Made by a program: the position numbers and the translations under genes
DNA from: an uncultured Rhizobiaceae bacterium
GTDB taxonomy: Bacteria; Pseudomonadota; Alphaproteobacteria; Rhizobiales; Rhizobiaceae
Reading direction: 5' to 3'
DNA length: 64,000 nt
Assembly (NCBI GenBank): GCA_964383325.1
Contig: CAYLGY010000001.1
Location: forward strand, 7,230 to 71,229
Shown here: piece after piece, positions 1-64,000 of the stretch
Layout: each line of letters begins with the position of its first letter
How positions within the stretch are numbered: the stretch's first letter is position 1
The notes under the pieces: model-generated
What the model was told of the DNA's origin: nothing
Databases searched by the model: none
Seen by the model: the letters and a program-made list of their open reading frames with translations, nothing else

Positions 1-94
1 GTCAAATGCCGAAGAGGCCCAGGCGGTGAAGCATCCCGGCAAGGCCAAGGCGGTTTTCGCCGAGTTGTTCGAGCAGGCGCTGGCCACGCAATGA
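1..94 (+). CDS. 3' end of an unidentified CDS (partial, begins left of window)
   Basis: Frame 2 is open from the window edge to TGA at 92-94 (...KAVFAELFEQALATQ*). Too short to assign a family. Confidence 0.3.
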   Translation, partial: SNAEEAQAVKHPGKAKAVFAELFEQALATQ

Positions 95-217
95 TGCCTG
101 CCGGAGCGTCGGACCGGGAAGCGGCACCGCTTCCCGGAGGAAACCGATGCTCCATTGAAGTATCGGAGCGTCGTTCCCGCGTCGGGATCGGCGCATGACG
201 GCCTCGCGAGGATCTCT

Positions 218-1504
218 TCAGCCGGATGGATGCGAAGCCTTGCGCCGGGTTGCCAGAAACGGCCCGTAGCGCAGCGTGAACAGTCCGAATGCAAGGCACC
301 AGAGCACGCCGCCGGCGATCAGCCATCCCATCCGGGCGTCTCCATCCGCCCATGGCGCGGCAACGCGCAGGATCGCGCCGGCAAGAACCGCCAGATAGAT
401 CAGCTGCGTCCAGCCATCGGCGCGGATCTCTCTTCCGGTGTGTCCAAGCGTGGCGCGAGTCATGACGGCGAGCGTCATCGTGCCGATCGCGCCTGCCGAC
501 AGGGCGTGGTAGCCGGCAGAAGATGGAAATGCGTCCGGCATCAGGATGGTCAGGCCGAGCAGCAGCAAAGCGGCTCCAAGCCAGAAATAGCCTGCATGGA
601 GAATCAGGAGTATCGGCTCGCGCAGGGTGGCGAGGCCCCGCCAGCGTGACAGGCGCGCAAGGAGCAGCAGGCCAGCCAGCATCAGCATCACCGCGCTGCC
701 TGGCTCATGGGGCAGGAGCACCCAGGACGCGGACGCCAGCACGGTGGCAAGAAGCGCGATCTGGTCGAGCCGGTCCATGCTGGCGGGCAGCGCAGTCGCG
801 CCCTGTTTGACAAGCCAGTTGCGCGTGAAGCTCGGCGTGATGCGTCCTCCGATCAGCGAGATGAGGATGGCTGCGGCACCGAGGGCCAGCCGCAAGGCAA
901 ATTCCCCCGCGACCAGGCCGGCAGCCTCCAGATGATGCAGCATGTTTGCCAGAAGGAAGAGGGAAAAGGCGGCGGCGACCGGCAGATTGCGCCAGTTCTT
1001 GCCGGCAAGGATCTCCCGCAGCACCGCCGCGAGGAAGGCAGCGGGAAACGACAGGTCCAGTAGAAGCGCGAGCAGCGGGTTGCCGACAAATGTGCTGCCC
1101 ATGCGGCCCAGCAGCCAGAGCGCGACGAGCACGGCCAGCGGCCCTCCGCTCAGCGGGAGGCGGCCCGTCCAGTTCGGAATGGCGGTGAGCAGGAACCCGG
1201 CGACCACGGCCATGAGAAAGCCGAACAGCATTTCGTGGGCATGCCATTGCATGGCGTAGAATGGCCCAGCCGGGTCGATGCCGCGGGCAAGGAACCACAG
1301 CCAGACTCCCATTGCGAGAGAGGCGTGCAGGCCGGCGAGCAGGAAAAAGGGCCGGAAGCCGTAGTGCAGGATCGCTGGCGTGGAGAAATATCGGCCTCGT
1401 CCATCCTTCGCAGCATCCTGACGCGGGCGAGCGGACTGATTCTGTCCGGCTTCTTTTCCGTTTGCCGTCATCCTGCGGACTCCCATGCAGATTGCCCCCC
1501 GCAT
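218..1504 (-). CDS. nnrS: NnrS family haem/copper membrane protein (NO-stress associated)
   Basis: 428-aa ORF with many TM segments. Motifs FRPFFLLAG, WHAHEMLFGF and AGFLLTAIPNWTG are typical of NnrS. Start is uncertain (Met at 1504, 1486 or 1471). Confidence 0.85.
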   Translation of the reverse strand: MRGAICMGVRRMTANGKEAGQNQSARPRQDAAKDGRGRYFSTPAILHYGFRPFFLLAGLHASLAMGVWLWFLARGIDPAGPFYAMQWHAHEMLFGFLMAVVAGFLLTAIPNWTGRLPLSGGPLAVLVALWLLGRMGSTFVGNPLLALLLDLSFPAAFLAAVLREILAGKNWRNLPVAAAFSLFLLANMLHHLEAAGLVAGEFALRLALGAAAILISLIGGRITPSFTRNWLVKQGATALPASMDRLDQIALLATVLASASWVLLPHEPGSAVMLMLAGLLLLARLSRWRGLATLREPILLILHAGYFWLGAALLLLGLTILMPDAFPSSAGYHALSAGAIGTMTLAVMTRATLGHTGREIRADGWTQLIYLAVLAGAILRVAAPWADGDARMGWLIAGGVLWCLAFGLFTLRYGPFLATRRKASHPSG

Positions 1505-1786
1505 GATGGCGTAGCCTTTCGCGCGGGTCCAGCTTGCATCCGCGAATTCCGGCGGGACGAATCAGCGCGGCGCCCTTCGGCATTTCCCGCCAGCGAGCTT
1601 TCGTCATGAAATGGCATCGGGGGGATCAAGCGGCTTCCCTTCGCGGATGAAGGATTCTAGAAAGGATACTTGCGCCGGGGGAGATCGAAACGGTGTTCAG
1701 GGGATGGCGGTGGAGCGGACATGATGGGGATTGCGCGCGTCGGATCGAACCCGCAGGGCTCCCGTTGCGGTGACGGGCACTGAACT

Positions 1787-2362
1787 GTGCGTGGCGTTGC
1801 CGCAATCGTTCGCGCCATCAGCGTACTGAATGCAGCCATCGGCCAGGTCTTCTCGTGGCTGGCGCTGGCCATGGTGATCGTCTGCTTCACCGTGGTAGTG
1901 CAACGCTACGTGTTCTCGACCAGCCTGATCTGGATGCAGGATCTATATGTCTGGCTGAACGGCGCCATGTTTACGGCCGTTGCCGGCTTTGCCCTGTTGC
2001 GCAACGATCACGTGCGGGTCGATATCTTCTATCGCCCGGCCCGTACGCGCAGCAAGGCGATCGTCGATCTGTTCGGCGTGATCGTGTTTCTCCTTCCCTA
2101 TTGCTGGGTGGTATGGGTGTATGGCTGGCCCTACGTGGTCCGTTCGTGGAAGTATCAGGAAGGATCGGCCAATATTGGCGGCATGCCCGGCCTCTATATC
2201 CTCAAATCGTTCATTATCGCCTTCGCGTTGCTTGTTGCGCTGCAGGGCATTGCCATGGCGTTGCGCTCGATCCTCGTCCTCGCCGGGCAGGAGGATCTGC
2301 TGCCGGACAGATTGCGCTACGCCCGCGACGATCAGCCGGATGACCAGAAGGCGGCGATGTGA
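1787..2362 (+). CDS. TRAP transporter small permease (DctQ-like)
   Basis: 191-aa, 4-TM protein whose stop overlaps the start of the DctM-like gene (2359/2362). Confidence 0.8.
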   Translation: MRGVAAIVRAISVLNAAIGQVFSWLALAMVIVCFTVVVQRYVFSTSLIWMQDLYVWLNGAMFTAVAGFALLRNDHVRVDIFYRPARTRSKAIVDLFGVIVFLLPYCWVVWVYGWPYVVRSWKYQEGSANIGGMPGLYILKSFIIAFALLVALQGIAMALRSILVLAGQEDLLPDRLRYARDDQPDDQKAAM

Positions 2363-3753
2363 TGGATCCAGTCCTGCTCGGTGAAATCCTCTCGGGGTTG
2401 ATGTTCTTCGGCATCATCGGGTTCCTGCTTCTCGGTTTCCCCGTCGCCTTCTCGCTGGCAGGCGTTTCGCTGCTCTTCGGCCTCGCCGGCTGGTCTCTCG
2501 GCGTATTCGACCTCACCAATCTCGGCAGCATCATCCATCGCTATGCCGGCTTCATGACCAATGAAGTGCTGGTTGCGGTACCGCTCTTCATCTTCATGGG
2601 CGTCGTTCTGGAGCGCTCGAAGATTGCCGAGCAATTGCTCCTGACCATGGGCAAGATGTTCGGCAATTTGCGCGGCGGGCTCGGCATTTCCGTCGTGGTC
2701 GTCGGCGCGTTGCTTGCGGCCTCGACGGGCGTTGTCGGCGCGACCGTCGTGACAATGGGGCTCATTTCGCTGCCAGCAATGTTGCGCGCAAGATACGACC
2801 CGAAGCTGGCGACCGGCGTGATCTGCGCTTCGGGCACGCTTGGGCAGATCGTGCCGCCATCAACCATCCTGATCTTCATCGGCGACATGCTTTCCGGCAT
2901 CAATGCGCAGGTGCAGATGGCCAAGGGGAATTTCGCCCCGGTTCCGGTTTCTGTCGGAGACCTGTTCGCCGGCGCGCTGCTGCCCGGATTCCTGCTGGTC
3001 GCCTTCTATCTGCTGTGGATCATCTTCCGTGCCATCGTCGATCCCGAATCCTGCCCGGCGACGCCGGTGCCGGCCGATGAGCGGGAAGGCCTGTGGCGGG
3101 AAATCCTTGTCGCGCTGGTCCCGCCGCTGCTCTTGATCGTCGCGGTGCTGGGCTCGATCCTCGGCGGCATCGCCACCCCAACAGAAGCCGCTTCGGTCGG
3201 CGCGGTCGGCGCAATGATTCTGGCGGCAGCGCGGTGGCGCCTCTCCTTCCCGGTGCTGCGCGAGGTAAGCATCGCCACCGCGTCGATTACTTCTATGGTC
3301 TTCATCATCCTGTTCGGCGCCTCGGTCTTCTCGATCGTCTTCCGGCTGATGGGCGGCGAAAGTCTGGTGCACGAATTCCTGACCAGCCTGCCCGGCGGCG
3401 CAATGGCCGCGGTGGCGGTCGTCCTGGTCATCATGTTCTTGCTTGGCTTCATCCTCGATACGTTCGAGATCATCTTCATCGTCATGCCGATTACAGCGCC
3501 GGTATTGCTGGCGCTGGATGTGGATCCGGTCTGGCTGGGTGTGATCATTGGCGTCAACCTGCAGACGAGCTTCATGACGCCACCCTTCGGCTTCTCGTTG
3601 TTCTACCTCCGTGGCGTGGCACCGAATTCGGTTTCGACGGCGATGATCTATAAGGGAATCATTCCCTTTGTCATATTGCAGATCGTTGCCATGATTGCCT
3701 TGTTCACCTTTCCTGAACTGGCGACCTGGCTGCCAAAGGCCATCTATCAATAA
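2359..3753 (+). CDS. TRAP transporter large permease (DctM-like)
   Basis: 464-aa polytopic protein with DctM-like sequence throughout. Translationally coupled to the small subunit. Confidence 0.9.
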   Translation: MMDPVLLGEILSGLMFFGIIGFLLLGFPVAFSLAGVSLLFGLAGWSLGVFDLTNLGSIIHRYAGFMTNEVLVAVPLFIFMGVVLERSKIAEQLLLTMGKMFGNLRGGLGISVVVVGALLAASTGVVGATVVTMGLISLPAMLRARYDPKLATGVICASGTLGQIVPPSTILIFIGDMLSGINAQVQMAKGNFAPVPVSVGDLFAGALLPGFLLVAFYLLWIIFRAIVDPESCPATPVPADEREGLWREILVALVPPLLLIVAVLGSILGGIATPTEAASVGAVGAMILAAARWRLSFPVLREVSIATASITSMVFIILFGASVFSIVFRLMGGESLVHEFLTSLPGGAMAAVAVVLVIMFLLGFILDTFEIIFIVMPITAPVLLALDVDPVWLGVIIGVNLQTSFMTPPFGFSLFYLRGVAPNSVSTAMIYKGIIPFVILQIVAMIALFTFPELATWLPKAIYQ

Positions 3754-3774
3754 TCCGGGTCAGGTACGCTCACG

Positions 3775-3804
3775 AAAAAAGCCCCGGCTGCAACCGGGGC
3801 TTTT
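3775..3804. terminator. Bidirectional rho-independent terminator between convergent TRAP genes
   Basis: AAAAAA-GCCCCGG-ctgcaa-CCGGGGC-TTTT: a perfect 7-bp GC stem flanked by an A-run and a T-run. Confidence 0.7.
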
Positions 3805-3835
3805 CCGCATGCAGCGTTGATTGTACCGGAAGCGG

Positions 3836-4933
3836 TCAGATCCGGAAGTACTTCTGCCTCGCCTGAAGGAATGGCAGGTCCGTTCCCTCGGTGCGGCCAC
3901 GCAGCACGTTGAAGGCGGAAATATAGCTTTCCACCATTTCCTTGGTCAGCGCGTCACCATCGGAACGCAGGGTTTCGAGAATCTCGGCAGCAGCCTTGGC
4001 GCCAGCCTCCAGAATCTCCTCCGGGAACTGCAGGAGCTTCACTCCATGGTCATTGACCAAGGTCTGCAATGCCCGCGGATCATTGGCATAATATTCGGAG
4101 GCCATCTGATCGTATTCCGATTGCGCCACGACCTTCACGATCTCCTGCAGGTCGGCCGGCAATTCGTCATACTTGTCCTTGCGCACCACGATCTCGGTCG
4201 CCGCGCCAGCTTCGACAAAGCTGGAGATGTAGTAATTCTTGGTGATCTGATAGTAGCCGAGCGCCAGGTCGTTGTAGGGGCCCACAAATTCGACGGCATC
4301 GAGCGTGCCCGACTGCAGCGCCTGGAAGGTTTCTCCGGCCGCCATGTTGGTGACGCTGGCGCCCAGCTTCTGCCACACCTGACCGCCCAATCCCGGCGTG
4401 CGGAAGCGAAGACCCTGCAGATCTGCAACCCCGGTAAGCTCATTGCGGAACCAGCCACCCGTCTGCGTGCCGGTATCGCCGGAAAGGAAACCGCGGACGC
4501 CGAATTGATCATAGATCTTGTCCCAGATCTCCTGCCCGCCCATATAGCGGATCCAGGTGGACAATTCCCGCGAGTTCATCCCGAACGGCACGCCGGTGAT
4601 GAAATTCAGCCCTTGGCTCTTGTTCTGCCAGTAATAGGGCGTCGAATGACAGATTTCCGCATTTCCGTCGATCACCGCATCCAGCGCCTGCAGCGCCGGG
4701 ACGAGTTCGCCAGCGGAATAGACCTGGATGGTGAGGCGTCCGTCAGATGCGGCGGTGATCTTGTCAGCCAGCCTTTGTGCCCCGACGCCGATTCCCGGAA
4801 AATTCTTGGGCCAGGTGGTCGGCATGCGCCAGGTGATCTTGCCCTGGGCAATTGCCGGCATGGCGAGGCCGGTAGCGCCGGCGGCGCCAACACCGGCCAG
4901 TCCGGCGGTCTTGATGAATGATCTGCGATCCAT
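3836..4933 (-). CDS. TRAP transporter periplasmic solute-binding protein (DctP-type, Tat-like signal)
   Basis: ORF 3836-5020 trimmed to Met-30 (MDRRSFIKTAGLAGVGAAG...AIAQG twin-Arg signal), with a GGGAGGGA RBS upstream. Family 7 SBP-like sequence. Confidence 0.85.
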   Translation of the reverse strand: MDRRSFIKTAGLAGVGAAGATGLAMPAIAQGKITWRMPTTWPKNFPGIGVGAQRLADKITAASDGRLTIQVYSAGELVPALQALDAVIDGNAEICHSTPYYWQNKSQGLNFITGVPFGMNSRELSTWIRYMGGQEIWDKIYDQFGVRGFLSGDTGTQTGGWFRNELTGVADLQGLRFRTPGLGGQVWQKLGASVTNMAAGETFQALQSGTLDAVEFVGPYNDLALGYYQITKNYYISSFVEAGAATEIVVRKDKYDELPADLQEIVKVVAQSEYDQMASEYYANDPRALQTLVNDHGVKLLQFPEEILEAGAKAAAEILETLRSDGDALTKEMVESYISAFNVLRGRTEGTDLPFLQARQKYFRI

Positions 4934-5087
4934 GCTTGTCCCTCCCTTGCGGACCCTGAGCGAATGAGTGATGCGCAACGATAGTGACAAACCCGCGCTG
5001 CCGCAACGTGTTACGCGCAACCGAGTCCCATCCCGTCTTGCTGAAAATTCGTGGGACTGCTTTCCCTGTTGCGCGCGAAAATAAACT

Positions 5088-5102
5088 TGATTATTAGAGT
5101 CA
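5088..5102 (+). promoter_or_regulatory. Candidate RirA iron-responsive operator (IRO-like TGA-N9-TCA) upstream of hmuP
   Basis: TGAttattagagTCA sits in the AT-rich stretch about 100 nt upstream of the hmu operon. Confidence 0.45.
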
Positions 5103-5204
5103 ACTATTGACGGGTCGCAGCCTGTTGAAGGGTAAGGCGATCCGTTCCCGCCCAGCCAGCAATTCCCGGCAAGCCAGGCACCTCTAATGTCGAGTTGATG
5201 GGCA

Positions 5205-5408
5205 ATGACCGTTTTCAGGACGCACGATCAGGAGAGCGCGGAATCGGGGACATCCTTGTGCGTGTCCCGGATTACACCGAATCAGACCATGCCGGCCTAT
5301 AGCAGCCAGCAGCTATTTCGTGGTGCAACCGAGATTGAGATCGAGCATGGAGGCGCGCGCTACCGCCTCCGGATTACCCGTCAGGGCAAACTCATACTGA
5401 ACAAATAG
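5205..5408 (+). CDS. hmuP: Hemin uptake protein HemP/HmuP
   Basis: C-terminal signature ...[25 protein letters not shown], positioned directly upstream of hmuS. A shorter start at ATG 5289 (MPAYSSQQ...) is equally possible. Confidence 0.75.
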
Positions 5409-5417
5409 GAGGACCCG

Positions 5418-6467
5418 ATGTCGATCGGCGAAAAGCTGACACCTGCCGCGATTCATTCGGCACGCGCCGAAAACCCGAGAATGCGTGAACGCGACCTGGC
5501 TGCGCGGTTGGGAATTTCCGAGGCGGAGCTGGTCGCTGCATTTTGCGGCGACGGCGCAACCCGCATCGAGCCGTCTTACGAGGCCTGCTTTCCCCTGGTG
5601 CAGGAGGTTGGCGAAGTGATGGCGTTGACCCGCAACGAGAGCGCGGTCCACGAGAAGATCGGCGTCTACGAGAAGTATTCGGGCGGCAAGCATGCCGGCA
5701 TTGTGCTTGGGGAGCAGATCGATCTGCGCATGTTCCCGAGGCACTGGAGGCACGCATTTGCGGTCGAGAAGCGCGATGGCGACGATGTGCGGCGCAGCCT
5801 TCAGTTCTTCGATGCCCGTGGCGATGCCGTGCACAAGATTCATGCGCGACCGAAAACCGATCTGAAGGCATGGCAACGGCTCGTCGAGGCGCTCGCAATG
5901 CCGGACCAGTCCAGCGCGATTGAAATCGACGCTTCTCCTGCGGGCCACCACGACGCGCCGGAGGTTCCGGTCGAAGTGCTGCGGGACCGCTGGAGCCGGA
6001 TGACCGACACGCATCAGTTCGCTCTCCTGCTGCGGTCACTGAGATTGCCGCGTCATGCTGCCGTTGCCGCGGTTGGCGAGGATTATGCCTGGCAGATCGA
6101 AAATGCCGCGGTTGTCTCGCTGATGGAGCAGTCTGCCGCAACGGGGCTGCCGATCATGTGTTTCGTCGGCAGTCGCGGCTGCATCCAGATCCATTCGGGG
6201 CCGATCGTCAGTCTGCGCCAGACAGGCCCGTGGATGAATGTCATGGACGAGGATTTCCATCTTCATCTGCGCACGGATCATATTGCGACCACCTGGGCTG
6301 TCCGCAAGCCCACCGAACTGGGACACGTCACTTCAGTGGAAGCCTATGACGCCCGCGGCGAGCTCATCATCCAGTTCTTCGGCAAGCGCATCGAAGGGCA
6401 GGACGAGCGCCCCGCCTGGCGCGGTCTCGTGGAGCGACTGCCGCGACTGCAATCCCACGCAGCTTGA
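5418..6467 (+). CDS. hmuS: Hemin-degrading/transport protein HmuS (ChuS/ShuS/HemS family)
   Basis: 349-aa ORF with the expected size and position in the hmuPSTUV order. Sequence is HemS/ChuS-like. Confidence 0.85.
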   Translation: MSIGEKLTPAAIHSARAENPRMRERDLAARLGISEAELVAAFCGDGATRIEPSYEACFPLVQEVGEVMALTRNESAVHEKIGVYEKYSGGKHAGIVLGEQIDLRMFPRHWRHAFAVEKRDGDDVRRSLQFFDARGDAVHKIHARPKTDLKAWQRLVEALAMPDQSSAIEIDASPAGHHDAPEVPVEVLRDRWSRMTDTHQFALLLRSLRLPRHAAVAAVGEDYAWQIENAAVVSLMEQSAATGLPIMCFVGSRGCIQIHSGPIVSLRQTGPWMNVMDEDFHLHLRTDHIATTWAVRKPTELGHVTSVEAYDARGELIIQFFGKRIEGQDERPAWRGLVERLPRLQSHAA

Positions 6468-6477
6468 CGGGAACGCA

Positions 6478-7371
6478 ATGAACACCATGCTCCGCAAGGC
6501 AATCGCAAATCGCCGCGCCATCTTTCTCGCATTGTTGCTGGGCTGGTCCGGACCACCCCCGGCCCATGCCGATGCCGACCATGCCAGTCGCATTGTCGCC
6601 ATTGGCGGGTCCGTCACGGAGATCGTCTACAGGCTGGGCGAAGAGGATCGGCTCATCGCACGCGATACGACGAGCGATTATCCGGAGGCGGCGATGTCGC
6701 TTCCGGATGTCGGCTACATTCGCGCCCTGTCGCCGGAAGGCGTTCTGTCGGTTGAGCCGGACCTGATCCTGTCGCTCGAAGGCGCCGGTCCGCCCGAAGC
6801 GATTGCCCTGTTGCAGCAGGCTGGCGTGAGGTTCGTCGAAATTCCCGACGGCCATACTGGCGAAGCGATCGTCACGAAGATCCGTGCGGTCGGCTCGGCG
6901 CTCGGAGTTGCGGAAAAGGCAGACCAGCTGGCGCGGGAAGTCGAACAGGAACTGCGTGCAGTGGAGCAACTCTTCGCAGCGCGGACGGACAGGGTACCCA
7001 CCCTGTTCATCCTGGCGGTTCAGGATGGCCGTATCATGGCTGCGGGCGCGGATACGCAGGCCGATGGCATGATTGCGATGGCCGGCGGATTCAATGTCAT
7101 GGGCACAATGTCGGGGTACAGGCAGGTGAGCGATGAGGCCGTCATCGCTGCCGCGCCGGATGCGATCCTGGTCATGCAGCGTGGCGATGAGTTCGGCACG
7201 GAACGAGACCAGTTGCTCGCCCATCCGGCGATTGCCGCGACGCCCGCCGGCAAGGATGGGCGCATTCTCTCCATGGACGGCATGTACCTGCTCGGCTTCG
7301 GACCGCGCACCGCCAGCGCCGTACGGGAATTGCATCGCGGGCTACATCAAGCGCCAGAAGGTGGGCACTGA
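6478..7371 (+). CDS. hmuT: Hemin ABC transporter periplasmic binding protein HmuT
   Basis: ORF 6238-7371 trimmed to MNTMLRKAIANRRAIFLALLLGWSGPPPAHA (signal peptide). Class III (FecB/BtuF-like) SBP sequence. Confidence 0.85.
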   Translation: MNTMLRKAIANRRAIFLALLLGWSGPPPAHADADHASRIVAIGGSVTEIVYRLGEEDRLIARDTTSDYPEAAMSLPDVGYIRALSPEGVLSVEPDLILSLEGAGPPEAIALLQQAGVRFVEIPDGHTGEAIVTKIRAVGSALGVAEKADQLAREVEQELRAVEQLFAARTDRVPTLFILAVQDGRIMAAGADTQADGMIAMAGGFNVMGTMSGYRQVSDEAVIAAAPDAILVMQRGDEFGTERDQLLAHPAIAATPAGKDGRILSMDGMYLLGFGPRTASAVRELHRGLHQAPEGGH

Positions 7372-7417
7372 ATTGGCGATACGGTTCCACTGTGCCGCGA
7401 GCCTTCCGCGGCCGGGC

Positions 7418-8464
7418 ATGGAAGAAGCGGGCGACCGCAGCGCGCGCGCGCGGCGAGTACTCTTCGTGCTGCTGGCCGCATTGGTGATTGCCGGGCTGAC
7501 CTCGCTGACCTGGGGCGCCTCGGATATATCGGTAGTCGACGTGCTCGCGTATGGGTTCGGTGCAGGCGAGGGCCAATTGCCCGAGCGCAGCCGCGTCATC
7601 CTCGAGCAGATTCGCATGCCGCGAGTCGTCATGGGCATGTTGATCGGGGCCTCGCTGGCGGTTTCCGGATCAATCATGCAGGGCCTGTTTCGCAATCCGC
7701 TTGCCGATCCCGGCATTGTCGGCGTCTCGGCCGGCGCCGCTCTCGGAGCGGTGCTGGTCATCGTGCTCGGCGGGGGGCTGACGGCTACGCTTCCTGGTGG
7801 GCAGTTCCTGTTGCCAGGCGCGGCGTTTCTCAGTGGTCTGGCCATGACTCTTGTGCTGTATCGCATAGCCACACGGGCAGGACAGACCTCCGTCGCAACC
7901 ATGCTGCTCGCGGGGATCGCACTCGGCGCATTTGCCAATGCCGCGACGGGCCTGCTGATTTTCCTCGCCAATGACCAGCAATTGCGGGACCTGACCTTCT
8001 GGGGCCTCGGCTCGCTGGCGGGCGCGAGCTGGCTGAAGATCCAGGCTGCAGGACCGGTCATGCTCGCCGCGCTCGCCGTCGCCATGATGCTGGCGAGGCC
8101 GCTCAACGCTCTGGCCCTGGGCGAGTCGTCCGCTATCCATCTCGGCATTTCCGTGCAGCGTGTGAAGAATGTGTGTGTTCTGCTGGTAGCGGCGGGCACC
8201 GGCGCGGCGGTGGCCGTCTCCGGCGGCATCGGCTTTGTCGGCATCGTGGTGCCGCACCTGCTCCGTCTGGCGATCGGCCCCGATCATCGCTACCTCCTGC
8301 CCGCTTCTGCCCTGCTGGGCGCGATCTTCCTCGTCTTTTCCGACGCCGTCAGCCGAACCATCGTGGCGCCGGCGGAACTGCCGATCGGAATCGTGACGGC
8401 GGCGGTGGGCGCACCCTTCTTCCTGTTCATCCTCCTGCGGCGGCGTGGCCTGTTCGATGTGTGA
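7418..8464 (+). CDS. hmuU: Hemin ABC transporter permease HmuU (FecCD family)
   Basis: ORF 7133-8464 trimmed to Met-96 (MEEAGDRS...). FecCD-type polytopic sequence. Confidence 0.85.
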   Translation: MEEAGDRSARARRVLFVLLAALVIAGLTSLTWGASDISVVDVLAYGFGAGEGQLPERSRVILEQIRMPRVVMGMLIGASLAVSGSIMQGLFRNPLADPGIVGVSAGAALGAVLVIVLGGGLTATLPGGQFLLPGAAFLSGLAMTLVLYRIATRAGQTSVATMLLAGIALGAFANAATGLLIFLANDQQLRDLTFWGLGSLAGASWLKIQAAGPVMLAALAVAMMLARPLNALALGESSAIHLGISVQRVKNVCVLLVAAGTGAAVAVSGGIGFVGIVVPHLLRLAIGPDHRYLLPASALLGAIFLVFSDAVSRTIVAPAELPIGIVTAAVGAPFFLFILLRRRGLFDV

Positions 8465-9251
8465 CACGGCAATCGAAGCCTGCAGGCTCGAGGTAAGCCT
8501 CGCTGGTCGCCCGGTCGTGCACAGGACAGATCTTGTGGCACATGCCGGAGAAGTCACGATGATCGCCGGACCGAATGGCTCCGGAAAGACGACGCTGTTG
8601 CGCGCGCTCACCGGCGAGATTGCCTATTCGGGTAGTATCCGCCTCGCTGGAAGGGAAATTTCTACTCTGGCCCCCGCGCAGCTCGCGCGCCGACGCGCTG
8701 TTCTGGCGCAGGAAAACCGGATCGCCTTTCCCTTCACGGTTGGAGAAATCGTCCGGCTCGGGATCACCGAACCCGGCAGAAGCGACTACCGGGGCGCAAC
8801 ACGCCTACGCGAAGCCCTCGCGCTCGTCGGGTTGGACGGCTTTGCCGGCCGCTTCTACCATGAGCTGTCGGGCGGCGAACGCCAACGGGTCCAGCTTGCG
8901 CGCGTCCTCTGTCAGATCTGGGAGCCAGTTGCCGAGGGTGTGGCGAGATGGCTATTCCTCGACGAGCCGGTTGCGAGCCTGGATATCCGGCATCAGCTTT
9001 CGACGATGGAACTGGCGCGCGCCTATGCGCGGCGCGGGGGCGGCGTTGTGGCGGTGATGCACGATCTCAATCTTGCCGCCATGTATGGTGACCGCATTCA
9101 TTTCATGAAGGCCGGCCGGATCATCGCGGGTGGCCGTCCGGAAACGGTCCTGCGCGACGATCTCCTGAGTGAGATCTTCGGTTGTTCGCTCGCGGTAGGC
9201 CGGATTCCGGCGGACGGAATTTTCGTCTTGCCGCAATCGCACAACTCTTGA
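8445..9251 (+). CDS. hmuV: Hemin ABC transporter ATP-binding protein HmuV
   Basis: Walker A GPNGSGKTT, signature LSGGERQR and Walker B LFLDEP. Start is GTG 8445 or ATG 8457; either overlaps the end of hmuU. Confidence 0.85.
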   Translation: MACSMCDTAIEACRLEVSLAGRPVVHRTDLVAHAGEVTMIAGPNGSGKTTLLRALTGEIAYSGSIRLAGREISTLAPAQLARRRAVLAQENRIAFPFTVGEIVRLGITEPGRSDYRGATRLREALALVGLDGFAGRFYHELSGGERQRVQLARVLCQIWEPVAEGVARWLFLDEPVASLDIRHQLSTMELARAYARRGGGVVAVMHDLNLAAMYGDRIHFMKAGRIIAGGRPETVLRDDLLSEIFGCSLAVGRIPADGIFVLPQSHNS

Positions 9252-9304
9252 CCACAGCCCTCAATACTGATAGATGAAACATCATTCAGCCTGTCGACAC
9301 CGAT

Positions 9305-9613
9305 GTGCCCACAGGGCATTGTGGATCTGGAACATTGATAACTGCCCAGCAATTGCGCGCCGCAAGGGCGCTGCTCGGCATTGACCAGCGCAAGCTTGCC
9401 GAGCTGTCGGGACTATCCGTTCCGACCATCCAGCGCATGGAAGCGAGCGAAGCCGTCATTCGCGGCAATGTCGATTCGCTCGTCAAGCTCGTTTCCGCGC
9501 TCGAAGCCTCCGGCATCGAGCTGATCGGCGAGGGCGCGGCAAGCCTTGACGGCGGGCGCGGCATCCGGCTCCGGACACCGACGGGCCCAAAGGTGGAGAG
9601 GACCCCCGAGTGA
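9305..9613 (+). CDS. Small XRE-family helix-turn-helix protein
   Basis: ITAQQLRAARALLGIDQRKLAELSGLSVPTIQRME is a classic HTH_XRE segment. GTG start at 9305 (a TTG near 9335 is also possible). Stop overlaps the next gene's GTG start. Confidence 0.6.
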   Translation: MPTGHCGSGTLITAQQLRAARALLGIDQRKLAELSGLSVPTIQRMEASEAVIRGNVDSLVKLVSALEASGIELIGEGAASLDGGRGIRLRTPTGPKVERTPE

Positions 9614-11619
9614 ACGCGGGCGCGATCCTGTGGTGCATTGCCGGCCAGCTGGTGCTGTGCGTACCTGCCATGGTCCTCCCGTCTCCGCGCGCCAGCCGCC
9701 TCATCTACGGCGCCAGCCTGTTCCTGTCGGGACTGGTCCTTGCGATCGCGGCGGGCTGGCTTGTTGCTATTGGCGGGAGCTCGGAAATCGAATTGCCTCT
9801 GGGCCTGCCCTGGATCGGCGTCCATTTCGTCCTGGACCCGCTTTCGGCCTATTTCCTTCTCATCGCCAATCTGGGCGGCGCGCTCGCCGGTCTCTACGGT
9901 ATCGGCTACGGCATGCACGAGAAGGAACCTCGCCGTGTGCTGCCCTTCTTTCCTGTGTTTCTCGCGGCCATGAACCTCGTACTCCTGGCCGGAGACGGCT
10001 TCACCTTTCTGCTGTCCTGGGAGTTCATGTCATTGTCGTCCTGGGCGCTGGTCATGGCGAACCATCGTGCGGAAGGCAATGCGCGTGCCGGCTATGTCTA
10101 TCTCGTAATGGCAGGGTTCGGCACCATGGCGCTACTGCTCGCCCTCGGCCTGCTGGCGGGTCCGGCAGGAGGCTACACTTTCGCTGCCATGCGCGAGGCG
10201 TCGACCACCCCGCTTCTCACTGCCGCGGTGTTCGGCCTTGTCCTGATCGGGGCTGGATCGAAGGCAGGGATGGTGCCCCTGCACGTCTGGCTGCCGCTGG
10301 CCCATCCGGCAGCACCCAGTCATGTCTCTGCCCTGATGAGCGGGGTCATGACAAAGGTGGCGATCTATGCGGTCATCCGCATCCTGTTCGATCTGCTCGA
10401 CGATCCATTCTGGTGGTCTGCCATCGTGCTGATGTCCTTCGGTGGTCTCACCGCACTCCTCGGAATCCTCCATGCGCTGCGTGAGACCGATCTGAAGCGT
10501 CTCCTCGCATGCAGCACGATCGAGAATATCGGCGTCATTCTCATCAGCCTCGGTCTCGCCCTCGCATTCGAATCCCAGCACATGGGCCTGGCCTCGGCAA
10601 TGGCCATGGCTGCGGCGCTGTTCCACGTTTTCAATCACAGCCTGTTCAAGAGCTTGCTGTTTTTTGGTGCCGGCGCCGTGCTGAACGCGACGGGTCATCG
10701 CGACATGGAGCGGCTCGGGGGCCTCATTCACAGAATGCCGGTGACCAGCGTGGTCTTTCTCGTCGGTTGCGTGTCGATTTCGGCATTGCCTCCATTCAAC
10801 GGCTTTGTCTCGGAATGGCTCGCCTTCCAGTCCGTCCTGCAAAGTCCCGAGCTGACGCATTGGGGCCTCAAGATGATCATCCCCGCCATGGGCGGGGTGC
10901 TGGCAATGGCCGCGGCGCTGGCGGCAGTGGTATTCGTAAAGGCATACGGCATCGTCTTTCTTGGTCGGCCGCGCAGCGATGCGGCCGGGAACGCGCATGA
11001 GGTCGACCGGTTCTCGCTGACTGCAATGGGGATCCTTGCCGGCCTTTGCTTGCTGGCCGGGCTCCTGCCCGGTCTGGTGCTTGACGGCATGCTTGCCCCG
11101 GTGACGCTGCATCTCCTTGGCGAGCGCTTGCCCGGGCAGGCCGCAAACGCTTGGCTGACGCTCGCGCCGGTCGGCGACAGTCACAGCTCCTACAGCGGCC
11201 TGCTGGTCTTTCTCTTCATCGCCATCTCCGCCATGCTCGCTGTCCTGCTGGCGCACCGCCATGGCTCGCGGGCCGTCAGGCTTGGTCCGGCATGGGATTG
11301 CGGTTATCCGGAAATCACCCCGGCGAGTCAGTATACCGCAACAAGCTTCGCCCAACCCCTGATACGCGTGTTCGGGCCTTACGCATTTGGCACCAGGGCA
11401 GAGCTGGACATGCCGCGCCCCGGGGAAGTCCGCCCGGCGCGCTACCGGGTCGAGTCCCATGATCTTGCATGGGAATGGCTGTACGTGCCGCTCGCGCGCG
11501 CAATCGATTTCATCGCCGGCAAACTCAACCAGTTCCAGTTCCTTACGATCCGCCGCTATCTGGGCCTGGTATTTGCCTCCCTCGTTACGCTTCTTCTGGT
11601 GCTGGCGCTATGGGGCTGA
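9610..11619 (+). CDS. Hydrogenase-4 subunit B-like / NuoL-type antiporter-like subunit
   Basis: 669-aa polytopic protein with NuoL/HyfB-like sequence (e.g. WLPLAHPAAPSHVSALMSG). First gene of the six-gene operon. Confidence 0.85.
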   Translation: MNAGAILWCIAGQLVLCVPAMVLPSPRASRLIYGASLFLSGLVLAIAAGWLVAIGGSSEIELPLGLPWIGVHFVLDPLSAYFLLIANLGGALAGLYGIGYGMHEKEPRRVLPFFPVFLAAMNLVLLAGDGFTFLLSWEFMSLSSWALVMANHRAEGNARAGYVYLVMAGFGTMALLLALGLLAGPAGGYTFAAMREASTTPLLTAAVFGLVLIGAGSKAGMVPLHVWLPLAHPAAPSHVSALMSGVMTKVAIYAVIRILFDLLDDPFWWSAIVLMSFGGLTALLGILHALRETDLKRLLACSTIENIGVILISLGLALAFESQHMGLASAMAMAAALFHVFNHSLFKSLLFFGAGAVLNATGHRDMERLGGLIHRMPVTSVVFLVGCVSISALPPFNGFVSEWLAFQSVLQSPELTHWGLKMIIPAMGGVLAMAAALAAVVFVKAYGIVFLGRPRSDAAGNAHEVDRFSLTAMGILAGLCLLAGLLPGLVLDGMLAPVTLHLLGERLPGQAANAWLTLAPVGDSHSSYSGLLVFLFIAISAMLAVLLAHRHGSRAVRLGPAWDCGYPEITPASQYTATSFAQPLIRVFGPYAFGTRAELDMPRPGEVRPARYRVESHDLAWEWLYVPLARAIDFIAGKLNQFQFLTIRRYLGLVFASLVTLLLVLALWG

Positions 11620-12566
11620 TGCTCGATCTTGCCATTCAGTGCGCGCAGATGCTGATCGTGCTGCTGCTGGCACCATTGCTCACCGGATATGTGCGCAAGG
11701 TGAAGGCACGGTTGCTGCGCCGGCGCGGGCCTGCCCTGCTGCAGCCCTACCGTGACCTCCTCCGACTGATTCGCAAGGAGGCCGTGGTGGCAGAGAATGC
11801 TTCCTGGCTCTTCCGGGCCACGCCATACATGGTTTTCGCGGCGACCTGGGTCGCGGCTGCGCTTGTGCCCACCTTTGCCTCGGGATTGATCTTCAGTTGG
11901 GCCGCGGATCTGATCGCAATCGTCGCCCTGCTCGCGACCGCCCGCTTCTTCCTGGCGCTGGCAGGCATGGATGTCGGTACCGGGTTCGGGGGGATCGGCT
12001 CCAGCCGCGAGATGATGTTTGCCTCCCTCGCCGAGCCCGCAATGCTGCTGATCGTCTTCAGCCTGGCGCTGCTGGCCGGCGCATCGCAGCTTGCCACGCT
12101 GTCCGGCTTCATGATGTCGCCGGAAGTCGGCCTTCGGGTATCGCTCGGCCTGTCTCTCGTGGCGCTGGTGATGGTTGCGTTGGCCGAGAACGGTCGCATC
12201 CCGATCGACAATCCGGCAACGCATCTTGAACTGACCATGGTCCATGAGGCGATGGTGCTGGAATATTCCGGGCGCCACCTGGCCATGATCGAACTGGCGG
12301 GGCATCTGAGGCTGCTGCTCTATCTGTCGCTGATTGCCTGCCTCTTCGTTCCCTGGGGCATGGCGTCGGCGGGAGCAGGCATTGTGGCGCATCTCGCAGG
12401 CATCATCGCGTTCGTGGCCAAGATCGCCGTAGGTGGAACGCTTCTGGCCGTGCTGGAGACATCGATCGCCAAGATGCGGGTCTTCCGCGTGCCGGATTTC
12501 CTCGGTGTGGCACTGATGCTGGCGCTGCTCAGCGCATTGCTGCTGTTCGTGTCGCGGAGTCTCTAG
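11610..12566 (+). CDS. HyfC/HycD-like (NuoH-like) membrane subunit
   Basis: ORF 11469-12566 trimmed to MGLMLDLAIQ... (ATG overlaps the upstream stop). RRRGPALLQPYRDLLRLIRKE is the NuoH/HycD hallmark region. Confidence 0.85.
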   Translation: MGLMLDLAIQCAQMLIVLLLAPLLTGYVRKVKARLLRRRGPALLQPYRDLLRLIRKEAVVAENASWLFRATPYMVFAATWVAAALVPTFASGLIFSWAADLIAIVALLATARFFLALAGMDVGTGFGGIGSSREMMFASLAEPAMLLIVFSLALLAGASQLATLSGFMMSPEVGLRVSLGLSLVALVMVALAENGRIPIDNPATHLELTMVHEAMVLEYSGRHLAMIELAGHLRLLLYLSLIACLFVPWGMASAGAGIVAHLAGIIAFVAKIAVGGTLLAVLETSIAKMRVFRVPDFLGVALMLALLSALLLFVSRSL

Positions 12567-13229
12567 ATGAACGGCCTCGCATTCGACATCGCCCATATGC
12601 TTGCCGGAAGCCTGGTTCTTGTCAGCCTGCTGATGCTTTACCAGGACCGTCTGCTGGCGCTCATCAACATCTTCGCGCTGCATGCGCTCCTGCTGACGCT
12701 TTCCGTCGCCTGGCAGGCCCAGATCCAGGATGCCGGCCATCTATTTGTCACCGCGGGTGTCACCTTGCTGTTCAAGGTCTTCATCATTCCGCTGGCGCTG
12801 CACAGGCTCGTGCGCCGGCTCGGAATCCACCGCGACATCGAGAATGTGATCGGCGTCGGCCCGACCATGCTGGCGGGGATCGGCCTGGTGGCGCTGTCAC
12901 TTGTGCTGATGCTGGAAGTTACGGAAGGAGCCACGCCGCTTGCGCGCCAGGACCTTGCCTTCGCGCTCTCCATCATCCTGCTCGGCCTCCTGCTGATGGT
13001 CAGTCGCCGCAACGCGGTCGGGCAGGTGGTCGGGTTCATGTCGCTCGAGAATGGGCTCGTCCTGGCCGCTGCTGGCGCGAAGGGCATGCCGTTGGTGGTT
13101 GAGCTTAGCGTTTCCTTCTCGATTCTCGTCGCCTTCATCGTGATCGGAACCTTCCTGCTGCGCATCCGCGAGCGGTTTGATTCCGTCGACGTGACGGCGC
13201 TCGACAAGTTTCGCGGAGAAAGGCGATGA
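12567..13229 (+). CDS. HyfE-like small membrane subunit
   Basis: 220-aa hydrophobic protein in the HyfE position between the HyfC-like and HyfF-like genes. Confidence 0.7.
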   Translation: MNGLAFDIAHMLAGSLVLVSLLMLYQDRLLALINIFALHALLLTLSVAWQAQIQDAGHLFVTAGVTLLFKVFIIPLALHRLVRRLGIHRDIENVIGVGPTMLAGIGLVALSLVLMLEVTEGATPLARQDLAFALSIILLGLLLMVSRRNAVGQVVGFMSLENGLVLAAAGAKGMPLVVELSVSFSILVAFIVIGTFLLRIRERFDSVDVTALDKFRGERR

Positions 13230-14677
13230 GCGGATATGCTCTTGATCCGGTGGTCGCGGTGCTGGTGTTGCCGGCCGTCGCCGCAGGCCTGCTCGCTTTT
13301 CTGTCCGACTATCGCATCGCCGCCGGCGTAAATGTCGTTGCCAGCTTGCTGACACTCTTCGCCGCCACCGCTCTTCTGTTCACGGGACGGCCCGAGCCCG
13401 GCAGGTATCTGCTGGTCGACGACCTCAATATCGTCTTCATCATCCTGAACAGTCTCGTCGGCTTCACGACCAGCGTCTTCAGCGCTTCCTACATCGCACA
13501 TGAACTGCGTACCGGCCGCCTGACCCCGCTGCATCTGCGATTCTATCATGCCATGTACCAGATCATGATGTTCGGCATGAACCTCGCCTTTGTCTCGAAC
13601 AATATCGGCCTGATCTGGGTGGCGGTGGAGCTGGCGACGCTGACGACGGTGGTCATGGTGGGAATCTACCGCACACATGAGGCGCTTGAGGCGGCGTGGA
13701 AATATCTGATTCTCGGCAGTGTCGGGATCGCGCTGGCGCTTTTCGGGACGATCATGGTCTACATGGTCGCCATACCCGTTGTCGGCGAAGGCCCCGAGGC
13801 CATGGTCTGGACTGAGTTGTTGCCGCGCGCGGCGGAGTTCGACCCGGCGCTGCTGAATGTAGCCTTCGTCTTCCTACTGCTCGGCTATGGCACGAAGGTG
13901 GGCCTCGCGCCGCTGCACGCCTGGCTGCCGGATGCGCATGCGGAAGGTCCCACCCCGATTTCGGCGGTGCTGTCCGGATTGCTGCTCAATGTCGCCCTCT
14001 ATGCGGTCCTGAGGTTCAAGATGCTCCTGGCGGCCAATCCCGCCGCGATCGCGCCCGGCCCGTTGATGATCGGCATGGGGCTGGTCTCCCTGCTGTTCGC
14101 GGCCGCGATGCTGTATCGGCGGCGCGACATCAAGCGGCTCTTCGCCTATTCCTCGATCGAGCATATGGGCATCATTGTCTTCGCGTTCGGTATGGGCGGA
14201 CCGCTGGCGAATTTTGCCGGGCTGCTGCACATGGTCATGCACAGCCTGACGAAATCGGCGATCTTCTTCGCAGTCGGGCATGTGGCGCAGGTCAAGGGCA
14301 CGCAGCGGCTCGCCGAGATCGGCGGACTTACTGTCTCGCATCCCGCCCTTGGCTGGGGCCTCGTCGTGGCGGTCGCCGCGATTGCCGGACTGCCGCCAAT
14401 GGGGATCTTCATGAGCGAATTCCTGGTCGTGACATCGACCTTTGCCCGCGCGCCCATTCTGGCCGTCCTGCTCGTCTTCGGCCTGTTGCTGGCAATCGGG
14501 GCATTGATGCTGCGGCTGACCGATATCGCATTTGGCGAGCCTCGCGGCAGCCAGGCGCCGGTCGAAGCGTCCTACCTGCCGATGTATGCCCATCTGTCCC
14601 TGGTGCTGATTGCCGGGATCTACCTGCCCCCGCCTCTGGTGGCCTGGTTCCAGAACGTGGCAAATCTGCTGGGATAG
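13226..14677 (+). CDS. HyfF-like / NuoN-M-type antiporter-like subunit
   Basis: 483-aa polytopic protein with WLPDAHAEGPTPISAVLSG, a proton-pumping-subunit motif. Confidence 0.85.
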   Translation: MSGYALDPVVAVLVLPAVAAGLLAFLSDYRIAAGVNVVASLLTLFAATALLFTGRPEPGRYLLVDDLNIVFIILNSLVGFTTSVFSASYIAHELRTGRLTPLHLRFYHAMYQIMMFGMNLAFVSNNIGLIWVAVELATLTTVVMVGIYRTHEALEAAWKYLILGSVGIALALFGTIMVYMVAIPVVGEGPEAMVWTELLPRAAEFDPALLNVAFVFLLLGYGTKVGLAPLHAWLPDAHAEGPTPISAVLSGLLLNVALYAVLRFKMLLAANPAAIAPGPLMIGMGLVSLLFAAAMLYRRRDIKRLFAYSSIEHMGIIVFAFGMGGPLANFAGLLHMVMHSLTKSAIFFAVGHVAQVKGTQRLAEIGGLTVSHPALGWGLVVAVAAIAGLPPMGIFMSEFLVVTSTFARAPILAVLLVFGLLLAIGALMLRLTDIAFGEPRGSQAPVEASYLPMYAHLSLVLIAGIYLPPPLVAWFQNVANLLG

Positions 14678-14690
14678 GGAAGTTGCGACC

Positions 14691-16205
14691 ATGAGTGTAC
14701 TCGGTGATCTTGTCTCCGCCTCCCTGCTGGTCACGGACCACCGGCCCTGGCCGCGTGCCGTCGTGACCGCCCAGGGCTGGGCGCGCACAGGTGAGCGTCT
14801 TGCCGCAGGAGAAGTGGACCTGCTTGGCCTCTGGGGCGAAGCAAGCTACGTACACATGGCGCTGCGCGAAGGCGCGGAGGCAGCCGTGCTGTCTCTGCCT
14901 TGCCCGGACCGGCGCTTTCCCAGCATCGGTGCGTTGCATCCACCCGCAATCCGCATGGAACGCGCCATCACCGATCTTTGCGGCCACAAGCCTGAAGGCG
15001 CGATCGACGACAGGCCCTGGCTGGATCATGGCAAATGGCCGAGCGCACGGCCGCTCGGCATTACCGAGGCGCGCACGGGCGCCGTCGTGCCTCATGATTA
15101 TGAATTCCTGCGCGCCGAGGGCGACAATCTGCATCAGATCCTGGTGGGACCCGTACATGCCGGCATCATCGAGCCGGGTCATTTCCGCTTCCATTGCAGC
15201 GGGGAGACAATTGTCCGGGTCGAGCAGAGACTGGGTTATACCCACAAGGGGACGGAAGCGCTGATGGCAGGGGCCGGACTGGAACGCGCGGGCCGGCTCG
15301 CGGGCAGGGTTTCGGGAGACAGCACCGTCGCCTATGCTCTCGCTTTCGCTCGCGCAGTCGAAGCGGCCCTCGAACTGGAACCTGCCGATCGTGCGATCTG
15401 GCTGCGCGCCCTGATGGCCGAGCTGGAGCGTCTGGCGAATCATCTCGGCGATATCGGCGCGATCTGCAATGATGCATCCTTTGCAATGATGCATGCCCAT
15501 TGCGGCATCCTGCGCGAGAAGGTGCTGCGCACCGCCGATGTGGCGTTCGGCCATCGCCTGATGCGTGACCGGATCGTGCCGGGCGGTGTGACGGCGGACC
15601 TCACTGATACCGGATTGGCGTCGATCCAGTTGCTGGTGGCAGAAGTACAGCGGGACTTTCCGCCTCTCATCCGTCTGTACGAGAACACGGCCTCCTTGCA
15701 GGACCGGACGGTCGGTACGGGGCGTCTCCGGTCAGGACTGGCGCGGCAATTTGGGGCTGGCGGCTATGTCGGGCGCGCCTCCGGGCGCAATTTCGACACG
15801 CGGCGCGATCTGCCCTATCCGCCCTATGACCAGCTCGCGTTCAAGGTTCCTGTACGGATGGAAGGCGACGTCGATGCGCGCATCTGGGTCCGCATTCTCG
15901 AGGTCGGCCAGACACTGTCATTGATCGAGCAGATCCTCGCGGCGCTGCCGCAGGGCGAGATTGCAAATGCGGTGCCGATGCCGGAGCGGAACCTTGAAGG
16001 CATGGCCCTGGTCGAGGGTTTCAGGGGCGATATCATGGCATGGATCCGGATCCGTTCCGATGGCACAATCGAGCGCTGTCATCTGCGCGATCCCTCCTGG
16101 TTCCAGTGGCCGTTGCTGGAAGTGGCAGTCGAAGGCGACATCATCGCCGACTTCCCGCTTTGCAACAAATCCTTCAACTGTTCCTATTCGGGGCACGATC
16201 TCTGA
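14691..16205 (+). CDS. HycE/HyfG-like NuoC-NuoD fusion 'large subunit' lacking NiFe-binding cysteines
   Basis: ORF 14610-16205 trimmed to MSVLGDL.... VGPVHAGIIEPGHFRF and RLGYTHKG are conserved, but the L1 position reads RVSGDSTVAY, not RxCGxCxxxH. The C-terminus is ...CNKSFNCSYSGHDL*. Confidence 0.85.
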   Translation: MSVLGDLVSASLLVTDHRPWPRAVVTAQGWARTGERLAAGEVDLLGLWGEASYVHMALREGAEAAVLSLPCPDRRFPSIGALHPPAIRMERAITDLCGHKPEGAIDDRPWLDHGKWPSARPLGITEARTGAVVPHDYEFLRAEGDNLHQILVGPVHAGIIEPGHFRFHCSGETIVRVEQRLGYTHKGTEALMAGAGLERAGRLAGRVSGDSTVAYALAFARAVEAALELEPADRAIWLRALMAELERLANHLGDIGAICNDASFAMMHAHCGILREKVLRTADVAFGHRLMRDRIVPGGVTADLTDTGLASIQLLVAEVQRDFPPLIRLYENTASLQDRTVGTGRLRSGLARQFGAGGYVGRASGRNFDTRRDLPYPPYDQLAFKVPVRMEGDVDARIWVRILEVGQTLSLIEQILAALPQGEIANAVPMPERNLEGMALVEGFRGDIMAWIRIRSDGTIERCHLRDPSWFQWPLLEVAVEGDIIADFPLCNKSFNCSYSGHDL

Positions 16206-16212
16206 GGACGCC

Positions 16213-16752
16213 ATGCCATTCAATCCGTTTCGCAACCTCCTGCGCCGCCCGCTGACCGACGATCCGCCGGTGCCCGCTGAGGCGCACGCCCGGCAGCTTG
16301 CCGCGGCCCTTGCGCGCACGGCTCGCCGCAAGCTTGGCCGAAGCCTTGCGATTCGTGCCATCGACGCCGGTTCCTGCAATGGCTGCGAGCTGGAACTCCA
16401 TGCGCTGGGCAACGCCTTCTACAGTCTCGAGCGGTACGGCCTGCACTTCGTTGCCTCGCCGCGCCACGCCGATGTGTTGCTGATAACGGGCCCGGTAACC
16501 CGGAACATGCGTGAAGCGGTGCTTCGGACCCATGATGCTGCGCCGCATCCGAAATGGGTGGTCGCGATCGGCGATTGCGCATTTGATGGCGGCTGTTTTG
16601 CCGGGAGCCCGGCGGTCCTTGACGGCGTTGCCTCGATTCTGCCAGTCGATCTCGTGATCCGGGGTTGTCCGCCTCGTCCGGCGGAAATCCTGCAGGGGCT
16701 GCTTGCCTTGCTGGAGGCCTCGGAGAACCCGCCGGCGCAATCAGCCGGCTGA
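16213..16752 (+). CDS. HycG/HyfI-like (NuoB-like) small subunit, 4 Cys for a [4Fe-4S] cluster retained
   Basis: ORF trimmed to MPFNPFRN.... Motifs DAGSCNGCELE, IGDCAFDGG and RGCPPRP are present. Confidence 0.85.
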   Translation: MPFNPFRNLLRRPLTDDPPVPAEAHARQLAAALARTARRKLGRSLAIRAIDAGSCNGCELELHALGNAFYSLERYGLHFVASPRHADVLLITGPVTRNMREAVLRTHDAAPHPKWVVAIGDCAFDGGCFAGSPAVLDGVASILPVDLVIRGCPPRPAEILQGLLALLEASENPPAQSAG

Positions 16753-16753
16753 T

Positions 16754-16806
16754 CGCGACTTTTCTGTTGCTTGCTAAACTGAAAAGTCACAGTCTTGCAA
16801 GTCGCG
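16754..16806 (+). promoter_or_regulatory. Nested/alternative inverted repeats between the Ehr operon and the next gene
   Basis: CGCGACTT (16754-61) pairs with AAGTCGCG (16799-806). GACTTTTC (16757-64) pairs with GAAAAGTC (16781-88). No T-run follows. Confidence 0.35.
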
Positions 16807-16828
16807 TATCAACAGGAGTAGCCAGGTC

Positions 16829-17344
16829 ATGACCGAGCCGAACAAGCCATCCGGGATCACTCTTGAAATGTTGCGAGGCGCCTACTCCATGCGAGCCGAA
16901 GCCTATGCACAGTTCTTCGACGTGCTGCGCGAGGAGTTCGGTGCCGAGCGAGCTGTCGAATTGATGTCTCGCGCGACCCGCCGCATGGGGCAAGGCATGG
17001 GACGGAAATTCGCCGGGTACGGACCACGGGATCTGGACGGGCTGCGCGACGCATTTCTTGGCGGCATTCCTTGCGCCGCCGACATGTTTGCACCCGAGAT
17101 CCAGCGCAGCGACGAGGAGAGGCTGGAAATCCAGTTTCATCGCTGCCCGCTGAAGGATTACTGGGTCGCGGCGGGACGTTCTGATGAGGATCTCGAACAT
17201 CTGTGCAAGGTGGCAGGCGCCATTGATGACGGGCTTTTCACCGAGGCGGGCTTCACGTTCAAAGGAGAGACCTGGAAGCCGGGACGCAGCGGCTGTTGTC
17301 TGCTGAGGGTCGAGCAGGGCCGGAATGTGGAAGGCAGCGTCTGA
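16829..17344 (+). CDS. ATC-hydrolase-family-like protein (L-2-amino-thiazoline-4-carboxylate hydrolase family, Cys-rich)
   Basis: 171 aa. HRCPLKDYW...HLCKVAGAIDD...GCCLLRV resembles the ATC_hydrolase family signature as I remember it; not verified by search. Confidence 0.55.
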   Translation: MTEPNKPSGITLEMLRGAYSMRAEAYAQFFDVLREEFGAERAVELMSRATRRMGQGMGRKFAGYGPRDLDGLRDAFLGGIPCAADMFAPEIQRSDEERLEIQFHRCPLKDYWVAAGRSDEDLEHLCKVAGAIDDGLFTEAGFTFKGETWKPGRSGCCLLRVEQGRNVEGSV

Positions 17345-17346
17345 CG

Positions 17347-17395
17347 CATGATCCCGGAAAGCTGACCTCCACCGTCCGGAAAAGACCCCTGTGCC
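17347..17395. repeat. REP/RIME-like intergenic element (variant copy)
   Basis: CATGATCCCGGAAAGCTGACC...GTCCGGAAAAGACC shares its CATGATCCCGGAAAG core with the copies at 27551, 27610 and 41703. Confidence 0.5.
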
Positions 17396-17513
17396 AGCAG
17401 GAAATTGGTTCAGGATGCCGATTCGACCAGGCGGTTAGCATATTTTTCTGGTCGGGTCCTTTCCAGTGGAAAACCGTAGCTGGCCAAGGTAATGGTGTGG
17501 CAATATGTTTAGT

Positions 17514-17529
17514 AACTGAACAACTGAAC
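17514..17529 (+). promoter_or_regulatory. Perfect tandem octamer AACTGAAC-AACTGAAC upstream of the 12-gene operon
   Basis: Read directly from the sequence, about 22 nt upstream of ATG 17551, in a locally AT-richer stretch. Confidence 0.3.
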
Positions 17530-17550
17530 AACCAGTCGTGACCCGGAAGG

Positions 17551-18066
17551 ATGCGCGGCACCATGAAGGTCGAAGAAGTCGTTGAGCTGTTCGAACGCGA
17601 GCGCGATGCCATCTGGCTGGAACAGCCTGAAGAGATCCGGATTCTCTCGCGCGGAGAGCATCCGCGAGGCATCGGATCCAGGGGCCAGTATCTGACGCCC
17701 ATCATGTTTGCAGAAGGGGCCGCCCGCAATCTGGCCGATGAAGTGCTGTGGAGCATCATCGGGTTCTGCGACCGTCCGGAGCTGGATTTCGCCACGCTGA
17801 AAGTCATGGCGGCAGAGATGGCAGGGCGCAAGGCAGGATTCTTCGAGCTGTTCGGACTGGAACATGTTTCCAGAATGGTCACGATCTATGCGCGCGCGGT
17901 GGATGGCACTCGCGACAGGGATGAGCTGAAGCGTCTCTCCCTCGCAATGTCGGCCTATGTCAATCGCGTGCATGTCTGGCTCGATGCTGCTTTTCCCTGG
18001 GGTGTGTGCAGCGGTTACATGCGTGCCGGTCATGGCCGGCGCAATGCAGAGGGACGGGAAGAATGA
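17551..18066 (+). CDS. Hypothetical helical protein (possibly related to the cucumopine-synthase C-terminal helical domain)
   Basis: 171-aa ORF with strong GC3 bias. Stop overlaps the next start (ATGA). No motif I can assign with certainty. Alternative start at ATG 17563. Confidence 0.55.
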   Translation: MRGTMKVEEVVELFERERDAIWLEQPEEIRILSRGEHPRGIGSRGQYLTPIMFAEGAARNLADEVLWSIIGFCDRPELDFATLKVMAAEMAGRKAGFFELFGLEHVSRMVTIYARAVDGTRDRDELKRLSLAMSAYVNRVHVWLDAAFPWGVCSGYMRAGHGRRNAEGREE

Positions 18067-18494
18067 AACTCGCGCTTGCCATGGCCGGCCGCGATGTCTG
18101 CCGGATCGAAGTCTGGGCGGACAAGGTGCCGTTGGTGGCGGATGCCTTGCGGCAGTTGCTGCCGGTAACCAGCATCGCCCAGCACGGAAAGATCGTCGGG
18201 GATCTTCTGTATTTCAGCCTGCCCGTGGCATTGCCGTCGCAGAACGCGCTGCCCTTGCAGGACATCTGCCGCTTGCGCCGCCGGCAGACGGGCAGCGCCG
18301 GCGGCTCGGTATGCCTTTATGGCCCGCGTCAGCAGATCTGCGTCTATTATGGCGACGACCTCGCGGACGAGCCATTCGAACTGTCGTATATTGGCGAGAT
18401 CGTGCAGGGTGCAACCGAGATGCAGCTGGCCGCGATGCAATGCTGGACCAGTCCCGGCGAGATCGTCACCCTGCGACTGCACGAAGAACCATGA
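18063..18494 (+). CDS. DUF3830-like / cyclophilin-like fold protein
   Basis: ORF 18006-18494 trimmed to MKLALAMAGRDVCRIEVWADKVPLVADALRQLLP.... The pattern resembles DUF3830 proteins from memory. Translationally coupled to the upstream gene. Confidence 0.55.
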   Translation: MKLALAMAGRDVCRIEVWADKVPLVADALRQLLPVTSIAQHGKIVGDLLYFSLPVALPSQNALPLQDICRLRRRQTGSAGGSVCLYGPRQQICVYYGDDLADEPFELSYIGEIVQGATEMQLAAMQCWTSPGEIVTLRLHEEP

Positions 18495-18536
18495 AGCTCA
18501 CGGACGAAAGAAACTGATACCGAGAGGAGAATCGAC

Positions 18537-19688
18537 ATGGGCAAGAGACTGAAATGGTTTGCCGGGCTTGGCCTCGCCGCCCTCGCTGGCGTGGCGCTGA
18601 TGCAGTCGGGCAACCGCCCGGCCATGGCCCAGGATGCGACTGCCGAGACGGTAACGTTCGGATTTTTCGGGCCGCTATCCGGTCGCTTCGGCGCCAATGG
18701 CGAGCGCTTCAAGGAGGCTATCGACCTCTTTGTCGAGCAGACGAATGCAAGCGGAGGGCTGGGCGGCCATCAGCTGATCGTGCTGCAGGAGGACGATCGC
18801 GGCGAACCGTTGCAAGCGACTGCGATTGCGCAGAAATACGTGGAGAACGAAGCAGTCGTGGCCGCCATCGGCTCGTTTACCAGCGGGGCATCGATCGCTG
18901 CCGGCGAGATCTTCGCCCAGGCAGGCTTGCCGCAGGTAAGTCCCTCCTCGTCGCATCCCGACTTCACGAAGATTTCGAAATATCAGTTCCGCATCCCCAA
19001 TACGCAGGACACGATGTCGCTGATGTATGTGAAGACGCTGAAGGAGAATGCGCCGGGCGAGCGTGTGGCGGTGATCTACTATCAGGATGACTGGGGGATC
19101 TTCGTCGGCGAGGCCACCAAGGCCGCGCTGGAGGAAGGCGGCGCCGAAGTGCCGATCCATGAAGCGATGCAGCCGGATGCGCGTGATTTCCGCCCGCTCG
19201 TGACCAAGCTGCGCCAGGCGGAAGTGGATAGCATCCTTCTTGCGAGCCATTACGGTCCGTCGGCCGTATTCCTGCAGCAATTGCGCCAGGCCGGACTGGA
19301 ACAGCCCGTCATCGGACCGGAAACCCTCTATAATCCGGAATTGCTCTCCCTCGCCGGAGAAGCTGCGAACGGTCTGGTCACCACCACCTACTTCTTCCCC
19401 GGCGACCCTGCGAAGGCTGGATTCGTGGAGGCTTACAAGGAGAAATACGGCCGTGAACCTGATCTCTGGGCCGCTTACGCCTGGGATGCCGTCGCAATCG
19501 CGGCGGAAGGGGCCCGCTCGCTGATCGAGGCAGGCCAGCCTGTTACCCGCGAGGGGCTGCGCGATGCGATCGACGCATTGCCGCCTTTCGAGGGTGTAAC
19601 CGGCGTGACCGAGTTCGTCGACGGAACGCCGGCGAAGGATCTGACGGTCCTAAAGATCGTCGATGGCGCCTATACATTGCTGAATTGA
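18537..19688 (+). CDS. Liv-type (Peripla_BP_6) ABC transporter substrate-binding protein
   Basis: Signal peptide ...ALMQSGNRPAMAQD followed by a LivK/AmiC-family-like sequence. GAGGAG RBS. Confidence 0.85.
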   Translation: MGKRLKWFAGLGLAALAGVALMQSGNRPAMAQDATAETVTFGFFGPLSGRFGANGERFKEAIDLFVEQTNASGGLGGHQLIVLQEDDRGEPLQATAIAQKYVENEAVVAAIGSFTSGASIAAGEIFAQAGLPQVSPSSSHPDFTKISKYQFRIPNTQDTMSLMYVKTLKENAPGERVAVIYYQDDWGIFVGEATKAALEEGGAEVPIHEAMQPDARDFRPLVTKLRQAEVDSILLASHYGPSAVFLQQLRQAGLEQPVIGPETLYNPELLSLAGEAANGLVTTTYFFPGDPAKAGFVEAYKEKYGREPDLWAAYAWDAVAIAAEGARSLIEAGQPVTREGLRDAIDALPPFEGVTGVTEFVDGTPAKDLTVLKIVDGAYTLLN

Positions 19689-19751
19689 TTCGAGCAGAAC
19701 CGGCGGCGGCAGCGATGCCGCCGTCCCTTTCCCGGAACCGGATGACGCGAG

Positions 19752-21632
19752 ATGGTCGAGCTGTTCCTCAGCCAGGTGGTCAACGGAGTCGTGATCGGCT
19801 TCGTCTATGCGCTGATTGCGCTCGGCTTCAGCCTGGTTTTCGGCGTCGCCAACATCATCAATTTCGCCCAGGGCGCCATGCTGACGCTCGGCGCTTTCAT
19901 GACGTTCACGATGGTCCGGCTCGGCGCCCCCATCGCGCTCGCCGTGGCAGTCGCCGTCGTGATCACGTCGCTCGCGGGCATGCTAATCGAAAGGCTGGCC
20001 CTGCGGCCGCTGCGAAACGCACCCTACATCGCGCCGCTGCTTTCGACCCTTGCCATTGCGATCATCTTCGATTCTGCGGCGGAGATCATATGGTCGGCGG
20101 AAATCCAGGCATTTCCCTCGCCGCTGTCGCGTTATGTGATCTTTGTCGGTTCGGCCTACCTGACCGGGGTCGATCTGACCATCATGGCGGTTTCCATCCT
20201 TGTCATGGCGGGTCTGATGCTGTTCCTGACGCGGAGCTGGATGGGTAATGCGCTGCGGGCGACTGCGCAGGACCCGGAAGCCGCCGCGCAGATGGGCATC
20301 AATGTCCCGCTGATGCACCAATTCTCCTTTGGACTTGCCGGGGCGCTCGGCGCGCTGGCGGGGGTGCTGATCGGCATGTACTACATGTCGGTATTTCCCC
20401 AGATGGGCATTCCCTACGGGCTGAAAGGCTTCGCCGCGGCGTTGCTCGGCGGGCTATCCTCCATTCCAGGCGCAATTGTCGGCGGGCTGCTGCTCGGCAT
20501 TCTCGAAAGTCTCGCCTCCGGCTATGTCGGCGAAGGCTATCGCGACATCATCGCCTACTCGGTTCTGCTGCTGGTCCTGATCGTCAAGCCAAGTGGCCTG
20601 TTCGGCTCGCGTTCACTTGATGCGCTCGGTGGGGCTTCCGGCGCATCAGGCGGGATCCCCACGACTTCGATCGTCGCGTCCATGGCAGGATCGACCAGCA
20701 GGTTCAGGGCGAGGCTAATCGAAGCGCCGCTGCCGGTCCTGCTGGCCGTGATCGCCGCCTTTGCGCTATTGCCGCTGGCGAGCAGCTCCGCCTATGTTCT
20801 GCAGATCGGCGTACAGTCGGCCATGTATGCGGTGCTGGCGATCAGCCTGACCCTACTGTCGGGTTCGGCGGGTGTAATGTCGATCGGCCATGCAGCATTT
20901 TTCGGGGCCGGCGCCTATGCGGCAGCGCTGGTTACCGTGCGGCTGGGCATTCCCGCAGAACTGGCTTTCCTCGCAGCCGGACTCGCGGGGGCCGTTCTGG
21001 CCACGATCTTCTACTGGCCGACGATCCGTCTGTCGGGCCATACGGTCGGCCTTGCCACGCTGGCCATCGGGCAAATCCTCTATCTCGTCTATCTGAACTG
21101 GATCGGCCTGACACGAGGCCCGATGGGCATTCCGGGGGTTCCACGGCCGGAATTGGGCCTGACCGGGACGAACATGCGCAGTCTTGTCGCGCAGTACTGG
21201 CAGATCCTCGTCGTGCTCGGCTTCGCCGTCACGGTTGCATATGCCTTGCTCAATTCGCCTATCGGGCGCGTATGGCGCGCAATCCGCGAGGATCGCCTGG
21301 CTGCGCACGTGTCGGGCGTACCGGTGCCGCGCTATCTCTCGACGGTCTTCGCCGTTTCCGGCTTTCTCGCCGGGCTGGCCGGTGCGCAATTCGCCTTTCT
21401 CCAGAATTTTGTCAGTCCGGATTCCTTCCTGATCGACACGTCGATCGTGCTGATCTCGATGATCGTGCTGGGTGGGCTCGGCAACATTACGGGTGCGATC
21501 CTTGGCGGCGTGCTGCTGGCGCTGCTGCCGGAATTGCTTCGCGAATTCGCGCAGTACCGCATGATCGCCTATGGAACGGTGCTGCTGCTGTTGTTGCGGT
21601 TCCGGCCACAAGGTCTGATGGGAACGAGATGA
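19752..21632 (+). CDS. Fused LivH-LivM branched-chain-type ABC permease
   Basis: 626 aa. The N-terminal half is LivH-like (VNGVVIGFVYALIALGFSLVFG), followed by a Gly/Ser-rich linker. The C-terminal half is LivM-like (SLTLLSGSAGVMSIGHAAFFGAGAY). Confidence 0.85.
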   Translation: MVELFLSQVVNGVVIGFVYALIALGFSLVFGVANIINFAQGAMLTLGAFMTFTMVRLGAPIALAVAVAVVITSLAGMLIERLALRPLRNAPYIAPLLSTLAIAIIFDSAAEIIWSAEIQAFPSPLSRYVIFVGSAYLTGVDLTIMAVSILVMAGLMLFLTRSWMGNALRATAQDPEAAAQMGINVPLMHQFSFGLAGALGALAGVLIGMYYMSVFPQMGIPYGLKGFAAALLGGLSSIPGAIVGGLLLGILESLASGYVGEGYRDIIAYSVLLLVLIVKPSGLFGSRSLDALGGASGASGGIPTTSIVASMAGSTSRFRARLIEAPLPVLLAVIAAFALLPLASSSAYVLQIGVQSAMYAVLAISLTLLSGSAGVMSIGHAAFFGAGAYAAALVTVRLGIPAELAFLAAGLAGAVLATIFYWPTIRLSGHTVGLATLAIGQILYLVYLNWIGLTRGPMGIPGVPRPELGLTGTNMRSLVAQYWQILVVLGFAVTVAYALLNSPIGRVWRAIREDRLAAHVSGVPVPRYLSTVFAVSGFLAGLAGAQFAFLQNFVSPDSFLIDTSIVLISMIVLGGLGNITGAILGGVLLALLPELLREFAQYRMIAYGTVLLLLLRFRPQGLMGTR

Positions 21633-22487
21633 TGGCGGAACGTCACGTCCATCCCGGTTCGTTGTCGATCCGCAAGGTGAGCCGCCGTTTTGGGGGCGTC
21701 GTCGCCGCCGATCAACTTGATTTCACCTTTCCCAAGGGCGAATTTGTCGCCGTGGTCGGCCCCAATGGCGCCGGCAAGTCGACACTGTTGCAGATGATCA
21801 GCGGCATCGTCAGGCCGCAGAGCGGCGAGATCCATCTGGGCGAGCGCCGGATCGACCGCTTGCGCCCGGAGGACATCGCCGCGCTTGGCATTGCCCGAAC
21901 CTTTCAGACCAGTCGCGTCTTCCCGATGCTTTCCATTCGCGACAGTATTCTGGTCGGCACGCAGCGGGAGGTGATCGGCGGCGGCCGTGCGCCGCGCGGC
22001 TACGGGGCACTGAGGGAAGTGGCGGCCGTTCTGCTCCGGCTGCCGGCCTATCGACGCAAGGTAGAGGCTGCGGAAGCGCGGGCGGAAGAGGTGATGCGTC
22101 TTTTCGGCGAAAGGCTGTGGCCGCGCCGAGACGACCCTTCCTTCTCCCTGAGCTATGCCAATCGGCGGCGGCTGGAGATCGCGAGGGCCCTTGTTTCCGA
22201 TCCCGACATCCTGCTGCTGGACGAGCCGGCCGCCGGCATGAATCCCACCGAGACCGACGAGTTGATCGATGTCGTCCTGCAATTGCGCAGCCGCCGGCCG
22301 GACATGACGATCGTCATGGTCGAGCACAAGCTGCAGGTGGTGCGTAAACTGGCGGAGCGTTGCATTGTCATGGCGCAGGGCGCGGCAATCGTAGACGCCG
22401 CCCCGGATGTGGCATTGGAGGATCCACGTGTCATCGAAGCCTATCTGGGCAGACGGCGCTCTGCGGCCGCCTTCGGGAGGATGGCCG

Positions 22488-22501
<14 letters not shown>
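21629..22501 (+). CDS. Liv-type ABC ATP-binding protein (LivG-like)
   Basis: ORF trimmed to MMAERHV... (overlaps the permease stop). Walker A GPNGAGKST, Walker B LLLDEPAAGMN. Confidence 0.85.
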
Positions 22502-23231
<730 letters not shown>

Positions 23232-23234
23232 GCC

Positions 23235-23846
23235 ATGGAAACCGAAATGAAACTCCGTCTGATCGATGCCGTGGCGCTGGCGGTGCGCGAGCATCGCGAC
23301 CTCTTTACCCGGCTTGACCAGGCGATTGGGGATGGCGATCATGGCGAGGCGATGCAGCGCGGCTTCGATGCCATAGTTGCAGAGCGCGAGAAGATCGCAG
23401 CACAGACGCTTCCGCAAGGCCTCGTCACGGCCGGTAAAACCCTTGTCATGACGATGGGCGGCGCGTCCGGTCCGCTTTATGGCACGTTCTTCATGGAGTT
23501 GGGCAAGGCACTCCCGGAAATGCCGGATCGCGCAAGTCTTGCAGCCGGGTTTGCACATGCGGTGGAACGCGTCGCCGCGCGAGGCAAGTCCGAACCGGGA
23601 CAGAAAACCCTGCTCGATGTGCTCTGTCCGATTGCGGAACTCCTGGGCAAGGACCCCGCGGCAGAGCCTGCACAGGTAGCGCAACTGGCGGCGGCAGCGG
23701 CTGAGGCAACCGTGCCGATGCAGGCGGTGCGCGGCAGAGCGGCCTTTCTTGGCGAGCGGTCGGTCGGCCATATGGATCCCGGCGCATGTTCCGCTGCATT
23801 GGTCATCGGCACGGTATGCCGGCTGCTGGAGGATGAAGCGGGATGA
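23235..23846 (+). CDS. dhaL: Dihydroxyacetone kinase subunit L (ADP-binding)
   Basis: The DQAIGDGDHGEAMQRGF motif is typical of the Dak2 domain. Starts 3 nt after the LivF-like stop. Confidence 0.85.
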   Translation: METEMKLRLIDAVALAVREHRDLFTRLDQAIGDGDHGEAMQRGFDAIVAEREKIAAQTLPQGLVTAGKTLVMTMGGASGPLYGTFFMELGKALPEMPDRASLAAGFAHAVERVAARGKSEPGQKTLLDVLCPIAELLGKDPAAEPAQVAQLAAAAAEATVPMQAVRGRAAFLGERSVGHMDPGACSAALVIGTVCRLLEDEAG

Positions 23847-24229
23847 ATGTTGCCATCGTCATTGTATCGCATTCGGCCAAGGTCGCGGAAGGAACCGCGG
23901 ACATGGTGCGCCAGATGGTGGGTGAAAGCGTCGCCGTGGCGCACACGGGCGGAAACGAGGCAGGTGGACTCGGGACCAGCGTTGCGCGGATCATGGCAGC
24001 AATAGACGAGGTATGGAACGAAAGCGGCGTGGCCGTTCTTGTCGACCTGGGCGGAGCGGAAAGCAATAGCGAAATGGCCATCGAGATGATGGACCCGGAG
24101 CGCGGCGCCCGGGTGGTAATCTGCAATGCTCCGATCGTCGAAGGTGCGGTGATCGCCGCCACAGAAGCTTCCGGCGGCTCATCGCTCGAAGAGGTGAAGG
24201 CGGTCGCCGAGGAACTGGCGGTACAATAG
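23843..24229 (+). CDS. dhaM: DhaM-type phosphotransferase, EIIA(Man)-like domain only
   Basis: 128 aa. N-terminal VAIVIVSHSAKVAEG (phospho-His region). Overlaps the dhaL stop. Confidence 0.8.
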   Translation: MNVAIVIVSHSAKVAEGTADMVRQMVGESVAVAHTGGNEAGGLGTSVARIMAAIDEVWNESGVAVLVDLGGAESNSEMAIEMMDPERGARVVICNAPIVEGAVIAATEASGGSSLEEVKAVAEELAVQ

Positions 24230-24241
24230 AGAGGCAGGCGA

Positions 24242-24550
24242 ATGGCGCAGGACTGGAAACGATCCTCGGTCGTGCTCACCAATGAGTCAGGGCTGCATGC
24301 GCGGCCGGCGGTCAAGCTCACTCAGCTTGCCAAGACTCACGACGGTCCGGTCGAGATCGCGCTTGCCGCTGACGGGCCATGGGTCAATGCCAAGAGCCCG
24401 GTGCAGCTCATGCGTTTCCGGGCGGCTCCGGGAAATCGCCTCCATGTGCGGGTAGCCGGAGACGGCGCACAGGCGATGGTAGACCAGATCCGGGCTCTGG
24501 CCGAGCGCGGATTCGACGAGAAGCCCGCACAGGCCGGCGGCGATGGCTGA
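24242..24550 (+). CDS. HPr-family phosphocarrier protein
   Basis: 102 aa. The NESGLHARPAVKL motif is the His-15-type phosphorylation site. Confidence 0.8.
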   Translation: MAQDWKRSSVVLTNESGLHARPAVKLTQLAKTHDGPVEIALAADGPWVNAKSPVQLMRFRAAPGNRLHVRVAGDGAQAMVDQIRALAERGFDEKPAQAGGDG

Positions 24551-26150
24551 ACGGCGTATCCGGGGCGTGGCCGCTTCTCCCGGCCTGGTTGTCGGACGGC
24601 TTCTCAGGCTCGATTCCGCCAGGACTCCAGGTGGTACCGGGGCTCTCGGACCAGAACATTTGCGCGCAGCAATCGCCGAAGCTCAGGCCTCGCTCGCGGA
24701 TCTGGCTGCAGGTCTCGAGGCGGGAGAAGCCGAAATCATCCTGACGCACATTGCTTTTCTTGAGGACGAGGAGCTGGCGCGGCCTGCATTCGAGGCCATT
24801 GCTGCCGGCGCTCCTGCCGATGCGGCCTGGCGCGATGCGCTGGATGCGGAAATTGCTGCGTATGAAGCCGCCGAGGATGCCTATTTCCGTGCGCGGGCAG
24901 CGGATTTCGCCGATGTCCGCGACCGGGTGCTTGCTGCTCTGCACGGCCAGGCCGTCGATCGGTTGGAAATTGCGACAGGCACGATCGTCCTCGCCGACGA
25001 TTTGCGCCCCTCACAATTGCTCGCGGCACGATGGGAGGCTAGCAGCGCCATTGCCCTTGCCGCAGGTAGTCCCAACAGCCATGCAGCCATGCTGGCGCGG
25101 GGACGGGGCATTGCCATGGTGGTCGGACTTGGCGATGCGGTGCTTTCTGCCGAGGGCGAAGCGCTTCTCGACGGATTCGCGGGCGAGCTGATTCTGCAAC
25201 CGGCCTCCCGCCGAAGGGAGGCAGCGCATCGTTGGCAGCAGCGCCAGGCCGAGGATGCGCAACAAGCCGAAGATCTTGCTGCCCTGCCGGCCCGAACGCG
25301 GGACGGCACCCTGATTGGCGTCGAGTTCACGCTGGCCGGACCTGACGAGATCGAAGGGCTGGATCCGGCTCGATGCGACGGGATCGGCCTGGTGCGGACG
25401 GAGCTTTTCCTCGACCGGCTTGCATTGCTGCAGGATGAAGAGCGGCAATATGCCGCCTATTCCCGCATTCTTTCCTGGGCGAACGGGCGCCCCGTGACTT
25501 TCCGTACCGTGGATGCGGGCGGCGACAAACCGATCTCGGGCTATACGCTGGAAGCTGAGGCCAATCCTTTTCTCGGCATGCGCGGCATCCGCCTGTCGCT
25601 GGCGAGACCGGAGATCTTTCGCGTTCAGTTGCGTGCCCTGGCGAGGGCTGCGGCCCGCGGCAATCTGCGAATCATGTTGCCCATGGTGACCTCGCCTGGA
25701 GAACTGGACGCCGCGCGCGAAATGCTGGCGAGCGAGATCGAGGCACTGGCGCGAAACGGAATTGCGCACGCGCTGCCGCCTCTCGGCATCATGGTGGAAG
25801 TCCCGTCCGTTGCCCTGATGCCGGAACGGTTTGCAGCGGACTTCTACTCGATCGGCTCCAACGACCTGAGTCAGTACCTGTTCGCCGCCGATCGGGGAAA
25901 TACAGCCTGCGCGCATCTTGCGCCGATGAACGATCCGGCGCTGTTGCAGCTTCTGGCCAATGTCGCTTCGCATGGTCGTGCCACTGGCCGATCCGTCAGC
26001 CTGTGCGGCGATGCCGGTGGCGATCCGGAAATGGTTCCGCACTTGCTCAAGGCAGGATTGCGCAGCCTCTCCGTTCAGCCTGGCCTGGCCAGCCGGGTGA
26101 AGACCGCCATTGCGCGAGTGCATCTTGAAGGGAGCTGCGCAGATGGTTGA
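24543..26150 (+). CDS. PEP-protein phosphotransferase (Enzyme I paralogue)
   Basis: 535 aa. N-terminal GVAASPGLVVGR; the PEP-utilising domain has GGDKPI, RPEIFRVQLRAL, MVEVPS and SIGSNDLSQY. Confidence 0.85.
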   Translation: MAERRIRGVAASPGLVVGRLLRLDSARTPGGTGALGPEHLRAAIAEAQASLADLAAGLEAGEAEIILTHIAFLEDEELARPAFEAIAAGAPADAAWRDALDAEIAAYEAAEDAYFRARAADFADVRDRVLAALHGQAVDRLEIATGTIVLADDLRPSQLLAARWEASSAIALAAGSPNSHAAMLARGRGIAMVVGLGDAVLSAEGEALLDGFAGELILQPASRRREAAHRWQQRQAEDAQQAEDLAALPARTRDGTLIGVEFTLAGPDEIEGLDPARCDGIGLVRTELFLDRLALLQDEERQYAAYSRILSWANGRPVTFRTVDAGGDKPISGYTLEAEANPFLGMRGIRLSLARPEIFRVQLRALARAAARGNLRIMLPMVTSPGELDAAREMLASEIEALARNGIAHALPPLGIMVEVPSVALMPERFAADFYSIGSNDLSQYLFAADRGNTACAHLAPMNDPALLQLLANVASHGRATGRSVSLCGDAGGDPEMVPHLLKAGLRSLSVQPGLASRVKTAIARVHLEGSCADG

Positions 26151-26565
26151 GCAGCGGACCCAACGGGCCGTTCACCGTTACAAGACCATTCTGCAGCGGG
26201 TGATCCACGCCCGCCCGTCCGGAACGCGCCAGCGGCTGGCAACGGCGCTCGGCACCAATCGTTCCTTCGTCTCGCAGATCACCAACCCGGCATACAAGGT
26301 GGCGATTCCGGCGCACCATGTCGAGACGATTCTGGAAATCTGCCGCTTTTCTCCGGCGGATCGGGCCCAGTTCCTGCGCGCTTATGACGAAGCCCATCCG
26401 AGGCAGCGCCAGGAACGGGCTATCCGTGTCCGGACCCTGGAGCTGACCGTCCCGGACCTCGGCACGATGCGCAGCAACCGGCTGGTAGACGAAGCATTGC
26501 GGGAGATGGCTCGCCACATCACACGCATCCTGCAGGATAAGAGTACGGATCAAGGGACCAGATGA
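26143..26565 (+). CDS. Hypothetical HTH-containing protein embedded in the dha operon
   Basis: ORF 26110-26565 trimmed to MVEQRTQ... (ATGGTTGA overlap with the EI stop; GAAGGGAG RBS). TRQRLATALGTNRSFVSQITNP looks like an HTH. Its stop overlaps the dhaK start. Confidence 0.5.
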   Translation: MVEQRTQRAVHRYKTILQRVIHARPSGTRQRLATALGTNRSFVSQITNPAYKVAIPAHHVETILEICRFSPADRAQFLRAYDEAHPRQRQERAIRVRTLELTVPDLGTMRSNRLVDEALREMARHITRILQDKSTDQGTR

Positions 26566-27548
26566 TGAAGAAACTGATCAATGACCCCGCAAGGGTGCTG
26601 GAAGAGAGTCTTGACGGCTTTGCAGCGGTTCATGCCGATTTCGTCGTCATGGATGAGTCACGCCGATTTTTGCGCCGGCGCAGCCTCAAGGCCGGAAAGG
26701 TGGCGCTGGTCTCCGGTGGCGGATCCGGACATGAGCCGCTGCATATCGGCTTTGTCGGTGAGGGAATGCTGGATGCAGCGGTCCCCGGCGCGGTCTTCAC
26801 CTCTCCCACCCCGGACCGGATCCTGGCCGCGATCGAGGCGACGGAGCAAGGCGTCGGTACGCTGCTGATCGTCAAGAACTATGAAGGCGACGTCATGAAT
26901 TTCGAGATGGCCGCCGAAATGGCTGCCAATGCTACGGCGCGGGTGCTGGTGGATGATGACGTGGCCGTCGACAACTCTTCCTTCTCCCTCGGTCGTCGCG
27001 GGGTAGCGGGAACCCTTGTCGTGGAAAAGATCGTGGGTGCAGCCGCCGAGCGTGGCGATTCGCTGGAGGCGCTGGCGAACCTCGGCGCGCGGGTCAACTC
27101 GGTGACGAAGTCGATGGGCGTCGCGCTGAGTTCCTGTACCGTTCCGGCCGCCGGTCAGCCGACCTTCGAGCTCGCCGAGAACGAGATCGAGATGGGCGTC
27201 GGCATTCATGGCGAACCGGGGCGCCGCCGCGCGCCCATGGCAGCAGCCGATTCCATCGTCGAGGAACTCCTGGATGCCATCCTGCCCCAGCTCGGCGCCC
27301 GACGCGGGCAGTCCTGCCTGCTGTTCATCAATGGATTCGGCGGCACGCCGGCGATGGAGCTCTATCTGGTCTTTCATAGTGCGAGACGCAGGCTGGAAGC
27401 GGAAGGGCTGACCGTAGCCCGTAGCCTTGTCGGTACCTATGTCACTTCCCTCGAGATGGCTGGATGCTCGATTAGCGTCACCCTGCTGGATGAGGAGCTG
27501 ACCGGACTATGGGATGCTCCCGTCTGTACGCCTGCGCTGCGCTGGTAG
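26562..27548 (+). CDS. dhaK: Dihydroxyacetone kinase subunit K (substrate-binding)
   Basis: 328 aa. Dak1 hallmarks VALVSGGGSGHEP and LIVKNYEGDVMNF. Confidence 0.9.
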   Translation: MMKKLINDPARVLEESLDGFAAVHADFVVMDESRRFLRRRSLKAGKVALVSGGGSGHEPLHIGFVGEGMLDAAVPGAVFTSPTPDRILAAIEATEQGVGTLLIVKNYEGDVMNFEMAAEMAANATARVLVDDDVAVDNSSFSLGRRGVAGTLVVEKIVGAAAERGDSLEALANLGARVNSVTKSMGVALSSCTVPAAGQPTFELAENEIEMGVGIHGEPGRRRAPMAAADSIVEELLDAILPQLGARRGQSCLLFINGFGGTPAMELYLVFHSARRRLEAEGLTVARSLVGTYVTSLEMAGCSISVTLLDEELTGLWDAPVCTPALRW

Positions 27549-27550
27549 AG

Positions 27551-27593
27551 CATGATCCCGGAAAGTGGTCCCCACTTTCTGGATCAGATCATG
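27551..27593. repeat. REP/RIME-like palindromic intergenic element (full copy)
   Basis: CATGATCCCGGAAAGTGG-tcc-CCACTTTCTGGATCAGATCATG: near-perfect inverted arms immediately after the dhaK stop. Confidence 0.65.
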
Positions 27594-27609
27594 CCCCACC
27601 AGGAATCCA

Positions 27610-27643
27610 CATGATCCCGGAAAGTGGTCCCCACGGATCCATG
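27610..27643. repeat. REP/RIME-like element (half copy)
   Basis: CATGATCCCGGAAAGTGGTCCCCAC is identical over 25 nt to the left arm of the copy at 27551. Confidence 0.65.
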
Positions 27644-27728
27644 CCACCACGGAACCGGATCGTGATGCCGGTTCAGCAGGCGGCATCCTCTCCAGCGCGA
27701 GGGCAGAGACGGAATTCTCCGACTGGGG

Positions 27729-27756
27729 CTTGCAAAGCACTGGCAATGCCCTATAT
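27729..27756 (+). promoter_or_regulatory. Candidate sigma-70 promoter of cspA (CTTGCA-N16-CTATAT)
   Basis: Matches the alphaproteobacterial CTTGAC-N17-CTATAT consensus. It would give a 5' UTR of about 125 nt, typical of csp genes. Confidence 0.45.
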
Positions 27757-27888
27757 GTGGCTTATCGAGCTTGCTGATGAATTTTGTTTGCGCCCGAGCG
27801 CACCGACGATCTTTCTCTCAAATTCGAAGATTGAAGCTGCGGGCATGTTGCCTGCTGCTGACCCATGCCGATTTGAAAGGAGATCGCC

Positions 27889-28098
27889 ATGAATACTGGA
27901 ACTGTAAAATTCTTTAATGCAACCAAAGGTTACGGCTTTATCGAGCTTGGCAATGGCCAGCCGGATGTGTTCGTTCACATTTCTGCTGTCGAGCGGGCCG
28001 GAATGCGCAGCCTCGCCGAGGGCCAGAAATTGTCCTTCGACATTGTGAGGGATAACCGCAACGGCAAGAGCGCGGCCGAAAACCTGCAGGCCGCCTGA
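27889..28098 (+). CDS. cspA: Cold-shock protein (CspA family)
   Basis: 69 aa. [15 protein letters not shown] (RNP1) and DVFVHISAV (RNP2). AGGAGA RBS. Confidence 0.95.
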
Positions 28099-28130
28099 GC
28101 GGCTTCGGGATCTCGATCCCGATCAAGATG

Positions 28131-28149
28131 AAGGGCGCAAGGCCCTTCA
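28131..28149 (+). terminator. GC-rich hairpin after cspA (weak or leaky terminator)
   Basis: GAAGGGC-gcaag-GCCCTTC, a 7-bp stem with no following T-run. Confidence 0.4.
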
Positions 28150-28320
28150 GGGTGCTTCAGGACCTTTGACCACGGATGTACTGGCATTGGTCCATTGAGG
28201 CACCTGAAGCATCGGAGCCACAGCCTGGCGCGCGAGGCTGACTCCGGTGCAGGAAATTTGCAACTGCCTGGAACTTGCTTCAGGCGATTCCCCCAAGGGC
28301 CGGTTCGTTCGGCCCTTTTT
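28150..28320 (+). ncRNA. Candidate structured RNA (long cspA 3' UTR or 3'-UTR-derived/independent sRNA)
   Basis: No credible ORF in this stretch. The 9-mer TGCTTCAGG occurs twice, with its exact complement between the two copies. The region ends in a canonical terminator at 28295-28320. The 5' end is undefined. Confidence 0.3.
28295..28320 (+). terminator. Rho-independent terminator
   Basis: AAGGGCCG-gttcgtt-CGGCCCTT followed by TTT; a T-run occurs only on the + strand. Confidence 0.7.
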
Positions 28321-28549
28321 GATTCGGGTCCGCGATCTTTCCACCCTGAAGTCATCTTGTTGAAATGAAATCGTTCGGACGCCGGGATTCTATGACCTGG
28401 CAAGTTGCGGACGGCCTTGCCGTATCGCGCTGCGGCGCATCCCTTGCTGCATCGAGCACTCCACGCCGAAAAGCTGCTTCCCTTTCAACAAGGCAGGCTC
28501 TCGAAGCCGAAAATCCCGACTTCGCTATCCTGTTTCGACAGCGCAACAA

Positions 28550-31282
28550 TCAGACCAGAGCACCATGGCAGTGTTTGAATTTCCGGCCGGAGCCGCAAGG
28601 ACAGGGTTCATTCCGGCCAACGCGGCCCCAGGTCGCAGGATCCTTTGGATCCCGCTGCTCCGGCGCCACGGTCCGAACGGGTCGGCTGGCAACCATTACT
28701 TCCTCGCCTTGCCCGCCAAAGGCATCCTCGCCCGTCGACGCGTCGAAATGATGCGCCTCGCCTTCCGGGACATCCGGCGGGGGAGCTTCTGCGGCTTCGC
28801 GTACAATCTCCACGCGCATGAGCTGCGACGTTACCACCTGGCGCAGATTCACCAGCATGGCCTGGAATAGCTCGAAAGCTTCGGACTTGTACTCGTTCAG
28901 CGGGTCGCGCTGCGCATAGCCACGGAATCCCACGACCGAGCGAAGATGATCCAGATTCACCAGATGCTCACGCCACAGAGCGTCGAGCGCCTGCAACATG
29001 ATGGACTTCTCGACATAGGCCATGACTTCCGGACCGAACCGCTCCGCACGTTCGGACATCGCCTTGTCGGCAGCTTCGGTGATGCGCGCGCGGATGTCCT
29101 CCTCGTCGATTCCCTCCTCGGCTGCCCATTCCTCGATCGGCAGATCGAGATTGAGCATCATGGCAACGCCCTGCGTCAGCCCCTCGACGTCCCACTGCTC
29201 CGCATAGGCGGTCTCGGGGATGTTCCGCGCCACCAGATCGGCGATCACATCGTGGCGCATCTCCTCGACCATCTCGGACAGATGGGTCCCTTCCATCAGC
29301 TCGATGCGCTGTTCGAAGATCACCTTGCGCTGATCGTTCATCACATCGTCGTACTTGAGCAAATTCTTGCGAATGTCGAAGTTGCGCGCTTCGACCTTTT
29401 TCTGCGCCTTCTCCAGCGCCTTGGTGATCCAGGGATGTACGATGGCCTCATCTTCCTTGAGGCCGAGCTTCTGCAACATGCCATCCATCCGGTCGGTGCC
29501 GAAGATGCGCATCAGGTCGTCTTCCAGCGACAGGTAGAATTTGGAGCGCCCCGGATCACCCTGACGGCCGGAGCGGCCGCGAAGCTGATTATCGATACGA
29601 CGGCTTTCATGCCGCTCGGTTGCAAGGACGAAGAGGCCGCCAGCGGCGATCGCCTCTTCCTTCAAACGCTGGACGTCCTCGCGGATGGCTTTCTCCCGCG
29701 CCTCCCGCTCCGGTCCCGCAGGCAAGTCACCCAATTCTGCGGCGATACGCATTTCGGCATTGCCGCCGAGCTGGATGTCGGTGCCGCGGCCCGCCATGTT
29801 GGTGGCGATGGTGATCGCGCCAGGCTTGCCGGCCTGCGCGACGATCTGCGCCTCGCGTTCATGGTGACGGGCATTGAGAACCTCGAAATTCTTGATGCCC
29901 TCCTTGCGGAGCCGCTCGGCAAGCATCTCGGATTTCTCGATCGAAGTCGTGCCGACGAGTACCGGTTGGCCCTTTGCATGCGCCGCCTTGATCTCCCGGA
30001 CAATGGCCCGGTACTTCTCCTCGGCGGTGCGGTAGACTTCGTCGTCCTCGTCGATCCGCTGGACAGGCAGGTTGGTGGGGACCTCGGTGACCTCTAGCCC
30101 GTAAATGTTGCCGAATTCCTCCGCTTCCGTGGCCGCCGTGCCCGTCATGCCCGCAAGCTTCTCGTACATACTGAAATAATTCTGGAAGGTGATCGAGGCG
30201 AGCGTCTGGTTCTCCGGCTGGATCGCCACATGCTCCTTGGCTTCCAGCGCCTGATGCAGGCCTTCCGAATAGCGGCGGCCGGGCATCATGCGGCCCGTGA
30301 ACTCGTCGATGATGACGATCTCGCCGTCGCGAACAATGTAGTCCTTGTCGCGCTGGAAAAGCCGGTGCGCCTTGAGTGCGTTGTTCACGTGATGAACGAT
30401 GGCGACATTCTCGATGTCGTAGAGCGTTTCGCCCTTCAGCAGGCCAGCTTCGCGCAGCAGGCCCTCGATCTTTTCCGTACCGACCTCGGTGAAGGTCGCC
30501 GTGCGCTGCTTCTCGTCCACTTCGTAGTCTTCCGGCGAGAGATGCGCCATGAACGTGTCGATCTGGTTGTACAGATCGGACTTGTCGTCCAGCGGGCCGG
30601 AAATGATCAGCGGCGTGCGCGCTTCGTCGATCAGGATGGAATCGACCTCGTCCACGATGGCGAAATGGTGGCCACGCTGGACCATTTGCGCGCGCTCATA
30701 TTTCATGTTGTCGCGGAGATAGTCGAAACCCAGCTCGTTATTGGTGGCATAGGTGACATCGCAGGCATAGGCTTCCCGCCTCTCCTCGTCGTTGAGGCCA
30801 TGACGGATCACCCCGACGGTAAGTCCCAGATAGCGATAGATCTGACCCATCCAGTCGGCATCGCGCTGCGCCAGGTAATCATTGACGGTGACGACATGGA
30901 CGCCCTTCCCGGACAGGGCATTGAGATAGACTGGCAGGGTCGCCACGAGCGTCTTGCCTTCACCGGTACGCATCTCGGCGATGCCGCCGCCGTTGAGCAC
31001 AATGCCGCCGATGAGCTGCACGTCGAACGGACGCATGCCGAGGACGCGCTTCGAAGCCTCGCGAACGACGGCAAAAGCAGGTACGAGCAGTTCCTCCAGA
31101 CTGGTCCCATCCGAAAGCTTCTGCCGGAACTCTCCGGTCCTTGCCCGCAGCGCCTCATCGGACAATGCGCTGATCTCCGGTTCCAGCGCATTGATCGCCT
31201 TGACAGTGGGAGCATATGACCGGATACGCCGGTCATTGGCCGAGCCGAATACCTTGCGTGCGAGGGCGCCTAAGCTGACCAT
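28550..31282 (-). CDS. secA: Preprotein translocase ATPase SecA
   Basis: ORF 28550-31378 trimmed to [21 protein letters not shown].... DEAD-motor motifs ([28 protein letters not shown]) and a C-terminal Zn finger [14 protein letters not shown]. Confidence 0.95.
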
Positions 31283-31541
31283 GAAAAGGCCTTTCCGATC
31301 TTGTTTACCCGCAATTCTCCACGATCTGCCGTAGGACCGGCAGCCGGTCGGGTCTGAAACTGGTCGGCCGCGCGCCAATTGGGTTCTGGACGCATGCCTG
31401 GAGGACAGATAAGAGGGGGTCTGTTTGATGTCAACTTTGCGCGGCTCTGCAGCGAAGTCATATTTGCAGCCGATTTTTGAGTTGAGGATGCGGCGATGCG
31501 GGTCATGACCCGCATTTTACAAATGGAATCGGAGAATCAAG

Positions 31542-32396
31542 ATGTATCCAGTACCCGTCCGCCGTCTCGCGGGCCCTCTTCTCGGCATAATGCTTCTTGC
31601 CTTGCCCGGCATGGTTCCGGCCCAGGCTGCGGATGAGGATATTCTGGCCAATGTCAACGGAACCGCGATCACGGCGGGCGATCTGGACCTCATGCTGGAT
31701 GACCTTGCCGGCCAGCTCAACGGCCTGACGGAGACGCAGCAGCGGGCCGCTGCCCTGTCCTTTCTGATCGAGGTCCGCCTGCTGGCCGAGGCCGCGGCGG
31801 AGGCCGGCCTGGACGAAACGCCGGAGTTTCAACGCCGCATGGAATTGCTGCGCCAGCGCACCCTGCATTCGAGCTTTGTCGAAGCGGAGGTCGCGGCGGC
31901 CTTGACGGATGAGAAGCTCCGCGAGCGCTATGACCGCGAGCTTGCCGGCGCAACGCCGGTAAATGAAGTGCGGGCCCGCCACATTCTCCTGCCGACGCAG
32001 GAAGAGGCCGAAGCTGTCATCGCCGAACTGGATCAGGGCGGAGATTTCGCCGCTCTGGCGATCGAGAAATCGACCGATCCGGGCAGGTCAGATGGCGGCG
32101 ATCTCGGCTTTTTCGGGCCCGGACAGATGGTGAAGCCCTTCGAGGAGGCAGCCTTCGCGCTGGAGGTCGGCAGCTATACGCGCGAGCCGGTGCAGACGCA
32201 GTTCGGCTGGCATGTCATCAAGGTCGAGGACCGTCGCGCCCAGCAGCCGCCGGCATTCGAGGAAGTGAAGGAACAGATCCGTTCCGTCCTGTTCCGCGAT
32301 GCCTATGGGGCCGTAGTCGAGAAGGCGCGCGCCGCCGCGCAAATCGAGGTCATGGACGAGAAGCTTCAGCAGGGGTTGGAAGAGATCGGCCGCTGA
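31542..32396 (+). CDS. Periplasmic parvulin-type peptidyl-prolyl isomerase (SurA/PrsA-like)
   Basis: Signal peptide followed by a PpiC domain (RARHILL...GGDLGFFGPGQMVKPFEEAAF...FGWHVIKVEDRR). Confidence 0.8.
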   Translation: MYPVPVRRLAGPLLGIMLLALPGMVPAQAADEDILANVNGTAITAGDLDLMLDDLAGQLNGLTETQQRAAALSFLIEVRLLAEAAAEAGLDETPEFQRRMELLRQRTLHSSFVEAEVAAALTDEKLRERYDRELAGATPVNEVRARHILLPTQEEAEAVIAELDQGGDFAALAIEKSTDPGRSDGGDLGFFGPGQMVKPFEEAAFALEVGSYTREPVQTQFGWHVIKVEDRRAQQPPAFEEVKEQIRSVLFRDAYGAVVEKARAAAQIEVMDEKLQQGLEEIGR

Positions 32397-32450
32397 GCTC
32401 CTCGCAATCCCGAAACGAAACCAGCGCAGTCACATCGCCCGGAGTGTGCC

Positions 32451-33686
32451 ATGTCCACAAAGCGATCCCCGTTCGCACCGGATCACCCACCTGAACTGCC
32501 CGCGATCGAGGGCGTGCGAATCGCTTCCGCGCAGGCGGGGATCAAGTATGCGGGCCGTGAAGATGTCATGATCATGCTGTTCGAGCCTGGTACCGCCGTG
32601 GCGGGAGTATTCACCCGCTCGAAATGTCCTTCGGCGGCGGTCGATTACTCCCGGGCCAGCCTGCGAAGCGGCAAGGCGCGGATGCTGGTCGTGAATTCCG
32701 GCAATGCAAATGCCTTTACGGGCGCAAAGGGGATTGCCGCGGTCAATGAGACGGCAAGGGCGGCGGCGGAAATGGTCGGATGTTCGCCGGACGAAATCTT
32801 CATTGCTTCCACCGGCGTCATTGGCGAGCCGCTGGACGCAACCCGGATCACCGCCGTTCTGGACGGTTGCGTCGCGGATGCGCAGCCGGACCGCTGGTCC
32901 GACGCCGCCCGCGCAATCATGACGACGGACACCTTCCCGAAGCTCGCCACGGCAGGCTGCGAGCTGGATGGAGTCCAATGCCGCATCTCGGGGATTGCGA
33001 AGGGCGCGGGCATGATCGCGCCGGACATGGCAACCATGCTCGCCTTTGTCGTGACGGATGCTCCCATTGCGGCAAACGTTCTGCAGGATGCGCTGGCCCG
33101 AGCCGTCGGTCCCAGTTTCAATTCGATCACGGTCGACAGCGATACGTCGACCAGTGATACCCTCCTGCTTTTTGCGACGGGAAAGGTGCCGGGCGTGAAG
33201 CCGGTGACAGATGCGCAGGATGGTCGTCTCCATGGCTGGCGCGAGGCGCTCGCGCGGGTACTGGAAGATCTTGCCCGGCAGGTGGTCCGTGACGGCGAGG
33301 GCGCGACCAAGGAAATCGAGATCACGGTCAACGGTGCCGTCAGCCCGGATTCAGCCCGCCGGATCGCCTTCTCCATTGCCAATTCACCGCTAGTCAAGAC
33401 GGCCATAGCCGGGGAAGATGCCAATTGGGGCCGCATCGTCATGGCGGTTGGCAAGGCGGGTGAGCCGGCGGATCGCGACCGGCTGTCGATCTGGTTCGGC
33501 GACATTCGTGTCGCAAATCAGGGCGAGCGCGATCCGGAGTATTCCGAGACCGCGACTTCCGAGTACATGCGCAACCGCAACATCGTGATTCGCGTCGAGC
33601 TGGGACTGGGCGAGGGAAGCGCGACCGTCTGGACCTGCGACCTCACCAAGGAATATGTGGCGATCAATGGCGACTACCGGAGCTGA
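32451..33686 (+). CDS. argJ: Bifunctional glutamate N-acetyltransferase / amino-acid acetyltransferase ArgJ
   Basis: 411 aa. [10 protein letters not shown], the autoproteolysis site region [11 protein letters not shown], and C-terminal [10 protein letters not shown]. Confidence 0.95.
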
Positions 33687-33690
33687 TCGG

Positions 33691-34479
33691 ATGCGTCCGG
33701 ACCGAGAGACCGCGCTCCGGCTTTCGCGGGTTCGCCGATTCGAGGCCGCCGCGTTCCGCGCATGGCCTGCCGGTTCGGTACGCTATGACGGTACCTGGGT
33801 CATTCGCCTGACAGCAGGGCATACGGCAAAGCGTCTCAATTCAGTCAGCATTCTCGATCCAGGTGACCTCTGCCGACTGGACGAGCGTATCGAGGCCGCC
33901 GGCCGACGCTTCGATGCCTACGGACGGCCCTTGACCTTCCGGATTTCGCCGTTGGCGGGAGCCGCCCTTTCCAGCCATTTCGATACGCATGGCTGGTCGC
34001 ATTTCGGCGAAACGCTGGTCATGTCGCTCGATCTGGACCGCGTGGACTTCGCCAACGTGATGGACCAGATCCCGATGAAGGATCTCAGCCGGTTCATATC
34101 TGCCATGATGCGCGTGCAGGAGGATACCGGCCTGGTCCGACCGGGGCTGTCGGAAGTAATCACTTCCATTGAGGCCGAGCCTGGCCTCTTTGTCCATGAA
34201 ACGGCGGGAGACCCGGTTGCAACCGCCATTTGCGTGCATGATGGCGAGCTCGCCGGCTTGTTCGAACTCGGCACGCAGGCGGCGGAGCGCGGCAAGGGGT
34301 ATGGCAGCGCAATCGTGCTGTCAGCGATCAAATGGGCCCGGATGCGCGGCGCGCGCATCGCCTGGATTCAGGTCGAAGCTGACAATGCAGCTGCGCTGGG
34401 GCTGTATCGGCGGATCGGTTTCGACGAAGTGTATCGCTATCACTATCGCCGCCCGCCAGCGGGAATCTGCAAGGCATGA
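33691..34479 (+). CDS. GNAT-family N-acetyltransferase
   Basis: ORF trimmed to MRPDRETA.... The C-terminal segment ...RGKGYGSAIVLSAIKWARMRGARIAWIQVEADNAAALGLYRRIGF is an acetyl-CoA-binding fold motif. Confidence 0.7.
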   Translation: MRPDRETALRLSRVRRFEAAAFRAWPAGSVRYDGTWVIRLTAGHTAKRLNSVSILDPGDLCRLDERIEAAGRRFDAYGRPLTFRISPLAGAALSSHFDTHGWSHFGETLVMSLDLDRVDFANVMDQIPMKDLSRFISAMMRVQEDTGLVRPGLSEVITSIEAEPGLFVHETAGDPVATAICVHDGELAGLFELGTQAAERGKGYGSAIVLSAIKWARMRGARIAWIQVEADNAAALGLYRRIGFDEVYRYHYRRPPAGICKA

Positions 34480-34877
34480 CAAGTCTCGTTCTCGTGGCTG
34501 CATGCGCCCTCGTCGACAGCGACCGCCGCGTCTTGCTGGCTCAGCGGCCGGCGGGAAAGCCAATGGCCGGCCTTTGGGAATTCCCGGGCGGCAAGGTGGA
34601 GGCAGGCGAGACGCCGGAGACCTGCCTTATCCGCGAATTGTCGGAAGAACTTGGCGTGCGCACACGAGCGGACTGTCTCGCGCCGCTGACTTTCGCCAGC
34701 CATGCCTATCCGGAGTTCCACCTGTTGATGCCGCTCTACATCTGCCGGCGGTATGAGGGCACGCCCACAGGGACCGAGGGCCAGACCCTGAAGTGGGTCC
34801 GGCCGGGAGAGATGCGCAAATTGCCGATGCCGCCCGCCGATGTTCCACTCATCTCCATGCTGATGGATCTGATCTAG
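34476..34877 (+). CDS. mutT: 8-oxo-dGTP diphosphatase MutT (NUDIX)
   Basis: Nudix box GLWEFPGGKVEAGETPETCLIRELSEELGV. 133 aa. Confidence 0.85.
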   Translation: MTSLVLVAACALVDSDRRVLLAQRPAGKPMAGLWEFPGGKVEAGETPETCLIRELSEELGVRTRADCLAPLTFASHAYPEFHLLMPLYICRRYEGTPTGTEGQTLKWVRPGEMRKLPMPPADVPLISMLMDLI

Positions 34878-35325
34878 GGTCCCTTTGATTCGGCACGGCA
34901 GGCGACCGATTTTCGTCCGCGATCTTCATCGCGACCAATCCGAGCGCGGGCAGGGCAACCACAGGCAGCAACGCCTTGGGATGACGCAACAGGGTCGGCA
35001 AGGCGGCAAGGGCTCCGGCAATGGCAAGCCCGCGCAATTCCGGGCCGCGCTCCAGCTTGCGCTTTTGCCTCGCATGACGTGCTGCAAGCCGGTTGGCAAG
35101 CAGGCACAAGAGGCCGATGACGATGAATGCTACCCCGAAGCCGATGCTGGCCTCGAGATTGCCAAATTGCCGCGCTGCCAGCAAATAGCAGGCTCCGATC
35201 AGGAACCCGACGCCGACGGCAATTGCCACCGCCGCGATGGACAGGAGCAGCGCCGCGCGTCGCGCCCTGTCGGTCACCTGCTGGAATTCGCCGGCAAGCG
35301 CGGCGCCGAGCAAACCTCTGAACAT
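34849..35325 (-). CDS. YqjE-like / 'holin-X' family small membrane protein
   Basis: 158 aa with 2-3 TM segments, immediately downstream of a DUF883 gene (the same pairing as E. coli yqjD-yqjE). The 3' end overlaps mutT by 29 nt. Confidence 0.55.
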   Translation of the reverse strand: MFRGLLGAALAGEFQQVTDRARRAALLLSIAAVAIAVGVGFLIGACYLLAARQFGNLEASIGFGVAFIVIGLLCLLANRLAARHARQKRKLERGPELRGLAIAGALAALPTLLRHPKALLPVVALPALGLVAMKIADENRSPAVPNQRDPRSDPSAWR

Positions 35326-35329
35326 CGCG

Positions 35330-35674
35330 TCAGCGCCGGAGAATCTGAGCCAGCAGGAAGCCGATTCCCGCGGCGATCGCCAGAGACGTCATCGGCTTCT
35401 GCCGGATATGGCGGACGACTTCCGCCTCAAGATCGCTTGCGCCATGCTTCAGCTTCTCATAGGCCTCCTCGCTTTGGGCCTTCAGGGCCTCGATGCCTTC
35501 GGAGGCAACATTGCGCGCCGCACTCGCCGACCGGCGTGCGGAAGTTTCCAGCTCCTCGCGCAGCCGCGCCAACTCGTCCTTCAGGACCTGAACCTGCCTG
35601 TTAAGGTCCTTGCTGGACGACTCGTTGAAGTTTTCCTTGGGCGTGACCAGATTGTCTCTCGGCGTAGCGACCAT
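35330..35674 (-). CDS. DUF883 (ElaB/YqjD/YgaM) stress-associated membrane-anchored protein
   Basis: 114 aa. Coiled-coil N-terminus and a C-terminal anchor ...IRQKPMTSLAIAAGIGFLLAQILRR typical of DUF883. Confidence 0.8.
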   Translation of the reverse strand: MVATPRDNLVTPKENFNESSSKDLNRQVQVLKDELARLREELETSARRSASAARNVASEGIEALKAQSEEAYEKLKHGASDLEAEVVRHIRQKPMTSLAIAAGIGFLLAQILRR

Positions 35675-35711
35675 GATGCACTCTCCTGTTTGTTCGAAAG
35701 GGTGCCGCTAC

Positions 35712-35736
35712 AACGCAGCCGGGCAAGCATGGTTCC
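35712..35736 (-). promoter_or_regulatory. Sigma-EcfG (general stress response) type promoter GGAAC-N16-CGTT
   Basis: The minus strand reads GGAACcatgcttgcccggctgCGTT. The -10 element ends about 37 nt upstream of the DUF883 ATG. Confidence 0.6.
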
Positions 35737-35906
35737 GGATGCCTCAGTTTTCCGCCAATCCCTGATCGGGGAGGCTGCAGGTACTTGCGCCGTGCCCTGC
35801 AACCGTTCAGAACTTGAACAGTACAACAAGCGGGCCGCTGGATGGAGATTGTCTGCATGCGCGAGGAATTGCCGGCACGTCGCCGAGCCGCGACGGTCAA
35901 GCGCCG

Positions 35907-36866
35907 ATGAGCGGCCTGCTTGCCCTGCTGGACGATGTGGCGGCCATCGCCAAGGTGGCGGCAGCTTCCGTCGACGATGTGGTCGGGCAAGCTGCCAAGG
36001 CGGGCGCCAAGGCAGCCGGCGCCGTGATTGACGATGCCGCGGTGACGCCGCGCTATGTGCACGGCTTCGACGCCTCGCGTGAATTGCCGATCATCTGGCG
36101 GATTGCGAAAGGTTCGCTCAAGAACAAGCTCGTCTATCTCTTGCCCGCGGCCATGCTGCTCAGCCTGTTCGCTCCCTGGGCGATCTATCCCCTGCTCATG
36201 CTTGGCGGCGCCTATCTCTGCTTCGAGGGGGCCGAAAAGGTGTTGCATGCCGTGGTTCCGGGTGATCTGCACGCGGCGGGCAATGCTCCCGCGAGGGACG
36301 ATCCGGCGCATCTGGAGGAGGAAAAGGCGGCTGGCGCCATCAAGACCGACTTCATCCTGTCGGCGGAGATCATGACCATCGCGCTGGCCGCCATTCCGCC
36401 GGGCAGCTTCTGGATGCAGGCTGCAACGCTGGCCCTCGTCGGCATCGGCATCACGGCGATCGTGTATGGAGGTGTCGCGCTGATCGTCAAGGCCGACGAT
36501 TTTGGCCTGCATATGGCGCAGAACGGTTGGCTCCCGGCCACGCGCCGCGCCGGCTACGGGCTCGTCAAGGCCATGCCGGGCGTTCTGAGCCTCCTGTCAA
36601 CCGTGGGGACGGCAGCCATGCTCTGGGTTGGCGGCGCCATCATCATACACGGGCTGGAACGGCTGGGTTTCACCTGGCCCGCCCGGTTCCTGCATGATTT
36701 GTCTCTGTCCGCAGGGGAAATGCTGCCCGAGGTCGGGGGCTTGATCGCGTGGCTCGTTTCCGCAGCCCTCGGTGGAATTTTCGGCCTGTTGCTGGGGCTG
36801 GTCCTGCTGCCGGTGGGCCAGCATGTCATCTCGCCAATCTGGACGCGCCTCACGCGAGGAAAATAG
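35907..36866 (+). CDS. DUF808 (YedI-like) inner-membrane protein
   Basis: ORF 35814-36866 trimmed to MSGLLALLDDVAAIAKVAAASVDDV..., the characteristic DUF808 N-terminus. Confidence 0.8.
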   Translation: MSGLLALLDDVAAIAKVAAASVDDVVGQAAKAGAKAAGAVIDDAAVTPRYVHGFDASRELPIIWRIAKGSLKNKLVYLLPAAMLLSLFAPWAIYPLLMLGGAYLCFEGAEKVLHAVVPGDLHAAGNAPARDDPAHLEEEKAAGAIKTDFILSAEIMTIALAAIPPGSFWMQAATLALVGIGITAIVYGGVALIVKADDFGLHMAQNGWLPATRRAGYGLVKAMPGVLSLLSTVGTAAMLWVGGAIIIHGLERLGFTWPARFLHDLSLSAGEMLPEVGGLIAWLVSAALGGIFGLLLGLVLLPVGQHVISPIWTRLTRGK

Positions 36867-36904
36867 GTTCCGGACGTTAACTCTTCATTTGTCTTGTTTC
36901 TGCA

Positions 36905-37192
36905 ATGCTGAACCCAGCAAGGTTGCAGTGCTTGGCAAGGGATGGGTTGGGTATGCATGTGGCAGCATTTCCATTGTATCGGCGGCGGTATCTGGTCGAG
37001 GAAGTAAGTCGCGGTCTGGCTCACTATCAAAGGGACGAGGCAACTTCCTATTGGCGCTGCAAGGCAAAGGAATTGCTGCGCCAGCTCATGGCAGCAGGAA
37101 TTTCCCTCGAATCCGCCCAGCAGGAGGTCCGGCAACTTCTTTATGTAGCGCTGGAAGAGATGCATCGCCACGACACCCACGCCCGTGCCTGA
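36905..37192 (+). CDS. Small hypothetical protein (FPL-x-RR type, possibly DUF6074-like)
   Basis: 95-aa ORF (or 79 aa from Met-17, MHVAAFPLYRRRYLV...). GC3 is lower than in neighbouring genes. The family assignment is from memory only. Confidence 0.4.
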   Translation: MLNPARLQCLARDGLGMHVAAFPLYRRRYLVEEVSRGLAHYQRDEATSYWRCKAKELLRQLMAAGISLESAQQEVRQLLYVALEEMHRHDTHARA

Positions 37193-37300
37193 AGGCAGGA
37201 TGCGTCCGGCAGGTCCGGCTGCATTGACGGACCCGAGCGTTACCGCTGCGTGACCGGACACGCAATTTGCGGGTTTCGCCAGCTCCGGACTTGCCCTACA

Positions 37301-37338
37301 GCTCTTCATGCGGGAATCATCCCGTCAACATGAAGAGC
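37301..37338 (+). promoter_or_regulatory. Perfect 10-bp-stem nested hairpin abutting the mccB RBS
   Basis: GCTCTTCATG-CGGGAatcaTCCCGtcaa-CATGAAGAGC, 2 nt upstream of GGAG and 8 nt upstream of ATG 37346. Confidence 0.4.
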
Positions 37339-37345
37339 CCGGAGC

Positions 37346-38953
37346 ATGGCAGCGCTGACCAGCGAGCTGGACCCAAGGCAATCGCAATACTCGGCAAATG
37401 CGGAGGCCATGCGCGCATTGGTCGAGGATCTGCGCGAGCAAGTGAACAGGATTGCGCGCGGCGGGACCGATGCGGCGCGGGCGAGGCATCAGTCCCGCGG
37501 CAAGCTGCTGGCACGCGACCGGATCGACCTTCTGCTCGATCCAGGATCGCCCTTCCTCGAAATCGGCGCGCTGGCAGGGCTCGGCCTTTATGACAACGAG
37601 GTTCCCGGCGCTGGCCTCGTTACCGGGATCGGCCGGGTAAGCGGCCGGGATTGCATGATTGTCGCCAATGACGCGACGGTAAAGGGCGGCTCCTACTACC
37701 CGCTGACGGTGAAGAAGCACCTGCGTGCGCAGGAGATTGCCCTGCAGAATCGCTTGCCCTGCATCTATATGGTCGATTCGGGCGGTGCCTTCCTGCCGCT
37801 GCAGGATGAGATTTTCCCCGACGAACGCCATTTCGGCCGAATTTTCTTCAATCAGGCGCGCATGTCGGCTGCCGGCATTGCGCAGGTGGCGATCGTCATG
37901 GGTTCCTGCACGGCGGGCGGCGCCTATGTCCCGGCCATGTGCGACGAGAGCATCATCGTGCTGAACCAGGGAACGATCTTCCTGGGCGGTCCTCCCCTGG
38001 TGAAGGCAGCCACTGGCGAGACGGTCACGGCGGAGGAGCTGGGCGGCGCGGATGTTCATGTCCGCCTCTCCGGCGTTGCAGACCATCTGGCCACCAATGA
38101 TGCACATGCAATCGGCATCGCCCGGCGCATCATTGCGGGGCTCACTCCGCCGGACAAGTCCGGGCGAGGCATCATTCCGCCACGCGATCCCCTCTACCCG
38201 GCCAGCGAACTCCACGGCATCATTCCCGTCGATCCCCGCAAGCCCTACGACGTACGCGAGATCATCGCCCGCATCGTCGACGGTTCCGAATTCGAGGAAT
38301 TCAAGGCCTTGTACGGCTCGACCCTGGTGTGCGGCCGCGCCCATATCTGGGGACATCCAGTCGGTATTCTGGCGAATAACGGCATCCTGTTCAGCGAGAG
38401 CGCGCTGAAAGGTGCGCATTTCATCGAATTGTGCAGCCAGCAGGAAATTCCCCTGCTCTTTTTGCAGAACATCACCGGCTTCATGGTCGGAAAGAGATAC
38501 GAGGCGGGCGGGATCGCCAAGGATGGCGCCAAGCTGGTCAATGCGGTTTCCACCACCAATGTCGCCAAATATACCGTAATCATTGGAGGCAGCTATGGCG
38601 CCGGCAATTACGGCATGTGCGGGCGGGCCTATTCGCCACGCTTTCTGTGGATGTGGCCGAATGCGCGCATCTCCGTGATGGGGGGCGAGCAGGCCGCAAG
38701 CGTTTTGTCGCTGCTGCGCCGCGAGGCGATGGAGGCAAAGGGCACGAGCTGGGACGCGAAGGATGAGGATGCGTTCCGAGCGTCGATCCGCGAGCAATAT
38801 GAGCGCCAGGGCCACCCCTATTATTCATCGGCGCGACTGTGGGATGACGGCGTGATCGATCCGGCGGACACGCGTCGCGTGCTGGGCCTCGCGCTGAGCG
38901 TCGGTCGCAATGCGCCGGCCGAGCCGACGCGCTTCGGAATCTTTCGGATGTGA
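37346..38953 (+). CDS. mccB: Methylcrotonoyl-CoA carboxylase carboxyltransferase (beta) subunit
   Basis: 535 aa. [21 protein letters not shown] and [14 protein letters not shown] are typical of MCCase beta. A geranyl-CoA carboxylase cannot be excluded. Confidence 0.85.
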
Positions 38954-40965
38954 ATGGGGCAGGCAACATGGGGGTTACGGCAGAACGGCATGGCGGGCGC
39001 TTTACCAGGGTGCTGATTGCCAATCGTGGCGAGATCGCCTGCCGGATCATGAAGACGGCGCGCCGGATGGGAATGGGAACGGTTGCGGTCTATTCGGATG
39101 CCGAAGAGCATGCGCTTCATGTCTCTCTGGCAGACGAGGCGGTACGGATCGGTCCCGCGCCGGCCGCCGAAAGCTATCTGTGCATCGACCGTATCATCGA
39201 TGCAGCGATCCGGACAGGCGCGCAGGCAATTCATCCGGGCTATGGGTTCCTGTCCGAGAATGCGGAGTTTGCGCATGCCTGTCGGGAAGCGGGTCTTGTG
39301 TTCGTCGGCCCGCCGGTCGAGGCAATTCGCGCCATGGCTTCGAAATCGGCGGCCCGGGCGCTCATGCAGCAGTCGGGCGTGCCGCTGGTTCCCGGCTATC
39401 ATGGGGAAGAACAGGAAATCGAGCGGCTGGCGGCAGAGGCCGATCGGATTGGCTTCCCGGTTCTCGTCAAGGCTTCGGCCGGCGGTGGCGGCAAGGGCAT
39501 GCGGCTCGCCGCCGATGCGGATGCGCTTGCCGAAGCCGTCGCGGCCGCCAAACGGGAAGCCAGCGCCGCCTTTGGCGATGACCGGGTGCTGATCGAGAAA
39601 TACATTGCGCGGCCGCGCCACATCGAAGTCCAGGTCTTCGGGGACATGCATGGCAATATCGTTTCGCTGTTCGAGCGGGAATGCACCCTGCAGCGCCGGC
39701 ATCAGAAGGTCCTCGAGGAAGCGCCGGCGCCCTCGATCACGGAGGAAACCCGCGAGCGCATCTGCGCCGCCGCGCGGTCTGCCGCAGCCGCGGTCGGCTA
39801 TGTCGGCGCCGGGACGGTCGAATTCGTCGCCAATAAGGATGGCTTCCACTTCATCGAGATGAATACACGGCTTCAGGTGGAACATCCGGTCACCGAAGCG
39901 ATCACGGGGCTCGACCTGGTGGAATGGCAGTTCCGCATTGCGGCCGGTGAGGCAATTCCGCACCGCCAGGACGAGATCCGGCGATCCGGCCACGCGATTG
40001 AAGTCCGGATCTATGCCGAAGACCCGCAATCGGGTTTCCTGCCATCCATCGGCCGGATCGAGCAATGGCGGCAGCCACCGACTGGCGATGGGGTCCGCAT
40101 CGACAGCGGTTTCCGGCAAGGAGACCGGATCACGCCGCATTACGACCCGATGCTGGCCAAGCTCATCATTCATGCACCCGACCGATCGCAGGCGCTTGAG
40201 GGGCTGGGCAAGGCCCTGGGTGGTTTCCAGATCGCAGGAGTCCGGACGAATCTCGGCTTTCTGCAAAGACTCGCCGCGCATGCCGATGTTCACGCTGGTC
40301 AGATAGATACCGGTTACATCGAGCGCCGCCTGCCGGAACTCCTGACTCCGGAGGCGGAATTCTCCGATCCGCGCGATCTGGCTGCTGCCGTGGCCGCTGT
40401 GCTCTCCACCGAGGCCCCGGCCGAGGAAACCTCACCATGGGATCTGCGCGACGGGTTTTCGCTGGCAGCAATCCGTGCCCGCCCGCTGGTGCTTAACGGG
40501 ACGATGGCGAGGCTGCGCTATCATCGCGACGGAATGATTCTGGAAGGCGCGGGGACCGACTTCGGCTTTCGCTTCGCAACACGACCCGACAGGTGGCTGG
40601 ACGTATTTCTTGGTGATCGCAAGGAAGTGGTCGGAGCAGTGCGTTTCGGCCGGGAATTCGAGGTCACGACGCCGCGCGGCAGGTGGAGCTTCATCCTGGC
40701 CGATCCCTATGCCGGGGCGGAATCGGCAGCAGTCGATCCTGGCCATTTGCGTGCGCCCATGCCCGGTTCGGTCACGCAGGTTATGGCGAGGGAAGGGGAA
40801 ATGCTGAAGCGCGGCGCGCCGATTCTCGTGCTGGAGGCGATGAAGATGGAGCACACGCTTACCGCCCCCCGGGACGGGGTACTTGCGGCACTGCATTGCA
40901 AGGCGGGCGATTTTGTCCAGGAGGGCACAGAGCTTGCGTCGATCGAAAGCGAGGACGGCTCATAG
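38950..40965 (+). CDS. mccA: Methylcrotonoyl-CoA carboxylase biotin-carboxylase/BCCP (alpha) subunit
   Basis: The biotin carboxylase N-terminus ([13 protein letters not shown]) and a C-terminal biotinyl motif EAMKMEH. GTG 38950 overlaps the mccB stop (ATG 38968 is an alternative). Confidence 0.9.
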
Positions 40966-41026
40966 TTGAGCAATTGCGGCCAGGGGTTTGCTGTGAGATG
41001 ATCCCGGCGGCTGCGTTGCGGGGAGG

Positions 41027-41602
41027 TTGACGATGACATTGGACGAAGCCGCGGAGGTGTTTCGCGAGGCGGTGCGCGATACGGTCAAGCGTCATTCGCT
41101 ATGGTATCTCCTTCAAGGCATGCTTCTGATCGTCGGCGGGATCCTGGCGATCATCTACCCGCTTGTCTCTTCCGTCGCAGTTGTGGTTCTGCTGGGTTGG
41201 CTGCTGATCCTCAGCGGAATCGTTCAGGGCATCAGCCTGATCGGCGCGCGCCAGGTGCCGCATTTCTGGCTGCAGCTCGTTTCAGTCATTCTGGGCGTGC
41301 TCATCGGCTTCCTTTTTCTGCGCGATCCGTTGCAGGGGCTGGTTACCGTCACCCTGCTCCTGATCGTGTTCTTCATGATCGAAGGCATTTCGAAGATCGT
41401 TTTCGCACTGACCATTCGTCCGCTGCGCAATTGGCACTGGATGCTCGCCAGCGGACTGGTCGGCATTCTCCTTTCGCTGATCCTCTGGGCCAGCATGCCG
41501 TTGACGGCCGGCTGGCTTATCGGTCTGCTGCTCGGGATCGAGCTGGTCAGCATTGGTAGCGCCACCGCCTATCTTGCCTGGCAGATCCGCAAAGGATCCT
41601 GA
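41027..41602 (+). CDS. HdeD-family (DUF308 repeat) membrane protein
   Basis: 191 aa with six TM segments and the repeated GxxxIxxG pattern typical of HdeD/DUF308. Confidence 0.7.
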   Translation: MTMTLDEAAEVFREAVRDTVKRHSLWYLLQGMLLIVGGILAIIYPLVSSVAVVVLLGWLLILSGIVQGISLIGARQVPHFWLQLVSVILGVLIGFLFLRDPLQGLVTVTLLLIVFFMIEGISKIVFALTIRPLRNWHWMLASGLVGILLSLILWASMPLTAGWLIGLLLGIELVSIGSATAYLAWQIRKGS

Positions 41603-41651
41603 CGCCGTCCGCATTGTGGGGAGGGTCCAGCTGCTTGTCTGAACAGGACCG

Positions 41652-41685
41652 GATTCCGGAAAGCGAAAGCCGCTTTCCGGGATCG
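41652..41685. repeat. REP/RIME-like palindromic element (variant)
   Basis: GATTCCGGAAAGCG-aaa-GCCGCTTTCCGGGATCG. Confidence 0.55.
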
Positions 41686-41702
41686 TGGGCTTATTACCTG
41701 CG

Positions 41703-41745
41703 CATGATCTTGTCCGAAAAGCGGAAACCACTTTCCGGGATCATG
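41703..41745. repeat. REP/RIME-like palindromic element (full copy)
   Basis: CATGATCTTGTCCGAAAAGCGG-aaa-CCACTTTCCGGGATCATG. Confidence 0.65.
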
Positions 41746-41772
41746 GCCTGTCAAGCATCGCCCTTGGGCCCC

Positions 41773-42585
41773 TCAGGGCGGGCCGATCAGGGCGAACAGT
41801 GCCCCCTGCGGATCGGCGGCTATGAGGATATGCGTGCCGCCCGGCACTTCCGACGGGCCGTGCAGGACCTTCCCCCCGGCATCACGAATCGATTCAGCCA
41901 CCTGCGCCACGGATTCCTCGACCCCGAAATAGGGGAGCCATGCCGGTCCGGGGAAATCTCCCAGCCCCATCATGCCGCCAATATTGGCGCCCTTGTACTG
42001 GAAGATCTGGTACCTGCCGGCCGGACCCATATCCATCGCCTCGCCGCGGGCCCAGCCAAATAGCCCGGAATAGAAGGAGAAGCCGGCCTCCGGATCGGGC
42101 GTCATGAGCTGATGCCATTGACCGTGACCGCTCTTCTTCTGGTTGAAGGCTCCCTCGCCAGTCTCGGCGCGCGCCCTGTCGGCTTCGCTCATCTGGCTCA
42201 TGTCCGGCTGCATCAGGCCGAATACCGCCCCTTGCGGATCCGCGGCGACGGCGAAGCGCCCCGTCCCGGGAATATCGGACGGTTCGATCAGGATCCTGCC
42301 GCCCGCGGCCTCAATGCCCTTCGCGGTCTGCTCGCAATCATCCACGGCGAAATAGACCAGCCAGTTCGGTGGCGGATTGCCGCTCTGGCGCGCAAGATCC
42401 ATCATGCCGGCGACCGGTTCGCTTCCGACCCGGGCCAGATGATAGTCGTAACCCTCCATGCCGCTGTCGGCGATCTCCCAGCCGAAGATCCGGTTATAGA
42501 ATCTCGCCGCGACATCGATTCCATTCGCGCCAAGCTCATACCAGCATGGCTGGCCGTGAAAGCTTGTCTCTCCCGTCTGCGTCAT
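41773..42585 (-). CDS. Two-domain VOC (glyoxalase/bleomycin-resistance/dioxygenase) family protein
   Basis: 270 aa. Duplicated ...FY..(I/L)FGW...M... VOC modules (WYELGANGIDVAARFYNRIFGWEI; WHQLMTPDPEAGFSFYSGLFGW). Confidence 0.75.
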   Translation of the reverse strand: MTQTGETSFHGQPCWYELGANGIDVAARFYNRIFGWEIADSGMEGYDYHLARVGSEPVAGMMDLARQSGNPPPNWLVYFAVDDCEQTAKGIEAAGGRILIEPSDIPGTGRFAVAADPQGAVFGLMQPDMSQMSEADRARAETGEGAFNQKKSGHGQWHQLMTPDPEAGFSFYSGLFGWARGEAMDMGPAGRYQIFQYKGANIGGMMGLGDFPGPAWLPYFGVEESVAQVAESIRDAGGKVLHGPSEVPGGTHILIAADPQGALFALIGPP

Positions 42586-42588
42586 GCC

Positions 42589-43317
42589 TCACCCATTTCG
42601 CCTGGAGTCGAAAATGGGCTCGAATCCGCCCCACATCATGCGCATGCCGTCGAAGGGCATTTTAGGCATTTCCTTGCCCTGCATGCTGGCTTCCATCTCC
42701 TTTGCGGCCGCGTCGCAGGTCGCCCGGTCTGGCCACGCAACCCAGCTGAAAACCGGTACCTCGCCCTCCTTTGCCAGACAGGCGCGGTAGAAATCGGTCT
42801 GCTTGCCATGCGGCACATCCACGCCCCAGCCTTCGACTATCCCCTGGCAACCGCTATCGCGAAACATTTCCTCCCATGCCTTTTGCGCCATGTCGGCATA
42901 GGCTTGCCGGTTCACTTCCGGAACGGCGAGCGCGAAGCCCTGCACATAGCCTGCATCGCGGTCGGAACCCGCACTGAACAGGGGCGAAAAGCCGCCATAG
43001 ATCATCCGGCTGCCATCGAACGGCATGGGGGACATGTTCTTGACGTCCGGATCGTCCGGCATGGCGCTCCACGCCGCATCGGCTTGCGCCTTGTCGTCCC
43101 ATTCCAGCCAGGCAAACACGATATCCTCGTCGTCGCGGGCGTTCACCGCGCCACGCAAATCGTTGATCTTGCCTTTCGGGATGTCAACGCCCCAGCTTTC
43201 CAGCATGCGGCGAACGCCATGCTTGCGCATGACGGTCCAGGCTTCCGCGCAATGTTCGACATATTTCTGCCGATTCGCTGACGGAACGGCTGCCAGCGAG
43301 CCTGTGTAATAAGCCAT
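42589..43317 (-). CDS. Tandem DUF1428 protein (two DUF1428 domains fused)
   Basis: 242 aa. The two halves are visibly homologous (...MLESWGVDIPKGKINDL...FAWLEWDDKAQAD...MPFDGSRMIYGGF versus ...IVEGWGVDVPHGKQTDF...FSWVAWPDRATCD...MPFDGMRMMWGGF). Confidence 0.75.
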   Translation of the reverse strand: MAYYTGSLAAVPSANRQKYVEHCAEAWTVMRKHGVRRMLESWGVDIPKGKINDLRGAVNARDDEDIVFAWLEWDDKAQADAAWSAMPDDPDVKNMSPMPFDGSRMIYGGFSPLFSAGSDRDAGYVQGFALAVPEVNRQAYADMAQKAWEEMFRDSGCQGIVEGWGVDVPHGKQTDFYRACLAKEGEVPVFSWVAWPDRATCDAAAKEMEASMQGKEMPKMPFDGMRMMWGGFEPIFDSRRNG

Positions 43318-43362
43318 CTGAATCTCCTCTCTATCCTGCCCCTTCCTCCATCATGAAGATTG

Positions 43363-43394
43363 TAGTATGAAAAAGCAACTGATAGTATGAAAAA
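43363..43394. promoter_or_regulatory. Direct 12-nt repeats TAGTATGAAAAA (x2, 20-nt period) in the divergent HxlR/DUF1428 promoter region
   Basis: Copies at 43363-43374 and 43383-43394. The second copy abuts the HxlR-gene ATG (43395). Confidence 0.4.
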
Positions 43395-44060
43395 ATGACT
43401 GATCGTGATCCCGCTCAACGCATCCGCTACGATGAGGGGTGCCTTGCCGCCCACGCGCTCAACCAGATCGGAGATCGGTGGGCGTTGCTGATCGTCCGGG
43501 AACTCATGTTCTCGCCGAAACGGTTCCAGATGATCCGGGCCGGCTTGCCCGGCATTACCGCCAGCGTCCTGGCGGGGCGCCTTGCCGAATTGCGCCGGTC
43601 AGGTCTCCTGCACCATGACGAGCGGCTCGGTACCTATTCCCTGACGGAGACCGGTCGGGGGGTGCTTCCAGTCCTGGAAGCACTGTGCCACTGGGCGCTG
43701 ACACTGCCGGGACATGACCCAACCCGTTTCATCAGCCCGTCTGCGTTGATGATTTCCATGAAGGTGAATCTGCATGGGGAATGTGGCGCGGGTGAGGAAA
43801 TTCGCGCCGGTTTCGATTTTGGCAGGGAAGCGTTCGAGATGCGCCTAGCAGGCAGGCGGGTCATGACAAGGGCGGTGGAGCAGCCTGAAGCGGACTTCGT
43901 CCTGCGAGGCAACGGGAACGCGCTGGCCGCGGCCGTCTATGGAAAAACGCCTCTGGCCGAAATGGCCGGAAAGGGCGTCATCGAGGCGGAAGGCGATATC
44001 GGGGCCGCGCAGCGTTTCGTCGATCTGTTCCGGCTGGCACCACGGGCGGATGCGGAATAG
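43395..44060 (+). CDS. HxlR-family winged-helix regulator with a C-terminal extension
   Basis: The CLAAHALNQIGDRWALLIVRELMFSPKRFQMIRAGLPGITASVLAGRLAELRRSGL segment is the HxlR signature. 221 aa, about 100 aa longer than a minimal HxlR. Confidence 0.8.
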   Translation: MTDRDPAQRIRYDEGCLAAHALNQIGDRWALLIVRELMFSPKRFQMIRAGLPGITASVLAGRLAELRRSGLLHHDERLGTYSLTETGRGVLPVLEALCHWALTLPGHDPTRFISPSALMISMKVNLHGECGAGEEIRAGFDFGREAFEMRLAGRRVMTRAVEQPEADFVLRGNGNALAAAVYGKTPLAEMAGKGVIEAEGDIGAAQRFVDLFRLAPRADAE

Positions 44061-44063
44061 GGC

Positions 44064-44097
44064 GTGATCCGGAAAATGGAACCTGCTTTCAACCGGA
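44064..44097. repeat. REP/RIME-like element (degenerate copy)
   Basis: GTGATCCGGAAAATGGAACCTGCTTTCAACCGG. Confidence 0.4.
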
Positions 44098-44127
44098 GAC
44101 CAAGCCGCGTGGCTGCCTGCCGCACGG

Positions 44128-44565
44128 TCATCCAGCCTGGCTGCCTTCCCCGTTCCTGCCTGACTCCCTTACCTGAATTTGCACCCGCGCGGTTCCGGCA
44201 AGGACCACATCGCCGCCATTGCGGGCCAGTTCGAGGACGAGTTCTGCTTCGGGACCGCCGCCGGTGTCCTCCGCAGTTCTGATTTCCACACAGCGCGCAG
44301 TCAGGAGGTCGCCCGGCCAGACCGGGCTCTTGAATCGTACCGCGTAGTGCCTCACGCTTCCCGGGCCGAACCAACGGGTAAGCGCAGATCCCAGTAGCCC
44401 AGCCGAAAGCATCCCGTGCGCCATGACATCCGGAAGTCCTGCTCCCGTTGCAAAGGCGTGGTCATGGTGGAGCGGGTTGAAGTCTCCCGAGGCGCCGGCG
44501 TAGCGGACGAGGTCGGTGCGGGTGATCGGGCCGTAGGTATGCGGTGGCGGGAGCGACAGCTTCAT
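44128..44565 (-). CDS. MaoC-family (R)-specific enoyl-CoA hydratase, catalytic hot-dog subunit
   Basis: ORF trimmed to MKLSLPPP.... Catalytic motif ASGDFNPLHHDHAFA...HGM. Confidence 0.75.
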   Translation of the reverse strand: MKLSLPPPHTYGPITRTDLVRYAGASGDFNPLHHDHAFATGAGLPDVMAHGMLSAGLLGSALTRWFGPGSVRHYAVRFKSPVWPGDLLTARCVEIRTAEDTGGGPEAELVLELARNGGDVVLAGTARVQIQVRESGRNGEGSQAG

Positions 44566-44978
44566 GGCGATCCTGGAGCTTTCTCGACCGACTTCATGGT
44601 CTCTCGGCAGACGGACACACCTGTGTCCGCGCAGCGGAATTCCACTTCGGTCGTCACAATTCGCATCGTGCCTCCGCGTCTTCCGGTCTTGGTCTCGTCT
44701 GCGACCAGCCGTGCCCGGCATTTCAGCCGGTCGCCGACCCGAATGGGTCGCGAATAGCTGTATTGGTGTTCGCCATGAACGGTGCGCGAGCGGTCGAGGT
44801 CCAGGATCGAGGTCACCAGGCGCTCGACGAAGCAGGCCGATGCCACGACAGGGAAGGTCGGCGGCGCGAAGTTGCCTTCCTTCCAATGCGGATCATGAAT
44901 GGCGAGTGCAAACTCCCGCACCTTCCCCGCCTCCACGGTGAAGTCCCACTCCTCGAGAATGTCTCCGACCTTTATCAT
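44562..44978 (-). CDS. MaoC N-terminal-type (FAS1-like) hot-dog subunit, partner of 44128-44565
   Basis: Long ORF trimmed to MIKVGDILEEWDFTVEAGKVREFALAIHDP.... ATGA overlaps on both sides. The arrangement resembles HadA/HadB or ChsH-type heterodimers. Confidence 0.7.
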   Translation of the reverse strand: MIKVGDILEEWDFTVEAGKVREFALAIHDPHWKEGNFAPPTFPVVASACFVERLVTSILDLDRSRTVHGEHQYSYSRPIRVGDRLKCRARLVADETKTGRRGGTMRIVTTEVEFRCADTGVSVCRETMKSVEKAPGSP

Positions 44979-45778
44979 GCCATTGTTCCGAGCAACTTGC
45001 GGCGCCGCGACACCAGCAGCAGCACCGCGAGGGCCATCAGGTTGAATGCGATCAGCAGCGTTGCGACCGCGGTGATGGTAGGGTTGACCTGGAGCATCAG
45101 CTCGCTGAACATCCGTTTTGGAATCGTGACGTGCGTGCCCGAGATGAAGAGCGTCACCACCACCTCGTCGAAGCTCATGACGAACGTGAAGATCCAGACG
45201 GCGGCTGCGCTCGGCACGAGGTTTGGCAGTACGACCCGGGTCAGGATCTGCCACTGCGAGGCGCCGAGTGTTGCCGCCACCTGCTCGATTCGGACATCGA
45301 AGCTGCGGATCGCCGCCTGCATGATCAGCACCACGAAGGGTACGGCGAGGATGGTATGGCCGAGCACCAGGCCGAAAAAGGTGCCAAGCAGCCCGATGCG
45401 GGCGAACAGGATATAGAGTGATACAGCGGTGATGATCGAAGGCACGATCATCGGCGCCATGAAATTCGCCTCGATCGCCCGGCGCCCGAAGAAACTGCCG
45501 CGGACCAGCACATAGGACGCGAGCGTGCCGCAGATCAATGCCGCCGTGCTGGAAAGGGCCGCGAGCAGAAGCGAGTTCTTCCCTGCGTCGATCCAGATCG
45601 GGTTGCCGAGCAGGTTCTCGTACCAGCGGAGTGACAGCGAAGGCGGAGGAAACTCGAGCGATTGCGCGCTCGAGAACGACATTGGCGCAACGATGAGCAC
45701 CGGCAGGCACAGGAACACCAGGACGAGCGCGCCTGCGATCGTCAACCAGACACTGGAGAGCCAACCTCGCTGGTTCAT
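44975..45778 (-). CDS. ABC transporter permease (PotC/binding-protein-dependent type)
   Basis: ORF trimmed to MNQRGWLSS.... EAA-loop region IEQVAATLGASQWQILTRVVLP. Confidence 0.85.
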   Translation of the reverse strand: MNQRGWLSSVWLTIAGALVLVFLCLPVLIVAPMSFSSAQSLEFPPPSLSLRWYENLLGNPIWIDAGKNSLLLAALSSTAALICGTLASYVLVRGSFFGRRAIEANFMAPMIVPSIITAVSLYILFARIGLLGTFFGLVLGHTILAVPFVVLIMQAAIRSFDVRIEQVAATLGASQWQILTRVVLPNLVPSAAAVWIFTFVMSFDEVVVTLFISGTHVTIPKRMFSELMLQVNPTITAVATLLIAFNLMALAVLLLVSRRRKLLGTMA

Positions 45779-46704
45779 TGATAACGCTCCCTCAGCCACT
45801 GGTAGACGGCGTACAAGAAAACGGTGACCACCATCAGCACCACGGAGACGACTGCGGCGATCTCCCAGCGGGCAAAGCGGTTGATCAGGAGATCCATCAT
45901 ATTGGCGATCAACGGGACGCGTCCACCTCCAAGCACGGCCGGCGTGATGTAGAAGCCGAGGCTGAGAATGAAGACGAGGATGGCGGAGGCGGCAAGCGCA
46001 GGGACCGTCAGCGGAAAGAAAACCTGCCAGAAGATCCGTATACGGCTGGCTCCGAGCGTCTCGGCCACCTGGAGAAGGCGCATGTCTACCCGGATCATCG
46101 CGGCATAGAGCGGCAGCACGAGAAACGGTAGCAGCACGTTTGTCATTCCGATGAGAATGCCGAGTTCGTTGTAAAGGAACTCGATCGGTCGATCTGTCAG
46201 GCCAAGCCATTGCAGGGCACGGTTCACAAGCCCGCCATTGCCCAGGATGACGATCCAGGCATAGGTCCGGACGAGGATCGACACCCAGAAGGTCATTACC
46301 ACCAGCGCCAGCATGGTCAATCGCAGCCGGGGCCGGAGCTTCGTGATCCAGTAAGCGAGCGGATAACCCAGAAGGATGGTCAGCAAGGTGACCTCCAGCG
46401 AGATGACAATTGTGCGCCAGATAATCCGGATGTATGCGCTGGATTCAACGAAATCGCGGAAATGCTGCGCCGTCAGTGCACCGGTTTCGGAGTCGCTTAT
46501 ACTCCAATAGGCCGTATTCAGAAGCGGGATGTCGAATACACCCATCGTCAACAGCGCCAGGGGCGCGATCAGGACGACAAGGTCCCAGCGCACCTTGTGC
46601 GACCGGCGAGATGGCGCGGCAGCCGGTTTGGCTGCCGTTCCAATCGTCGTCACGGAGACTTCGCTCACTTCATGCTTCCGCGTCACCAGGGCCGTTTCTT
46701 TCAC
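45775..46704 (-). CDS. ABC transporter permease (PotB type)
   Basis: 309 aa. EAA loop LLQVAETLGASRIRIFWQVFFP. ATGA overlap with the downstream permease. Confidence 0.85.
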   Translation of the reverse strand: MKETALVTRKHEVSEVSVTTIGTAAKPAAAPSRRSHKVRWDLVVLIAPLALLTMGVFDIPLLNTAYWSISDSETGALTAQHFRDFVESSAYIRIIWRTIVISLEVTLLTILLGYPLAYWITKLRPRLRLTMLALVVMTFWVSILVRTYAWIVILGNGGLVNRALQWLGLTDRPIEFLYNELGILIGMTNVLLPFLVLPLYAAMIRVDMRLLQVAETLGASRIRIFWQVFFPLTVPALAASAILVFILSLGFYITPAVLGGGRVPLIANMMDLLINRFARWEIAAVVSVVLMVVTVFLYAVYQWLRERYQ

Positions 46705-47726
46705 TGCAGTAGCTTGAAGTCGTTCCAGCGCTTCTCGACTTCCTTGGCGTTTTCATACCACCACTGGCCGGGCATCAGCCACTGCTGCTTCTTGTTCTCG
46801 GCCGAGGTAGGGAAAGTCTCGAGGACTTCTGGCGAGACGATCTTCTCCAGTTTCGGGCTGGGTCCGGGGTAGGGGAGGAAGTCCATCATGCACTTCTGAG
46901 CCTCGGCTTTGGTCTGGAATCGCAGCCATTCGTAGAGCATGTCGCGCTGCTCGTCGGAAATGCCCTTGGCTACTGTCCACCAGGAGAGGTCGAGCATGCC
47001 CTGATTGTAGGTCGATTCGACCCCCTCCTGTCCGAACACGCGTCCCGACCAGGCGATGGCATACTGCACTTCATTGTCCCTCAGCAGTTGCGCGGGCTGC
47101 GCGCCTGACTGCCACCAGATCACATGATCCTTCACGCGCTCCAGAGTCTTGAAGGCACGGTCGAGGTCCAGTCCCTGCGAGACGTCCTCGAGCGTCATTC
47201 CGTCGCCCATGGCCGCGAAAGCAAGCAGGAATTCCGGATAGTCGGGGAGTGCGCGCTTGCCCGGAAACTTTTCGATGTCGAAGAAGTCGACGAAGTTCTG
47301 CGGCGCCTTGGCGTCGCTGCGCCAGGCCATGATTGTCGAGAAATAGCTCTGGCCGAAGCCGTTCGGGTTCTTGGCTTCCTCGAACATCGGTTCCGGATTG
47401 AGCTTTGCCCAGTCGATTGGCTCGAGCAACCCCTCAGCAGCCTGGCGATACATGTCCCCGGTAGCAGCGTCGGTTACGGTATTGATGATGACCCCGGATC
47501 TCGCTTGGGCCGCGATCTTGGCGTAGCCGCCGGGAGTATCCTGGACGACCTTGATTCCCTCGCTCTCCAGCAGAGGCTCGTTCACGCATTTGTCGAGGGC
47601 GTCCGCGAATTCGCCCCCCGAGTTCATGATGTGCAGTTCCCTGACTTCCTGCGCACCGAGCTGCGTTGACCAGGCCGTCATGGCGACGGCGCACAATAGC
47701 ACGAATTTGCGATCCAGTTTTTGCAT
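46701..47726 (-). CDS. ABC transporter periplasmic solute-binding protein (PotD/PotF-like family 1)
   Basis: Signal peptide MQKLDRKFVLLCAVAMTAWSTQLGAQE. 341 aa. Confidence 0.8.
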   Translation of the reverse strand: MQKLDRKFVLLCAVAMTAWSTQLGAQEVRELHIMNSGGEFADALDKCVNEPLLESEGIKVVQDTPGGYAKIAAQARSGVIINTVTDAATGDMYRQAAEGLLEPIDWAKLNPEPMFEEAKNPNGFGQSYFSTIMAWRSDAKAPQNFVDFFDIEKFPGKRALPDYPEFLLAFAAMGDGMTLEDVSQGLDLDRAFKTLERVKDHVIWWQSGAQPAQLLRDNEVQYAIAWSGRVFGQEGVESTYNQGMLDLSWWTVAKGISDEQRDMLYEWLRFQTKAEAQKCMMDFLPYPGPSPKLEKIVSPEVLETFPTSAENKKQQWLMPGQWWYENAKEVEKRWNDFKLLQ

Positions 47727-47751
47727 TTCCTCACCCTCTGTCTTGTTATTG

Positions 47752-48852
47752 TCAGCAGAAATTTGTTCCTACCGTTTCCACCGTTGCGGCCCTTGAATGC
47801 ACGGAATCTTCCGTTTCGTTCGGAAGCAGCCACACCCGATCCGGATCCCATGACAGCCAGACCTGAGCGCCCTCCGAAAAGCGCGCTCGTGCTCCTCCGA
47901 CATTGACCGTGAACATCTGTCCGCTCCCGGTCTCGACCGAGTACCGCGCAACTTCTCCCAGGAAGACCACGTCGCGCACGGTGCCACGCACGAAACCGCT
48001 GGCGCCGTCTGCCGAGATCTCTTCCGGTCGTATCAATCCGCAGACGCGTTCCCCCTTCGCGCGACCGTAGGCGGAGCACGGATAGCGGGCGCCGTTGATG
48101 AGGATGGCACCGTCGCCGTCGAGCGTGCCTTCGACGAAATTTGCCAGGCCGAGGAAACCCGCCGCAAAGCGTGTGCGCGGCTTGTGATAGATCTCGTCCG
48201 GCGTTCCGATCTGCTCGACCCTGCCGCCGGCCAGCAATACGATGCGGTCCGAGAGCGAGAGCGCTTCTTCCTGGTCGTGCGTCACCATGATGGTCGTGAT
48301 GCCGAGGCTGCGCTGCAGCGACCGGATTTCCGACCGCACCTCCTCACGCAGCTTCCGGTCGAGCGCGGCGAGCGGCTCGTCCAGCAGCAGAATGTCAGGT
48401 TTGAAAACGATGGCGCGCGCGAGCGCGACGCGCTGCTGCTGGCCGCCGGACAATTGGTGGGGGCGACGCTGCTCGAAACCTGTCAGGCGCACCAGCCGCA
48501 AGGCTTCTGACACACGCGAGCCAATTTCAGATGAGGGCAATTTCCGCACCTTGAGCGGAAACGCTACATTGTCGAAGATGCTCATATGCGGAAAGAGCGC
48601 GTAGCTCTGGAACACGAGACCTATGTTCCGCTGCGCGGCCGGTACATGCGTAATATCACGATCGCCGAGATCGATACGGCCGGTGGTCGGAGCGGCGATG
48701 CCGGCGATCAACGAGAGCATGGTCGTCTTGCCCGAACCGCTTGGTCCCAGGATGGTGGTGAACTCGCCGGATTCTACCGAAAGCGTCAGATCGCCAATGG
48801 CCGTGACCGAGCCATAGGATTTCGATACATCGGAAAACCGAACTTTCGTCAT
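47752..48852 (-). CDS. ABC transporter ATP-binding protein (PotA/MalK-like with C-terminal TOBE-like domain)
   Basis: Motifs GPSGSGKTT, LSGGQQQRVALARA and LLLDEPLAALD. Confidence 0.9.
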   Translation of the reverse strand: MTKVRFSDVSKSYGSVTAIGDLTLSVESGEFTTILGPSGSGKTTMLSLIAGIAAPTTGRIDLGDRDITHVPAAQRNIGLVFQSYALFPHMSIFDNVAFPLKVRKLPSSEIGSRVSEALRLVRLTGFEQRRPHQLSGGQQQRVALARAIVFKPDILLLDEPLAALDRKLREEVRSEIRSLQRSLGITTIMVTHDQEEALSLSDRIVLLAGGRVEQIGTPDEIYHKPRTRFAAGFLGLANFVEGTLDGDGAILINGARYPCSAYGRAKGERVCGLIRPEEISADGASGFVRGTVRDVVFLGEVARYSVETGSGQMFTVNVGGARARFSEGAQVWLSWDPDRVWLLPNETEDSVHSRAATVETVGTNFC

Positions 48853-48886
48853 TGCTGTTCGTCCTGTCGACCGGCCATGGAGATCC

Positions 48887-50314
48887 TCAGGTGACCTGCG
48901 GCCAGTTGGTCCTGGGCCTTATGCCAGCGCGCTCGGCGGTTCGGGCGGCAGAGTGGCGGGCCAGGTGGTTGATCTCGGCCTCGTCGAGCCGCACCAGTCG
49001 CCCATGCCGGACGATGATCTCGCCGTTGCAAAGAACAGTGTCGACTCCCTTGGTGCGGGAGACGAGCATGAGCTGTCGCACCACGTCGATGTTGGGCTGC
49101 GCGTCCGGCAGCTCCGTGGAGCGCAGGACGATGTCGGCGCGCTTGCCGACTTCGATGCTGCCCACTTGCTGCTCGAACCCGAGCGCGCGTGCGCCGCCCA
49201 GCGTGAACATTTCGAGGATGGATTCCGCTGGCAGATACTCGCTCCATTCGCGGCTGACCAGATAGGCGATGATGCCGAGGTCGCCGAAGGCCCAGGTCTT
49301 GGCGATGTCCGTTCCAAGGCCGATCGCGGTGCCGCGCCGCTGCAGTTCGGGAAAGGCGCTTCGGCCAGTCTGCGAGATCGCGTAGTACATGAAATTGCCG
49401 GGGTGCCAGACCAGTGCCATGCCGCTTTGCGCGACTGCCTCGATCTCCTCGCGCGACAGGATATTCATGTGCGTAAAGACGCTGTTCGGCCCGATCAGCC
49501 CCTGTTCGGCAAAGTGAACCATGGCCGGCTTGCCGAAACGCTTCTCGTCATAGCCGGCATCGGAGACCATGAGGCTTTGATGCTGGTGGAAGACGGTTCC
49601 TTCACGGTCGGCCAATGTTTTCGCGGCGCGCATCAGCTCATCCGTGGCGCTGCCGACCCCGTAGATCGCCACATGGCCGCGAGCAAGCGCATCCTCGTCC
49701 CGATTGCGCTTCAGCTGCCCGCCCATCTCCTTCATGGCGCGGTCGTGGCTGCATGGTGCTGCCGGTATGTCGGCGGCCATCGGTTCGCCGCCGACCAGAT
49801 CCCACAACATGCAGTCGCTGACGGAGCAGCGTATGCCGACGGCTCCAGCAGCCTCTACGATTGCGTCGGGAGAGAAGCTGGTGGCTGCATCGACAAAACC
49901 CGTGAAGCCATTCCGCGCCATTTCCGCCGAAGCCATGAGGGCGCTGGCGTACTCGTCCTCTTCCGTGACGGCATTGATCCAGCGCGTGAACACGCCCGGA
50001 CCCGCGCCGCCTTCTTCCTTCGGTGGGTTGGGATTGTCGGTTATCGAGCCCCTGCTAAGGTGCAGGCCGGCATGGTAGTGGCCGTCAATGAAGCCGGGAT
50101 GCACTGGAGCGCCCTTCGCATCCAACCGACGCGCCGAGCGCCAGGAGCGCTCGATCTGCAATGTCGGACCGACTGCGGCGATCTTCCTGCCGACGATTGC
50201 GATCGCACCGTCCGGATAGATGGTGCGTGTACCGTCCATCGTAAGCACATAACCGTGGACGATCAGCAGATCGCAGCTTTTCGGTGCGCCGTTGCTCTGT
50301 TCGTTGAGGCTCAT
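48887..50314 (-). CDS. Amidohydrolase-superfamily metallohydrolase
   Basis: 475 aa. N-terminal beta-sandwich followed by the HxH metal motif (HPGFIDGHYHAG). Confidence 0.8.
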   Translation of the reverse strand: MSLNEQSNGAPKSCDLLIVHGYVLTMDGTRTIYPDGAIAIVGRKIAAVGPTLQIERSWRSARRLDAKGAPVHPGFIDGHYHAGLHLSRGSITDNPNPPKEEGGAGPGVFTRWINAVTEEDEYASALMASAEMARNGFTGFVDAATSFSPDAIVEAAGAVGIRCSVSDCMLWDLVGGEPMAADIPAAPCSHDRAMKEMGGQLKRNRDEDALARGHVAIYGVGSATDELMRAAKTLADREGTVFHQHQSLMVSDAGYDEKRFGKPAMVHFAEQGLIGPNSVFTHMNILSREEIEAVAQSGMALVWHPGNFMYYAISQTGRSAFPELQRRGTAIGLGTDIAKTWAFGDLGIIAYLVSREWSEYLPAESILEMFTLGGARALGFEQQVGSIEVGKRADIVLRSTELPDAQPNIDVVRQLMLVSRTKGVDTVLCNGEIIVRHGRLVRLDEAEINHLARHSAARTAERAGIRPRTNWPQVT

Positions 50315-50317
50315 GGC

Positions 50318-51988
50318 CTATTCTCCGATCTTCCCGGTCTCGCGATCCCATGCACCCTGCCGCAGGTCGCTCTTCTCCTTGAGAAGGCTCTGCTTCTGCA
50401 CGCGCATGGAGGGTGTCCGCTCGAAATCCGTGTCGCGGAATTCGATGAAGCGCGGGATCTTGAACGCGGCGAGATTGGCCTGGCAGAAGGCGATCACCTC
50501 CTCCGGCGGAAAGCTCTCGTCGGGCCTGAGCTGGATGTAGGCCTTGACCTCTTCGCCCCGCAAATCGTCCGGGACCGGAACGACCGCGGCCTCGACCACC
50601 TTGGGATGCGACCTCAGGACCCCCTCGACCTCGGCGGCCGAAATGTTTTCGCCGGAACGACGGATGATCTCCTTCTTTCGTCCGACGAAGTAGAGCAACC
50701 CGCGTTCGTCGCGGCGGGCAACGTCGCCGGAATGGTACCAGCCGCCGCGGTTGGCTTCAGCCGTAACTTCCGGCCGGTTCAGGTAGCCGGCGTAAAGGTC
50801 CGGTCCGCCGATCAGGCATTCGCCGGCCTCGCCCAAGGGCACGTCGACGTCATTGTCGTCGACCAGCCGGATGGTAACGCCGGGCGGCTCCACGCCCATC
50901 GTACCGGTGCCGACGAGCTCGTCGGCCAGATGATGCGGCACGCGGCTCATCACGCCACCTTCGGTGCTGCCGTACTGGTTGTGCCATTGGAAGCCGTAGC
51001 GGTCGAGCATCTCTCGATGCAGTTCCTTCGGCAGGCCGGCATGGATGGCGAGGCGGATGCGATGGTCCCGCTCCGCCGGGCCGGGTTCTCCCTTGAGAAG
51101 AAGAGCCGGGATCGAAGCGATGGAGAGTATTTCGGTCGCGTCGTATTTCGTCACCACCTCCCAGAAGCGCGATACAGAGAAGCGGCGCATCGCTACCATG
51201 GTGCCCCGGCTCGCGAGCGAGGTGAGCAGCTGGATCGCAGGGTCGGCGTAGTAGAATGGCAGACAACACAATTGCCGGTCCTGCCAGCCGCGCCGGAACA
51301 GGCGCAGGTCGATATCGATCACCCGCAGCCACCAGCCGTGATGCAACATGCAGCCCTTCGGGGCGCCAGTCGTTCCCGAAGTGTAGTAGACTGTGACGAT
51401 ATCCTCGCGCTCGCACTTCACCCTGGTGAAGTCGAGCGGCTCGGCCGCGTTCTCATAGCGAGCCAGACCATCCGGCTCGTCCCCTTCTACCACGATGATG
51501 TGCTGGAGAGACGGGGAATTGCCCCGCACGGCTTCGATGATCGGCTGCTGCGTCTTGCCGATGATCGAGACGGTGGGTTGCGCGTCAGTGACGATGTGGC
51601 CGGCGTCGTATTGCATGGCGGTCGGAGCGATGGAGACCATCGTCGCCCGGTTTGCGATAATGCCGAAGAGGGCGATCATGAATTCCAGGCGATTGTCGAG
51701 CATCATGACGACGCGGTCGCCTGGCTTGACCTTGTCGCTCAGATAGCCGGCGAAGCGCTGGCAGCGATCCAGAAACTCCCGCCGTGTCATGACAGGACCG
51801 CCGTCGATGATGATGGCAGGCCGCTCGGGATCCTCCAGGCAGCCCTGCACGACGATTTCGACCACCGTCTGATGGGGCACCGCGCTCCAGTCCGGCGCGA
51901 CATTCTCGTGCTTTACCCAATGTGCCGGACGAGGCGGCACATCCGCCACACCAAGTTCCGTTCGAGCGTTGGTAAGGGAGTTCATCAC
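50318..51988 (-). CDS. AMP-dependent acyl-CoA synthetase/ligase
   Basis: AMP-binding motif YYTSGTTGAPKGCML. 556 aa. Confidence 0.85.
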   Translation of the reverse strand: MMNSLTNARTELGVADVPPRPAHWVKHENVAPDWSAVPHQTVVEIVVQGCLEDPERPAIIIDGGPVMTRREFLDRCQRFAGYLSDKVKPGDRVVMMLDNRLEFMIALFGIIANRATMVSIAPTAMQYDAGHIVTDAQPTVSIIGKTQQPIIEAVRGNSPSLQHIIVVEGDEPDGLARYENAAEPLDFTRVKCEREDIVTVYYTSGTTGAPKGCMLHHGWWLRVIDIDLRLFRRGWQDRQLCCLPFYYADPAIQLLTSLASRGTMVAMRRFSVSRFWEVVTKYDATEILSIASIPALLLKGEPGPAERDHRIRLAIHAGLPKELHREMLDRYGFQWHNQYGSTEGGVMSRVPHHLADELVGTGTMGVEPPGVTIRLVDDNDVDVPLGEAGECLIGGPDLYAGYLNRPEVTAEANRGGWYHSGDVARRDERGLLYFVGRKKEIIRRSGENISAAEVEGVLRSHPKVVEAAVVPVPDDLRGEEVKAYIQLRPDESFPPEEVIAFCQANLAAFKIPRFIEFRDTDFERTPSMRVQKQSLLKEKSDLRQGAWDRETGKIGE

Positions 51989-52827
51989 GACACCTGCGCG
52001 TAGCCGTTTTTGATGATCAGATTGCCGTCCATGTCGGCCGCTTCGAAGCCGACAAGTCCGTCAGTACCGGCCCAATGATCGACGGAGATCGTCTGGCCGG
52101 GCATCAGCAGGAGTGGATGCGCGAAGCGACAGCCGAGGCGCTTCAGCCGAGGCGTATCGCCGTCGCAGTGGCGATCCACAATGGCCCGGGCTGCGAAAGC
52201 GAGCGTGCACATTCCATGTACCAGGGGTGCTGCAAAGCCAGCCTTCGCCGCCGCAGCGGGATCAATTGTATACGCCGAATAATCGCGCGCCGCATCGGCA
52301 TAGCGGCGGGTCTGGTCGGGCGCAAGAGTGTAGTTCTCGGTCTCGGCGGCCGTTCTGGTGACCGCAGGGCGCTGCGGTGCGCCATCGCCCTCCGCGAGCC
52401 CGGAGGCCTCCCCGCGAACGAGACAAGTGCTGTATTGGGTGCAGACGGACTCGCCCGTGTGGGTGAGCGTATCGGACCGGACGATGTAGGTGATGCCGGC
52501 GCGGTTGCCGCGCACGCCAATCAGCGTCGAATTCGTGAACAGCCGCTGGCCCGGCACAATCGGCTGATGGAAAACGAAATCGTGCTCGCCATGCAGGACG
52601 AAGCCGTCGACGGCCCGTTTCAGGACCTCGACCATGCTCTGCATGACCGGCACATGCGCGAAAACCGGCGAAGCGAACTCGCCGGCAAGGTGCCGCGGGT
52701 TCTCGTCGTCCACCGAACTGGCAAATTGCGCGAGCCGGTGGCTGCTCACCCGGAACTCCTCGGAGTCCCGGGTGAAGCCCAGCGGCAGCGCCTCTGCGGC
52801 GCCCGTGCGGGCAGCGTTGGCATTCAT
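51985..52827 (-). CDS. Double hot-dog MaoC-like protein with a degenerate catalytic motif
   Basis: 280 aa. The C-terminal half has ...RDYSAYTIDPAAAAKAGFAAPLVHGM where the canonical motif is GDxNPxHxD. Confidence 0.65.
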   Translation of the reverse strand: MNANAARTGAAEALPLGFTRDSEEFRVSSHRLAQFASSVDDENPRHLAGEFASPVFAHVPVMQSMVEVLKRAVDGFVLHGEHDFVFHQPIVPGQRLFTNSTLIGVRGNRAGITYIVRSDTLTHTGESVCTQYSTCLVRGEASGLAEGDGAPQRPAVTRTAAETENYTLAPDQTRRYADAARDYSAYTIDPAAAAKAGFAAPLVHGMCTLAFAARAIVDRHCDGDTPRLKRLGCRFAHPLLLMPGQTISVDHWAGTDGLVGFEAADMDGNLIIKNGYAQVS

Positions 52828-53723
52828 GTCGGTAGTCCCTCAACGAAGTCGCCCAGCTTCGGAAGCCGGGGAAGCTTTTGACTCAATGCCTCTTTCAAAT
52901 CCTCGATCTCCCAGCGGCCCTCGGTCCGGATGTCGACCTCGATTGCGCTTGGCGCGATCACCTCGACGCGGTTGCCATAGGCCTGGAACACTTGCCCGGT
53001 TGCCGGACAGTCCGCCAATGCCAGCCAGCAGATCAGTGGAGACACGTTGTCCGGCGAAAATACGTCGAAGACACCTTCGGGCGGCGCCTTGAGAGAAGTC
53101 TCGATGCGCGTTCGCGCTGAGGGCGAGACAGCATTGGAGCGGACCCCGTACTTCGTTCCCTCGATCGCCAGGGTGCGCGACAGGCCGACCACCGCGAGCT
53201 TCGCAGCCGCATAGTTGGCCTGGCCAAAATTGCCGACGAGGCCAGCGAGGGAGGTAGTGTGCACGATGGAAGCCGCCACCTGCCGCCCCGCCTTGCCTTC
53301 ATTGCGCCAGTAGGCCATGGCGTGACGCGACGGCGCCGCATGTCCCTTGAGATGGACGCGAATTACGGCGTCCCATTCCTCTTCGGACATGTTCGCGAAC
53401 AGCCGATCCCGCAGGATGCCCGCATTATTGACCAGGATGTCGAGGCCACCGAAATGATCAATGGCCAGCGCGACCATCTCTTCGGCGTCCCGCCAGTCGG
53501 CCACGTCATGACCGCTGACGATCGCCCGGCCGCCATTCGCCCTGATTTCGGCGACGGTTTCCTGTGCCGGAGTTGCGTCGCGCCCATTTCCCTGAAGATC
53601 GCCACCCAGATCGTTGACCACGACTGCCGCACCCTGCGCAGCCAGCGCCATCGCGTAGGACCGTCCCAGGCCTCGGCCGGCGCCCGTGACAATGGCGACA
53701 CGTCCTTCGAGGTGTCCCGGCAT
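52824..53723 (-). CDS. SDR oxidoreductase, MFE-2-type (3R)-hydroxyacyl-CoA dehydrogenase-like
   Basis: ORF trimmed to MPGHLEGRVAIVTGAGRGLGR.... VVNDLGG, NNAGILRD and YAAAK motifs. Confidence 0.8.
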   Translation of the reverse strand: MPGHLEGRVAIVTGAGRGLGRSYAMALAAQGAAVVVNDLGGDLQGNGRDATPAQETVAEIRANGGRAIVSGHDVADWRDAEEMVALAIDHFGGLDILVNNAGILRDRLFANMSEEEWDAVIRVHLKGHAAPSRHAMAYWRNEGKAGRQVAASIVHTTSLAGLVGNFGQANYAAAKLAVVGLSRTLAIEGTKYGVRSNAVSPSARTRIETSLKAPPEGVFDVFSPDNVSPLICWLALADCPATGQVFQAYGNRVEVIAPSAIEVDIRTEGRWEIEDLKEALSQKLPRLPKLGDFVEGLPT

Positions 53724-53882
53724 CAGATTGTAGCCCTTACATATGTGGAAACAGCTGTCACAGCGCCTCCCACCTGCTCCTGCGGCAAGGTTCACCTCCC
53801 TGAAATCTGACGTCGCCACTCCTCTGCTTGCCAATTGCGTAGCTGGACAGTGCCGACCGCTTGTGATGGACAGGAAAGAATA

Positions 53883-53912
53883 AAATGAATATGATGTCAA
53901 CATCAATTTTCG
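53883..53912 (-). promoter_or_regulatory. Shared ~30-nt box, copy A (faces the SDR...MaoC operon; also 59 nt upstream of the aminotransferase gene)
   Basis: The minus strand reads GAAAATTGATGTTGACATCATATTCATTTT, 26/30 identical to copy B at 56025. Confidence 0.55.
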
Positions 53913-53969
53913 CCGCGATCCTTCGGCAAACACTGGGCCTGATCGGACCGCGCGGGGCAAGGAGGACCA

Positions 53970-55196
53970 ATGTCGATCAAAACTCCATTTTCTCCATCAC
54001 GTCCGGCTTTCTCCCGGTGGATGTCCGAAAGCAACAACATCACCCAGCAATTCATGGCGATGGGTATAGATCCCGAGTTCATCAGCCTCGCTGGAGGACT
54101 TCCGGCGGCGGAATTCTATCCCGGCGACGCGATTGCGGAGGCGAGCCGGAAGGCGCTGGCGAGATGGGGCTCGGCCGCCCTGGAATACGGGCCGATCGAA
54201 GGTTTTCCGGCGCTTCGCGAACACATTGCGAGACGCATCAGCCAAGAGGCGGGTCGGCAGTTCACGGTGGACAATGTGCTCCTGACCGTTGGGGCCATGC
54301 AGGGACTTGACTTGCTGGGCAAGATCCTCATCGACCCCGGTGAGATGATCGTGGCCCAGTTCCCAACCTATGTCGGCGCACTGGACGCATGGCGGCCGCG
54401 CTCGCCCGTCTATGAGGCGCTCGACTGGTCGGAGCCCGGAACAAGCGTGGAGGCGCTTCGGACGGCGAAATTCGTGTATACTGTCCCGAACTATTCCAAT
54501 CCGACCGGGGCGCTGGTTCCGACCGCCGCGCGCCAGGCGCTTCTTGAAAAGGTCCGGCAAGCCGGTACGTGGCTCGTCGAGGACGATCCCTATCTGCCGT
54601 TGCAATATGACAGGCCTTCCGGGCCGAGCATCCTTGCGCTGCAAGGCCGCATGGAGCCGGATGGCGAGTATGACGGGCCGGTGATCTACCTCGGCACGCT
54701 GTCGAAAAGCATCGTCCCCGGCTTGCGCGTCGGATGGACCATCGCCTCGCGCCAGATCATCCAGGCCATGGCGCTCGCCAAGCAGTCATCCGACATCAGC
54801 AGCTCGATGCTGACCCATGCGATCGCGCTTGAGCTTCTGGAAGCCGGCCGCGAGGCCACGCATGTCCCGACCATCGTCGGGCATTATCGGGAGCGGCGGG
54901 ACGCGCTTTGCGCCGCCGCCGAGGTGCATCTCTCCGAATGGTTCGAATGGGAGATGCCGCCCGGCGGCATGTTCGTATGGATGCGCAAGCGCGATCCGCG
55001 GATCGACACGGACAGGCTATATGCGGCTGCGCTCGCGGAGAAAGTTGCTTTCGTACCGGGCAGTGTCTTCGATCCGGCCGGCCAACTGCGCTCGGCAATG
55101 CGCGTCAATTTCACGAGGAACGCACCGGACATTCTCGAAGAGGGCGTCGCGCGCCTTGCGCGGGCAACGAAGCGCTTCCTCACCTCGAACTACTGA
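53970..55196 (+). CDS. PLP-dependent aminotransferase (class I/II, ARO8/LysN-like)
   Basis: 408 aa. The YLGTLSKSIVPGLRVGW motif is the Schiff-base Lys region. Confidence 0.8.
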   Translation: MSIKTPFSPSRPAFSRWMSESNNITQQFMAMGIDPEFISLAGGLPAAEFYPGDAIAEASRKALARWGSAALEYGPIEGFPALREHIARRISQEAGRQFTVDNVLLTVGAMQGLDLLGKILIDPGEMIVAQFPTYVGALDAWRPRSPVYEALDWSEPGTSVEALRTAKFVYTVPNYSNPTGALVPTAARQALLEKVRQAGTWLVEDDPYLPLQYDRPSGPSILALQGRMEPDGEYDGPVIYLGTLSKSIVPGLRVGWTIASRQIIQAMALAKQSSDISSSMLTHAIALELLEAGREATHVPTIVGHYRERRDALCAAAEVHLSEWFEWEMPPGGMFVWMRKRDPRIDTDRLYAAALAEKVAFVPGSVFDPAGQLRSAMRVNFTRNAPDILEEGVARLARATKRFLTSNY

Positions 55197-55228
55197 AGGA
55201 CGGGCAGGCGCAGTCGCCCTGAGCCGGC

Positions 55229-55942
55229 CTATACGCCCGGAGGATCCTTGCAGTAGACGGCGCGGTACCAGACGGTCGACAGCATCAAGGCGAGGTCGTC
55301 GGCGCGGGACGGGTCTTCCTCCTCGAACAGGAAATCGCGCGTCACGATCACTGAATAGAGATAGTGGAAGACCATCCCTTCCAGTGCGTGCGCGACCGCA
55401 AGCGCGGAGCCGTGCGGGCCGATCTTGTAGTTGCCGCGCCGGGTAATCGACCGCGCGATCGCCTCGATCCATTTGAGATGAACTGGGCGCCAGATTTCGC
55501 GGAACTCCGGCACCTGGCTCTGGAGCTGCACATGGCACTGCATGAGCCCCGGATTGGCGCGGTAGGCCGCAAGGAAGAAGCGATTGGTATTGAGGATCGC
55601 GTCAAACTCGCTGCGCCCGCGTCCGACCTGCCGCGCCCGTTCGTAGAGATACTCGATGAACTCCAGCACGACCTCAATCGCGATCTCGTTCTTGTCCTTG
55701 TAGTAGACATAGAACGTTCCGAGCGCGACTTCGGCATAGGCGCAGATGTCCGACACCTTGACGTCCTGATAGCCGCTTTCCTCGAGCGCGCGGGCGGCAG
55801 CGATCTTCAGCCGGTATCTCGTCCGGTCGCCTTTCGACGAGAAGGACAGGGTAGCGAGACCCTCGGCGAGATGATCGGCATATTGACCGATCTGGTCATC
55901 GATCGCGGCTGCGGCGGTTTTCGATCCGGCTTCACTTGCCAT
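55229..55942 (-). CDS. TetR-family transcriptional regulator
   Basis: N-terminal HTH ...IAAARALEESGYQDVKVSDICAYAEVALGTFYVYYKDKNEI. Confidence 0.8.
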   Translation of the reverse strand: MASEAGSKTAAAAIDDQIGQYADHLAEGLATLSFSSKGDRTRYRLKIAAARALEESGYQDVKVSDICAYAEVALGTFYVYYKDKNEIAIEVVLEFIEYLYERARQVGRGRSEFDAILNTNRFFLAAYRANPGLMQCHVQLQSQVPEFREIWRPVHLKWIEAIARSITRRGNYKIGPHGSALAVAHALEGMVFHYLYSVIVTRDFLFEEEDPSRADDLALMLSTVWYRAVYCKDPPGV

Positions 55943-56024
55943 GGTGGCATCCTTTCAGGGGCGATATTGCACCGCGCCCTTCCTGAATCAACCTTGCGTT
56001 GGATAGCATGCGTTGACGGACGCA

Positions 56025-56054
56025 GAAAATTGATATTGACTTCATGTTCATATT
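56025..56054 (+). promoter_or_regulatory. Shared ~30-nt box, copy B (tetR / thiolase-like divergent region)
   Basis: GAAAATTGATATTGACTTCATGTTCATATT, followed by TATAAT. Lies 92 nt upstream of ATG 56146. Confidence 0.55.
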
Positions 56055-56145
56055 GTATAATTCCTGATTTGGAAATGGCCCGCAAGCTCGGGGGTGCCAG
56101 GCGCCGCCCGTTGCTACGGCGGCCCTGTGCAGAACGGAAGATATC

Positions 56146-57306
56146 ATGCCGCATCCACTTGCTTCCTCGCCTGTCTACATCGTCGGGGCGGCCGAGGCGC
56201 CGCTGGGGAAGGTACTCGACCAGAACGAATTCTCGATGGTTGCCATGGCGGCGCAGGAAGCGCTTTCAGAGGCCGGGTTGGGCATGCGCGACGTGGATGC
56301 CGTCTTCACCAACTACATGGGAGAAGAGGGCTCCGTTCAGCTCGGCGAATATCTTGGCCTGCAGCCGCGCTATGCCGAATCGTCCGACATGGGCGGCGCC
56401 TCTTTCGAGTTCTTCGTGCATCATGCCATGGCCGCGATCGCGACCGGCCGGTGCGAGGTGGCCCTGATCGCCTACGCTTCGCGCCAGCGCAGCCGGCGGA
56501 ACCGCAAGAAGTCTGCCGCGGCGCTCGATGGCTCGCTCTCCGCCCAGTTCGAGACACCTTACGGCATCCATTTTCCAATCGGCCACTATGCGCTGAGTGC
56601 CGCGCGCTACATGCATCAGTACGGGGTCGGGCCCGAACATCTTGCAGAGATCGCAGTCGCAGCGCGCCAGTGGGCGGCGCTGAATCCGAAGGCGTGGGTC
56701 CGCGACCCGCTTACGATCGACGATGTCATGGCCTCGCCGCTGCTTTGCGATCCGCTGCGCAAGCTGGACTGCTGCCTGGTGACGGATGGCGGCGGCGCGA
56801 TCGTGGTCGCGCGCAGGGAGCGGGCCCGCGACGCGGCAAAGCGTCCAATCCGCGTGCTCGGCGCCGGTGAAAGCCACGTGCAATGGCATGTCGCACAATG
56901 CCCCGACCTGACCGTCACCCCGGGGGTGGCATCTGGCCGGGATGCATTCGGAATGGCGGGCATTACCCCGGCCGACGTAGACGTGTTCCAGCCTTATGAC
57001 AATTTCACCCACGCGGTGCTGCTCTATCTGGAGGATCTTGGCTTCTGCAAGAAGGGCGAGGCCGGCGACTTCGTCTCCGAAGGACGACTGCGGCCTGGCG
57101 GAGGCCTGCCCAGCATGACCTCCGGCGGTGGCCTCTCCTATTGCCATCCGGGGGCGCTTGGTATCCTTCTGCTTATCGAAGCCGTGCGTCAGCTGCGCGG
57201 CGAAGCCGGCCAGCGCCAGGTGCCGGATGCAAGGATTGCCGTGGCGCATGGTACGGGCGGATTGGCCTTTTCAACTGCTTCCACTGTGGTGCTTGCTCGT
57301 GACTGA
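56146..57306 (+). CDS. SCP-x/thiolase-fold protein apparently lacking the nucleophilic Cys (Ltp2-like aldolase candidate)
   Basis: 386 aa with a thiolase-like fold (…SGGGLSYCHPGALG…). By-eye alignment puts Gly-83 (DMGGASF...IATG) where thiolases have Cys (NQLCGSG...IATG). Confidence 0.75.
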   Translation: MPHPLASSPVYIVGAAEAPLGKVLDQNEFSMVAMAAQEALSEAGLGMRDVDAVFTNYMGEEGSVQLGEYLGLQPRYAESSDMGGASFEFFVHHAMAAIATGRCEVALIAYASRQRSRRNRKKSAAALDGSLSAQFETPYGIHFPIGHYALSAARYMHQYGVGPEHLAEIAVAARQWAALNPKAWVRDPLTIDDVMASPLLCDPLRKLDCCLVTDGGGAIVVARRERARDAAKRPIRVLGAGESHVQWHVAQCPDLTVTPGVASGRDAFGMAGITPADVDVFQPYDNFTHAVLLYLEDLGFCKKGEAGDFVSEGRLRPGGGLPSMTSGGGLSYCHPGALGILLLIEAVRQLRGEAGQRQVPDARIAVAHGTGGLAFSTASTVVLARD

Positions 57307-57700
57307 CAAAATTTCCTATTCCGACCTGGGTGCCGCCGATCCCACCACCGAGCCGTTCTGGCAGGCTTGCGCCGAAGGGAGGCTCACGGTGCAGCGCTGC
57401 ACCGGCTGTGGATCGCACCAGTTCTATCCGCGCCCCTTCTGCCTGTCGTGCGAAGCGATCTCCCTGGAGTGGGTGGAGGCCAGCGGCAACGGCACGATCT
57501 ATTCGCTGACCACTGTCCGCATGCCCGTCACGGACGAATTGCCGCCCCCCTATCTGCTGGCCCTCGTCGACCTCGAGGAAGGGCCGCGGTTGCTCACCAA
57601 TATCGAGGCCGAGTCGGCTAGAATTGGCGATCGCGTAAAGGTCGCATGGCGACAAAGGGAAGGGCTCCCTCCGCTTCCGGTCTTCGAGCCCGCCGGCTGA
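57299..57700 (+). CDS. DUF35 OB-fold/Zn-ribbon protein
   Basis: Zn ribbon CTGCGSHQFYPRPFCLSC followed by an OB-fold. Probable GTG start overlaps the upstream stop (GTGACTGA). Confidence 0.7.
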   Translation: MTDKISYSDLGAADPTTEPFWQACAEGRLTVQRCTGCGSHQFYPRPFCLSCEAISLEWVEASGNGTIYSLTTVRMPVTDELPPPYLLALVDLEEGPRLLTNIEAESARIGDRVKVAWRQREGLPPLPVFEPAG

Positions 57701-57703
57701 AGG

Positions 57704-58900
57704 ATGAGTACCGCCGCTGCGAGTCCCGTCGAAGATTGTATCTTGCGAATTGGCGAGCTGATTGGATTTCCGACAGTCTCGCGCGATCCGAACCGCGAGC
57801 TTCTACACTCCGTGGAAAGCCTGCTCGCCGCCCACGGCATCTCTTCGGACATCCTCTGGAACGCGGAAGGGACCAAGGGCAATCTCTGGGCCACCATCGG
57901 TCCACCCGATGTCCCTGGGGTGATCCTGTCCGGCCATAGTGATGTCGTTCCGGTCGACGGTCAGGCCTGGACCAGCGACCCATTCGTGCTCCGTCGAGCA
58001 GATGGACGACTCTATGGTCGTGGGGCCTGCGACATGAAGGGGTTCATCGGCATCATCCTTGCCGCGGTTCCCGCGCTTGTGCAGCGCGACCTCAAGGCGC
58101 CGATCCACATCGCGATCTCCTATGACGAGGAAATCGGATGCCTGGGCGTCACCAGCCTCATCGAGCGGATTGCGGCCATGCCGGTGAAGCCCGCATTGTG
58201 CATCGTCGGCGAGCCGACCAGCATGCGGGTCGTGCTCGGCCACAAGGGCGGAGGCCTGTTCCGGGTTTCGGTTTCGGGGAGCAGCGCGCATTCGAGCCTC
58301 GCCCCGACCGCGGTCAATGCAGTCGAATACGCGGCCGAACTGATCGGCTTCATCCGGGGCCTTTCGACCGAGCATGTCCACGCTGGTCCGCACGACCATG
58401 GCTATGACGTGAGCCATTCCACGCTATCGGTCACCTCGATCCATGGCGGGACGGCGATGAACATCATCCCCAACAGCTGCGAATTCACCTTCGATATCCG
58501 CTCGCTGCCGGAGGTGGATGCCGCTGCGCTCGTGAAGCGCATCCGGCACCACGCAGATACCACGCTCCTCCCTCGCATGCGTTCGGTTGCCCCGGATGCG
58601 ACGATCGGAATCGAGACGCTGGTCGAGCTCGTGGGTTTGTCCACCGAGGAAGAACATCCGGCAGTGACATTCGTGAAGCGACTGGTCGGCCGCAACGATC
58701 ACGCGAAGGTTGCCTTTGGGACCGAGGCAGGTCTCTTCAGCAAGAGGGCGGGCGTGCCTTCCGTGGTGTGCGGCCCGGGCTCGATCGAGCAGGCGCACAA
58801 GCCCGACGAGTTCATCGAGATTTCCGAGGTGGAACGCTGTCGCGTTTTCATTGACAGGCTCGCAACGCAGCTGGAACAATCCAGCCTGCCCTGGGCCTGA
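57704..58900 (+). CDS. M20-family deacylase (ArgE/acetylornithine deacetylase-like)
   Basis: LSGHSDVVPV and YGRGACDMKGF motifs. 398 aa. Confidence 0.8.
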   Translation: MSTAAASPVEDCILRIGELIGFPTVSRDPNRELLHSVESLLAAHGISSDILWNAEGTKGNLWATIGPPDVPGVILSGHSDVVPVDGQAWTSDPFVLRRADGRLYGRGACDMKGFIGIILAAVPALVQRDLKAPIHIAISYDEEIGCLGVTSLIERIAAMPVKPALCIVGEPTSMRVVLGHKGGGLFRVSVSGSSAHSSLAPTAVNAVEYAAELIGFIRGLSTEHVHAGPHDHGYDVSHSTLSVTSIHGGTAMNIIPNSCEFTFDIRSLPEVDAAALVKRIRHHADTTLLPRMRSVAPDATIGIETLVELVGLSTEEEHPAVTFVKRLVGRNDHAKVAFGTEAGLFSKRAGVPSVVCGPGSIEQAHKPDEFIEISEVERCRVFIDRLATQLEQSSLPWA

Positions 58901-58944
58901 ACTGTCAGTCGAAGCGCCGGCGCGCTGCAAGTCGGGAGGGGAAT

Positions 58945-59610
58945 ATGCCGACAAGAATATACGAAACCGAGGTCGAACTACTGCCAAAGGACGAGCTCAG
59001 TGCATGGGCGAGCATTCCGGTCACCATCGTCTCTGATGTGAGCGCCGGAAGATTTATCGCAGATCCGCGCATCCGTCCGCTGCGACCGTTTGCGTTGGGC
59101 AGGCGAATGGTCGGACAGGTCGTGACGGCCTGGTGCGAGCGGGGGGATTTCGGACCGGTCCTGCATGCGCTGGACCTCGCTCGTGCCGGTGAGGTCGTCG
59201 TAGTCGACGCGGGCGGCTGCCTGCAGACGGCATATGCGGGCGAGATCCTGTGCAGCTACGCGCGCAAGAAAGGCATTGCCGGCTTCGCCATCAACGGCGC
59301 ATTGAGAGATATCGATACGATCGGCAACTGGGAGGATTTTCCCGCCTTTGCCTTGGGAAACACGGCCCGAGGGCCGATCTCGAAAGATCGAGGCTCCGTC
59401 AATGGCGAAATTGTCTTTGCGGGAATTGTTGCGCGGCCTGGCGACATCATGCTCGGTGACAATGATGGCCTTGCCATCATCCCGCGCGCGGAAGCCTCCG
59501 TTGTCCTGAAGGAAGCGCAGAAGCGCCTGGGCATGGAAGAAGACTGGGTGGCGCAGCTCGCCACTGGACGGACATTGAAAGACGTTTTCAGCCTTCAGGC
59601 CGTCAGGTGA
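58945..59610 (+). CDS. RraA-family protein (RraA / 4-hydroxy-4-methyl-2-oxoglutarate aldolase-like)
   Basis: Motifs GEVVVVDAGG...AYAGEIL, INGALRD and GDNDGLAIIP. Confidence 0.75.
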   Translation: MPTRIYETEVELLPKDELSAWASIPVTIVSDVSAGRFIADPRIRPLRPFALGRRMVGQVVTAWCERGDFGPVLHALDLARAGEVVVVDAGGCLQTAYAGEILCSYARKKGIAGFAINGALRDIDTIGNWEDFPAFALGNTARGPISKDRGSVNGEIVFAGIVARPGDIMLGDNDGLAIIPRAEASVVLKEAQKRLGMEEDWVAQLATGRTLKDVFSLQAVR

Positions 59611-59645
59611 TGTTGCAGATTGCCTGCTGAACTTGCCCGTCTGCG

Positions 59646-59667
59646 CATGATCTATTCGGGAAAGCGG
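59646..59667. repeat. REP/RIME-like element (degenerate fragment)
   Basis: CATGATCTATTCGGGAAAGCGG. Confidence 0.3.
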
Positions 59668-59771
59668 TGAAAAAACTGAGTAACGTCGAGCTCAGGTTCC
59701 TTACCAGTGTCTGTCTATTGTGATACTCCTTGTCTGCAACGCCGATCCACCCGGTCAAGAAGGGACATCAC

Positions 59772-61286
59772 ATGGAACACCCGACGCCCCAAACCTACCG
59801 CGGCAATGATCGGTTGCTGTTTGGCATCATCCTGGGCGTGCTCGCCTTCTGGCTGTTTGCGCAAACGACACTGAATATCGCGCCGGACATGGCAGCGGAT
59901 CTCCAGCTCGAACAATCCCTGATGAATATTGCGGTGTCGATCACCGCGCTGTTTTCCGGCATCTTCATCGTGGTCATGGGCGGCCTCGCGGACCGGTTGG
60001 GCCGCGTCAGGATCCTGATGTATGGCTTCATTCTCTCCATCATCGGCTCGCTGCTGGTCGGACTGGCGCCCTCCGGCGGCCTCGGCAGCACATTCCTGAT
60101 GCTCGGCCGCATCTGCCAGGGGCTTTCCGCGGCATTCATCATGCCCTCGTCACTGGCGCTGGTGAAAGCCTATTGGGAGGGAGCGGAGCGCCAGAGGGCA
60201 ATTTCGCTCTGGTCGATGGGGTCGTGGGGCGGCTCGGGATTTGCAGCGCTTTTTGGCGGGTTGATGGCACAGAATGTCGGCTGGCGCTGGATTTTCATCA
60301 TTGCCGCCATCGTATCTGTTGTCGGCATGCTCATGGTGCGCGGCACGCCTGAGAGCAAGGCTCCGCAAAAAGCAGACTACAAGTTCGACCTGCCTGGTGT
60401 GGTAACCTTCATGATCGCGATGGTGGCATTGCAGATTTATGCCACGCAAGGCAGCGCATGGGGCTGGACCAGCCTGGCCTCGTTTGGCCTGCTGGCTGTT
60501 GCTGTGATCTTCAGCATCCTGTTCTATCGGATCGAAAGCAATAATCCGAACGCGTTTGTCCAGTTCCGCCTGTTCAGGAACCTGACCTATACTGGCGCGA
60601 CGACATCAAACCTGCTGTTGAATGCCACCGCCGGCATCATCATGGTCGCCATGCTGGTCTTGCAGCAGGGTGGCGAGATGACCGCACAGAAGGCTGGGCT
60701 TCTGACCATCGGCTATGCCATAACCATTCTTGCCTTCATCCGCTTTGGTGAAAAGCTGCTGCAGCGGCATGGACCCCGCAAGCCAATGCTTTGGGGCAGC
60801 TATATTGTCGCCGTGTCGATCGCGTTGCTGATGCCGACCAACCTGATGCTTGGCACCTATACCCTTCTGGCGATCATCGCATTTTCGTTGTTTGGCGTCG
60901 GCCTTGCCTTCTACGCCACGCCTTCTACCGATGCGGCACTGTCCAACCTGCCGGAGGACCAGGCAGGTGCGGGCGCCGGCATCTACAAGATGGCCTCTTC
61001 GCTGGGTGCATCCTTTGGCGTTGCCATCTCGGCCACGATCTACACCGCCATCGCCGGGGATCCGCAAGGAGTCGAGTGGATCGAAGGGGTCATAACCTTC
61101 ACGGGTAACCAGGAAAACCTGGCTTCGCGTGAAGCGGCCTTCTTCGCCTTGCTGGCCAATCTTGTCATGGTGGCAGCCGCGGTCGTTTCCATCCTGCTCA
61201 CCGTGCCGAAAGGCAAGTCAGTGGAGCGAGTCGATCCAGCCCCCGCCAGGCGTATCGATCCGGACATTTCGGGAGAAGTGACATGA
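59772..61286 (+). CDS. MFS transporter, 14-TMS DHA2 (EmrB/QacA)-like
   Basis: ORF trimmed to MEHPTPQTYRGNDRLLFG.... GGLADRLGR motif; about 14 TM segments. Confidence 0.85.
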   Translation: MEHPTPQTYRGNDRLLFGIILGVLAFWLFAQTTLNIAPDMAADLQLEQSLMNIAVSITALFSGIFIVVMGGLADRLGRVRILMYGFILSIIGSLLVGLAPSGGLGSTFLMLGRICQGLSAAFIMPSSLALVKAYWEGAERQRAISLWSMGSWGGSGFAALFGGLMAQNVGWRWIFIIAAIVSVVGMLMVRGTPESKAPQKADYKFDLPGVVTFMIAMVALQIYATQGSAWGWTSLASFGLLAVAVIFSILFYRIESNNPNAFVQFRLFRNLTYTGATTSNLLLNATAGIIMVAMLVLQQGGEMTAQKAGLLTIGYAITILAFIRFGEKLLQRHGPRKPMLWGSYIVAVSIALLMPTNLMLGTYTLLAIIAFSLFGVGLAFYATPSTDAALSNLPEDQAGAGAGIYKMASSLGASFGVAISATIYTAIAGDPQGVEWIEGVITFTGNQENLASREAAFFALLANLVMVAAAVVSILLTVPKGKSVERVDPAPARRIDPDISGEVT

Positions 61287-62437
61287 ATGCCATCGCCCGG
61301 CAGCTTGACACGGAGACGATGCGGCAGTGGTTCGAGCACATGCATCGCCATCCCGAACTTTCGATGCAAGAGACCAACACCGCAGCGTTCATCGCCGAGA
61401 CACTACGAGGCATTGGCGGCTTCGAGATCGAAACCGGCATCGGCAAGAACGGCATCGTGGCCTCGCTCAAGGTTGGCGACAGCGACAAGGTGATCGGGCT
61501 GCGCGCCGATTTCGATGCGTTGCCGATCCAGGAAGAGAACGACTTTCCATACAAGTCGACCGTTGCGGGCGTTGCCCATCTGTGCGGCCATGATGGGCAT
61601 ACCACGATGCTGCTTGGCGCGGCCCGATATCTTGCCGATACCCGCAATTTCAATGGCACTGTACGGCTGATCTTCCAGCCCGGCGAAGAGACCATGGAAG
61701 GCGGTCCGGCGATGATCGCGGACGGGCTGTTCGAACGCTTTCCGGTCGATGCCGTCTTCGGCATGCATAACATTCCCGGTCTCGAGGAAGGCAAATTCTA
61801 TTTCCACCCCGGCGAGATGATGTCGGCTGTCGACAATTGGGAGGTCGAGATCATCGGCAAGGGTGGCCATGGCGGCATCCCTGAACTGACCATCGATCCG
61901 GTCGTGGCCGGTTCGTCGATCGTGATGGCGATCCAGAGTATTGTCGCGCGCAATGTCGCGCCGGCGCATCGCGCGGTCGTGACCATCGGTGCGTTTCTGG
62001 CGGGCAATGCCGGCAATGTCGTGGCGAGCAGCGCCACCCTGCGTTTTTCCATCCGGACGACGACAGCCGAAGATCGCGAGATGGTGCTTGGCAATATCCG
62101 CCGTATCGTCGATCACCAGTCAAGATCGTTCGGCTGCAAGGCAGAGATCCGCGAGGGTATCCCCGGAGCCGTGCTGGTCAATGACAAGGAAGAAACCGAA
62201 AAAGCAGTAAGGATCGCGCAGGCGGCATTCGGCGAAGACCAGGTAATCTATCCCGGCCCATCCTTCCTTGCCTCGGAAGATTTTGCCTTCATGCTGCAAA
62301 AGAAGAAAGGCACGTACTGCTTTCTGGGCAGCGGGCCGGGCAAGATGGTTCATCACCCTGAATATTTCTTCAACCAGAACATTCTGCCTGTCGGTGCCGC
62401 GTATTGGGTTGCATTGACGGAAGGCTATTTGCGCTGA
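61283..62437 (+). CDS. M20D amidohydrolase (hippurate hydrolase / N-acyl-amino-acid amidohydrolase-like)
   Basis: HRHPELSMQE, LRADFDALP and HLCGHDGHT motifs. ATGA overlap with the MFS gene. Confidence 0.85.
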   Translation: MNAIARQLDTETMRQWFEHMHRHPELSMQETNTAAFIAETLRGIGGFEIETGIGKNGIVASLKVGDSDKVIGLRADFDALPIQEENDFPYKSTVAGVAHLCGHDGHTTMLLGAARYLADTRNFNGTVRLIFQPGEETMEGGPAMIADGLFERFPVDAVFGMHNIPGLEEGKFYFHPGEMMSAVDNWEVEIIGKGGHGGIPELTIDPVVAGSSIVMAIQSIVARNVAPAHRAVVTIGAFLAGNAGNVVASSATLRFSIRTTTAEDREMVLGNIRRIVDHQSRSFGCKAEIREGIPGAVLVNDKEETEKAVRIAQAAFGEDQVIYPGPSFLASEDFAFMLQKKKGTYCFLGSGPGKMVHHPEYFFNQNILPVGAAYWVALTEGYLR

Positions 62438-62537
62438 CTGGATGCGTGACCTCGTCCGCGATCATGCCACGGCCGGCAACCTGAATGCCCCCGCCCGTAT
62501 TTGAAGGCTCGGGACGGTCCATCGAACAGGAAAGGCT

Positions 62538-64000
62538 CTACCCCTCCTCCGCGAGCCTTGTTCCCCTGAGGAGGCCATGCTCTTCGAGGATGGGGTAGGC
62601 GATCGAGGCAAGCAGGGAGTTGATCTGCTTGAGGTCGCGGATCGTGTCGAGGTGGAGCGAGCTGGTTTCAATACTCTTGCGCGAGCCCTCGCGCAGTCGC
62701 TCGAAATGGCGTTGGCTGGTGTCGCGCTCAAGGTCGCGCATTCGGTCCTTTTCCCGCACCAGTTCCTGCGCGGTGACGACATCTCGGGAGATCAGGACGT
62801 TGAAAGCAAGGCGAGCATTGTTGAGGACGGAGGCATGCAGGTTTGACAGTTCGCGCCAGCCTTCAGGGGTGAAGACCAGTCCGCGGTCGAGCTTCTTCTT
62901 CACATGGGTCAGCATGTTGCGGGTGATGATGTCGCCGACCTGTTCGAGGCGCACGCAGGCATCGAGTAGTTCATTGGTGCGCAGGATCTCGGCCTCGCTC
63001 ATCTGTTCGGGCGGGATGCGCACGAGATAGAGCTTGATGGCGGCGTGCTTGCGGTCGACCTTGTCGTCAAGGGCTGCGAGTGCGTCCATTCGGGCACGGT
63101 CAGGCTCCTCGAGAAGCTCCATGATGTTCTTCAGCATCACCTCGACGGTTTCGCAGACGCCGACGACGGCGCGGGTGACGTTGGCGAGTGCGCGGGACGG
63201 CGCGTTGAGCGCGTCGGGGTCGAGGGCGCTTGCCTCGCGGTCTTCAAGCTGCACCGCGGTTCGGGCGCTGGAGGAAAGCAGGCCGTCCAGCGCGCGGGTC
63301 ACGAAGCCGGCGAGCGGCGCTCCGGCCAGCACCAGCAAGACATTGAAGGCGATATGGGCGTGGACGATCTGAAGCGGGGCGCTCGAGCCGAGCCTGTCGA
63401 GCGGCAAATCGAACCAGACGAGAACGGCCAGGGCGATCAGCGCACCAAGGCCGCGTACGGCAAGGTTGCCAAAGGGCACGATGCGGCTCGGCGGTGGCAT
63501 GGTGCGCGACAGTATCGTGGCGATCAGCCCGCCACCGAGATTGGCGCCGAGAACCATGACGACGCCGAGTTCGGCCGGGATCAGTCCGCGTGCTGCAAGT
63601 GCCATCACCAGCAGGATGAAGGCGACGCTGGAATGGAAAAGCCATGTCATCACGGCAGCGATGAAGAAGGCGGTGACGGCGTCCCCGGCCAGATAGTTGA
63701 TGACGACGGGGAGGATGCGGCTTTCGCGCAGCGGTTCGGAGGCCGAGCCGATCATCTGCAGCGACAGGAGCAACAGACCTATTCCAACAAGGATGCGCCC
63801 GAACTGGCGCCAGGTGCGGCGCTCGGTGGCCAGGAAGATCGTGGTACCGCAGAAGATGGCGACGGGCACCAGTAGCGACAGGTCGAAGGACAGCAGCTTG
63901 ACGACGAGGGCCGAACCGAGATCCGCGCCGAGAACGGCGACAAGGCCAGCGGCCGCACCGACGATGCCGGAACCGACGAATGAGCCGACGAGAAGGGCAA
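62538..64000 (-). CDS. Na/Pi-cotransporter family protein with C-terminal PhoU-like domain (5' end beyond window)
   Basis: The same frame stays open from 63869 to the window edge (…ALLVGSFVGSGIVGAAAGLVAVLGADLGSALVVKLLSFDLSLLVPVAIF…), so the GTG at 63869 in the ORF track is internal. Confidence 0.8.
   Translation of the reverse strand, partial: ALLVGSFVGSGIVGAAAGLVAVLGADLGSALVVKLLSFDLSLLVPVAIFCGTTIFLATERRTWRQFGRILVGIGLLLLSLQMIGSASEPLRESRILPVVINYLAGDAVTAFFIAAVMTWLFHSSVAFILLVMALAARGLIPAELGVVMVLGANLGGGLIATILSRTMPPPSRIVPFGNLAVRGLGALIALAVLVWFDLPLDRLGSSAPLQIVHAHIAFNVLLVLAGAPLAGFVTRALDGLLSSSARTAVQLEDREASALDPDALNAPSRALANVTRAVVGVCETVEVMLKNIMELLEEPDRARMDALAALDDKVDRKHAAIKLYLVRIPPEQMSEAEILRTNELLDACVRLEQVGDIITRNMLTHVKKKLDRGLVFTPEGWRELSNLHASVLNNARLAFNVLISRDVVTAQELVREKDRMRDLERDTSQRHFERLREGSRKSIETSSLHLDTIRDLKQINSLLASIAYPILEEHGLLRGTRLAEEG

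Follow-up and report, generated by a model that had tools for sequence, protein, structure and literature searches.

Positions 9305 to 16752 of the window, by which we mean the whole 64,000-nucleotide stretch of DNA from an uncultured Rhizobiaceae bacterium that was analysed, hold seven tightly packed genes on the plus strand (Table 1). In order, they encode a small XRE-type regulator, HyfB-, NuoH/HyfC-, HyfE- and HyfF-like proteins, a NuoC-NuoD/HycE-like fusion and a NuoB/HycG-like protein. The hyqB start codon is a GTG that overlaps the stop of the regulator gene, hyqB and hyqC overlap by 10 nt, hyqE follows hyqC with zero gap, hyqE and hyqF overlap by 4 nt, and gaps of 13 and 7 nt separate hyqF from hyqG and hyqG from hyqI. 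Coordinates and junctions of the six subunit genes match those given in an earlier sequence-only reading, which had started the operon at 9610; its unit start, however, has to be moved to include the regulator as a seventh conserved gene. The co-transcription span once proposed (9305-17344) takes in a gene, 16829-17344, that is not a conserved neighbour of the hyq operon. Other genes around the window operon are unrelated ones, for haem uptake and ABC transport.

Table 1. Features of the hyq locus (window coordinates).
Feature	Position	Strand	Size or basis
hyqR-like XRE-family HTH regulator	9305..9613	+	102 aa
hyqB, HyfB/NuoL-like antiporter-like subunit	9610..11619	+	669 aa
hyqC, NuoH/HyfC/HycD-like subunit	11610..12566	+	318 aa
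hyqE, HyfE-like membrane subunit	12567..13229	+	220 aa; C-terminal half NuoK-like
hyqF, HyfF/NuoM-like antiporter-like subunit	13226..14677	+	483 aa
hyqG, NuoC-NuoD/HycE-like fusion without Ni ligands	14691..16205	+	504 aa
hyqI, NuoB/HycG-like [4Fe-4S] subunit	16213..16752	+	179 aa
Candidate operator palindrome GATAGATGAAACATC	9269..9283	+	motif recurrence in family loci
Substituted N-terminal Ni motif, codons for RVSGDSTVAY	15306..15335	+	HycE alignment
Substituted C-terminal Ni motif PLCNKSFNCSYSGHDL and stop, with clade-specific Cys491 and Cys497	16155..16205	+	HycE alignment, locus comparison

The first gene product matches Pfam HTH_3 (6e-07) and corresponds to HyqR of Azorhizobium caulinodans. 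Regulators of the family share 64-81% identity; of 81 family loci, 53 have the gene immediately upstream in the same orientation, and 10, mostly from Bradyrhizobium, have it downstream in the opposite orientation. Of 64 family loci, 32 carry a motif of the form GAT(G/A)T-N5-A(C/T)ATC upstream of the regulator gene, against a mean of 2.6 and a maximum of 7 with shuffled sequences; the palindrome in the window is a candidate operator to which this regulator would bind. In contrast to A. caulinodans hyq, neither a NifA UAS nor a sigma-54 promoter was found upstream of the window operon, and nearly all of the 53 other loci lack them as well.

Pfam and NCBIfam models agree with the subunit families that had been assigned before. 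HyqB reaches 826 bits against NF005086 ('hydrogenase 4 subunit B', cutoff 667) and HyqF 888 bits against NF005043 ('subunit F', cutoff 533), the Proton_antipo_M matches of the two being 4e-54 and 8e-51. HyqC matches NADHdh (6.5e-38), HyqG Complex1_49kDa (6.6e-39) and HyqI Oxidored_q6 (3.2e-32); HyqE matches the HyfE model NF008556 at 4.9e-22, under the model cutoff. All six subunits have homologues in E. coli Hyf (hydrogenase-4, FHL-2) or Hyc (hydrogenase-3, FHL-1; PDB 7Z0S), with identities of 37% to HyfB, 38% to HyfF, 32% to HyfC, 31% to HyfE, 31% to HycE and 46% to HycG. The core fold is also shared with respiratory complex I (NuoB, NuoCD, NuoH, NuoK, NuoL/M/N), whose N2-type cluster ligands and proton-pathway Glu, Lys and His residues are kept; Hyq, however, has only two antiporter-like subunits, and the resemblance to NuoK is weak and limited to the C-terminal half of HyqE (residues 124-217 against full-length E. 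coli NuoK, E=0.016).

The proton-carrying charged residues are strictly kept in all four membrane subunits. Invariant are E138, K218, H339, H343, K347 and E402 of HyqB (67/67 relatives), R29, D49, E142, R196, D200, E207, E218 and K271 of HyqC (70/70), E135, K224 and E398 of HyqF (76/76), and K70, E161 and E179 of HyqE, the latter three common to E. coli HyfE. In HyqF the central Lys of TM8 is replaced by Asn, as it is in E. coli HyfF. The four [4Fe-4S] cysteines of the NuoB-like subunit, which had already been recognised, lie in the motifs GSCNGCE, GDCAFDGG and GCPP and occupy the positions of the N2 ligands in E. coli NuoB; Cys55, Cys58, Cys122 and Cys152 of HyqI, together with Glu61 and Pro153-Pro154, are invariant in 63 of 63 relatives.

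The closest solved relative of HyqG is E. coli HycE (PDB 7z0s_E, 6e-53), which is also the top fold match of its AF2 model (TM 0.75; 0.63-0.73 for fused NuoCD). A residue-by-residue alignment places RVSGDSTVAY, the N-terminal Ni motif pointed out earlier, on RVCGICGFAH, and NCSYSG on DPCYSC. All four Ni ligands are thus replaced, with no Cys at the ligand positions of either motif. The Glu of the EPGHFR loop is kept. The C-terminal motif is lost, as had been claimed, but the missing C-terminal extension is not diagnostic, because the closest relatives that contain Cys likewise stop at ...CYSCxDR. Nearly all other residues conserved among 11 Cys-containing relatives are present in HyqG. In place of the ligands there is a remodelled and strictly kept polar pocket of Ser208-Gly-Asp210-Ser211, Ser498-Tyr-Ser-Gly501 and Cys259, Cys491 and Cys497: S208, G209, D210 and S211 are unchanged across 80-81 of the 81 loci, S498 and G501 stand in place of two Cys in 81/81, and the three cysteines are invariant in the hyq clade. 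The SGDS/SYSG pattern reappears in 77 distant Cys-less representatives. The His and Tyr that bind quinone in complex I correspond to Ile160 and Gly209.

Genes for partner proteins were sought with E. coli protein queries by tblastn across the whole window (E<=0.01). No match was obtained for HyfA, HycB, HyfH, HycF or HydN, for HycH, HycI, HyfJ or HypA-E, for FhlA, HyfR, FocB or FdhF, or for NuoA, E, F, G, I, J or K. Of the E. coli enzymes, HyfA/HycB, HyfD, HyfH/HycF, HyfJ, HycI and FdhF are absent, and no homologue of complex I NuoA, E, F, G, I or J was detected. Ferredoxin-like subunit, formate dehydrogenase and the maturation genes tested (hypA-E, hycI, hycH, hyfJ) are all absent from the window; therefore, in line with the sequence-only reading, the complex is not a formate hydrogenlyase.

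Judged by the published descriptors of A. caulinodans Hyq and by the orthologues named in those papers, the window operon is very probably an orthologue of A. caulinodans hyqRBCEFGI ('Hyq endo-hydrogenase'; AZC_4361-4355; Ng 2009, Ciccolella 2010, Sprecher 2012) and a member of the Ehr class. Both loci share the order R-B-C-E-F-G-I, a 504-aa NuoC::NuoD fusion without either CxxC motif, conserved HyqG cysteines at about 258/259, 491 and 497, Cys55, Cys58 and Cys152 of HyqI, and the lack of HyfA, HyfD and HyfH; the window differs in having no hypA-E and unrelated neighbour genes. HyqG of the published R. leguminosarum and Bradyrhizobium orthologues is 63-64% identical to that of the window. The same seven-gene order occurs in 80 species-representative genomes of Alpha-, Beta- and Gammaproteobacteria and Acidobacteriota, and on plasmid pRL11 of R. 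johnstonii 3841. In agreement with the earlier assignment to Ehr and the loss of all four Ni ligands, the operon shares a Cys-less large subunit and NuoB-like Fe-S, NuoH-like, HyfE-like and two antiporter-like subunits with Ehr operons such as Geobacter EhrA-S, M. tuberculosis Rv0081-Rv0087 (where a regulator is likewise the first gene) and hyfBCEFGI of Cupriavidus and Acidithiobacillus. The Ehr class is heterogeneous, however, and the window clade has its own signature (Tyr215, Cys491, Cys497) and gene order, with distant Ehr representatives only 35-45% identical to it.

The statement that such complexes have no experimentally defined substrate is not supported. In A. caulinodans, hyq-dependent H2 uptake and evolution have been reported in vivo (PLoS One 2009, 2010, 2012; PMC2650096, PMC2930871, PMC3357923). 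In-frame hyq deletions abolished Hup-independent H2 recycling in nodules, which evolved 27 umol H2 per g per h in the delta-hupSL delta-hyq strain versus 0.3 in either single mutant; recycling persisted when the 20-gene hup/hyp cluster was deleted, and about 80% of microaerobic H2 evolution was hyq-dependent. A dependence of this evolution on hyq was also seen in a nifK background. The delta-hyq strain grew more slowly only when diazotrophic, and acetylene reduction fell from 31-33 to 25. Growth on exogenous H2 was unaffected in hyq mutants but lost in hup mutants. That HyqG lacks the CxxC motifs was already reported by this group, whose papers describe the host lineages as aerobic or microaerophilic, not fermentative. 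For Bradyrhizobium diazoefficiens USDA110, hyq is listed as present, but nodules evolve H2 after deletion of hupS1L1. The H2 claim is in vivo and biochemically unproven: gene-dependent H2 turnover, which the sequence-only reading had named as evidence against itself, is reported for the A. caulinodans orthologue, but a general H2 role is contradicted by USDA110.

Besides an XRE-type regulator, the operon encodes a minimal complex I relative with six subunits and no nickel. We propose, with a probability of roughly 0.55, that this Hyq orthologue is a Ni-free, Fe-S-containing, pmf-coupled redox module. The single Fe-S cluster of HyqI would exchange electrons with a substrate in the HyqG pocket, at the HyqG/HyqI/HyqC interface, and this step would be reversibly coupled to proton movement via HyqC-HyqE-HyqF-HyqB, the most likely membrane-side partner being the ubiquinone pool. 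The family models and HycE alignment, the shared gene order, the fit to the published descriptors, the invariant Fe-S ligands and proton-pathway residues, the preserved pocket and the A. caulinodans genetics all argue for such a module. For the cytoplasmic half-reaction, our single best guess is H2 <-> 2H+ + 2e- at a Hyp-independent non-Ni-Fe centre, a tentative one made because the A. caulinodans genetics points there; less likely, the partner would be ferredoxin, flavodoxin or another soluble carrier of low potential that docks directly on HyqI, left exposed because there is no NuoI/HycF-type subunit.

Several points speak against the proposed module. In hydrogenases this pocket location is taken up by the Ni-Fe site, in complex I by the quinone head group; since the two sites coincide, an H2:quinone enzyme that has a single cluster and lacks NuoI would be without an obvious second site. 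To our knowledge there is no purified enzyme, metal analysis or structure for any Hyq or Ehr complex, and no known chemistry for H2 splitting at a Ser/Asp/Cys site. In the PDB, the only solved relatives are HycE, MbhL, MbsL and complex I, Cys-less Ehr proteins are regarded in the field as non-hydrogenases, and the flanks of hyq loci hold no conserved redox partner. The replaced quinone ligands, the missing NifA/sigma-54 promoters and the USDA110 nodules add to this.

A known system close to Hyq is Pyrococcus MBS/MBX (PDB 6U8Y), which is related to group-4 hydrogenases and changed its substrate: its Ni ligands are degraded, but energy coupling persists, and MbsL is a detectable homologue (6u8y_L, 6e-21). 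MBS retains a NuoI-like subunit, an Mrp module and two of the four Cys, whereas Hyq has no NuoI-like subunit and none of the four.

It is possible that Hyq is a genuine hydrogenase of a new kind. As Ludwig and co-workers proposed, it would be an H2:ubiquinone oxidoreductase that needs neither nickel nor Hyp proteins, pumping protons while it oxidises H2 and spending pmf on H2 formation when O2 is very low. The reaction would take place at a new centre formed from the remodelled pocket and Cys259/491/497. The roughly 90-fold differences in nodule H2 evolution between in-frame deletions, the microaerobic evolution including the nifK background, recycling without the hup/hyp cluster, and the invariance of pocket and cysteines in the clade fit this. 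However, the data come from one laboratory, in vivo only, with key controls 'data not presented', and across the wider Ehr family Cys491 and Cys497 are not kept, so that no metal site is common to Ehr. Growth of hyq mutants on exogenous H2, the USDA110 result and the spread of the operon over many lineages outside NifA control also tell against it.

More doubtful is a ferredoxin/flavodoxin:quinone oxidoreductase whose carrier docks on the HyqI cluster, exposed because a NuoI/HycF subunit is missing. Proton pumping would accompany electron transfer to quinone in the Ser/Asp/Tyr-lined pocket; in reverse, pmf and quinol would yield low-potential reductant, e.g. for nitrogenase, the H2 phenotypes being indirect. 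The single cluster, the lack of a ferredoxin-like subunit in window or flanks, a polar pocket closer to quinone sites than to gas-activating ones and the diazotrophy-restricted growth and acetylene reduction defects are consistent with this, and the USDA110 result is compatible. It gives no account, however, of full H2 recycling in delta-hupSL nodules versus its loss in the double mutant, 80 loci show no linked gene for ferredoxin or flavodoxin, and the complex I quinone ligands are absent.

That the peripheral arm is a redox-dead relic, with a merely structural or sensory Fe-S cluster in a complex that acts as a cation/proton antiporter of the Mrp kind or serves pH/ion homeostasis, is improbable. 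HyqF (~80%), HyqE (~75%) and HyqC (~73%) are indeed more conserved than HyqG (62-67%) and HyqI (62-71%), and both antiporter-like subunits keep their transport residues, but the invariant HyqI cysteines, the pocket still recognisable in distant Ehr proteins, the hydrogenase-conserved residues of the large subunit and the diazotrophy-specific phenotype do not fit. A canonical group-4 [NiFe] hydrogenase or formate hydrogenlyase, suggested by the automatic names, the above-cutoff equivalog scores for HyfB and HyfF and the top PDB match to HycE, is refuted at the sequence level by the replaced Ni ligands (81/81 loci) and the accessory genes HyfA/HycB, HyfH/HycF, FdhF, HypA-E and HycI, absent from the window and not conserved in the flanks.

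The window locus is an intact copy of an operon that is already described and widespread. Though explored, Hyq function is still disputed, because the H2 claim is biochemically unproven and contradicted by USDA110. Since the real reaction is disputed, the locus adds a case, a new copy of a known puzzle, and not a new type of system.

Seven intact, closely packed ORFs occupy positions 9305-16752 of the forward strand (table), and each of their assignments is backed by Pfam and NCBIfam models (E-values 1e-22 to 1e-248). The HyfB- and HyfF-like proteins even exceed the curated cutoffs of the respective NCBIfam equivalog models. When E. coli queries were run by tblastn against the 64-kb window (E<=0.01), neither HyfA, HycB, HyfH, HycF, HycH, HycI and HyfJ nor HydN, HypA-E, FhlA, HyfR, FocB and FdhF were detected, and the same holds true for NuoA, E, F, G, I, J and K. 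Together with the alignments and the assignments, these absences therefore bear out what the sequence-only reading had observed, i.e. six tightly coupled genes for a hydrogenase-4/complex-I-like complex whose large subunit has lost the Ni-binding motifs.

Genes of the hyq operon in the window
Feature	Coordinates	Strand	Remark
HTH regulator, 102 aa (hyqR)	9305-9613	+	stop overlaps start of next gene
HyfB/NuoL-like subunit (hyqB)	9610-11619	+	
NuoH/HyfC-like subunit (hyqC)	11610-12566	+	10-nt overlap
HyfE-like subunit (hyqE)	12567-13229	+	
HyfF/NuoM-like subunit (hyqF)	13226-14677	+	4-nt overlap
NuoC-NuoD/HycE-like fusion (hyqG)	14691-16205	+	
NuoB/HycG-like subunit (hyqI)	16213-16752	+	

Such an operon is known from Azorhizobium caulinodans, where it comprises the seven genes hyqRBCEFGI and lacks hyfA and hyfD (Hyq papers: PMC2650096, PMC2930871, PMC3357923). 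According to these papers, HyqG is a 504-residue NuoC::NuoD fusion in which both CxxC motifs are missing and Cys258, Cys491 and Cys497 are conserved, HyqI has Cys55, Cys58 and Cys152, and a Ni-Fe site was regarded as 'uncertain, if not unlikely'. The window shows the same gene order, without hyfA, hyfD or hyfH, and its HyqG likewise counts 504 residues with cysteines at 259, 491 and 497. Cys55, 58, 122 and 152 of the window HyqI stand opposite the published Cys55, 58, 112/122 and 152, a near residue-for-residue agreement in which the published '112' is probably 122. The operons that the Hyq authors named as orthologous (R. leguminosarum, Bradyrhizobium) fall in our family set. Judged by these descriptors and named orthologues, the window operon is an orthologue of the already described Hyq operon.

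To survey the family we searched for relatives of the large subunit and inspected their loci. A 5.8-billion-protein collection yielded at least 8000 HyqG relatives, all with E<=1e-10, and a library of 50%-identity representatives yielded 7130 at E<=1e-3. The best 80 loci belong to Alpha-, Beta- and Gammaproteobacteria as well as Acidobacteriota, and the closest named relatives (Hypericibacter, Mesorhizobium) share 67-68% identity with HyqG. Gene order is identical in the loci whose contig spans the operon and on plasmid pRL11 of Rhizobium johnstonii 3841. In locus L047 the hyqB-hyqC gap measures about 2 kb (4837-6911), which suggests an insertion within the operon; L025 has its best NuoB-like match (4137-4508) upstream of hyqR, not after hyqG.

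The regulator gene is part of the operon unit. In 53 of 81 family loci it immediately precedes the other six genes on the same strand, and it is 64-81% identical across phyla, compared with 62-67% for the large subunit. In ten loci, mostly from Bradyrhizobium, the hyqR homologue instead follows hyqI and is encoded on the other strand (L013, L044, L046, L054, L055, L056, L060, L064, L073 and L074). When every ORF up to 6 kb from the operon was clustered for the 80 loci, the regulator was the only widely recurring neighbour, and no conserved ferredoxin, dehydrogenase, formate dehydrogenase, maturation gene or redox partner emerged from these flanks. A SAM-methyltransferase-like gene follows hyqI by about 600 nt in some 20 loci, mostly of the Bradyrhizobium type, and a DUF4365 gene follows it in five Rhizobium/Neorhizobium loci (e.g. 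L001, L076); the window has neither.

Upstream of hyqR, the window carries a haem-uptake operon (5418-9251, forward strand; HemS/ChuX, Peripla_BP_2, FecCD permease and ABC ATPase). It ends 53 nt before hyqR, so that read-through into hyq is possible; none of the other loci showed this linkage. Farther upstream, an NnrS-family gene (218-1504, reverse strand) adjoins TRAP transporter genes for DctQ (1787-2362, forward), DctM (2359-3753, forward) and DctP (3836-5020, reverse). Downstream of hyqI, three small genes on the forward strand (16829-18494) encode an ATC_hydrolase-like protein, a cucumopine-synthase C-terminal domain and a protein with a faint cyclophilin-like match, and are followed from 18537 onward by a branched-chain-type ABC transporter. 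Neither these small genes nor the transporter are linked to hyq elsewhere. The ATC_hydrolase gene (16829-17344) was considered as an operon member and rejected, since not one of the 80 loci shows it linked to hyq.

With regard to regulation, the window departs from A. caulinodans, for which a NifA/sigma-54 promoter has been reported upstream of hyqR. The stretch 8701-9340 contains no TGT-N10-ACA (NifA UAS) and no -24/-12 (sigma-54) element, and both are missing upstream of hyqR in nearly every one of the other 53 loci. FNR boxes were likewise sought in this position; the window has none, and they are all but missing from the other 53 loci. The NifA/sigma-54 promoter is a trait of one species, A. 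caulinodans, and does not define the family. Because these elements are almost absent upstream of hyqR, the proposed link between hyq and nitrogen fixation is not general. A scan of 8400-17600 for sigma-70 promoters and terminators gave background-level signal. On the other hand, a palindrome, GAT(G/A)T-N5-A(C/T)ATC (consensus GATGTTTGAAACATC), precedes hyqR in 32 of 64 loci from different phyla, against a mean of 2.6 loci in shuffled sequences. It is located at 9269-9283 in the window and is also found in L005, L010, L026, L036, L051 and others. Usually it precedes the hyqR start codon by about 65 nt, in the window by 22 nt. The palindrome is probably the HyqR operator.

The solved structure closest to HyqG is E. 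coli HycE (7z0s_E, 6e-53). In the alignment RVSGDSTVAY lies opposite RVCGICGFAH and NCSYSG opposite DPCYSC; HyqG therefore has other residues in place of all four Ni ligands and of the His that follows. The ligand positions (S208, S211, S498 and G501) hold none of the four Cys in any of the 81 family loci. Residues S208, G209, D210, S211, S498 and G501 are fixed in 80-81 of the 81 loci, i.e. there is no drift, and Cys259, Cys491 and Cys497 are invariant. A similar picture is obtained with more distant proteins: of the 101 full-length sequences that the 150 best distant representatives include, 77 have none of the four Cys, most of them with the same S-G-D-S ... S-Y-S-G pattern, 11 possess all four, and 13 are partial or mixed. 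Some distant relatives (P0144, P0145, P0152, P0212, P0229, P0243 and P0259) have the first Ni-ligand Cys only (C-S-A-G, C-S-S-G, C-A-S-G); these may be transitional forms linking true group-4 hydrogenases with Cys-less energy-converting-hydrogenase-related (Ehr) proteins.

HyqG departs from its Cys-containing relatives at the four ligand positions and Asp210, but otherwise keeps almost all residues conserved in them, among these the Glu of the EPGHFR loop. Compared with complex I, His224 and Tyr273 of E. coli NuoCD correspond to Ile160 and Gly209, both invariant; Hyq of the window has neither the His and Tyr quinone ligands of NuoD, nor does it have NuoI or the NuoEFG module. As read from the alignments, the HyqG pocket matches neither a Ni-Fe site nor the canonical quinone site of complex I, and with its Ser/Asp/Tyr lining it is chemically more like a quinone site. 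An AlphaFold2 model of HyqG built from 32 close homologues (pTM 0.77) gave HycE as the best match in a fold search (TM 0.75), followed by fused NuoCD. Its pLDDT falls below 50 in the pocket-forming segments (110-186, 335-365 and 469-504), which makes the model unreliable for pocket geometry and cysteine clustering.

The iron-sulfur subunit HyqI retains the motifs GSCNGCE, GDCAFDGG and GCPP. Its Cys55, 58, 122 and 152, which align with the N2 ligands of NuoB, are invariant in 63 of 63 relatives, as are the flanking Glu and the Pro-Pro pair. In the membrane arm, HyqF has an invariant TM5 Glu, TM7 Lys and TM12 Glu, and its central TM8 Lys is changed to Asn, the same as in E. coli HyfF. E138, K218, H339, H343, K347 and E402 of HyqB are invariant, and so are eight conserved NuoH charges in HyqC, in which NuoH E36 and E216 are replaced. 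K70, E161 and E179 are retained in HyqE, and a weak alignment links the C-terminal half of this subunit with NuoK. HyqB, HyqC, HyqE and HyqF thus carry the residues typical of complex I/Mrp-type membrane arms, except for the TM8 Lys and NuoH E36/E216. At the level of sequence, these comparisons show a predicted six-subunit, Ni-free complex in which the ligands of a single [4Fe-4S] cluster are conserved and the residues of the proton pathway are intact. Electrons would be exchanged between the HyqI cluster and a substrate that occupies the remodelled pocket of HyqG, at the HyqI/HyqC interface, and this redox step would be coupled reversibly to proton movement via HyqC-HyqE-HyqF-HyqB. To our knowledge, all relatives characterised so far (complex I, NDH-1, Ech, Mbh, Mbs, FHL) possess a NuoI/HycF-type subunit whose two clusters pass electrons to the NuoB cluster, whereas Hyq has none, neither in the window nor in the flanks. 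Going by the established structures, this should leave HyqI with an open face where a dissociable partner could dock. The Ni-Fe site of hydrogenases and the quinone head group of complex I occupy the same position in the large subunit. A single-cluster H2:quinone enzyme would therefore be left without an obvious second site, and among the structural considerations this is the one that weighs most against the H2:quinone model of the Hyq papers.

A Cys-less, group-4-hydrogenase-like large subunit with NuoB-, NuoH- and antiporter-like partners identifies the window complex as an Ehr complex. The same cluster is named hyfBCEFGI in Cupriavidus and Acidithiobacillus, with a large subunit classed by HydDB as non-hydrogenase, and papers up to 2026 state that the function of Ehr complexes is unknown. 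Formate hydrogenlyase (Hyc/Hyf) differs in having FdhF, HycB/HyfA and HycF/HyfH, none of which is present in the window or conserved in the flanks. Alignments and absences thus uphold the earlier assignment to an Ehr-type complex that has lost its Ni ligands and is not a formate hydrogenlyase. Its further statement that such complexes have no experimentally defined substrate finds no support, as it overlooks the Hyq papers with their missing cysteines and reported hyq-dependent H2 turnover.

In A. caulinodans the operon is NifA-dependent, and mutants with an in-frame hyq deletion grow more slowly only when they fix N2 (Hyq papers). Nodules evolve about 0.3 µmol H2 per g per h in delta-hupSL or delta-hyq strains and 27 in the double mutant; H2 recycling is said to persist after deletion of the whole 20-gene hup/hyp cluster. 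At <1 µM O2, about 80% of the very large H2 evolution of delta-hupSL was hyq-dependent, even in a nifK mutant. Such uptake or evolution has been reported solely for A. caulinodans, and this evidence is in vivo, from one laboratory, with some controls not presented and no enzyme purified. It is contradicted by Bradyrhizobium diazoefficiens USDA110, which is listed with hyq (blr6338-6344) and whose delta-hupS1L1 nodules evolve 6.4 µmol H2 per g per h. Gene-dependent H2 evolution or uptake, which the sequence-only reading had regarded as evidence against itself, is therefore on record for one species and disputed by another. Literature under blr6338-43 and H16_A2196/2200 offered nothing new on expression or fitness.

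Our estimates for the Hyq couple weigh the structural argument against the A. caulinodans genetics. On this balance, H2/H+ as the direct cytoplasmic couple is a tentative proposition, and a ferredoxin- or flavodoxin-type carrier, with only indirect effects on H2, is one we would favour still less. We doubt that Hyq represents a fourth kind of hydrogenase, i.e. a Hyp-independent, Ni-free, O2-compatible and proton-pumping H2:quinone oxidoreductase with a Ser-Gly-Asp-Ser/Ser-Tyr-Ser-Gly + Cys259/491/497 centre by the single [4Fe-4S] cluster. If this were true, Hyq would be a large unrecognised aerobic sink or source of H2, as the soil and wastewater species with the operon number several hundred or more. 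A redox-dead antiporter is improbable, since the HyqG pocket is strongly constrained, which is evidence against a dead relic. A canonical hydrogenase can be dismissed almost entirely: group 4 [NiFe] enzymes carry the RxCGxCxxxH and DPCxxCxx[HR] pairs, whereas the window HyqG has neither. Hyp maturation or endopeptidase genes were found neither in the 64-kb window (HypA-E and HycI queried) nor in the flanks of the 80 loci. The remaining probability falls to a substrate other than those named for the six-subunit, Ni-free complex.

The hyq operon is very common: a HyqG relative is encoded in 591 of the first 600 candidate stretches from species-representative genomes (thus in at least 591), in addition to thousands of metagenomic protein matches. 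Its large subunit is inconsistently named 'hydrogenase expression protein HypE', 'NADH-quinone oxidoreductase subunit C', 'nickel-dependent hydrogenase large subunit' or 'Ni,Fe-hydrogenase III large subunit', and the operon is routinely mis-named 'hydrogenase 4'. Metabolic reconstructions therefore score hyq as H2 or NADH metabolism without basis, and this systematic mis-annotation is likely to distort them. Moreover, two literatures with little cross-citation are at odds, one treating Hyq as a bidirectional hydrogenase, the other (Ehr/HydDB) as a non-hydrogenase. To these, our comparison adds a distribution far beyond diazotrophs and the near absence of NifA elements outside A. caulinodans, the strict conservation of Fe-S ligands, pocket and proton-pathway residues, a candidate HyqR operator, and an argument about the electron path that is drawn from the lack of a NuoI-type subunit. 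The window locus itself introduces no new principle, and is a clean example without nif regulation for which the comparison supplies testable residues. By itself, the window makes neither the role of Hyq/Ehr complexes nor the existence of a Ni-free hydrogenase more testable than the published model organism does. Once the reaction is known, Hyq would represent either a new hydrogenase class or a novel type of minimal module that provides the input to complex-I-type proton pumps.

Follow-up and report, generated by a model that had tools for sequence, protein, structure and literature searches.

A predicted tight operon of twelve genes, all on the + strand, occupies positions 17563 to 27548 of the 64,000-nt window (the whole stretch of DNA analysed, from an uncultured Rhizobiaceae bacterium). 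It is best, if tentatively, explained as a single repressor-controlled catabolic unit whose substrate, taken up from outside, is a conjugate between an amino acid and a three-carbon carbonyl compound (Table 1). In this conjugate the amino acid would probably be an aromatic or heteroaromatic one, Trp or His for instance. The Liv-type substrate-binding protein (SBP) and ABC importer would recognise the amino-acid end of the conjugate, and ORF1 and ORF2 would pair up as the two subunits of an enzyme sharing the Pictet-Spenglerase fold of KslB and McbB. This enzyme would run Pictet-Spengler chemistry backwards, by ring opening to an iminium and then hydrolysis, setting free the amino acid along with dihydroxyacetone or glyceraldehyde. 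The triose would be bound by DhaK and phosphorylated from PEP through the operon's own relay of EI, HPr, DhaM, and DhaL-ADP, so that DHAP or GAP could enter central metabolism; being strongly exergonic, the phosphorylation would also drive a cleavage that is unfavourable by itself. ORF11 would bind a palindrome just upstream of ORF1 and thereby govern all twelve genes. No pathway like this turned up in literature searches, and the first-pass annotation could not match the combination to a described one either; if this reading is correct, the operon specifies an undescribed route for consuming an amino-acid/three-carbon-sugar conjugate.

Architecture and conservation of the operon

The order of the twelve genes and the 11 junction lengths (-4, 42, 63, -4, -14, 3, -4, 12, -8, -8, and -4 nt) given in the first-pass annotation were reproduced exactly on recheck, except that the start of ORF1 was moved from 17551 to 17563. 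The latter is the most likely start: GGAAGGA lies 11 nt upstream, orthologues align from this position, and gene callers report an identical 167-aa protein (P0001). All 12 genes start with ATG, each preceded by a purine-rich Shine-Dalgarno-like stretch. Scans of the block for internal terminators and sigma-70-like promoters gave no convincing candidate, with matches at or below chance level, and an Rfam search of the locus returned no family matches. Because all junctions fall between -14 and +63 nt and no credible internal terminator or promoter was found, the block is predicted to be one tight operon, unsplit as originally proposed.

The REP-like elements noted on either side of the block are genuine members of a dispersed repeat, the core of which (GATCCCGGAAAG) has seven matches in the window against 0.57 expected. 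The next gene after the closing repeat is cspA-like (at 27889), with its own upstream region. The locus looks chromosomal rather than plasmid-borne, and its closest relatives are in Kaistia, Aquamicrobium, and uncultured Alphaproteobacteria.

Table 1. Coordinates of the features discussed, with supporting matches (positions in the window).
Feature	Position	Strand	Evidence
REP-like dispersed repeat copy, upstream of block	17347..17395	.	core GATCCCGGAAAG at 17350
Operator-like palindrome TGTTTAGTAACTGAACA and third half-site ACTGAACA	17506..17530	.	41 nt upstream of ORF1 ATG
ORF1, 167 aa, helical-bundle subunit	17563..18066	+	PF18631 Cucumopine_C, Pfam E 1.3e-35
ORF2, 143 aa, cyclophilin-like beta-barrel subunit	18063..18494	+	AF2 model and Foldseek, hhalign
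Substrate-binding protein, periplasmic, HAAT/Liv type	18537..19688	+	Peripla_BP_6 E 6e-62; signal peptide-like N-terminus
Permease, fused LivH-LivM type, 626 aa	19752..21632	+	two BPD_transp_2 stretches
LivG-like ABC ATPase	21629..22501	+	ABC_tran and BCA_ABC_TP_C; NF008449 197 bits, below cutoff
LivF-like ABC ATPase	22488..23231	+	ABC_tran and BCA_ABC_TP_C; NF008626 233 bits, below cutoff
DhaL, ADP-binding subunit, dihydroxyacetone kinase	23235..23846	+	TIGR02365 192 bits vs cutoff 138; GDGDHG motif
DhaM, EIIA(Man)-type phosphoryl donor, single domain	23843..24229	+	TIGR02364 137 vs 98 bits; IVSHS histidine motif
HPr-family phosphocarrier	24242..24550	+	TIGR01003 54.6 vs 47.9; GLHARPA motif
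Enzyme I paralogue (EI), PEP-protein phosphotransferase	24543..26150	+	three PEP-utiliser domains; NSHAAMLAR histidine motif
ORF11, 140 aa, small XRE/lambda-repressor-like HTH protein, proposed operon repressor	26143..26565	+	conservation and weak XRE-type signals
DhaK, substrate-binding subunit, dihydroxyacetone kinase	26562..27548	+	TIGR02363 459 bits vs cutoff 406
REP-like repeat, two copies, nested inverted repeats, closes block	27551..27643	.	inverted repeats I1-I5; motif copies at 27554, 27613

The synteny of the pair, Liv importer, and Dha genes, which had been put forward for survey, is conserved across genera. The full 12-gene order is kept in L011, L012 (Kaistia granuli), L015, L016 (K. 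adipata), and L027, and is cut by contig ends in L005, L008, L014, and L026. The full order, found in the two Kaistia species, an Aquamicrobium MAG, and other MAGs, is kept at 53-83% amino-acid identity, and flanks vary from locus to locus; the order has survived divergence to ~60% identity with changing flanks. With at least five complete and four contig-truncated loci in other genera, the arrangement is far beyond chance. The window falls outside the remaining 12-gene loci in NJ trees, so the order is old.

The importer and the split Pictet-Spenglerase-like pair

Family searches agree with the earlier identification of the LivK-like SBP, fused LivHM, LivG-like and LivF-like proteins, DhaL, DhaM, HPr, EI, and DhaK. 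The SBP scores 146 bits against the LivJ/K model, far under the cutoff of 477, and its closest PDB entry is 3hut. LivK residues Ser79 and Glu226 are kept in the SBP, whereas Thr102 is replaced by Ser and Tyr202 by His. In the permease, the N-terminal half resembles LivH and the C-terminal half LivM.

ORF1, initially described as a helical unknown, carries the Cucumopine_C domain, and its PDB sequence matches are McbB (3x27, 5e-9) and KslB-type entries. The initial label of ORF2 as DUF3830-like corresponds to a sub-threshold match (19.5 bits vs cutoff 26), whereas Cyclophil_like2 passes its threshold (26.1 vs 22.7) and modelling confirms the cyclophilin-like barrel fold. The AF2 model (pLDDT 93.7) aligns in Foldseek with KslB (TM 0.78-0.79, rmsd 2.3) and McbB (TM 0.78), and hhalign pairs ORF2 with a pRi1724 riorf22-type protein at 92% probability. 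In a Lautropia MAG (L018), the homologues of ORF1 and ORF2 are a single fused protein that matches KslB (1.8e-10) across both domains. Sequence and model together place ORF1 and ORF2, as a split version, in the family of bacterial Pictet-Spenglerases and cucumopine/mikimopine synthases; the latter enzymes produce cucumopine and mikimopine, opines of plant tumours. The two genes overlap by ATGA, and we infer that their products assemble into a two-subunit enzyme.

Compared with the functional residues described for KslB (PMC12012969), the pair conserves the amino-acid-binding strand (QHGKIVGDLLY, KslB DHAVVSGESMY) and the counterpart of the stacking residue F89; the invariant motifs of ORF1 include GSRGQYLTP and the stacking Phe of GFFELFGL. 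Counting against the catabolic reading, residues R256 and K264, by which KslB binds alpha-ketoglutarate, are not conserved. In the catalytic loop, Glu103 is invariant in alignments of the pair, although it is ambiguous where the catalytic Glu lies: one alignment by phmmer sets KslB E274 on the invariant Gln91, and those alignments that we judged correct in topology reach Glu103 only with a loop longer by two residues.

Split pairs of this kind always occur in loci with SBP-dependent importers (Liv, Opp, polar-amino-acid ABC, or TRAP). In the polar-amino-acid clade, a HutH-like ammonia-lyase is added, which fits the release of an amino acid by the pair.

The dihydroxyacetone kinase cassette and its proposed control

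In DhaK, DhaL, DhaM, HPr, and EI, every residue that serves catalysis or accepts the phosphoryl group is intact. EI scores slightly under the TIGR01417 cutoff (332 vs 342 bits). DhaK contains GGGSGHEP, NYEGD, and GIHGEPG motifs; by score it is an ordinary equivalog, and it has the His, Asp, and His residues usual for small substrates. The Dha cassette, six genes with ORF11 among them, also lies behind CUT1 sugar importers together with an ATP-DAK in Sinorhizobium, Rhizobium, and Phyllobacterium, and is thus a portable, generic module.

ORF11 had been listed as an HTH ORF, and XRE-type signals, albeit weak, agree with that label: a profile search matched XRE protein 3f6w (E 0.047) and HTH_31 (E 0.024), with nothing in Pfam at threshold, and the best Foldseek matches of its model, all to HTH domains of lambda cI or C-proteins, are weak as well (E 0.14-1). 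Identity of ORF11 is 58-65% in all 12-gene loci and ~46% in the rhizobial Dha cassettes. The operator-like palindrome occurs once in the 64 kb window, against 0.05 expected, recurs at the equivalent position in every 12-gene locus, and is confined to loci carrying the Dha cassette and ORF11. In Sinorhizobium, Rhizobium, and Phyllobacterium, the operons with an ORF11 homologue are preceded by related half-sites. ORF11, encoded inside the Dha cassette, seems to act on the promoter that precedes the pair, presumably as a repressor; because the -35-like box of the other loci is displaced by 6 nt in the window, this promoter stays a candidate.

The portability of the cassette bears on whether the pair and the kinase are linked at all, as the first-pass annotation proposed. 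The operon could hold two functionally unrelated modules on one transcript: the pair and Liv importer would handle an amino-acid-like compound whose products never reach the kinase, the Dha/PTS cassette would serve ordinary dihydroxyacetone/glycerol metabolism or PTS-type signalling, and their juxtaposition would be a persisting historical accident. In three loci (L001/L010, L018, and L028) the pair and Liv importer stand without adjacent Dha genes, and an ordinary DhaK and a cassette found behind unrelated importers are likewise in keeping with separate modules. We nevertheless consider this unlikely, in view of the persistence of the 12-gene order and the LivF-DhaL gap of 3 nt in the window (~14 nt in other loci). 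The palindrome upstream of ORF1 strictly co-occurs with the regulator gene in the cassette, whereas loci without Dha have a different motif upstream of the pair, and among the operon's enzymes only the pair could feed the kinase. Furthermore, in L023 a distant pair (50% identity) is divergently adjacent to an operon encoding an N-methyl-Trp-oxidase-like enzyme (300 bits vs cutoff 257), an Opp-type importer, a cupin, a fused ATP-type DAK, and a PLP enzyme; this suggests an independent link of the pair to a different Dak kinase type, in a single locus where the pair is divergently transcribed.

Direction and order of the proposed reactions

For the proposed catabolic unit, we infer the direction of the reaction and the identities of substrate and product. 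A three-carbon carbonyl partner has precedent in the family, in the use of Trp with methylglyoxal (PMC12536604). An opine-like substrate cleaved to a Dha-like product had been suggested previously. This suggestion is partly supported: by homology of the pair to opine synthases (cucumopine/mikimopine synthase, McbB, and KslB), by conservation of the pair, Liv, and Dha combination across genera, by the link of the distant pair to another Dak kinase type, and by the apparent control of the pair from within the Dha cassette. The cleavage, substrate, and product stay conjectural.

The kinase might instead act first. An imported triose-derived Amadori or Heyns-type conjugate retaining its hydroxy-ketone would be phosphorylated intact by DhaKLM, and the pair, as a deglycase or imine hydrolase, would free the amino acid and DHAP or GAP, in parallel with fructoselysine kinase FrlD and deglycase FrlB. 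The gene set is identical, so the same synteny evidence applies, and iminium chemistry belongs to the Pictet-Spenglerase mechanism (PMC12012969). The L023 oxidase belongs to a superfamily of oxidases (sarcosine / N-methyl-Trp / fructosyl-amino-acid) whose substrates are N-substituted amino acids. This order is nonetheless improbable, given a standard DhaK: in the E. coli DhaK pocket, trioses are bound covalently via a His hemiaminal, and a bulky N-substituent would be unlikely to fit. The pair also retains the aromatic-stacking Phe and amino-acid-binding strand typical of true Pictet-Spenglerases.

All characterised family members (McbB, KslB, Cus, Mis, and fungal OSases) are synthases (PMC12012969; PMC12536604), and some use methylglyoxal, a triose-derived carbonyl, as the C3 partner of Trp (PMC12536604). 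Literature searches for an enzymatic retro-Pictet-Spengler reaction gave chemistry reviews only, and no published report of lyase activity in the family was found. The pair could run forward, joining an imported amino acid and a C3 carbonyl into an opine-like or beta-carboline product that might, for instance, be a signal or serve to detoxify reactive trioses, with the kinase merely controlling the triose pool. We regard this as very improbable: family searches identified an importer among the operon genes but no exporter, tailoring enzymes, or biosynthetic neighbours, and a DHA-removing kinase would compete with synthesis. Related split pairs also keep catabolic company (the HutH-like lyase, oxidases, hydantoinases, and aldolases).

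The plasmid pRi1724 also argues against synthesis by split pairs. Its synthase proper is a separate single-chain gene (mis) inside the T-DNA, whereas the split homologous pair riorf22/23 lies just past a border-like repeat, outside the T-DNA, and adjoins an amino-acid ABC importer and hydantoinases (PMC4242671). T-DNA-free S. medicae plasmids carry the same pair as riorf22/23. The layout of mis and riorf22/23 parallels the known mas/moc pattern, where T-DNA synthases and catabolic enzymes are homologous.

Operon layout, surroundings and conservation

The twelve plus-strand genes described in the first-pass annotation are all present, each starting with an ATG behind a Shine-Dalgarno-like sequence, and the eleven junction lengths that it gave are exact on rechecking. 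Its gene positions also stand, except for that of the ORF1 start, which is more probably 17563: GGAAGGA lies 11 nt upstream of this ATG, the 167-aa product on record (P0001) has this start, and alignments of the orthologues begin there. Simple scans detect within the block one weak promoter-like match and one weak plus-strand terminator-like match, at or below chance level, and the earliest convincing plus-strand terminator lies past a separate cspA-like gene. A generic promoter scan found no promoter upstream of ORF1, and the Rfam search gave no family match. The REP-like elements that had been noted on either side of the operon are members of a dispersed repeat (core GATCCCGGAAAG; 7 matches in the window vs. 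0.57 expected).

Positions in the window of the operon, its first two genes and neighbouring features
Feature	Position	Strand	Remark
Hydrogenase-4/complex-I-like large (Complex1_49kDa/NiFeSe) and small (Oxidored_q6) subunit genes, then 171-aa ATC_hydrolase-like gene	14610-17344	+	
Twelve-gene operon (ORF1 to DhaK)	17563-27548	+	
ORF1	17563-18066	+	PF18631 helical bundle
ORF2	18063-18494	+	cyclophilin-like barrel
cspA/cspE-like cold-shock gene	27889-28098	+	own long upstream region; between operon and secA
Terminator-like hairpin, good	28295-28317	+	~200 nt downstream of cold-shock gene
secA	28550-31378	-	beyond cold-shock gene
REP/RIME-like palindromic element, core GATCCCGGAAAG(TGGTCCCCAC)	2890; 17350; 27554; 27613; 41652-41742		intergenic

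A PLSDB search for near-identical DNA returned short ABC-ATPase matches only, with no near match to the locus; thus, it is not a known plasmid region, and this result, together with the neighbouring secA, csp and complex-I/hydrogenase-like genes, argues against carriage on a Ti, Ri or opine-catabolic plasmid. The ATC_hydrolase-like gene directly upstream was considered as an operon member and rejected, because its neighbourhood is kept only in same-species contigs (L002, L004).

Synteny was surveyed by searching loci retrieved from genomes and metagenomes with the twelve proteins (tblastn). The survey, which the first-pass annotation had proposed for the combination of the ORF1/ORF2 pair with Liv and Dha genes, recovers this order in five complete and four contig-cut loci. 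The complete loci are those of Kaistia granuli DSM 23481 (L012), K. adipata DSM 17808 (L016), an Aquamicrobium MAG (L015), L011, and L027; the order is cut off by contig ends in L005, L008, L014, and L026. Identities to the window proteins are 53-83%, and the flanking genes vary among loci. The first six genes only, comprising the pair and the Liv importer, are found in L001/L010, L028, and L018. In neighbor-joining trees, the window branches outside a group made up of the other 12-gene loci together with the six-gene clade of L001/L028. This placement suggests that the 12-gene state is probably ancestral there and that the Dha cassette (DhaL-DhaM-HPr-EI-ORF11-DhaK) was lost in the six-gene clade, a reading that is distance-based and soft.

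The ORF1/ORF2 pair and the adjoining importer

What had been called an unknown enzyme pair is indeed a pair, but its family is known: it is a split member of the bacterial Pictet-Spenglerase (PSase)/cucumopine-mikimopine synthase family, as follows from the PF18631 domain of ORF1, the barrel fold of ORF2, and a natural fusion of the two. ORF1 is a Cucumopine_C helical bundle (PF18631; 123 bits vs. a cutoff of 27, E = 1.3e-35) with sequence matches to McbB (PDB 3x27; 5e-9) and also to KslB-type PSases. For ORF2 there are weak sequence signals only, and its AlphaFold model (pLDDT 93.7) has the cyclophilin-like beta-barrel domain that characterises the family (TM 0.78-0.79 and rmsd 2.3 Å against the KslB barrel domain; TM 0.78 against McbB). 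In a Lautropia sp. MAG (L018, 9995-10993), ORF1 and ORF2 form one 332-aa protein with an Ala-rich linker of ~35 residues, a natural Rosetta stone that matches KslB across both domains (1.8e-10) and is followed by the Liv importer without Dha genes. In KslB, the helical bundle precedes the barrel, and in McbB the order is reversed (PMC12012969); thus, ORF1-ORF2 follows the KslB order, as does the Lautropia fusion. No NCBIfam model matches ORF1, ORF2, or ORF11, and a literature search on DUF3830 as a term gave no match.

Instead of the single polypeptide of ~300-340 aa that is typical of the family, the window encodes the domains in two ORFs with an ATGA overlap. Such splitting is no exception in the PSase family: a HMMER scan of 1.84 billion representatives detected just 207 relatives, and among the best 150 of these ~94 are stand-alone proteins (130-200 aa) and ~37 are fused (260-410 aa). 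Proteins of the stand-alone ORF1 type are rare, with 30 clusters in a set of 5.8 billion proteins. In addition to the two-domain fold, the pair has in common with KslB (Kitasatospora setae; PDB 9ns6, 9nst, 9k0a) and McbB a GS-x-GQY(L/F)T motif, a stacking Phe, an H-x-x-V-x-G-(D/E)-x-x-Y strand, and probably an acidic catalytic-loop residue. It differs from them in its separate polypeptides and in a barrel identity of <20%.

In KslB, Glu274 (McbB Glu97) is essential and lies within a YGP(T/L)TE motif (PMC12012969). One phmmer alignment places this residue on the invariant Gln91 of ORF2, by which ORF2 would be a dead enzyme. This reading was rejected, because the YGPRQQ turn of ORF2 appears to correspond to the preceding hairpin (YAPGQT in the mikimopine synthase Mis), with the catalytic loop after the next strand. 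By hhalign against the pRi1724 relative, GSVCLYGPRQQICVYYGD of ORF2 pairs with GAVYLYAPGQTICLTYGK, followed by ITE, and in the HMMER alignment with McbB the Glu falls on ORF2 Glu103. On these two alignments, the catalytic loop of ORF2 would be D98-D99-L-A-D-E103, which is two residues longer than that of KslB and in which D98, D99, and E103 are invariant. The catalytic Glu is probably retained in ORF2, at or near Glu103, although the alignments disagree.

The pair also has the amino-acid-binding strand and the aromatic stacking residue of the family: QHGKIVGDLLY of ORF2 aligns with DHAVVSGESMY of KslB (V223-Y230), and the invariant Phe of GFFELFGL in ORF1 aligns with KslB F89 (for the roles of these KslB residues, see PMC12012969). 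The Arg256 and Lys264 by which KslB binds alpha-ketoglutarate are not conserved in ORF2, which has invariant Cys84, Arg89, Gln90, and Gln91 in that region.

The importer is of the HAAT/Liv ABC type, with a Peripla_BP_6 substrate-binding protein (SBP), a fused LivH-LivM permease, and LivG-like and LivF-like ATPases, so that the LIV-I component set is complete. All four importer proteins fall far under the cutoffs of the NCBIfam Leu/Ile/Val equivalogs (score/cutoff in bits: SBP 146/477, LivH 199/379, LivG 197/362, LivF 233/441). Within its family, the SBP comes closest to the amino-acid-binding members (3hut at 3e-57, LivK at 1e-31). Relative to LivK, it keeps Ser79 and Glu226, and has Ser in place of Thr102 and His in place of Tyr202; we take these four LivK residues to be those that hold the alpha-amino-acid group in the LivJ/K structures. 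The pattern suggests that the SBP ligand probably keeps an amino-acid head but differs from a plain branched-chain amino acid.

The Dha cassette, ORF11 and the operator-like palindrome

DhaK, DhaL, and DhaM all pass their equivalog cutoffs (TIGR02363, 459 vs. 406; TIGR02365, 192 vs. 138; TIGR02364, 137 vs. 98). HPr is above its family-level cutoff, and EI has all three domains and the His motif, scoring slightly below cutoff for TIGR01417 (332 vs. 342 bits); a PEP to EI to HPr relay is available. Every catalytic or phospho-accepting motif of the Dha proteins is intact, including GGGSGHEP, NYEGD, and GIHGEPG of DhaK, with the hemiaminal His and the Asp/His substrate residues, GDGDHG of DhaL, and VSHS of DhaM. 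The predicted DhaK substrate is dihydroxyacetone, with glyceraldehyde or another short ketose also possible. As in E. coli, DhaK, DhaL, and an EIIA-type DhaM carry all key residues and the relay is driven by PEP. Unlike E. coli, the window has a single-domain DhaM, an HPr and a full-length EI paralogue encoded within the operon, and, in place of the AAA+ enhancer-binding protein DhaR, a putative 140-aa regulator with weak XRE-type signals; its kinase genes share the operon with those for an ABC importer and a PSase-like enzyme.

A six-gene Dha/PTS cassette of identical gene order, including an ORF11 homologue of ~46% identity, occurs on chromids and plasmids of Sinorhizobium, Rhizobium, and Phyllobacterium (one intact locus in each genus), where its upstream partner is a carbohydrate (CUT1) importer and a fused ATP-dependent DAK rather than the PSase-like pair and the Liv importer. 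These operons (L021/L039, Sinorhizobium sp. B11; L040, Rhizobium sp. T136; L042, Phyllobacterium zundukense) combine two Dak kinases of unlike energy coupling and have ORF11-type operator half-sites upstream. On a Microvirga ossetica plasmid (L041, 8811-13385), an IS5 transposase truncates the cassette, leaving HPr-EI-ORF11-DhaK without DhaL and DhaM. A literature search on DhaM and Sinorhizobium returned nothing relevant.

ORF11 matches no family at threshold, and is conserved in all Dha-bearing loci; homologues of ~46% identity are encoded by 24 replicons of Rhizobium, Sinorhizobium, Phyllobacterium, and Microvirga. Weak but consistent signals point to an XRE/lambda-repressor-like helix-turn-helix (HTH) protein: HTH_31 (E 0.024; 15 bits vs. 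27), 3f6w (E 0.047), and, for a single-sequence model with pLDDT 74.8, top Foldseek matches that are all HTH domains of the lambda cI/C-protein type, likewise weak (E 0.14-1).

A palindrome, TGTTTAGTAACTGAACA, is located 41 nt ahead of ORF1 and has no second copy within the window (0.05 expected). In the form TTGTTGAGT(n)ACTAAACAA, it recurs in all 12-gene loci at an identical position, after conserved CTTGCC-N18-TAGCAAT boxes. In the window, the -35-like box is shifted by 6 nt relative to the other 12-gene loci, and the promoter ahead of ORF1 therefore remains a candidate only. The palindrome is absent from the six-gene loci, L007, L023, L024, and L044, the last of these being the nearest ORF2 relative with some context, whose sequence ends short of the expected position of the Dha genes. 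The six-gene loci L001 and L028 have another conserved motif, GGGATTGTGCTGC(A/C)AATGGATTTGCGC, ~90-110 nt upstream of ORF1, which suggests control by a different regulator there. Related half-sites, TGTTGAGT/ACTAAACA (ATGTTGAGTA...TTACTAAACAACATTACTCAACA in Phyllobacterium), are found ~100 nt upstream of the first gene in the rhizobial CUT1-Dha operons.

From this distribution, we infer that ORF11 would bind the putative operator, so that the candidate promoter ahead of the pair would be controlled from within the Dha cassette. This bears on a rival explanation, namely that the pair with its importer and the Dha cassette are unrelated modules that are merely co-transcribed. Pair and Liv importer do occur without Dha genes in the six-gene loci, and the cassette does occur behind another importer in the CUT1 operons; the operator-like site together with ORF11 would be the strongest internal argument for the twelve genes as one functional unit.

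Opine precedents, a candidate route and other contexts of the pair

Opine catabolic genes usually adjoin the T region (PMC8087989). On the Ri plasmid pRi1724 (L022), a 308-aa single-chain PF18631 gene (6614-7540) is located beside rolB-family genes inside the T-DNA, and a T-DNA border-like repeat follows at 7878-7901 (0.01 expected). Just past this repeat is a split DUF3830-like and PF18631 pair (riorf22/23), and then an amino-acid ABC importer and hydantoinase/oxoprolinase genes; the single-chain gene and the split pair together span 6614-9498. The split pair (8531-9498) was considered as mis itself and rejected, on account of the 308-aa single-chain gene and the border-like repeat. The same split pair is present on Sinorhizobium medicae plasmids without T-DNA (L043, S. 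medicae pMl1, 9531-10498). Catabolic enzymes homologous to T-DNA synthases are known from the mas/moc genes, such as mannityl-opine moc vs. mas. By analogy, the position of riorf22/23 outside the T-DNA, which matches this pattern, favours split pairs acting catabolically, in the reverse direction. Like the window pair, riorf22 and riorf23 of Rhizobium rhizogenes pRi1724 (PMC4242671) are a cyclophilin-like and PF18631 split pair beside an amino-acid ABC importer. They differ in that the barrel gene comes first, the helical part is only ~26% identical, the genes are plasmid-borne, and the neighbours are polar-amino-acid ABC and hydantoinase/oxoprolinase genes rather than Liv and Dha genes.

The window locus thus has an SBP importer beside an opine-synthase relative, for which riorf22/23 is a precedent. 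Agrobacterial opine operons and the fructoselysine frl operon each combine an SBP importer, an enzyme that splits a conjugate, and a kinase for the sugar-like half. The window operon appears to follow the same logic, with a putative catabolic enzyme homologous to a synthase, but its enzyme families differ and its context appears to be chromosomal. The opine-like interpretation of the first-pass annotation is, with the above corrections, the best-supported hypothesis, and it is unproven.

In the proposed route, an adduct of an amino acid and a C3 carbonyl compound would be imported and then split by the ORF1/ORF2 enzyme through reversal of the iminium and cyclisation chemistry of the PSase family. 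DhaKLM would phosphorylate the triose half from PEP via the EI and HPr of the operon, and the freed amino acid would enter general metabolism. A C3 carbonyl has precedent in McbB and fungal enzymes, which condense Trp with methylglyoxal (PMC12536604). In a rival order of events, the kinase would act first and a deglycase second; with cleavage first, PEP-driven removal of the carbonyl product would pull an otherwise unfavourable cleavage. A biosynthetic role is a further rival: to our knowledge, all characterised PSases are synthases, and we know of no PF18631 enzyme assigned a catabolic role so far. Unlike KslB, the pair is encoded in an import/catabolism operon and not in a natural-product cluster, and its reaction direction is probably reversed relative to KslB and McbB.

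Tentatively, and as a proposal that may well prove wrong, ORF1/ORF2 would be the first dedicated catabolic "retro-Pictet-Spenglerase": a two-subunit lyase that opens a tetrahydro-beta-carboline- or spinacine-type amino-acid adduct of dihydroxyacetone or glyceraldehyde, pulled by PEP-dependent phosphorylation of the triose through the PTS relay. We know of no opine built from a triose. A literature search for retro-Pictet-Spengler enzymes returned chemistry reviews only, and in the literature searched no enzyme was found assigned to the degradation of cucumopine/mikimopine-type opines or Pictet-Spengler adducts. The components are all of known families; apparently undescribed are the way in which they are combined, the occurrence of a split PSase-type enzyme in a catabolic setting, and the proposed control through the operator and HTH protein.

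If the proposal holds, it would define a new class of opine-like nutrients for soil Alphaproteobacteria, and riorf22/23, the split mis homologues beside the Ri-plasmid T-DNA, would be explained as opine-degrading enzymes. PSases are sought-after biocatalysts, and a natural enzyme of this family that works backwards would be new to enzymology and would offer a handle on bacterial degradation of cucumopine-/mikimopine-type opines and of the Pictet-Spengler (Maillard-type) adducts common in plant material. The PTS-dependent Dha cassette, with its own EI, HPr, and small HTH regulator, may be a plug-in "triose sink" behind various importers, which would give a concrete role to the puzzling sugar-transporter-less PTS of Alphaproteobacteria. 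The hypothesis is directly testable, because two cultivable type strains, K. granuli DSM 23481 and K. adipata DSM 17808, have the operon in full.

Across all clades, a binding-protein-dependent import locus with catabolic partners contains the pair or lies close to it; the case is weakest for L024/L017, in which a TRAP system is ~5 kb away on the opposite strand. L023 ties the pair to a Dak-family kinase a second time, here with another kinase type and another importer family: its pair (50% identity) and a MarR gene are divergent from an operon that encodes an N-methyl-L-tryptophan-oxidase-like flavoenzyme (300 bits; cutoff 257), an SBP and permeases of the Opp type, a cupin, a fused dihydroxyacetone kinase of the ATP type, and a PLP enzyme. 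In L007, the pair is followed by a TRAP transporter, a cupin, IclR, hydantoinase A/B, and an HpcH aldolase. The clade of L031, L033, L047, and L048 (41-50% identity) has the pair, often duplicated, in a polar-amino-acid ABC operon with SDRs, to which L033, L047, and L048 add a HutH-like aromatic amino acid ammonia-lyase, and L047/L048 an M20 peptidase; the operon of these three loci is possibly one for catabolism of a histidine-derived opine-like compound. Two tandem split pairs are present with two SDRs and the HutH-like lyase in L033 (2219-11279) and L047/L048 (4146-13377), and the neighbours of the latter look actinobacterial (LGFP-repeat protein).

Follow-up and report, generated by a model that had tools for sequence, protein, structure and literature searches.

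A rare, conserved two-operon gene cluster that may serve the CoA-dependent breakdown of a nitrogen-bearing carboxylic acid

The 64-kb window, i.e. the whole stretch of DNA analysed here, carries 18 genes between positions 44128 and 62437, all of which were found with the domains stated in an earlier sequence-only reading (Pfam, NCBIfam). The ten-gene minus-strand operon, whose genes are joined by 4-nt overlaps or by gaps of 3, 34 and 25 nt, and the divergent plus-strand set are both present as claimed. Together with two copies of a putative operator box, the genes are as follows:

44128-44565, minus strand: MaoC catalytic subunit (Pfam MaoC_dehydratas)
44562-44978, minus strand: MaoC-N type, non-catalytic HadA/ChsH-like subunit (Pfam FAS1_DH_region)
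44975-45778, minus strand: ABC permease (Pfam BPD_transp_1)
45775-46704, minus strand: ABC permease (Pfam BPD_transp_1)
46701-47726, minus strand: periplasmic binding protein (Pfam SBP_bac_8)
47752-48852, minus strand: ABC ATPase (Pfam ABC_tran+TOBE_2)
48887-50314, minus strand: Amidohydro_1 metal-dependent amidohydrolase of the TRZ/ATZ-deaminase (cog0402-like) group (Pfam Amidohydro_1/3)
50318-51988, minus strand: acyl-CoA ligase (ANL family), CaiC/DitJ-like (Pfam AMP-binding + AMP-binding_C)
51985-52827, minus strand: fused double hot-dog MaoC-like protein (Pfam FAS1_DH_region + MaoC_dehydratas)
52824-53723, minus strand: MFE-2-type (3R)-hydroxyacyl-CoA dehydrogenase (SDR; Pfam adh_short), first gene of the left operon
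53882-53911, minus strand: operator box copy A, in the divergent promoter region of the SDR operon and the aminotransferase
53970-55196, plus strand: class-I PLP aminotransferase of the LysN/KAT-II (2-aminoadipate aminotransferase) type (Pfam Aminotran_1_2)
55229-55942, minus strand: TetR-family repressor with an EthR_C-type ligand domain (Pfam TetR_N + EthR_C)
56025-56054, plus strand: operator box copy B, in the divergent promoter region of TetR and the thiolase-like operon
56146-57306, plus strand: thiolase-fold protein without the nucleophilic cysteine; probable 3-hydroxyacyl-CoA retro-aldolase of the 4u4e type, with Sal and Ltp2 as relatives
57299-57700, plus strand: DUF35 partner, Zn ribbon + OB fold (Pfam zf-ChsH2 + OB_ChsH2_C)
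57704-58900, plus strand: ArgE-type M20 N-acyl-amino-acid deacylase (Pfam Peptidase_M20 + M20_dimer)
58945-59610, plus strand: RraA-like protein of the class II aldolase/oxaloacetate decarboxylase family (Pfam RraA-like)
59730-61286, plus strand: DHA2-type MFS transporter (Pfam, NCBIfam), a neighbour outside the conserved unit
61283-62437, plus strand: M20D amidohydrolase (Pfam, NCBIfam), likewise a neighbour outside the unit

Synteny had been proposed as a check, and the same gene order is indeed kept in about 33 species-level genomes, which cover several alphaproteobacterial orders and one gammaproteobacterium; the arrangement thus recurs far beyond chance. Comparison with related loci places the conserved unit at 44128-59610, with the RraA-like gene as its final member. 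The MFS/M20D pair follows after a 119-nt gap, and no homologue of either gene adjoins the cluster in 44 related loci. Hence, of the single-pathway island initially described, the two operons stand, united by a common operator and by synteny, whereas the MFS transporter and the M20D amidohydrolase are not members. Neither an acyl-CoA dehydrogenase (ACAD) nor a crotonase is encoded within 44128-62437, as the sequence-only reading had noted.

The operator box is 25-30 nt in size, and its two copies are identical at 26 of 30 positions, copy B including TTGACT, a -35-like hexamer. No further match exists within the window, and a scan of the whole genome returned only copies A and B as good sites. 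In every related locus with TetR the box is found upstream of both operons: 13 of these loci show four mismatches or fewer at both sites, whereas in the other complete TetR loci the SDR site has 2-5 and the thiolase-like site 6-8. Loci without a TetR homologue in the stretch compared show 9-15 mismatches, which corresponds to background, and most of them have a PuuR-like regulator in its place. Across the related loci, the presence of TetR coincides exactly with that of the box. TetR is therefore probably the regulator of both operons, with one putative operator per divergent promoter region. It resembles the acyl-CoA-responsive TetR repressors of the Bacillus FadR/YsiA type in its TetR_N and EthR_C-like ligand domain, in a weak FadR match, in an imperfectly palindromic operator over a -35-like hexamer and in the divergent, autoregulated layout, but differs in an operator sequence and a regulon peculiar to this cluster.

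These data bear on whether two or more unrelated pathways merely lie side by side, with the left operon and the thiolase-like/ArgE/RraA genes acting on separate substrates. Accessory genes do differ by lineage (DAO, aldehyde dehydrogenase, BKACE and hydantoinase-type genes), and the thiolase-like operon is more than 10 kb away from the ligase operon in some genomes. However, in all five genomes in which the thiolase-like gene lies beyond the first 10-kb flank it shares a contig with the cluster and lies close to it, so that it accompanies the ligase operon, nearby and on one contig, in every genome examined. Given, in addition, one lineage-wide operator before both operons, the strict co-occurrence of TetR and the fact that NCBIfam profiles linked no cluster gene by orthology to a characterised cluster, we regard unrelated pathways as very unlikely. 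Based on the common operator and synteny, the two operons appear to form one conserved, co-regulated, catabolic-looking unit; the gene set is rare and conserved, comprising two operons and a single repressor.

The plus-strand set had been read as containing an SCP-x-type thiolase, an assignment that has to be abandoned, since the canonical mode is impossible with the nucleophilic Cys changed to Gly and HDxF to YDNF. Hereby, GGAS replaces C-A-S, and YDNF occupies the position of HDAF in thiolases, YDHF in Ltp2 and YDCY in Sal. In all 23 orthologues aligned the nucleophile position is Gly, and Tyr stands where Ltp2 and Sal have their catalytic base; identity to orthologues spans 64-91%. The closest solved structure is 4u4e (379 bits), followed by CtSal (9myr, 185 bits) and TcLtp2 (6ok1, 175 bits), while the true thiolases BbsB and 7yvy (143 bits) rank below these aldolases. 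CtSal shares this Gly and, according to PMC12329534, is incapable of thiolysis. Classical R-specific thiolytic beta-oxidation, in which the thiolase-fold protein and DUF35 would cleave a 3-oxoacyl-CoA and a bulky or branched side chain would lose C2 units, is thus unlikely, even though the MFE-2-type SDR would supply the 3-oxoacyl-CoA, the His of the thiolase GHP motif is kept (as CHPG), the DUF35-associated BbsAB is a genuine thiolase, and, in a distant actinobacterial cluster, thiolase, double hot-dog and SDR are all fully canonical. Instead, the thiolase-fold protein is a probable 3-hydroxyacyl-CoA retro-aldolase. Asn is found at the position of Sal Cys304 and His at that of Ltp2 Tyr344, which makes this an active site of a third type, apart from both. 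As neither characterised aldolase has its second catalytic residue conserved here, retro-aldol activity is an extrapolation. In the DUF35 partner, whose gene shares 8 nt with the thiolase-like gene, a C-x2-C-x10-C-x2-C ribbon can be read.

For the SDR, the earlier assignment as MFE-2-like agrees with the PDB ranking, in which the Candida MFE-2 (3R)-hydroxyacyl-CoA dehydrogenase (2et6, 364 bits) comes first, followed by human/rat 17beta-HSD4 (1zbq/1gz6). With the YAAAK catalytic motif in its sequence and orthologues of 68-85% identity in 33 loci, the protein can be classed as truly MFE-2-type. A weak point should be mentioned here: any 3-oxoacyl-CoA made by the SDR would have no obvious cleaving enzyme in the cluster. 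Peroxisomal MFE-2 combines hydratase 2 with a dehydrogenase domain that, at bacterial scale, the SDR matches best; in the cluster, the hydratase-2-like double hot-dog protein has a separate gene, adjacent to that of the SDR and translationally coupled to it. This protein is present with the domains initially given, but lacks the canonical catalytic His: GDWNPLH of human MFE-2 hydratase 2 (1s9c) pairs with RDYSAYT in the alignment, so that in the C-terminal motif Asp182 is retained and Thr187 replaces His. This change is found in 35 of 35 orthologues, making the canonical mechanism unavailable at this site in the whole family, and the N-terminal D41-x-N-P-x-H46 is invariant in the orthologue alignment. 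The pair at 44128-44978, whose genes overlap by 4 nt, is classed as a two-subunit MaoC hydratase by its HadA/HadB-like NCBIfam matches; the catalytic motif GDFNP[LI]HHD of the MaoC-C subunit is intact and invariant in 31 orthologues. Few genes of the cluster are as well conserved as the ligase (identity up to 92%), which has PRK06155 and PRK06187 as its top NCBIfam matches and 249 bits for the crotonobetaine/carnitine-CoA ligase PRK08008, all under the cut-off.

A MaoC-type hydratase combined with a thiolase-fold protein is also found in ChsH1-ChsH2-Ltp2 of actinobacteria (6ok1) and Shy-Sal of Comamonas testosteroni (9myr) (PMC12329534, PMC11321319). The likeness extends to the two-subunit organisation of the hydratase (ChsH1-ChsH2), the Gly at the nucleophile position, the Tyr at the catalytic-base position, the pairing with a DUF35 Zn-ribbon/OB protein and the accompanying CoA ligase and MFE-2-type SDR. 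In contrast to these systems, however, the DUF35 protein of the cluster is free-standing, YDNF and a thiolase-type His take the place of Ltp2 Tyr344 or Sal Cys304, and among solved structures the uncharacterised 4u4e is nearest, ahead of Sal and Ltp2. One might therefore think of a module for steroid or bile-acid side chains, of the Hsd4A/Hsd4B, ChsH1-ChsH2-Ltp2 or Shy-Sal type, which might handle conjugated bile salts once their amide is hydrolysed, since the SDR, double hot-dog, two-subunit MaoC, Cys-less thiolase-fold + DUF35 and ligase mirror steroid side-chain enzymes. Nevertheless, we consider this highly improbable: no KshA-type gene was found in the 95%-complete 2.8-Mb genome, ACAD and ring-cleavage genes are missing from every locus compared, the importer belongs to the GABA/opine type, the N-acyl/amino-group enzymes have no role in steroid catabolism, and the active-site motif matches that of neither Ltp2 nor Sal.

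The ABC importer genes are all there, but the earlier assignment to the PotA/D/B/C type needs revision, as the binding protein resembles those for GABA and mannityl opines more closely than PotD, which is matched only at E ~1e-4. Among solved binding proteins, 4i1d, the agropine-binding AgtB, GABA binders (Atu4243 and a GABA-sensor scaffold) and the mannopine-binding MotA come closest. Importer and amidohydrolase move as a single block between related loci. The latter keeps the motifs GHYH, HQHQ, THMN and GTD across 28 orthologues; its NCBIfam scores are all far under the cut-off, and in the PDB it lies nearest to atrazine chlorohydrolase and MTA/SAH deaminase (~100 bits).

The aminotransferase, found in 24 related loci, matches Pyrococcus/Thermococcus KAT-II homologues and T. 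thermophilus LysN best (218-228 bits); four loci (L017, L026, L032, L038) have a DAO oxidase and no aminotransferase within the stretch compared. The M20 enzyme, whose gene comes after DUF35 in related loci, exceeds the cut-offs of PRK07522 (523 versus 412 bits) and TIGR01892 (392 versus 298 bits). The RraA-like gene occurs in 22 related loci, and its product is nearest to the HMG/CHA aldolase 3noj; in Microbaculum, where no RraA-like gene was seen, the same operon contains an FAA_hydrolase-family gene. A GNAT acetyltransferase is encoded in 30 related loci but is absent from the entire genome studied here, so that this copy of the cluster may be partly decayed or fed an already-acylated substrate. 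Relatives additionally carry a betaine/aminoaldehyde-type aldehyde dehydrogenase, and several Hyphomicrobiales variants have a 3-hydroxyacyl dehydrogenase and a BKACE (beta-keto-acid cleavage enzyme) inside the thiolase-like operon. Taken together, this context (GNAT, DAO-type oxidase, aldehyde dehydrogenase, PuuR, BKACE and dehydrogenase) points to an amine-bearing 3-hydroxy/3-oxo acid. As previously proposed, the most economical substrate class is an amino- or amide-bearing acid, given the cluster's LysN-like aminotransferase, ArgE-like M20 and GABA/opine-type binding protein, together with the GNAT and DAO-type oxidase of its relatives. Within this class the indications conflict: alpha-amino acids are suggested by the LysN-type aminotransferase and ArgE-type enzyme, omega- or beta-amino acids by the affinities of binding protein and ligase. 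A biosynthetic or salvage cluster with a condensing thiolase-fold + DUF35 pair, comparable to PhlABC or the archaeal thiolase/HMG-CoA synthase complex, is conceivable insofar as condensing and acyl-transfer enzymes occur among DUF35 complexes, but has very little probability, since the importer with its binding protein, the hydrolase, the fatty-acid-type TetR, the aminotransferase and the decarboxylase/aldolase are catabolic hallmarks, and exporter, carrier protein and tailoring gene are all missing from the conserved part.

We thus lean towards the view that 44128-59610 encodes an undescribed CoA-dependent breakdown of an imported nitrogen-bearing carboxylic acid, organised as a TetR-repressed two-operon regulon in which no ACAD is needed. 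The literature searched contained no described pathway fitting the gene set, in line with the initial failure to match one. We infer the following order of steps. After ABC uptake, the TRZ/ATZ-type amidohydrolase would carry out a hydrolytic C-N step and the CaiC-like ligase the thioesterification. The two-subunit MaoC hydratase would then form or hydrate a 2-enoyl-CoA, and the atypical double hot-dog protein could act as a second (de)hydratase, an amine-lyase or a non-catalytic partner. The resulting (3R)-3-hydroxyacyl-CoA would be oxidised by the SDR and/or undergo retro-aldol cleavage by the thiolase-fold protein with DUF35 to acetyl-CoA and a carbonyl compound. Finally, ArgE-type deacylation, LysN-type transamination and the RraA-like aldolase/decarboxylase would process the nitrogen-bearing remainder; in relatives, nearly all of which have GNAT within the operon, this enzyme presumably masks the free amine during the thioester stage.

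Known routes for amino-acid-like compounds offer partial parallels. The carnitine/gamma-butyrobetaine CoA pathway involves CaiC, carnitine dehydrogenase and a beta-keto-acid cleavage enzyme of the BKACE family. The cluster shares with it a CaiC-like ligase, the predicted enoyl-CoA hydration of an amino-acid-like compound and, in the Hyphomicrobiales variants, the dehydrogenase/BKACE pair, but its hydratases are hot-dog rather than crotonase proteins, BKACE is missing from the window's copy, and cluster-type acetylation/deacetylation genes would imply a primary, not a quaternary, amine. Beta-lysine is degraded in Pseudomonas B4 via N6-acetyl-beta-lysine and 4-acetamidobutyryl-CoA by an acetyltransferase, an aminotransferase, an acetyl-CoA-dependent keto-acid cleavage enzyme and a deacetylase; the aminotransferase of the cluster differs in being of the alpha-amino-acid (LysN) type. 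Beta-valine is degraded by a CoA-dependent ammonia-lyase route with the ligase BvaA and the hydratase-family lyases BvaB1/B2 (PMC4619459), which, unlike the cluster enzymes, are crotonase-type. The logic that would be shared is that the amino acid is handled as a CoA ester from which a hydratase-family enzyme removes the beta substituent, so that no ACAD is needed; by enzyme class and logic, this resemblance serves as a lead only.

The sequence-only reading had described a set of catabolic genes in this interval, and every gene it named was recovered in the ORF listing and by Pfam and NCBIfam scans.

Genes of the interval (window coordinates, strand, product)
52824-53723, minus strand: SDR, first gene of the ten-gene operon
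51985-52827, minus strand: double hot-dog protein
50318-51988, minus strand: AMP-ligase
48887-50314, minus strand: amidohydrolase (Amidohydro_1)
47752-48852, minus strand: ABC ATPase with TOBE domain
46701-47726, minus strand: SBP_bac_8 binding protein
45775-46704 and 44975-45778, minus strand: two permeases
44562-44978, minus strand: MaoC-N-type subunit
44128-44565, minus strand: MaoC catalytic subunit (MaoC-C), 4-nt overlap with the MaoC-N gene
53970-55196, plus strand: class-I aminotransferase, divergent from the minus-strand operon
55229-55942, minus strand: TetR, convergent with the aminotransferase gene and divergent from the thiolase-fold gene
56146-57306, plus strand: thiolase-fold protein
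57299-57700, plus strand: DUF35 protein, 8-nt overlap with the thiolase-fold gene
57704-58900, plus strand: M20 protein
58945-59610, plus strand: RraA-like protein
59730-61286, plus strand: DHA2-type MFS protein, 119-nt gap after the RraA-like gene
61283-62437, plus strand: M20D amidohydrolase

The junctions within the ten-gene minus-strand operon are 4-nt overlaps, except for gaps of 3, 34 and 25 nt. In agreement with the sequence-only reading, neither an acyl-CoA dehydrogenase (ACAD) nor a crotonase is encoded in the interval. Its base composition is not unusual, and terminator and promoter scans returned the same counts as shuffled controls. The MFS and M20D genes had also been assigned to the set. 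However, tblastn found no counterpart of either gene, or of the left-hand HxlR gene, in any related locus, and we therefore place the borders of the conserved unit at 44128 and 59610. Hereby, the MFS/M20D pair (59730-62437) is specific to the version of the locus in G000, the genome that holds the window. The MFS protein belongs to the 14-TMS DHA2/EmrB efflux class, and its gene overlaps by 4 nt with that of the M20D protein, which is of the hippurate-hydrolase/ILR1 type. At the opposite border, MaoC-C is followed by a gene for a GNAT acetyltransferase in 30 related loci; in the window only 67 nt (44061-44128) lie between MaoC-C and the HxlR gene, with no GNAT gene there. Since six diverse GNAT orthologues gave no tblastn match anywhere in the 95%-complete G000 genome, the gene has been lost from this copy of the cluster.

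A scan with one genome per species yielded 44 loci, 34 of which are proteobacterial orthologous loci; two of these belong to one Microbaculum species, giving about 33 species. The synteny comparison proposed by the sequence-only reading thus reveals the same gene order in about 33 proteobacterial species. According to tblastn and gene maps, the constant core comprises the SDR, double hot-dog, ligase, MaoC-N, MaoC-C and GNAT acetyltransferase genes, the thiolase-like gene with DUF35, usually followed by M20, an aminotransferase and/or DAO-family oxidase, an RraA-like gene and a regulator. Conservation is highest for the thiolase-like protein (64-91% identity) and the ligase (63-92%). The thiolase-like gene lies beyond the 10-kb flank in five genomes, in each case on the same contig and near the cluster. 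The amidohydrolase and the four ABC genes come or go together, being absent from five loci (L013, L016, L025, L034 and L043). Many relatives of the double hot-dog protein with 50-89% identity occur in metagenomes, the named carriers being Mesorhizobium, Parvibaculaceae, Microbaculum, Devosia, Kiloniellales and Rhodospirillales. Mesorhizobium, Microbaculum and one Kiloniellales genome have the ten-gene operon in common, each with TetR, the thiolase-like gene, DUF35 and M20 in its neighbourhood. Searches of 40 relatives, among them a congener, and of a 400-genome sample of the class found no double hot-dog orthologue; the cluster is rare and patchily distributed.

In the congener G001 the genes that flank the cluster are present. 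The HxlR flank coincides with a contig end, and at locus L072 (contig C14) the orthologue of the Na/Pi-PhoU transporter next to the cluster in G000 is followed by genes for a D-aminoacylase-like amidohydrolase and a hydantoinase-B-like protein. As this flank continues into different genes, the region is variable, and the chromosomal spot at the transporter seems to collect different amide-hydrolysing modules. A clean empty site in G001 is not demonstrable, with one flank at a contig end and different genes at the other. Megablast of the whole region against plasmids returned short ABC/ArgE matches only.

Co-regulation of both operons had been set as a test beforehand, and is supported by a shared box that tracks TetR and was found upstream of each. 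The box GAAAATTGATATTGACTTCATGTTCATATT at 56025-56054 (plus strand) and its second copy at 53882-53911 (minus strand) are identical at 26 of 30 positions, and nothing else in the window lies within 8 mismatches. It forms an imperfect palindrome, AATGA-N14-TCATT, with a TTGAC(T/A) -35-like hexamer. Every TetR locus carries the 25-mer consensus AAATTGATATTGACTTCATATTCAT upstream of the SDR operon and the thiolase-like operon. Hereby, 13 loci show at most 4 mismatches at both sites, and the remaining complete TetR loci have 2-5 upstream of the SDR operon and 6-8 upstream of the thiolase-like operon. Only background (9-15 mismatches) is seen in loci without a TetR homologue in the stretch examined, most of which have a PuuR-like XRE-cupin regulator instead. 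Genome-wide, these two are the only good sites in G000. A third candidate with 5 mismatches, on contig C13 at about 21235, falls within the coding region of a CarD-like ORF on the opposite strand and was taken as chance. That two unrelated pathways merely lie side by side is disfavoured by this operator and by the synteny. Together with TetR, the conserved operator provides a ready biosensor with which to search for the inducer.

The thiolase-fold protein has an SCP2-type thiolase fold (Pfam Thiolase_C_1, 3e-59), with matches to PDB 4u4e, 9myr and 6ok1 that span almost its full length. The best solved relative is 4u4e (379 bits), an uncharacterised "thiolase", followed by the aldolases CtSal (9myr, 185 bits) and TcLtp2 (6ok1, 175 bits); the true thiolases BbsB and 7yvy rank below the aldolases, at 143 bits. 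The former assignment as an SCP-x-type thiolase is not supported, as Gly and YDNF stand where SCP-x/BbsB-type thiolases have their nucleophilic Cys and HD[AC]F. Hereby, AACASGG of thiolase 7yvy aligns to DMGGASF, and GG[AS]S is kept in 23 of 23 orthologues. The YDNFT motif, likewise invariant among orthologues, aligns to YDHFT of Ltp2, YDCYT of Sal and HDAFT of thiolase, with its Tyr at the position of the catalytic base (Ltp2 Tyr294, Sal Tyr302). The histidine of the thiolase GHP motif is retained as CHPG. Canonical thiolysis, i.e. cleavage of a 3-oxoacyl-CoA by a true thiolase, is thus disfavoured by the missing nucleophile.

In Ltp2, Tyr294 of the YDHF motif serves as base and Tyr344 as acid, while Sal, which is incapable of thiolysis, uses Tyr302 and Cys304 of YDCY and has Gln in place of residue 344 and Gly in place of the nucleophile (PMC12329534). 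The cluster protein shares the base Tyr with both enzymes and the Gly with Sal. However, the alignment places neither catalytic acid (Tyr344 or Cys304) in it: Asn occupies the position of Sal Cys304 and the Ltp2 His, and the His of CHPG that of Ltp2 Tyr344 and Sal Gln352. Judged by these alignments, this is a third active-site arrangement, invariant across the orthologues of the cluster, and the protein probably catalyses retro-aldol cleavage of a 3-hydroxyacyl-CoA. The DUF35 partner (Pfam zf-ChsH2 and OB_ChsH2_C) has a canonical C4 ribbon, C-x2-C-x10-C-x2-C. Unlike in Ltp2-type systems, it is free-standing and not fused to a hydratase. To our knowledge, thiolase-fold aldolases with DUF35 partners have so far been characterised for steroid side chains only. 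Degradation of such side chains is a rival explanation for the cluster. The steroid gene context of Ltp2 and Sal is absent, however: KshA_C has no match in the G000 genome, none of 33 loci contains steroid ring genes, and the loci lack ring-cleavage genes and ACADs. As the importer type also argues against it, this explanation is disfavoured.

The MFE-2-like character of the SDR is borne out by its best PDB matches, 2et6 (364 bits), 1zbq (217 bits) and 1gz6 (214 bits), all MFE-2 (3R)-hydroxyacyl-CoA dehydrogenases, and the catalytic Tyr-x3-Lys is present as NYAAAK; on this MFE-2-type assignment, the enzyme is predicted to be (3R)-specific. The MaoC-N/MaoC-C pair also stands, as adjacent genes for a HadA-like non-catalytic and a HadB-like catalytic subunit (NCBIfam matches). 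Its MaoC-C motif GDFNP[LI]HHD (D-x-N-P-x-H) is invariant in orthologues, and the pair is a predicted two-subunit hydratase of the HadAB/ChsH1-ChsH2 type.

The double hot-dog protein has a hydratase-2-like fold and differs from MFE-2 hydratase 2 in its C-terminal motif, where RDYSAYT aligns to GDWNPLH of 1s9c. Hereby Asp182 is kept, and the catalytic His of GDxNPxH is absent and replaced by Thr (Thr187) in 35 of 35 orthologues. An N-terminal D41-x-N-P-x-H46 motif is invariant. A distant trio of thiolase, double hot-dog and SDR in Mycobacteriales/Frankiaceae MAGs (L046-L055) has fully canonical residues, against which the altered proteobacterial proteins stand out: its thiolase shows NNNCSTG and HDCF, and its double hot-dog protein combines the canonical C-terminal Asp/His with an Asp-x4-His in the N-terminal half. 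Because this distant homologue has both, a relocated site does not follow from the N-terminal motif by itself. The cluster protein may work as a modified (de)hydratase, as an amine-lyase or as a thioesterase, or may serve as a non-catalytic partner.

The importer had been described as Pot-type, which holds for its four-gene architecture and TOBE ATPase but not for the binding protein, which is no PotD/PotF orthologue. Without an NCBIfam match, the latter is nearest to 4i1d, the agropine-binding AgtB, the mannopine-binding MotA and GABA binders (1e-47 to 1e-23), whereas PotD (1pot) is matched at an E-value of 9e-5. The amidohydrolase belongs to the TRZ/ATZ (cog0402-like) deaminase/chlorohydrolase group with conserved metal-ligand motifs, but does not pass any cut-off for characterised members (best NCBIfam score 166 bits versus 522), so that predicted superfamily membership holds and orthology does not. 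An invariant HQHQ[SN] stands in it where TRZ/ATZ relatives have H-x-x-E; the alignment is ambiguous here, and we do not claim a change of the proton-shuttle Glu to Gln (HxxQ), which hinges on it. The ligase is CaiC/DitJ-like, scoring below the NCBIfam threshold. The M20 protein scores above ArgE models (TIGR01892, 392 versus 298 bits; PRK07522, 523 versus 412 bits) and is predicted to be ArgE-type, although its substrate need not be acetylornithine in a catabolic setting. The aminotransferase is LysN/KAT-II-like, and the RraA-like protein most closely resembles HMG/CHA aldolase/oxaloacetate decarboxylase. A biosynthetic role, in which the cluster would build rather than degrade its compound, is disfavoured by this make-up of importer, hydrolase and repressor.

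Variant clusters give clues to the substrate. In several Hyphomicrobiales genomes, genes for a 3-hydroxyacyl dehydrogenase and a beta-keto-acid cleavage enzyme (BKACE) follow M20, and those for DAO oxidase and RraA come next. The score of this BKACE exceeds the NCBIfam cut-off for '3,5-dioxohexanoate:acetyl-CoA acetone transferase'; BKACE also occurs in L037, L038 and L041.

BKACE variant clusters in Hyphomicrobiales MAGs
L062:7384-9291, minus strand: dehydrogenase and BKACE fused as one 635-aa protein
L063:11325-13319, plus strand: BKACE variant
L041:4973-5962, plus strand: BKACE variant

In Kiloniellales and Rhodospirillales loci the operon is headed by a betaine/aminoaldehyde-type aldehyde dehydrogenase. 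The Microbaculum locus contains no RraA-like gene; its operon includes a FAA_hydrolase-family gene, and further genes there encode a GMC oxidoreductase and an aldehyde dehydrogenase. Together, the variants point to a substrate with a primary amine that either is a 3-hydroxy, 3-oxo or 2-enoyl acid or is converted into one. The Devosia locus lacks the amidohydrolase/ABC block and adjoins a hydantoinase A/B pair and a LIV-type ABC system. A cyclic-amide substrate, opened by a hydantoinase/oxoprolinase-type ATP-dependent pair that replaces this block, was kept as no more than a weak lead, as it rests mainly on this one locus; the HyuA genes in a further two loci share only about 32% identity with that of Devosia.

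Accounting for these features, the substrate would be imported, undergo a hydrolytic C-N step and CoA ligation, be hydrated by the MaoC pair, and then be subject to (3R)-dehydrogenation and/or retro-aldol cleavage, the cleavage giving a carbonyl compound. De-acylation, transamination and a final aldolase/decarboxylase step would follow. During the thioester stage the amine would be acetyl-masked, as an unmasked thioester would invite lactam formation. An ACAD would be dispensable for a conjugated dienoate, or for an acid whose beta position is functionalised from the outset (OH, NH2 or a double bond). The gene set observed by the sequence-only reading is thereby confirmed, and its interpretation supported in part only. 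As far as its sequence tells, the cluster is a genuine, conserved, self-regulated catabolic module with a hydratase/thiolase-fold-aldolase theme outside steroid metabolism. Our fuller reading is tentative, with perhaps one chance in a few of being right: a CoA pathway that handles a small amino acid-like metabolite without an ACAD, and in which a third type of aldolase (YDNF and His) acts outside steroids and the His-less double hot-dog protein performs a non-hydratase reaction such as amine elimination. Its substrate may be a beta- or omega-amino acid, e.g. (N-acetyl-)beta-lysine, a lactam-forming amino acid or a 3-hydroxy-amino acid. Individually, all specific candidates are unlikely: beta,omega-diamino acids resembling beta-lysine or N-acetyl-beta-lysine fairly so, amino-dicarboxylates of the 2-aminoadipate type or their lactams more so, and amide conjugates of unsaturated acids are the most doubtful. 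Were the substrate to resemble beta-lysine, enzyme activities that have long been orphans would gain their genes from this cluster.

Precedents for this pathway logic include the carnitine/BKACE route and the Pseudomonas beta-lysine route. Another is the beta-valine CoA/ammonia-lyase route (PMC4619459). Literature searches on the gene combination, beta-lysine pathway intermediates and hot-dog ammonia lyases returned steroid papers, the beta-valine paper or nothing; in line with the sequence-only reading, no described pathway in the literature searched matched the cluster.

Orphan catabolic clusters are common. This one combines a distinct active-site type with a compact, well-delimited, self-regulated organisation and an amino-acid-type importer; the enzyme variants and ready-made biosensor make it tractable. 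Solving it would bring to light a route of breakdown without acyl-CoA dehydrogenases, and could also assign a function to a large mis-annotated group, as Cys-less thiolase-fold paralogues form a large family annotated as acetyl-CoA acetyltransferase. Of 401 genomes sampled from the class, 79 (about a fifth) encode paralogues with 39-55% identity, which are predicted to be unable to use the canonical thiolase mechanism. All 29 examined (L075-L103) carry YD[SA]FT and GG[AS]S-type motifs, a DUF35 gene adjoins 27 of them within the stretch examined, and some Cys-less paralogues have an MFE-2-type SDR or MaoC gene nearby.
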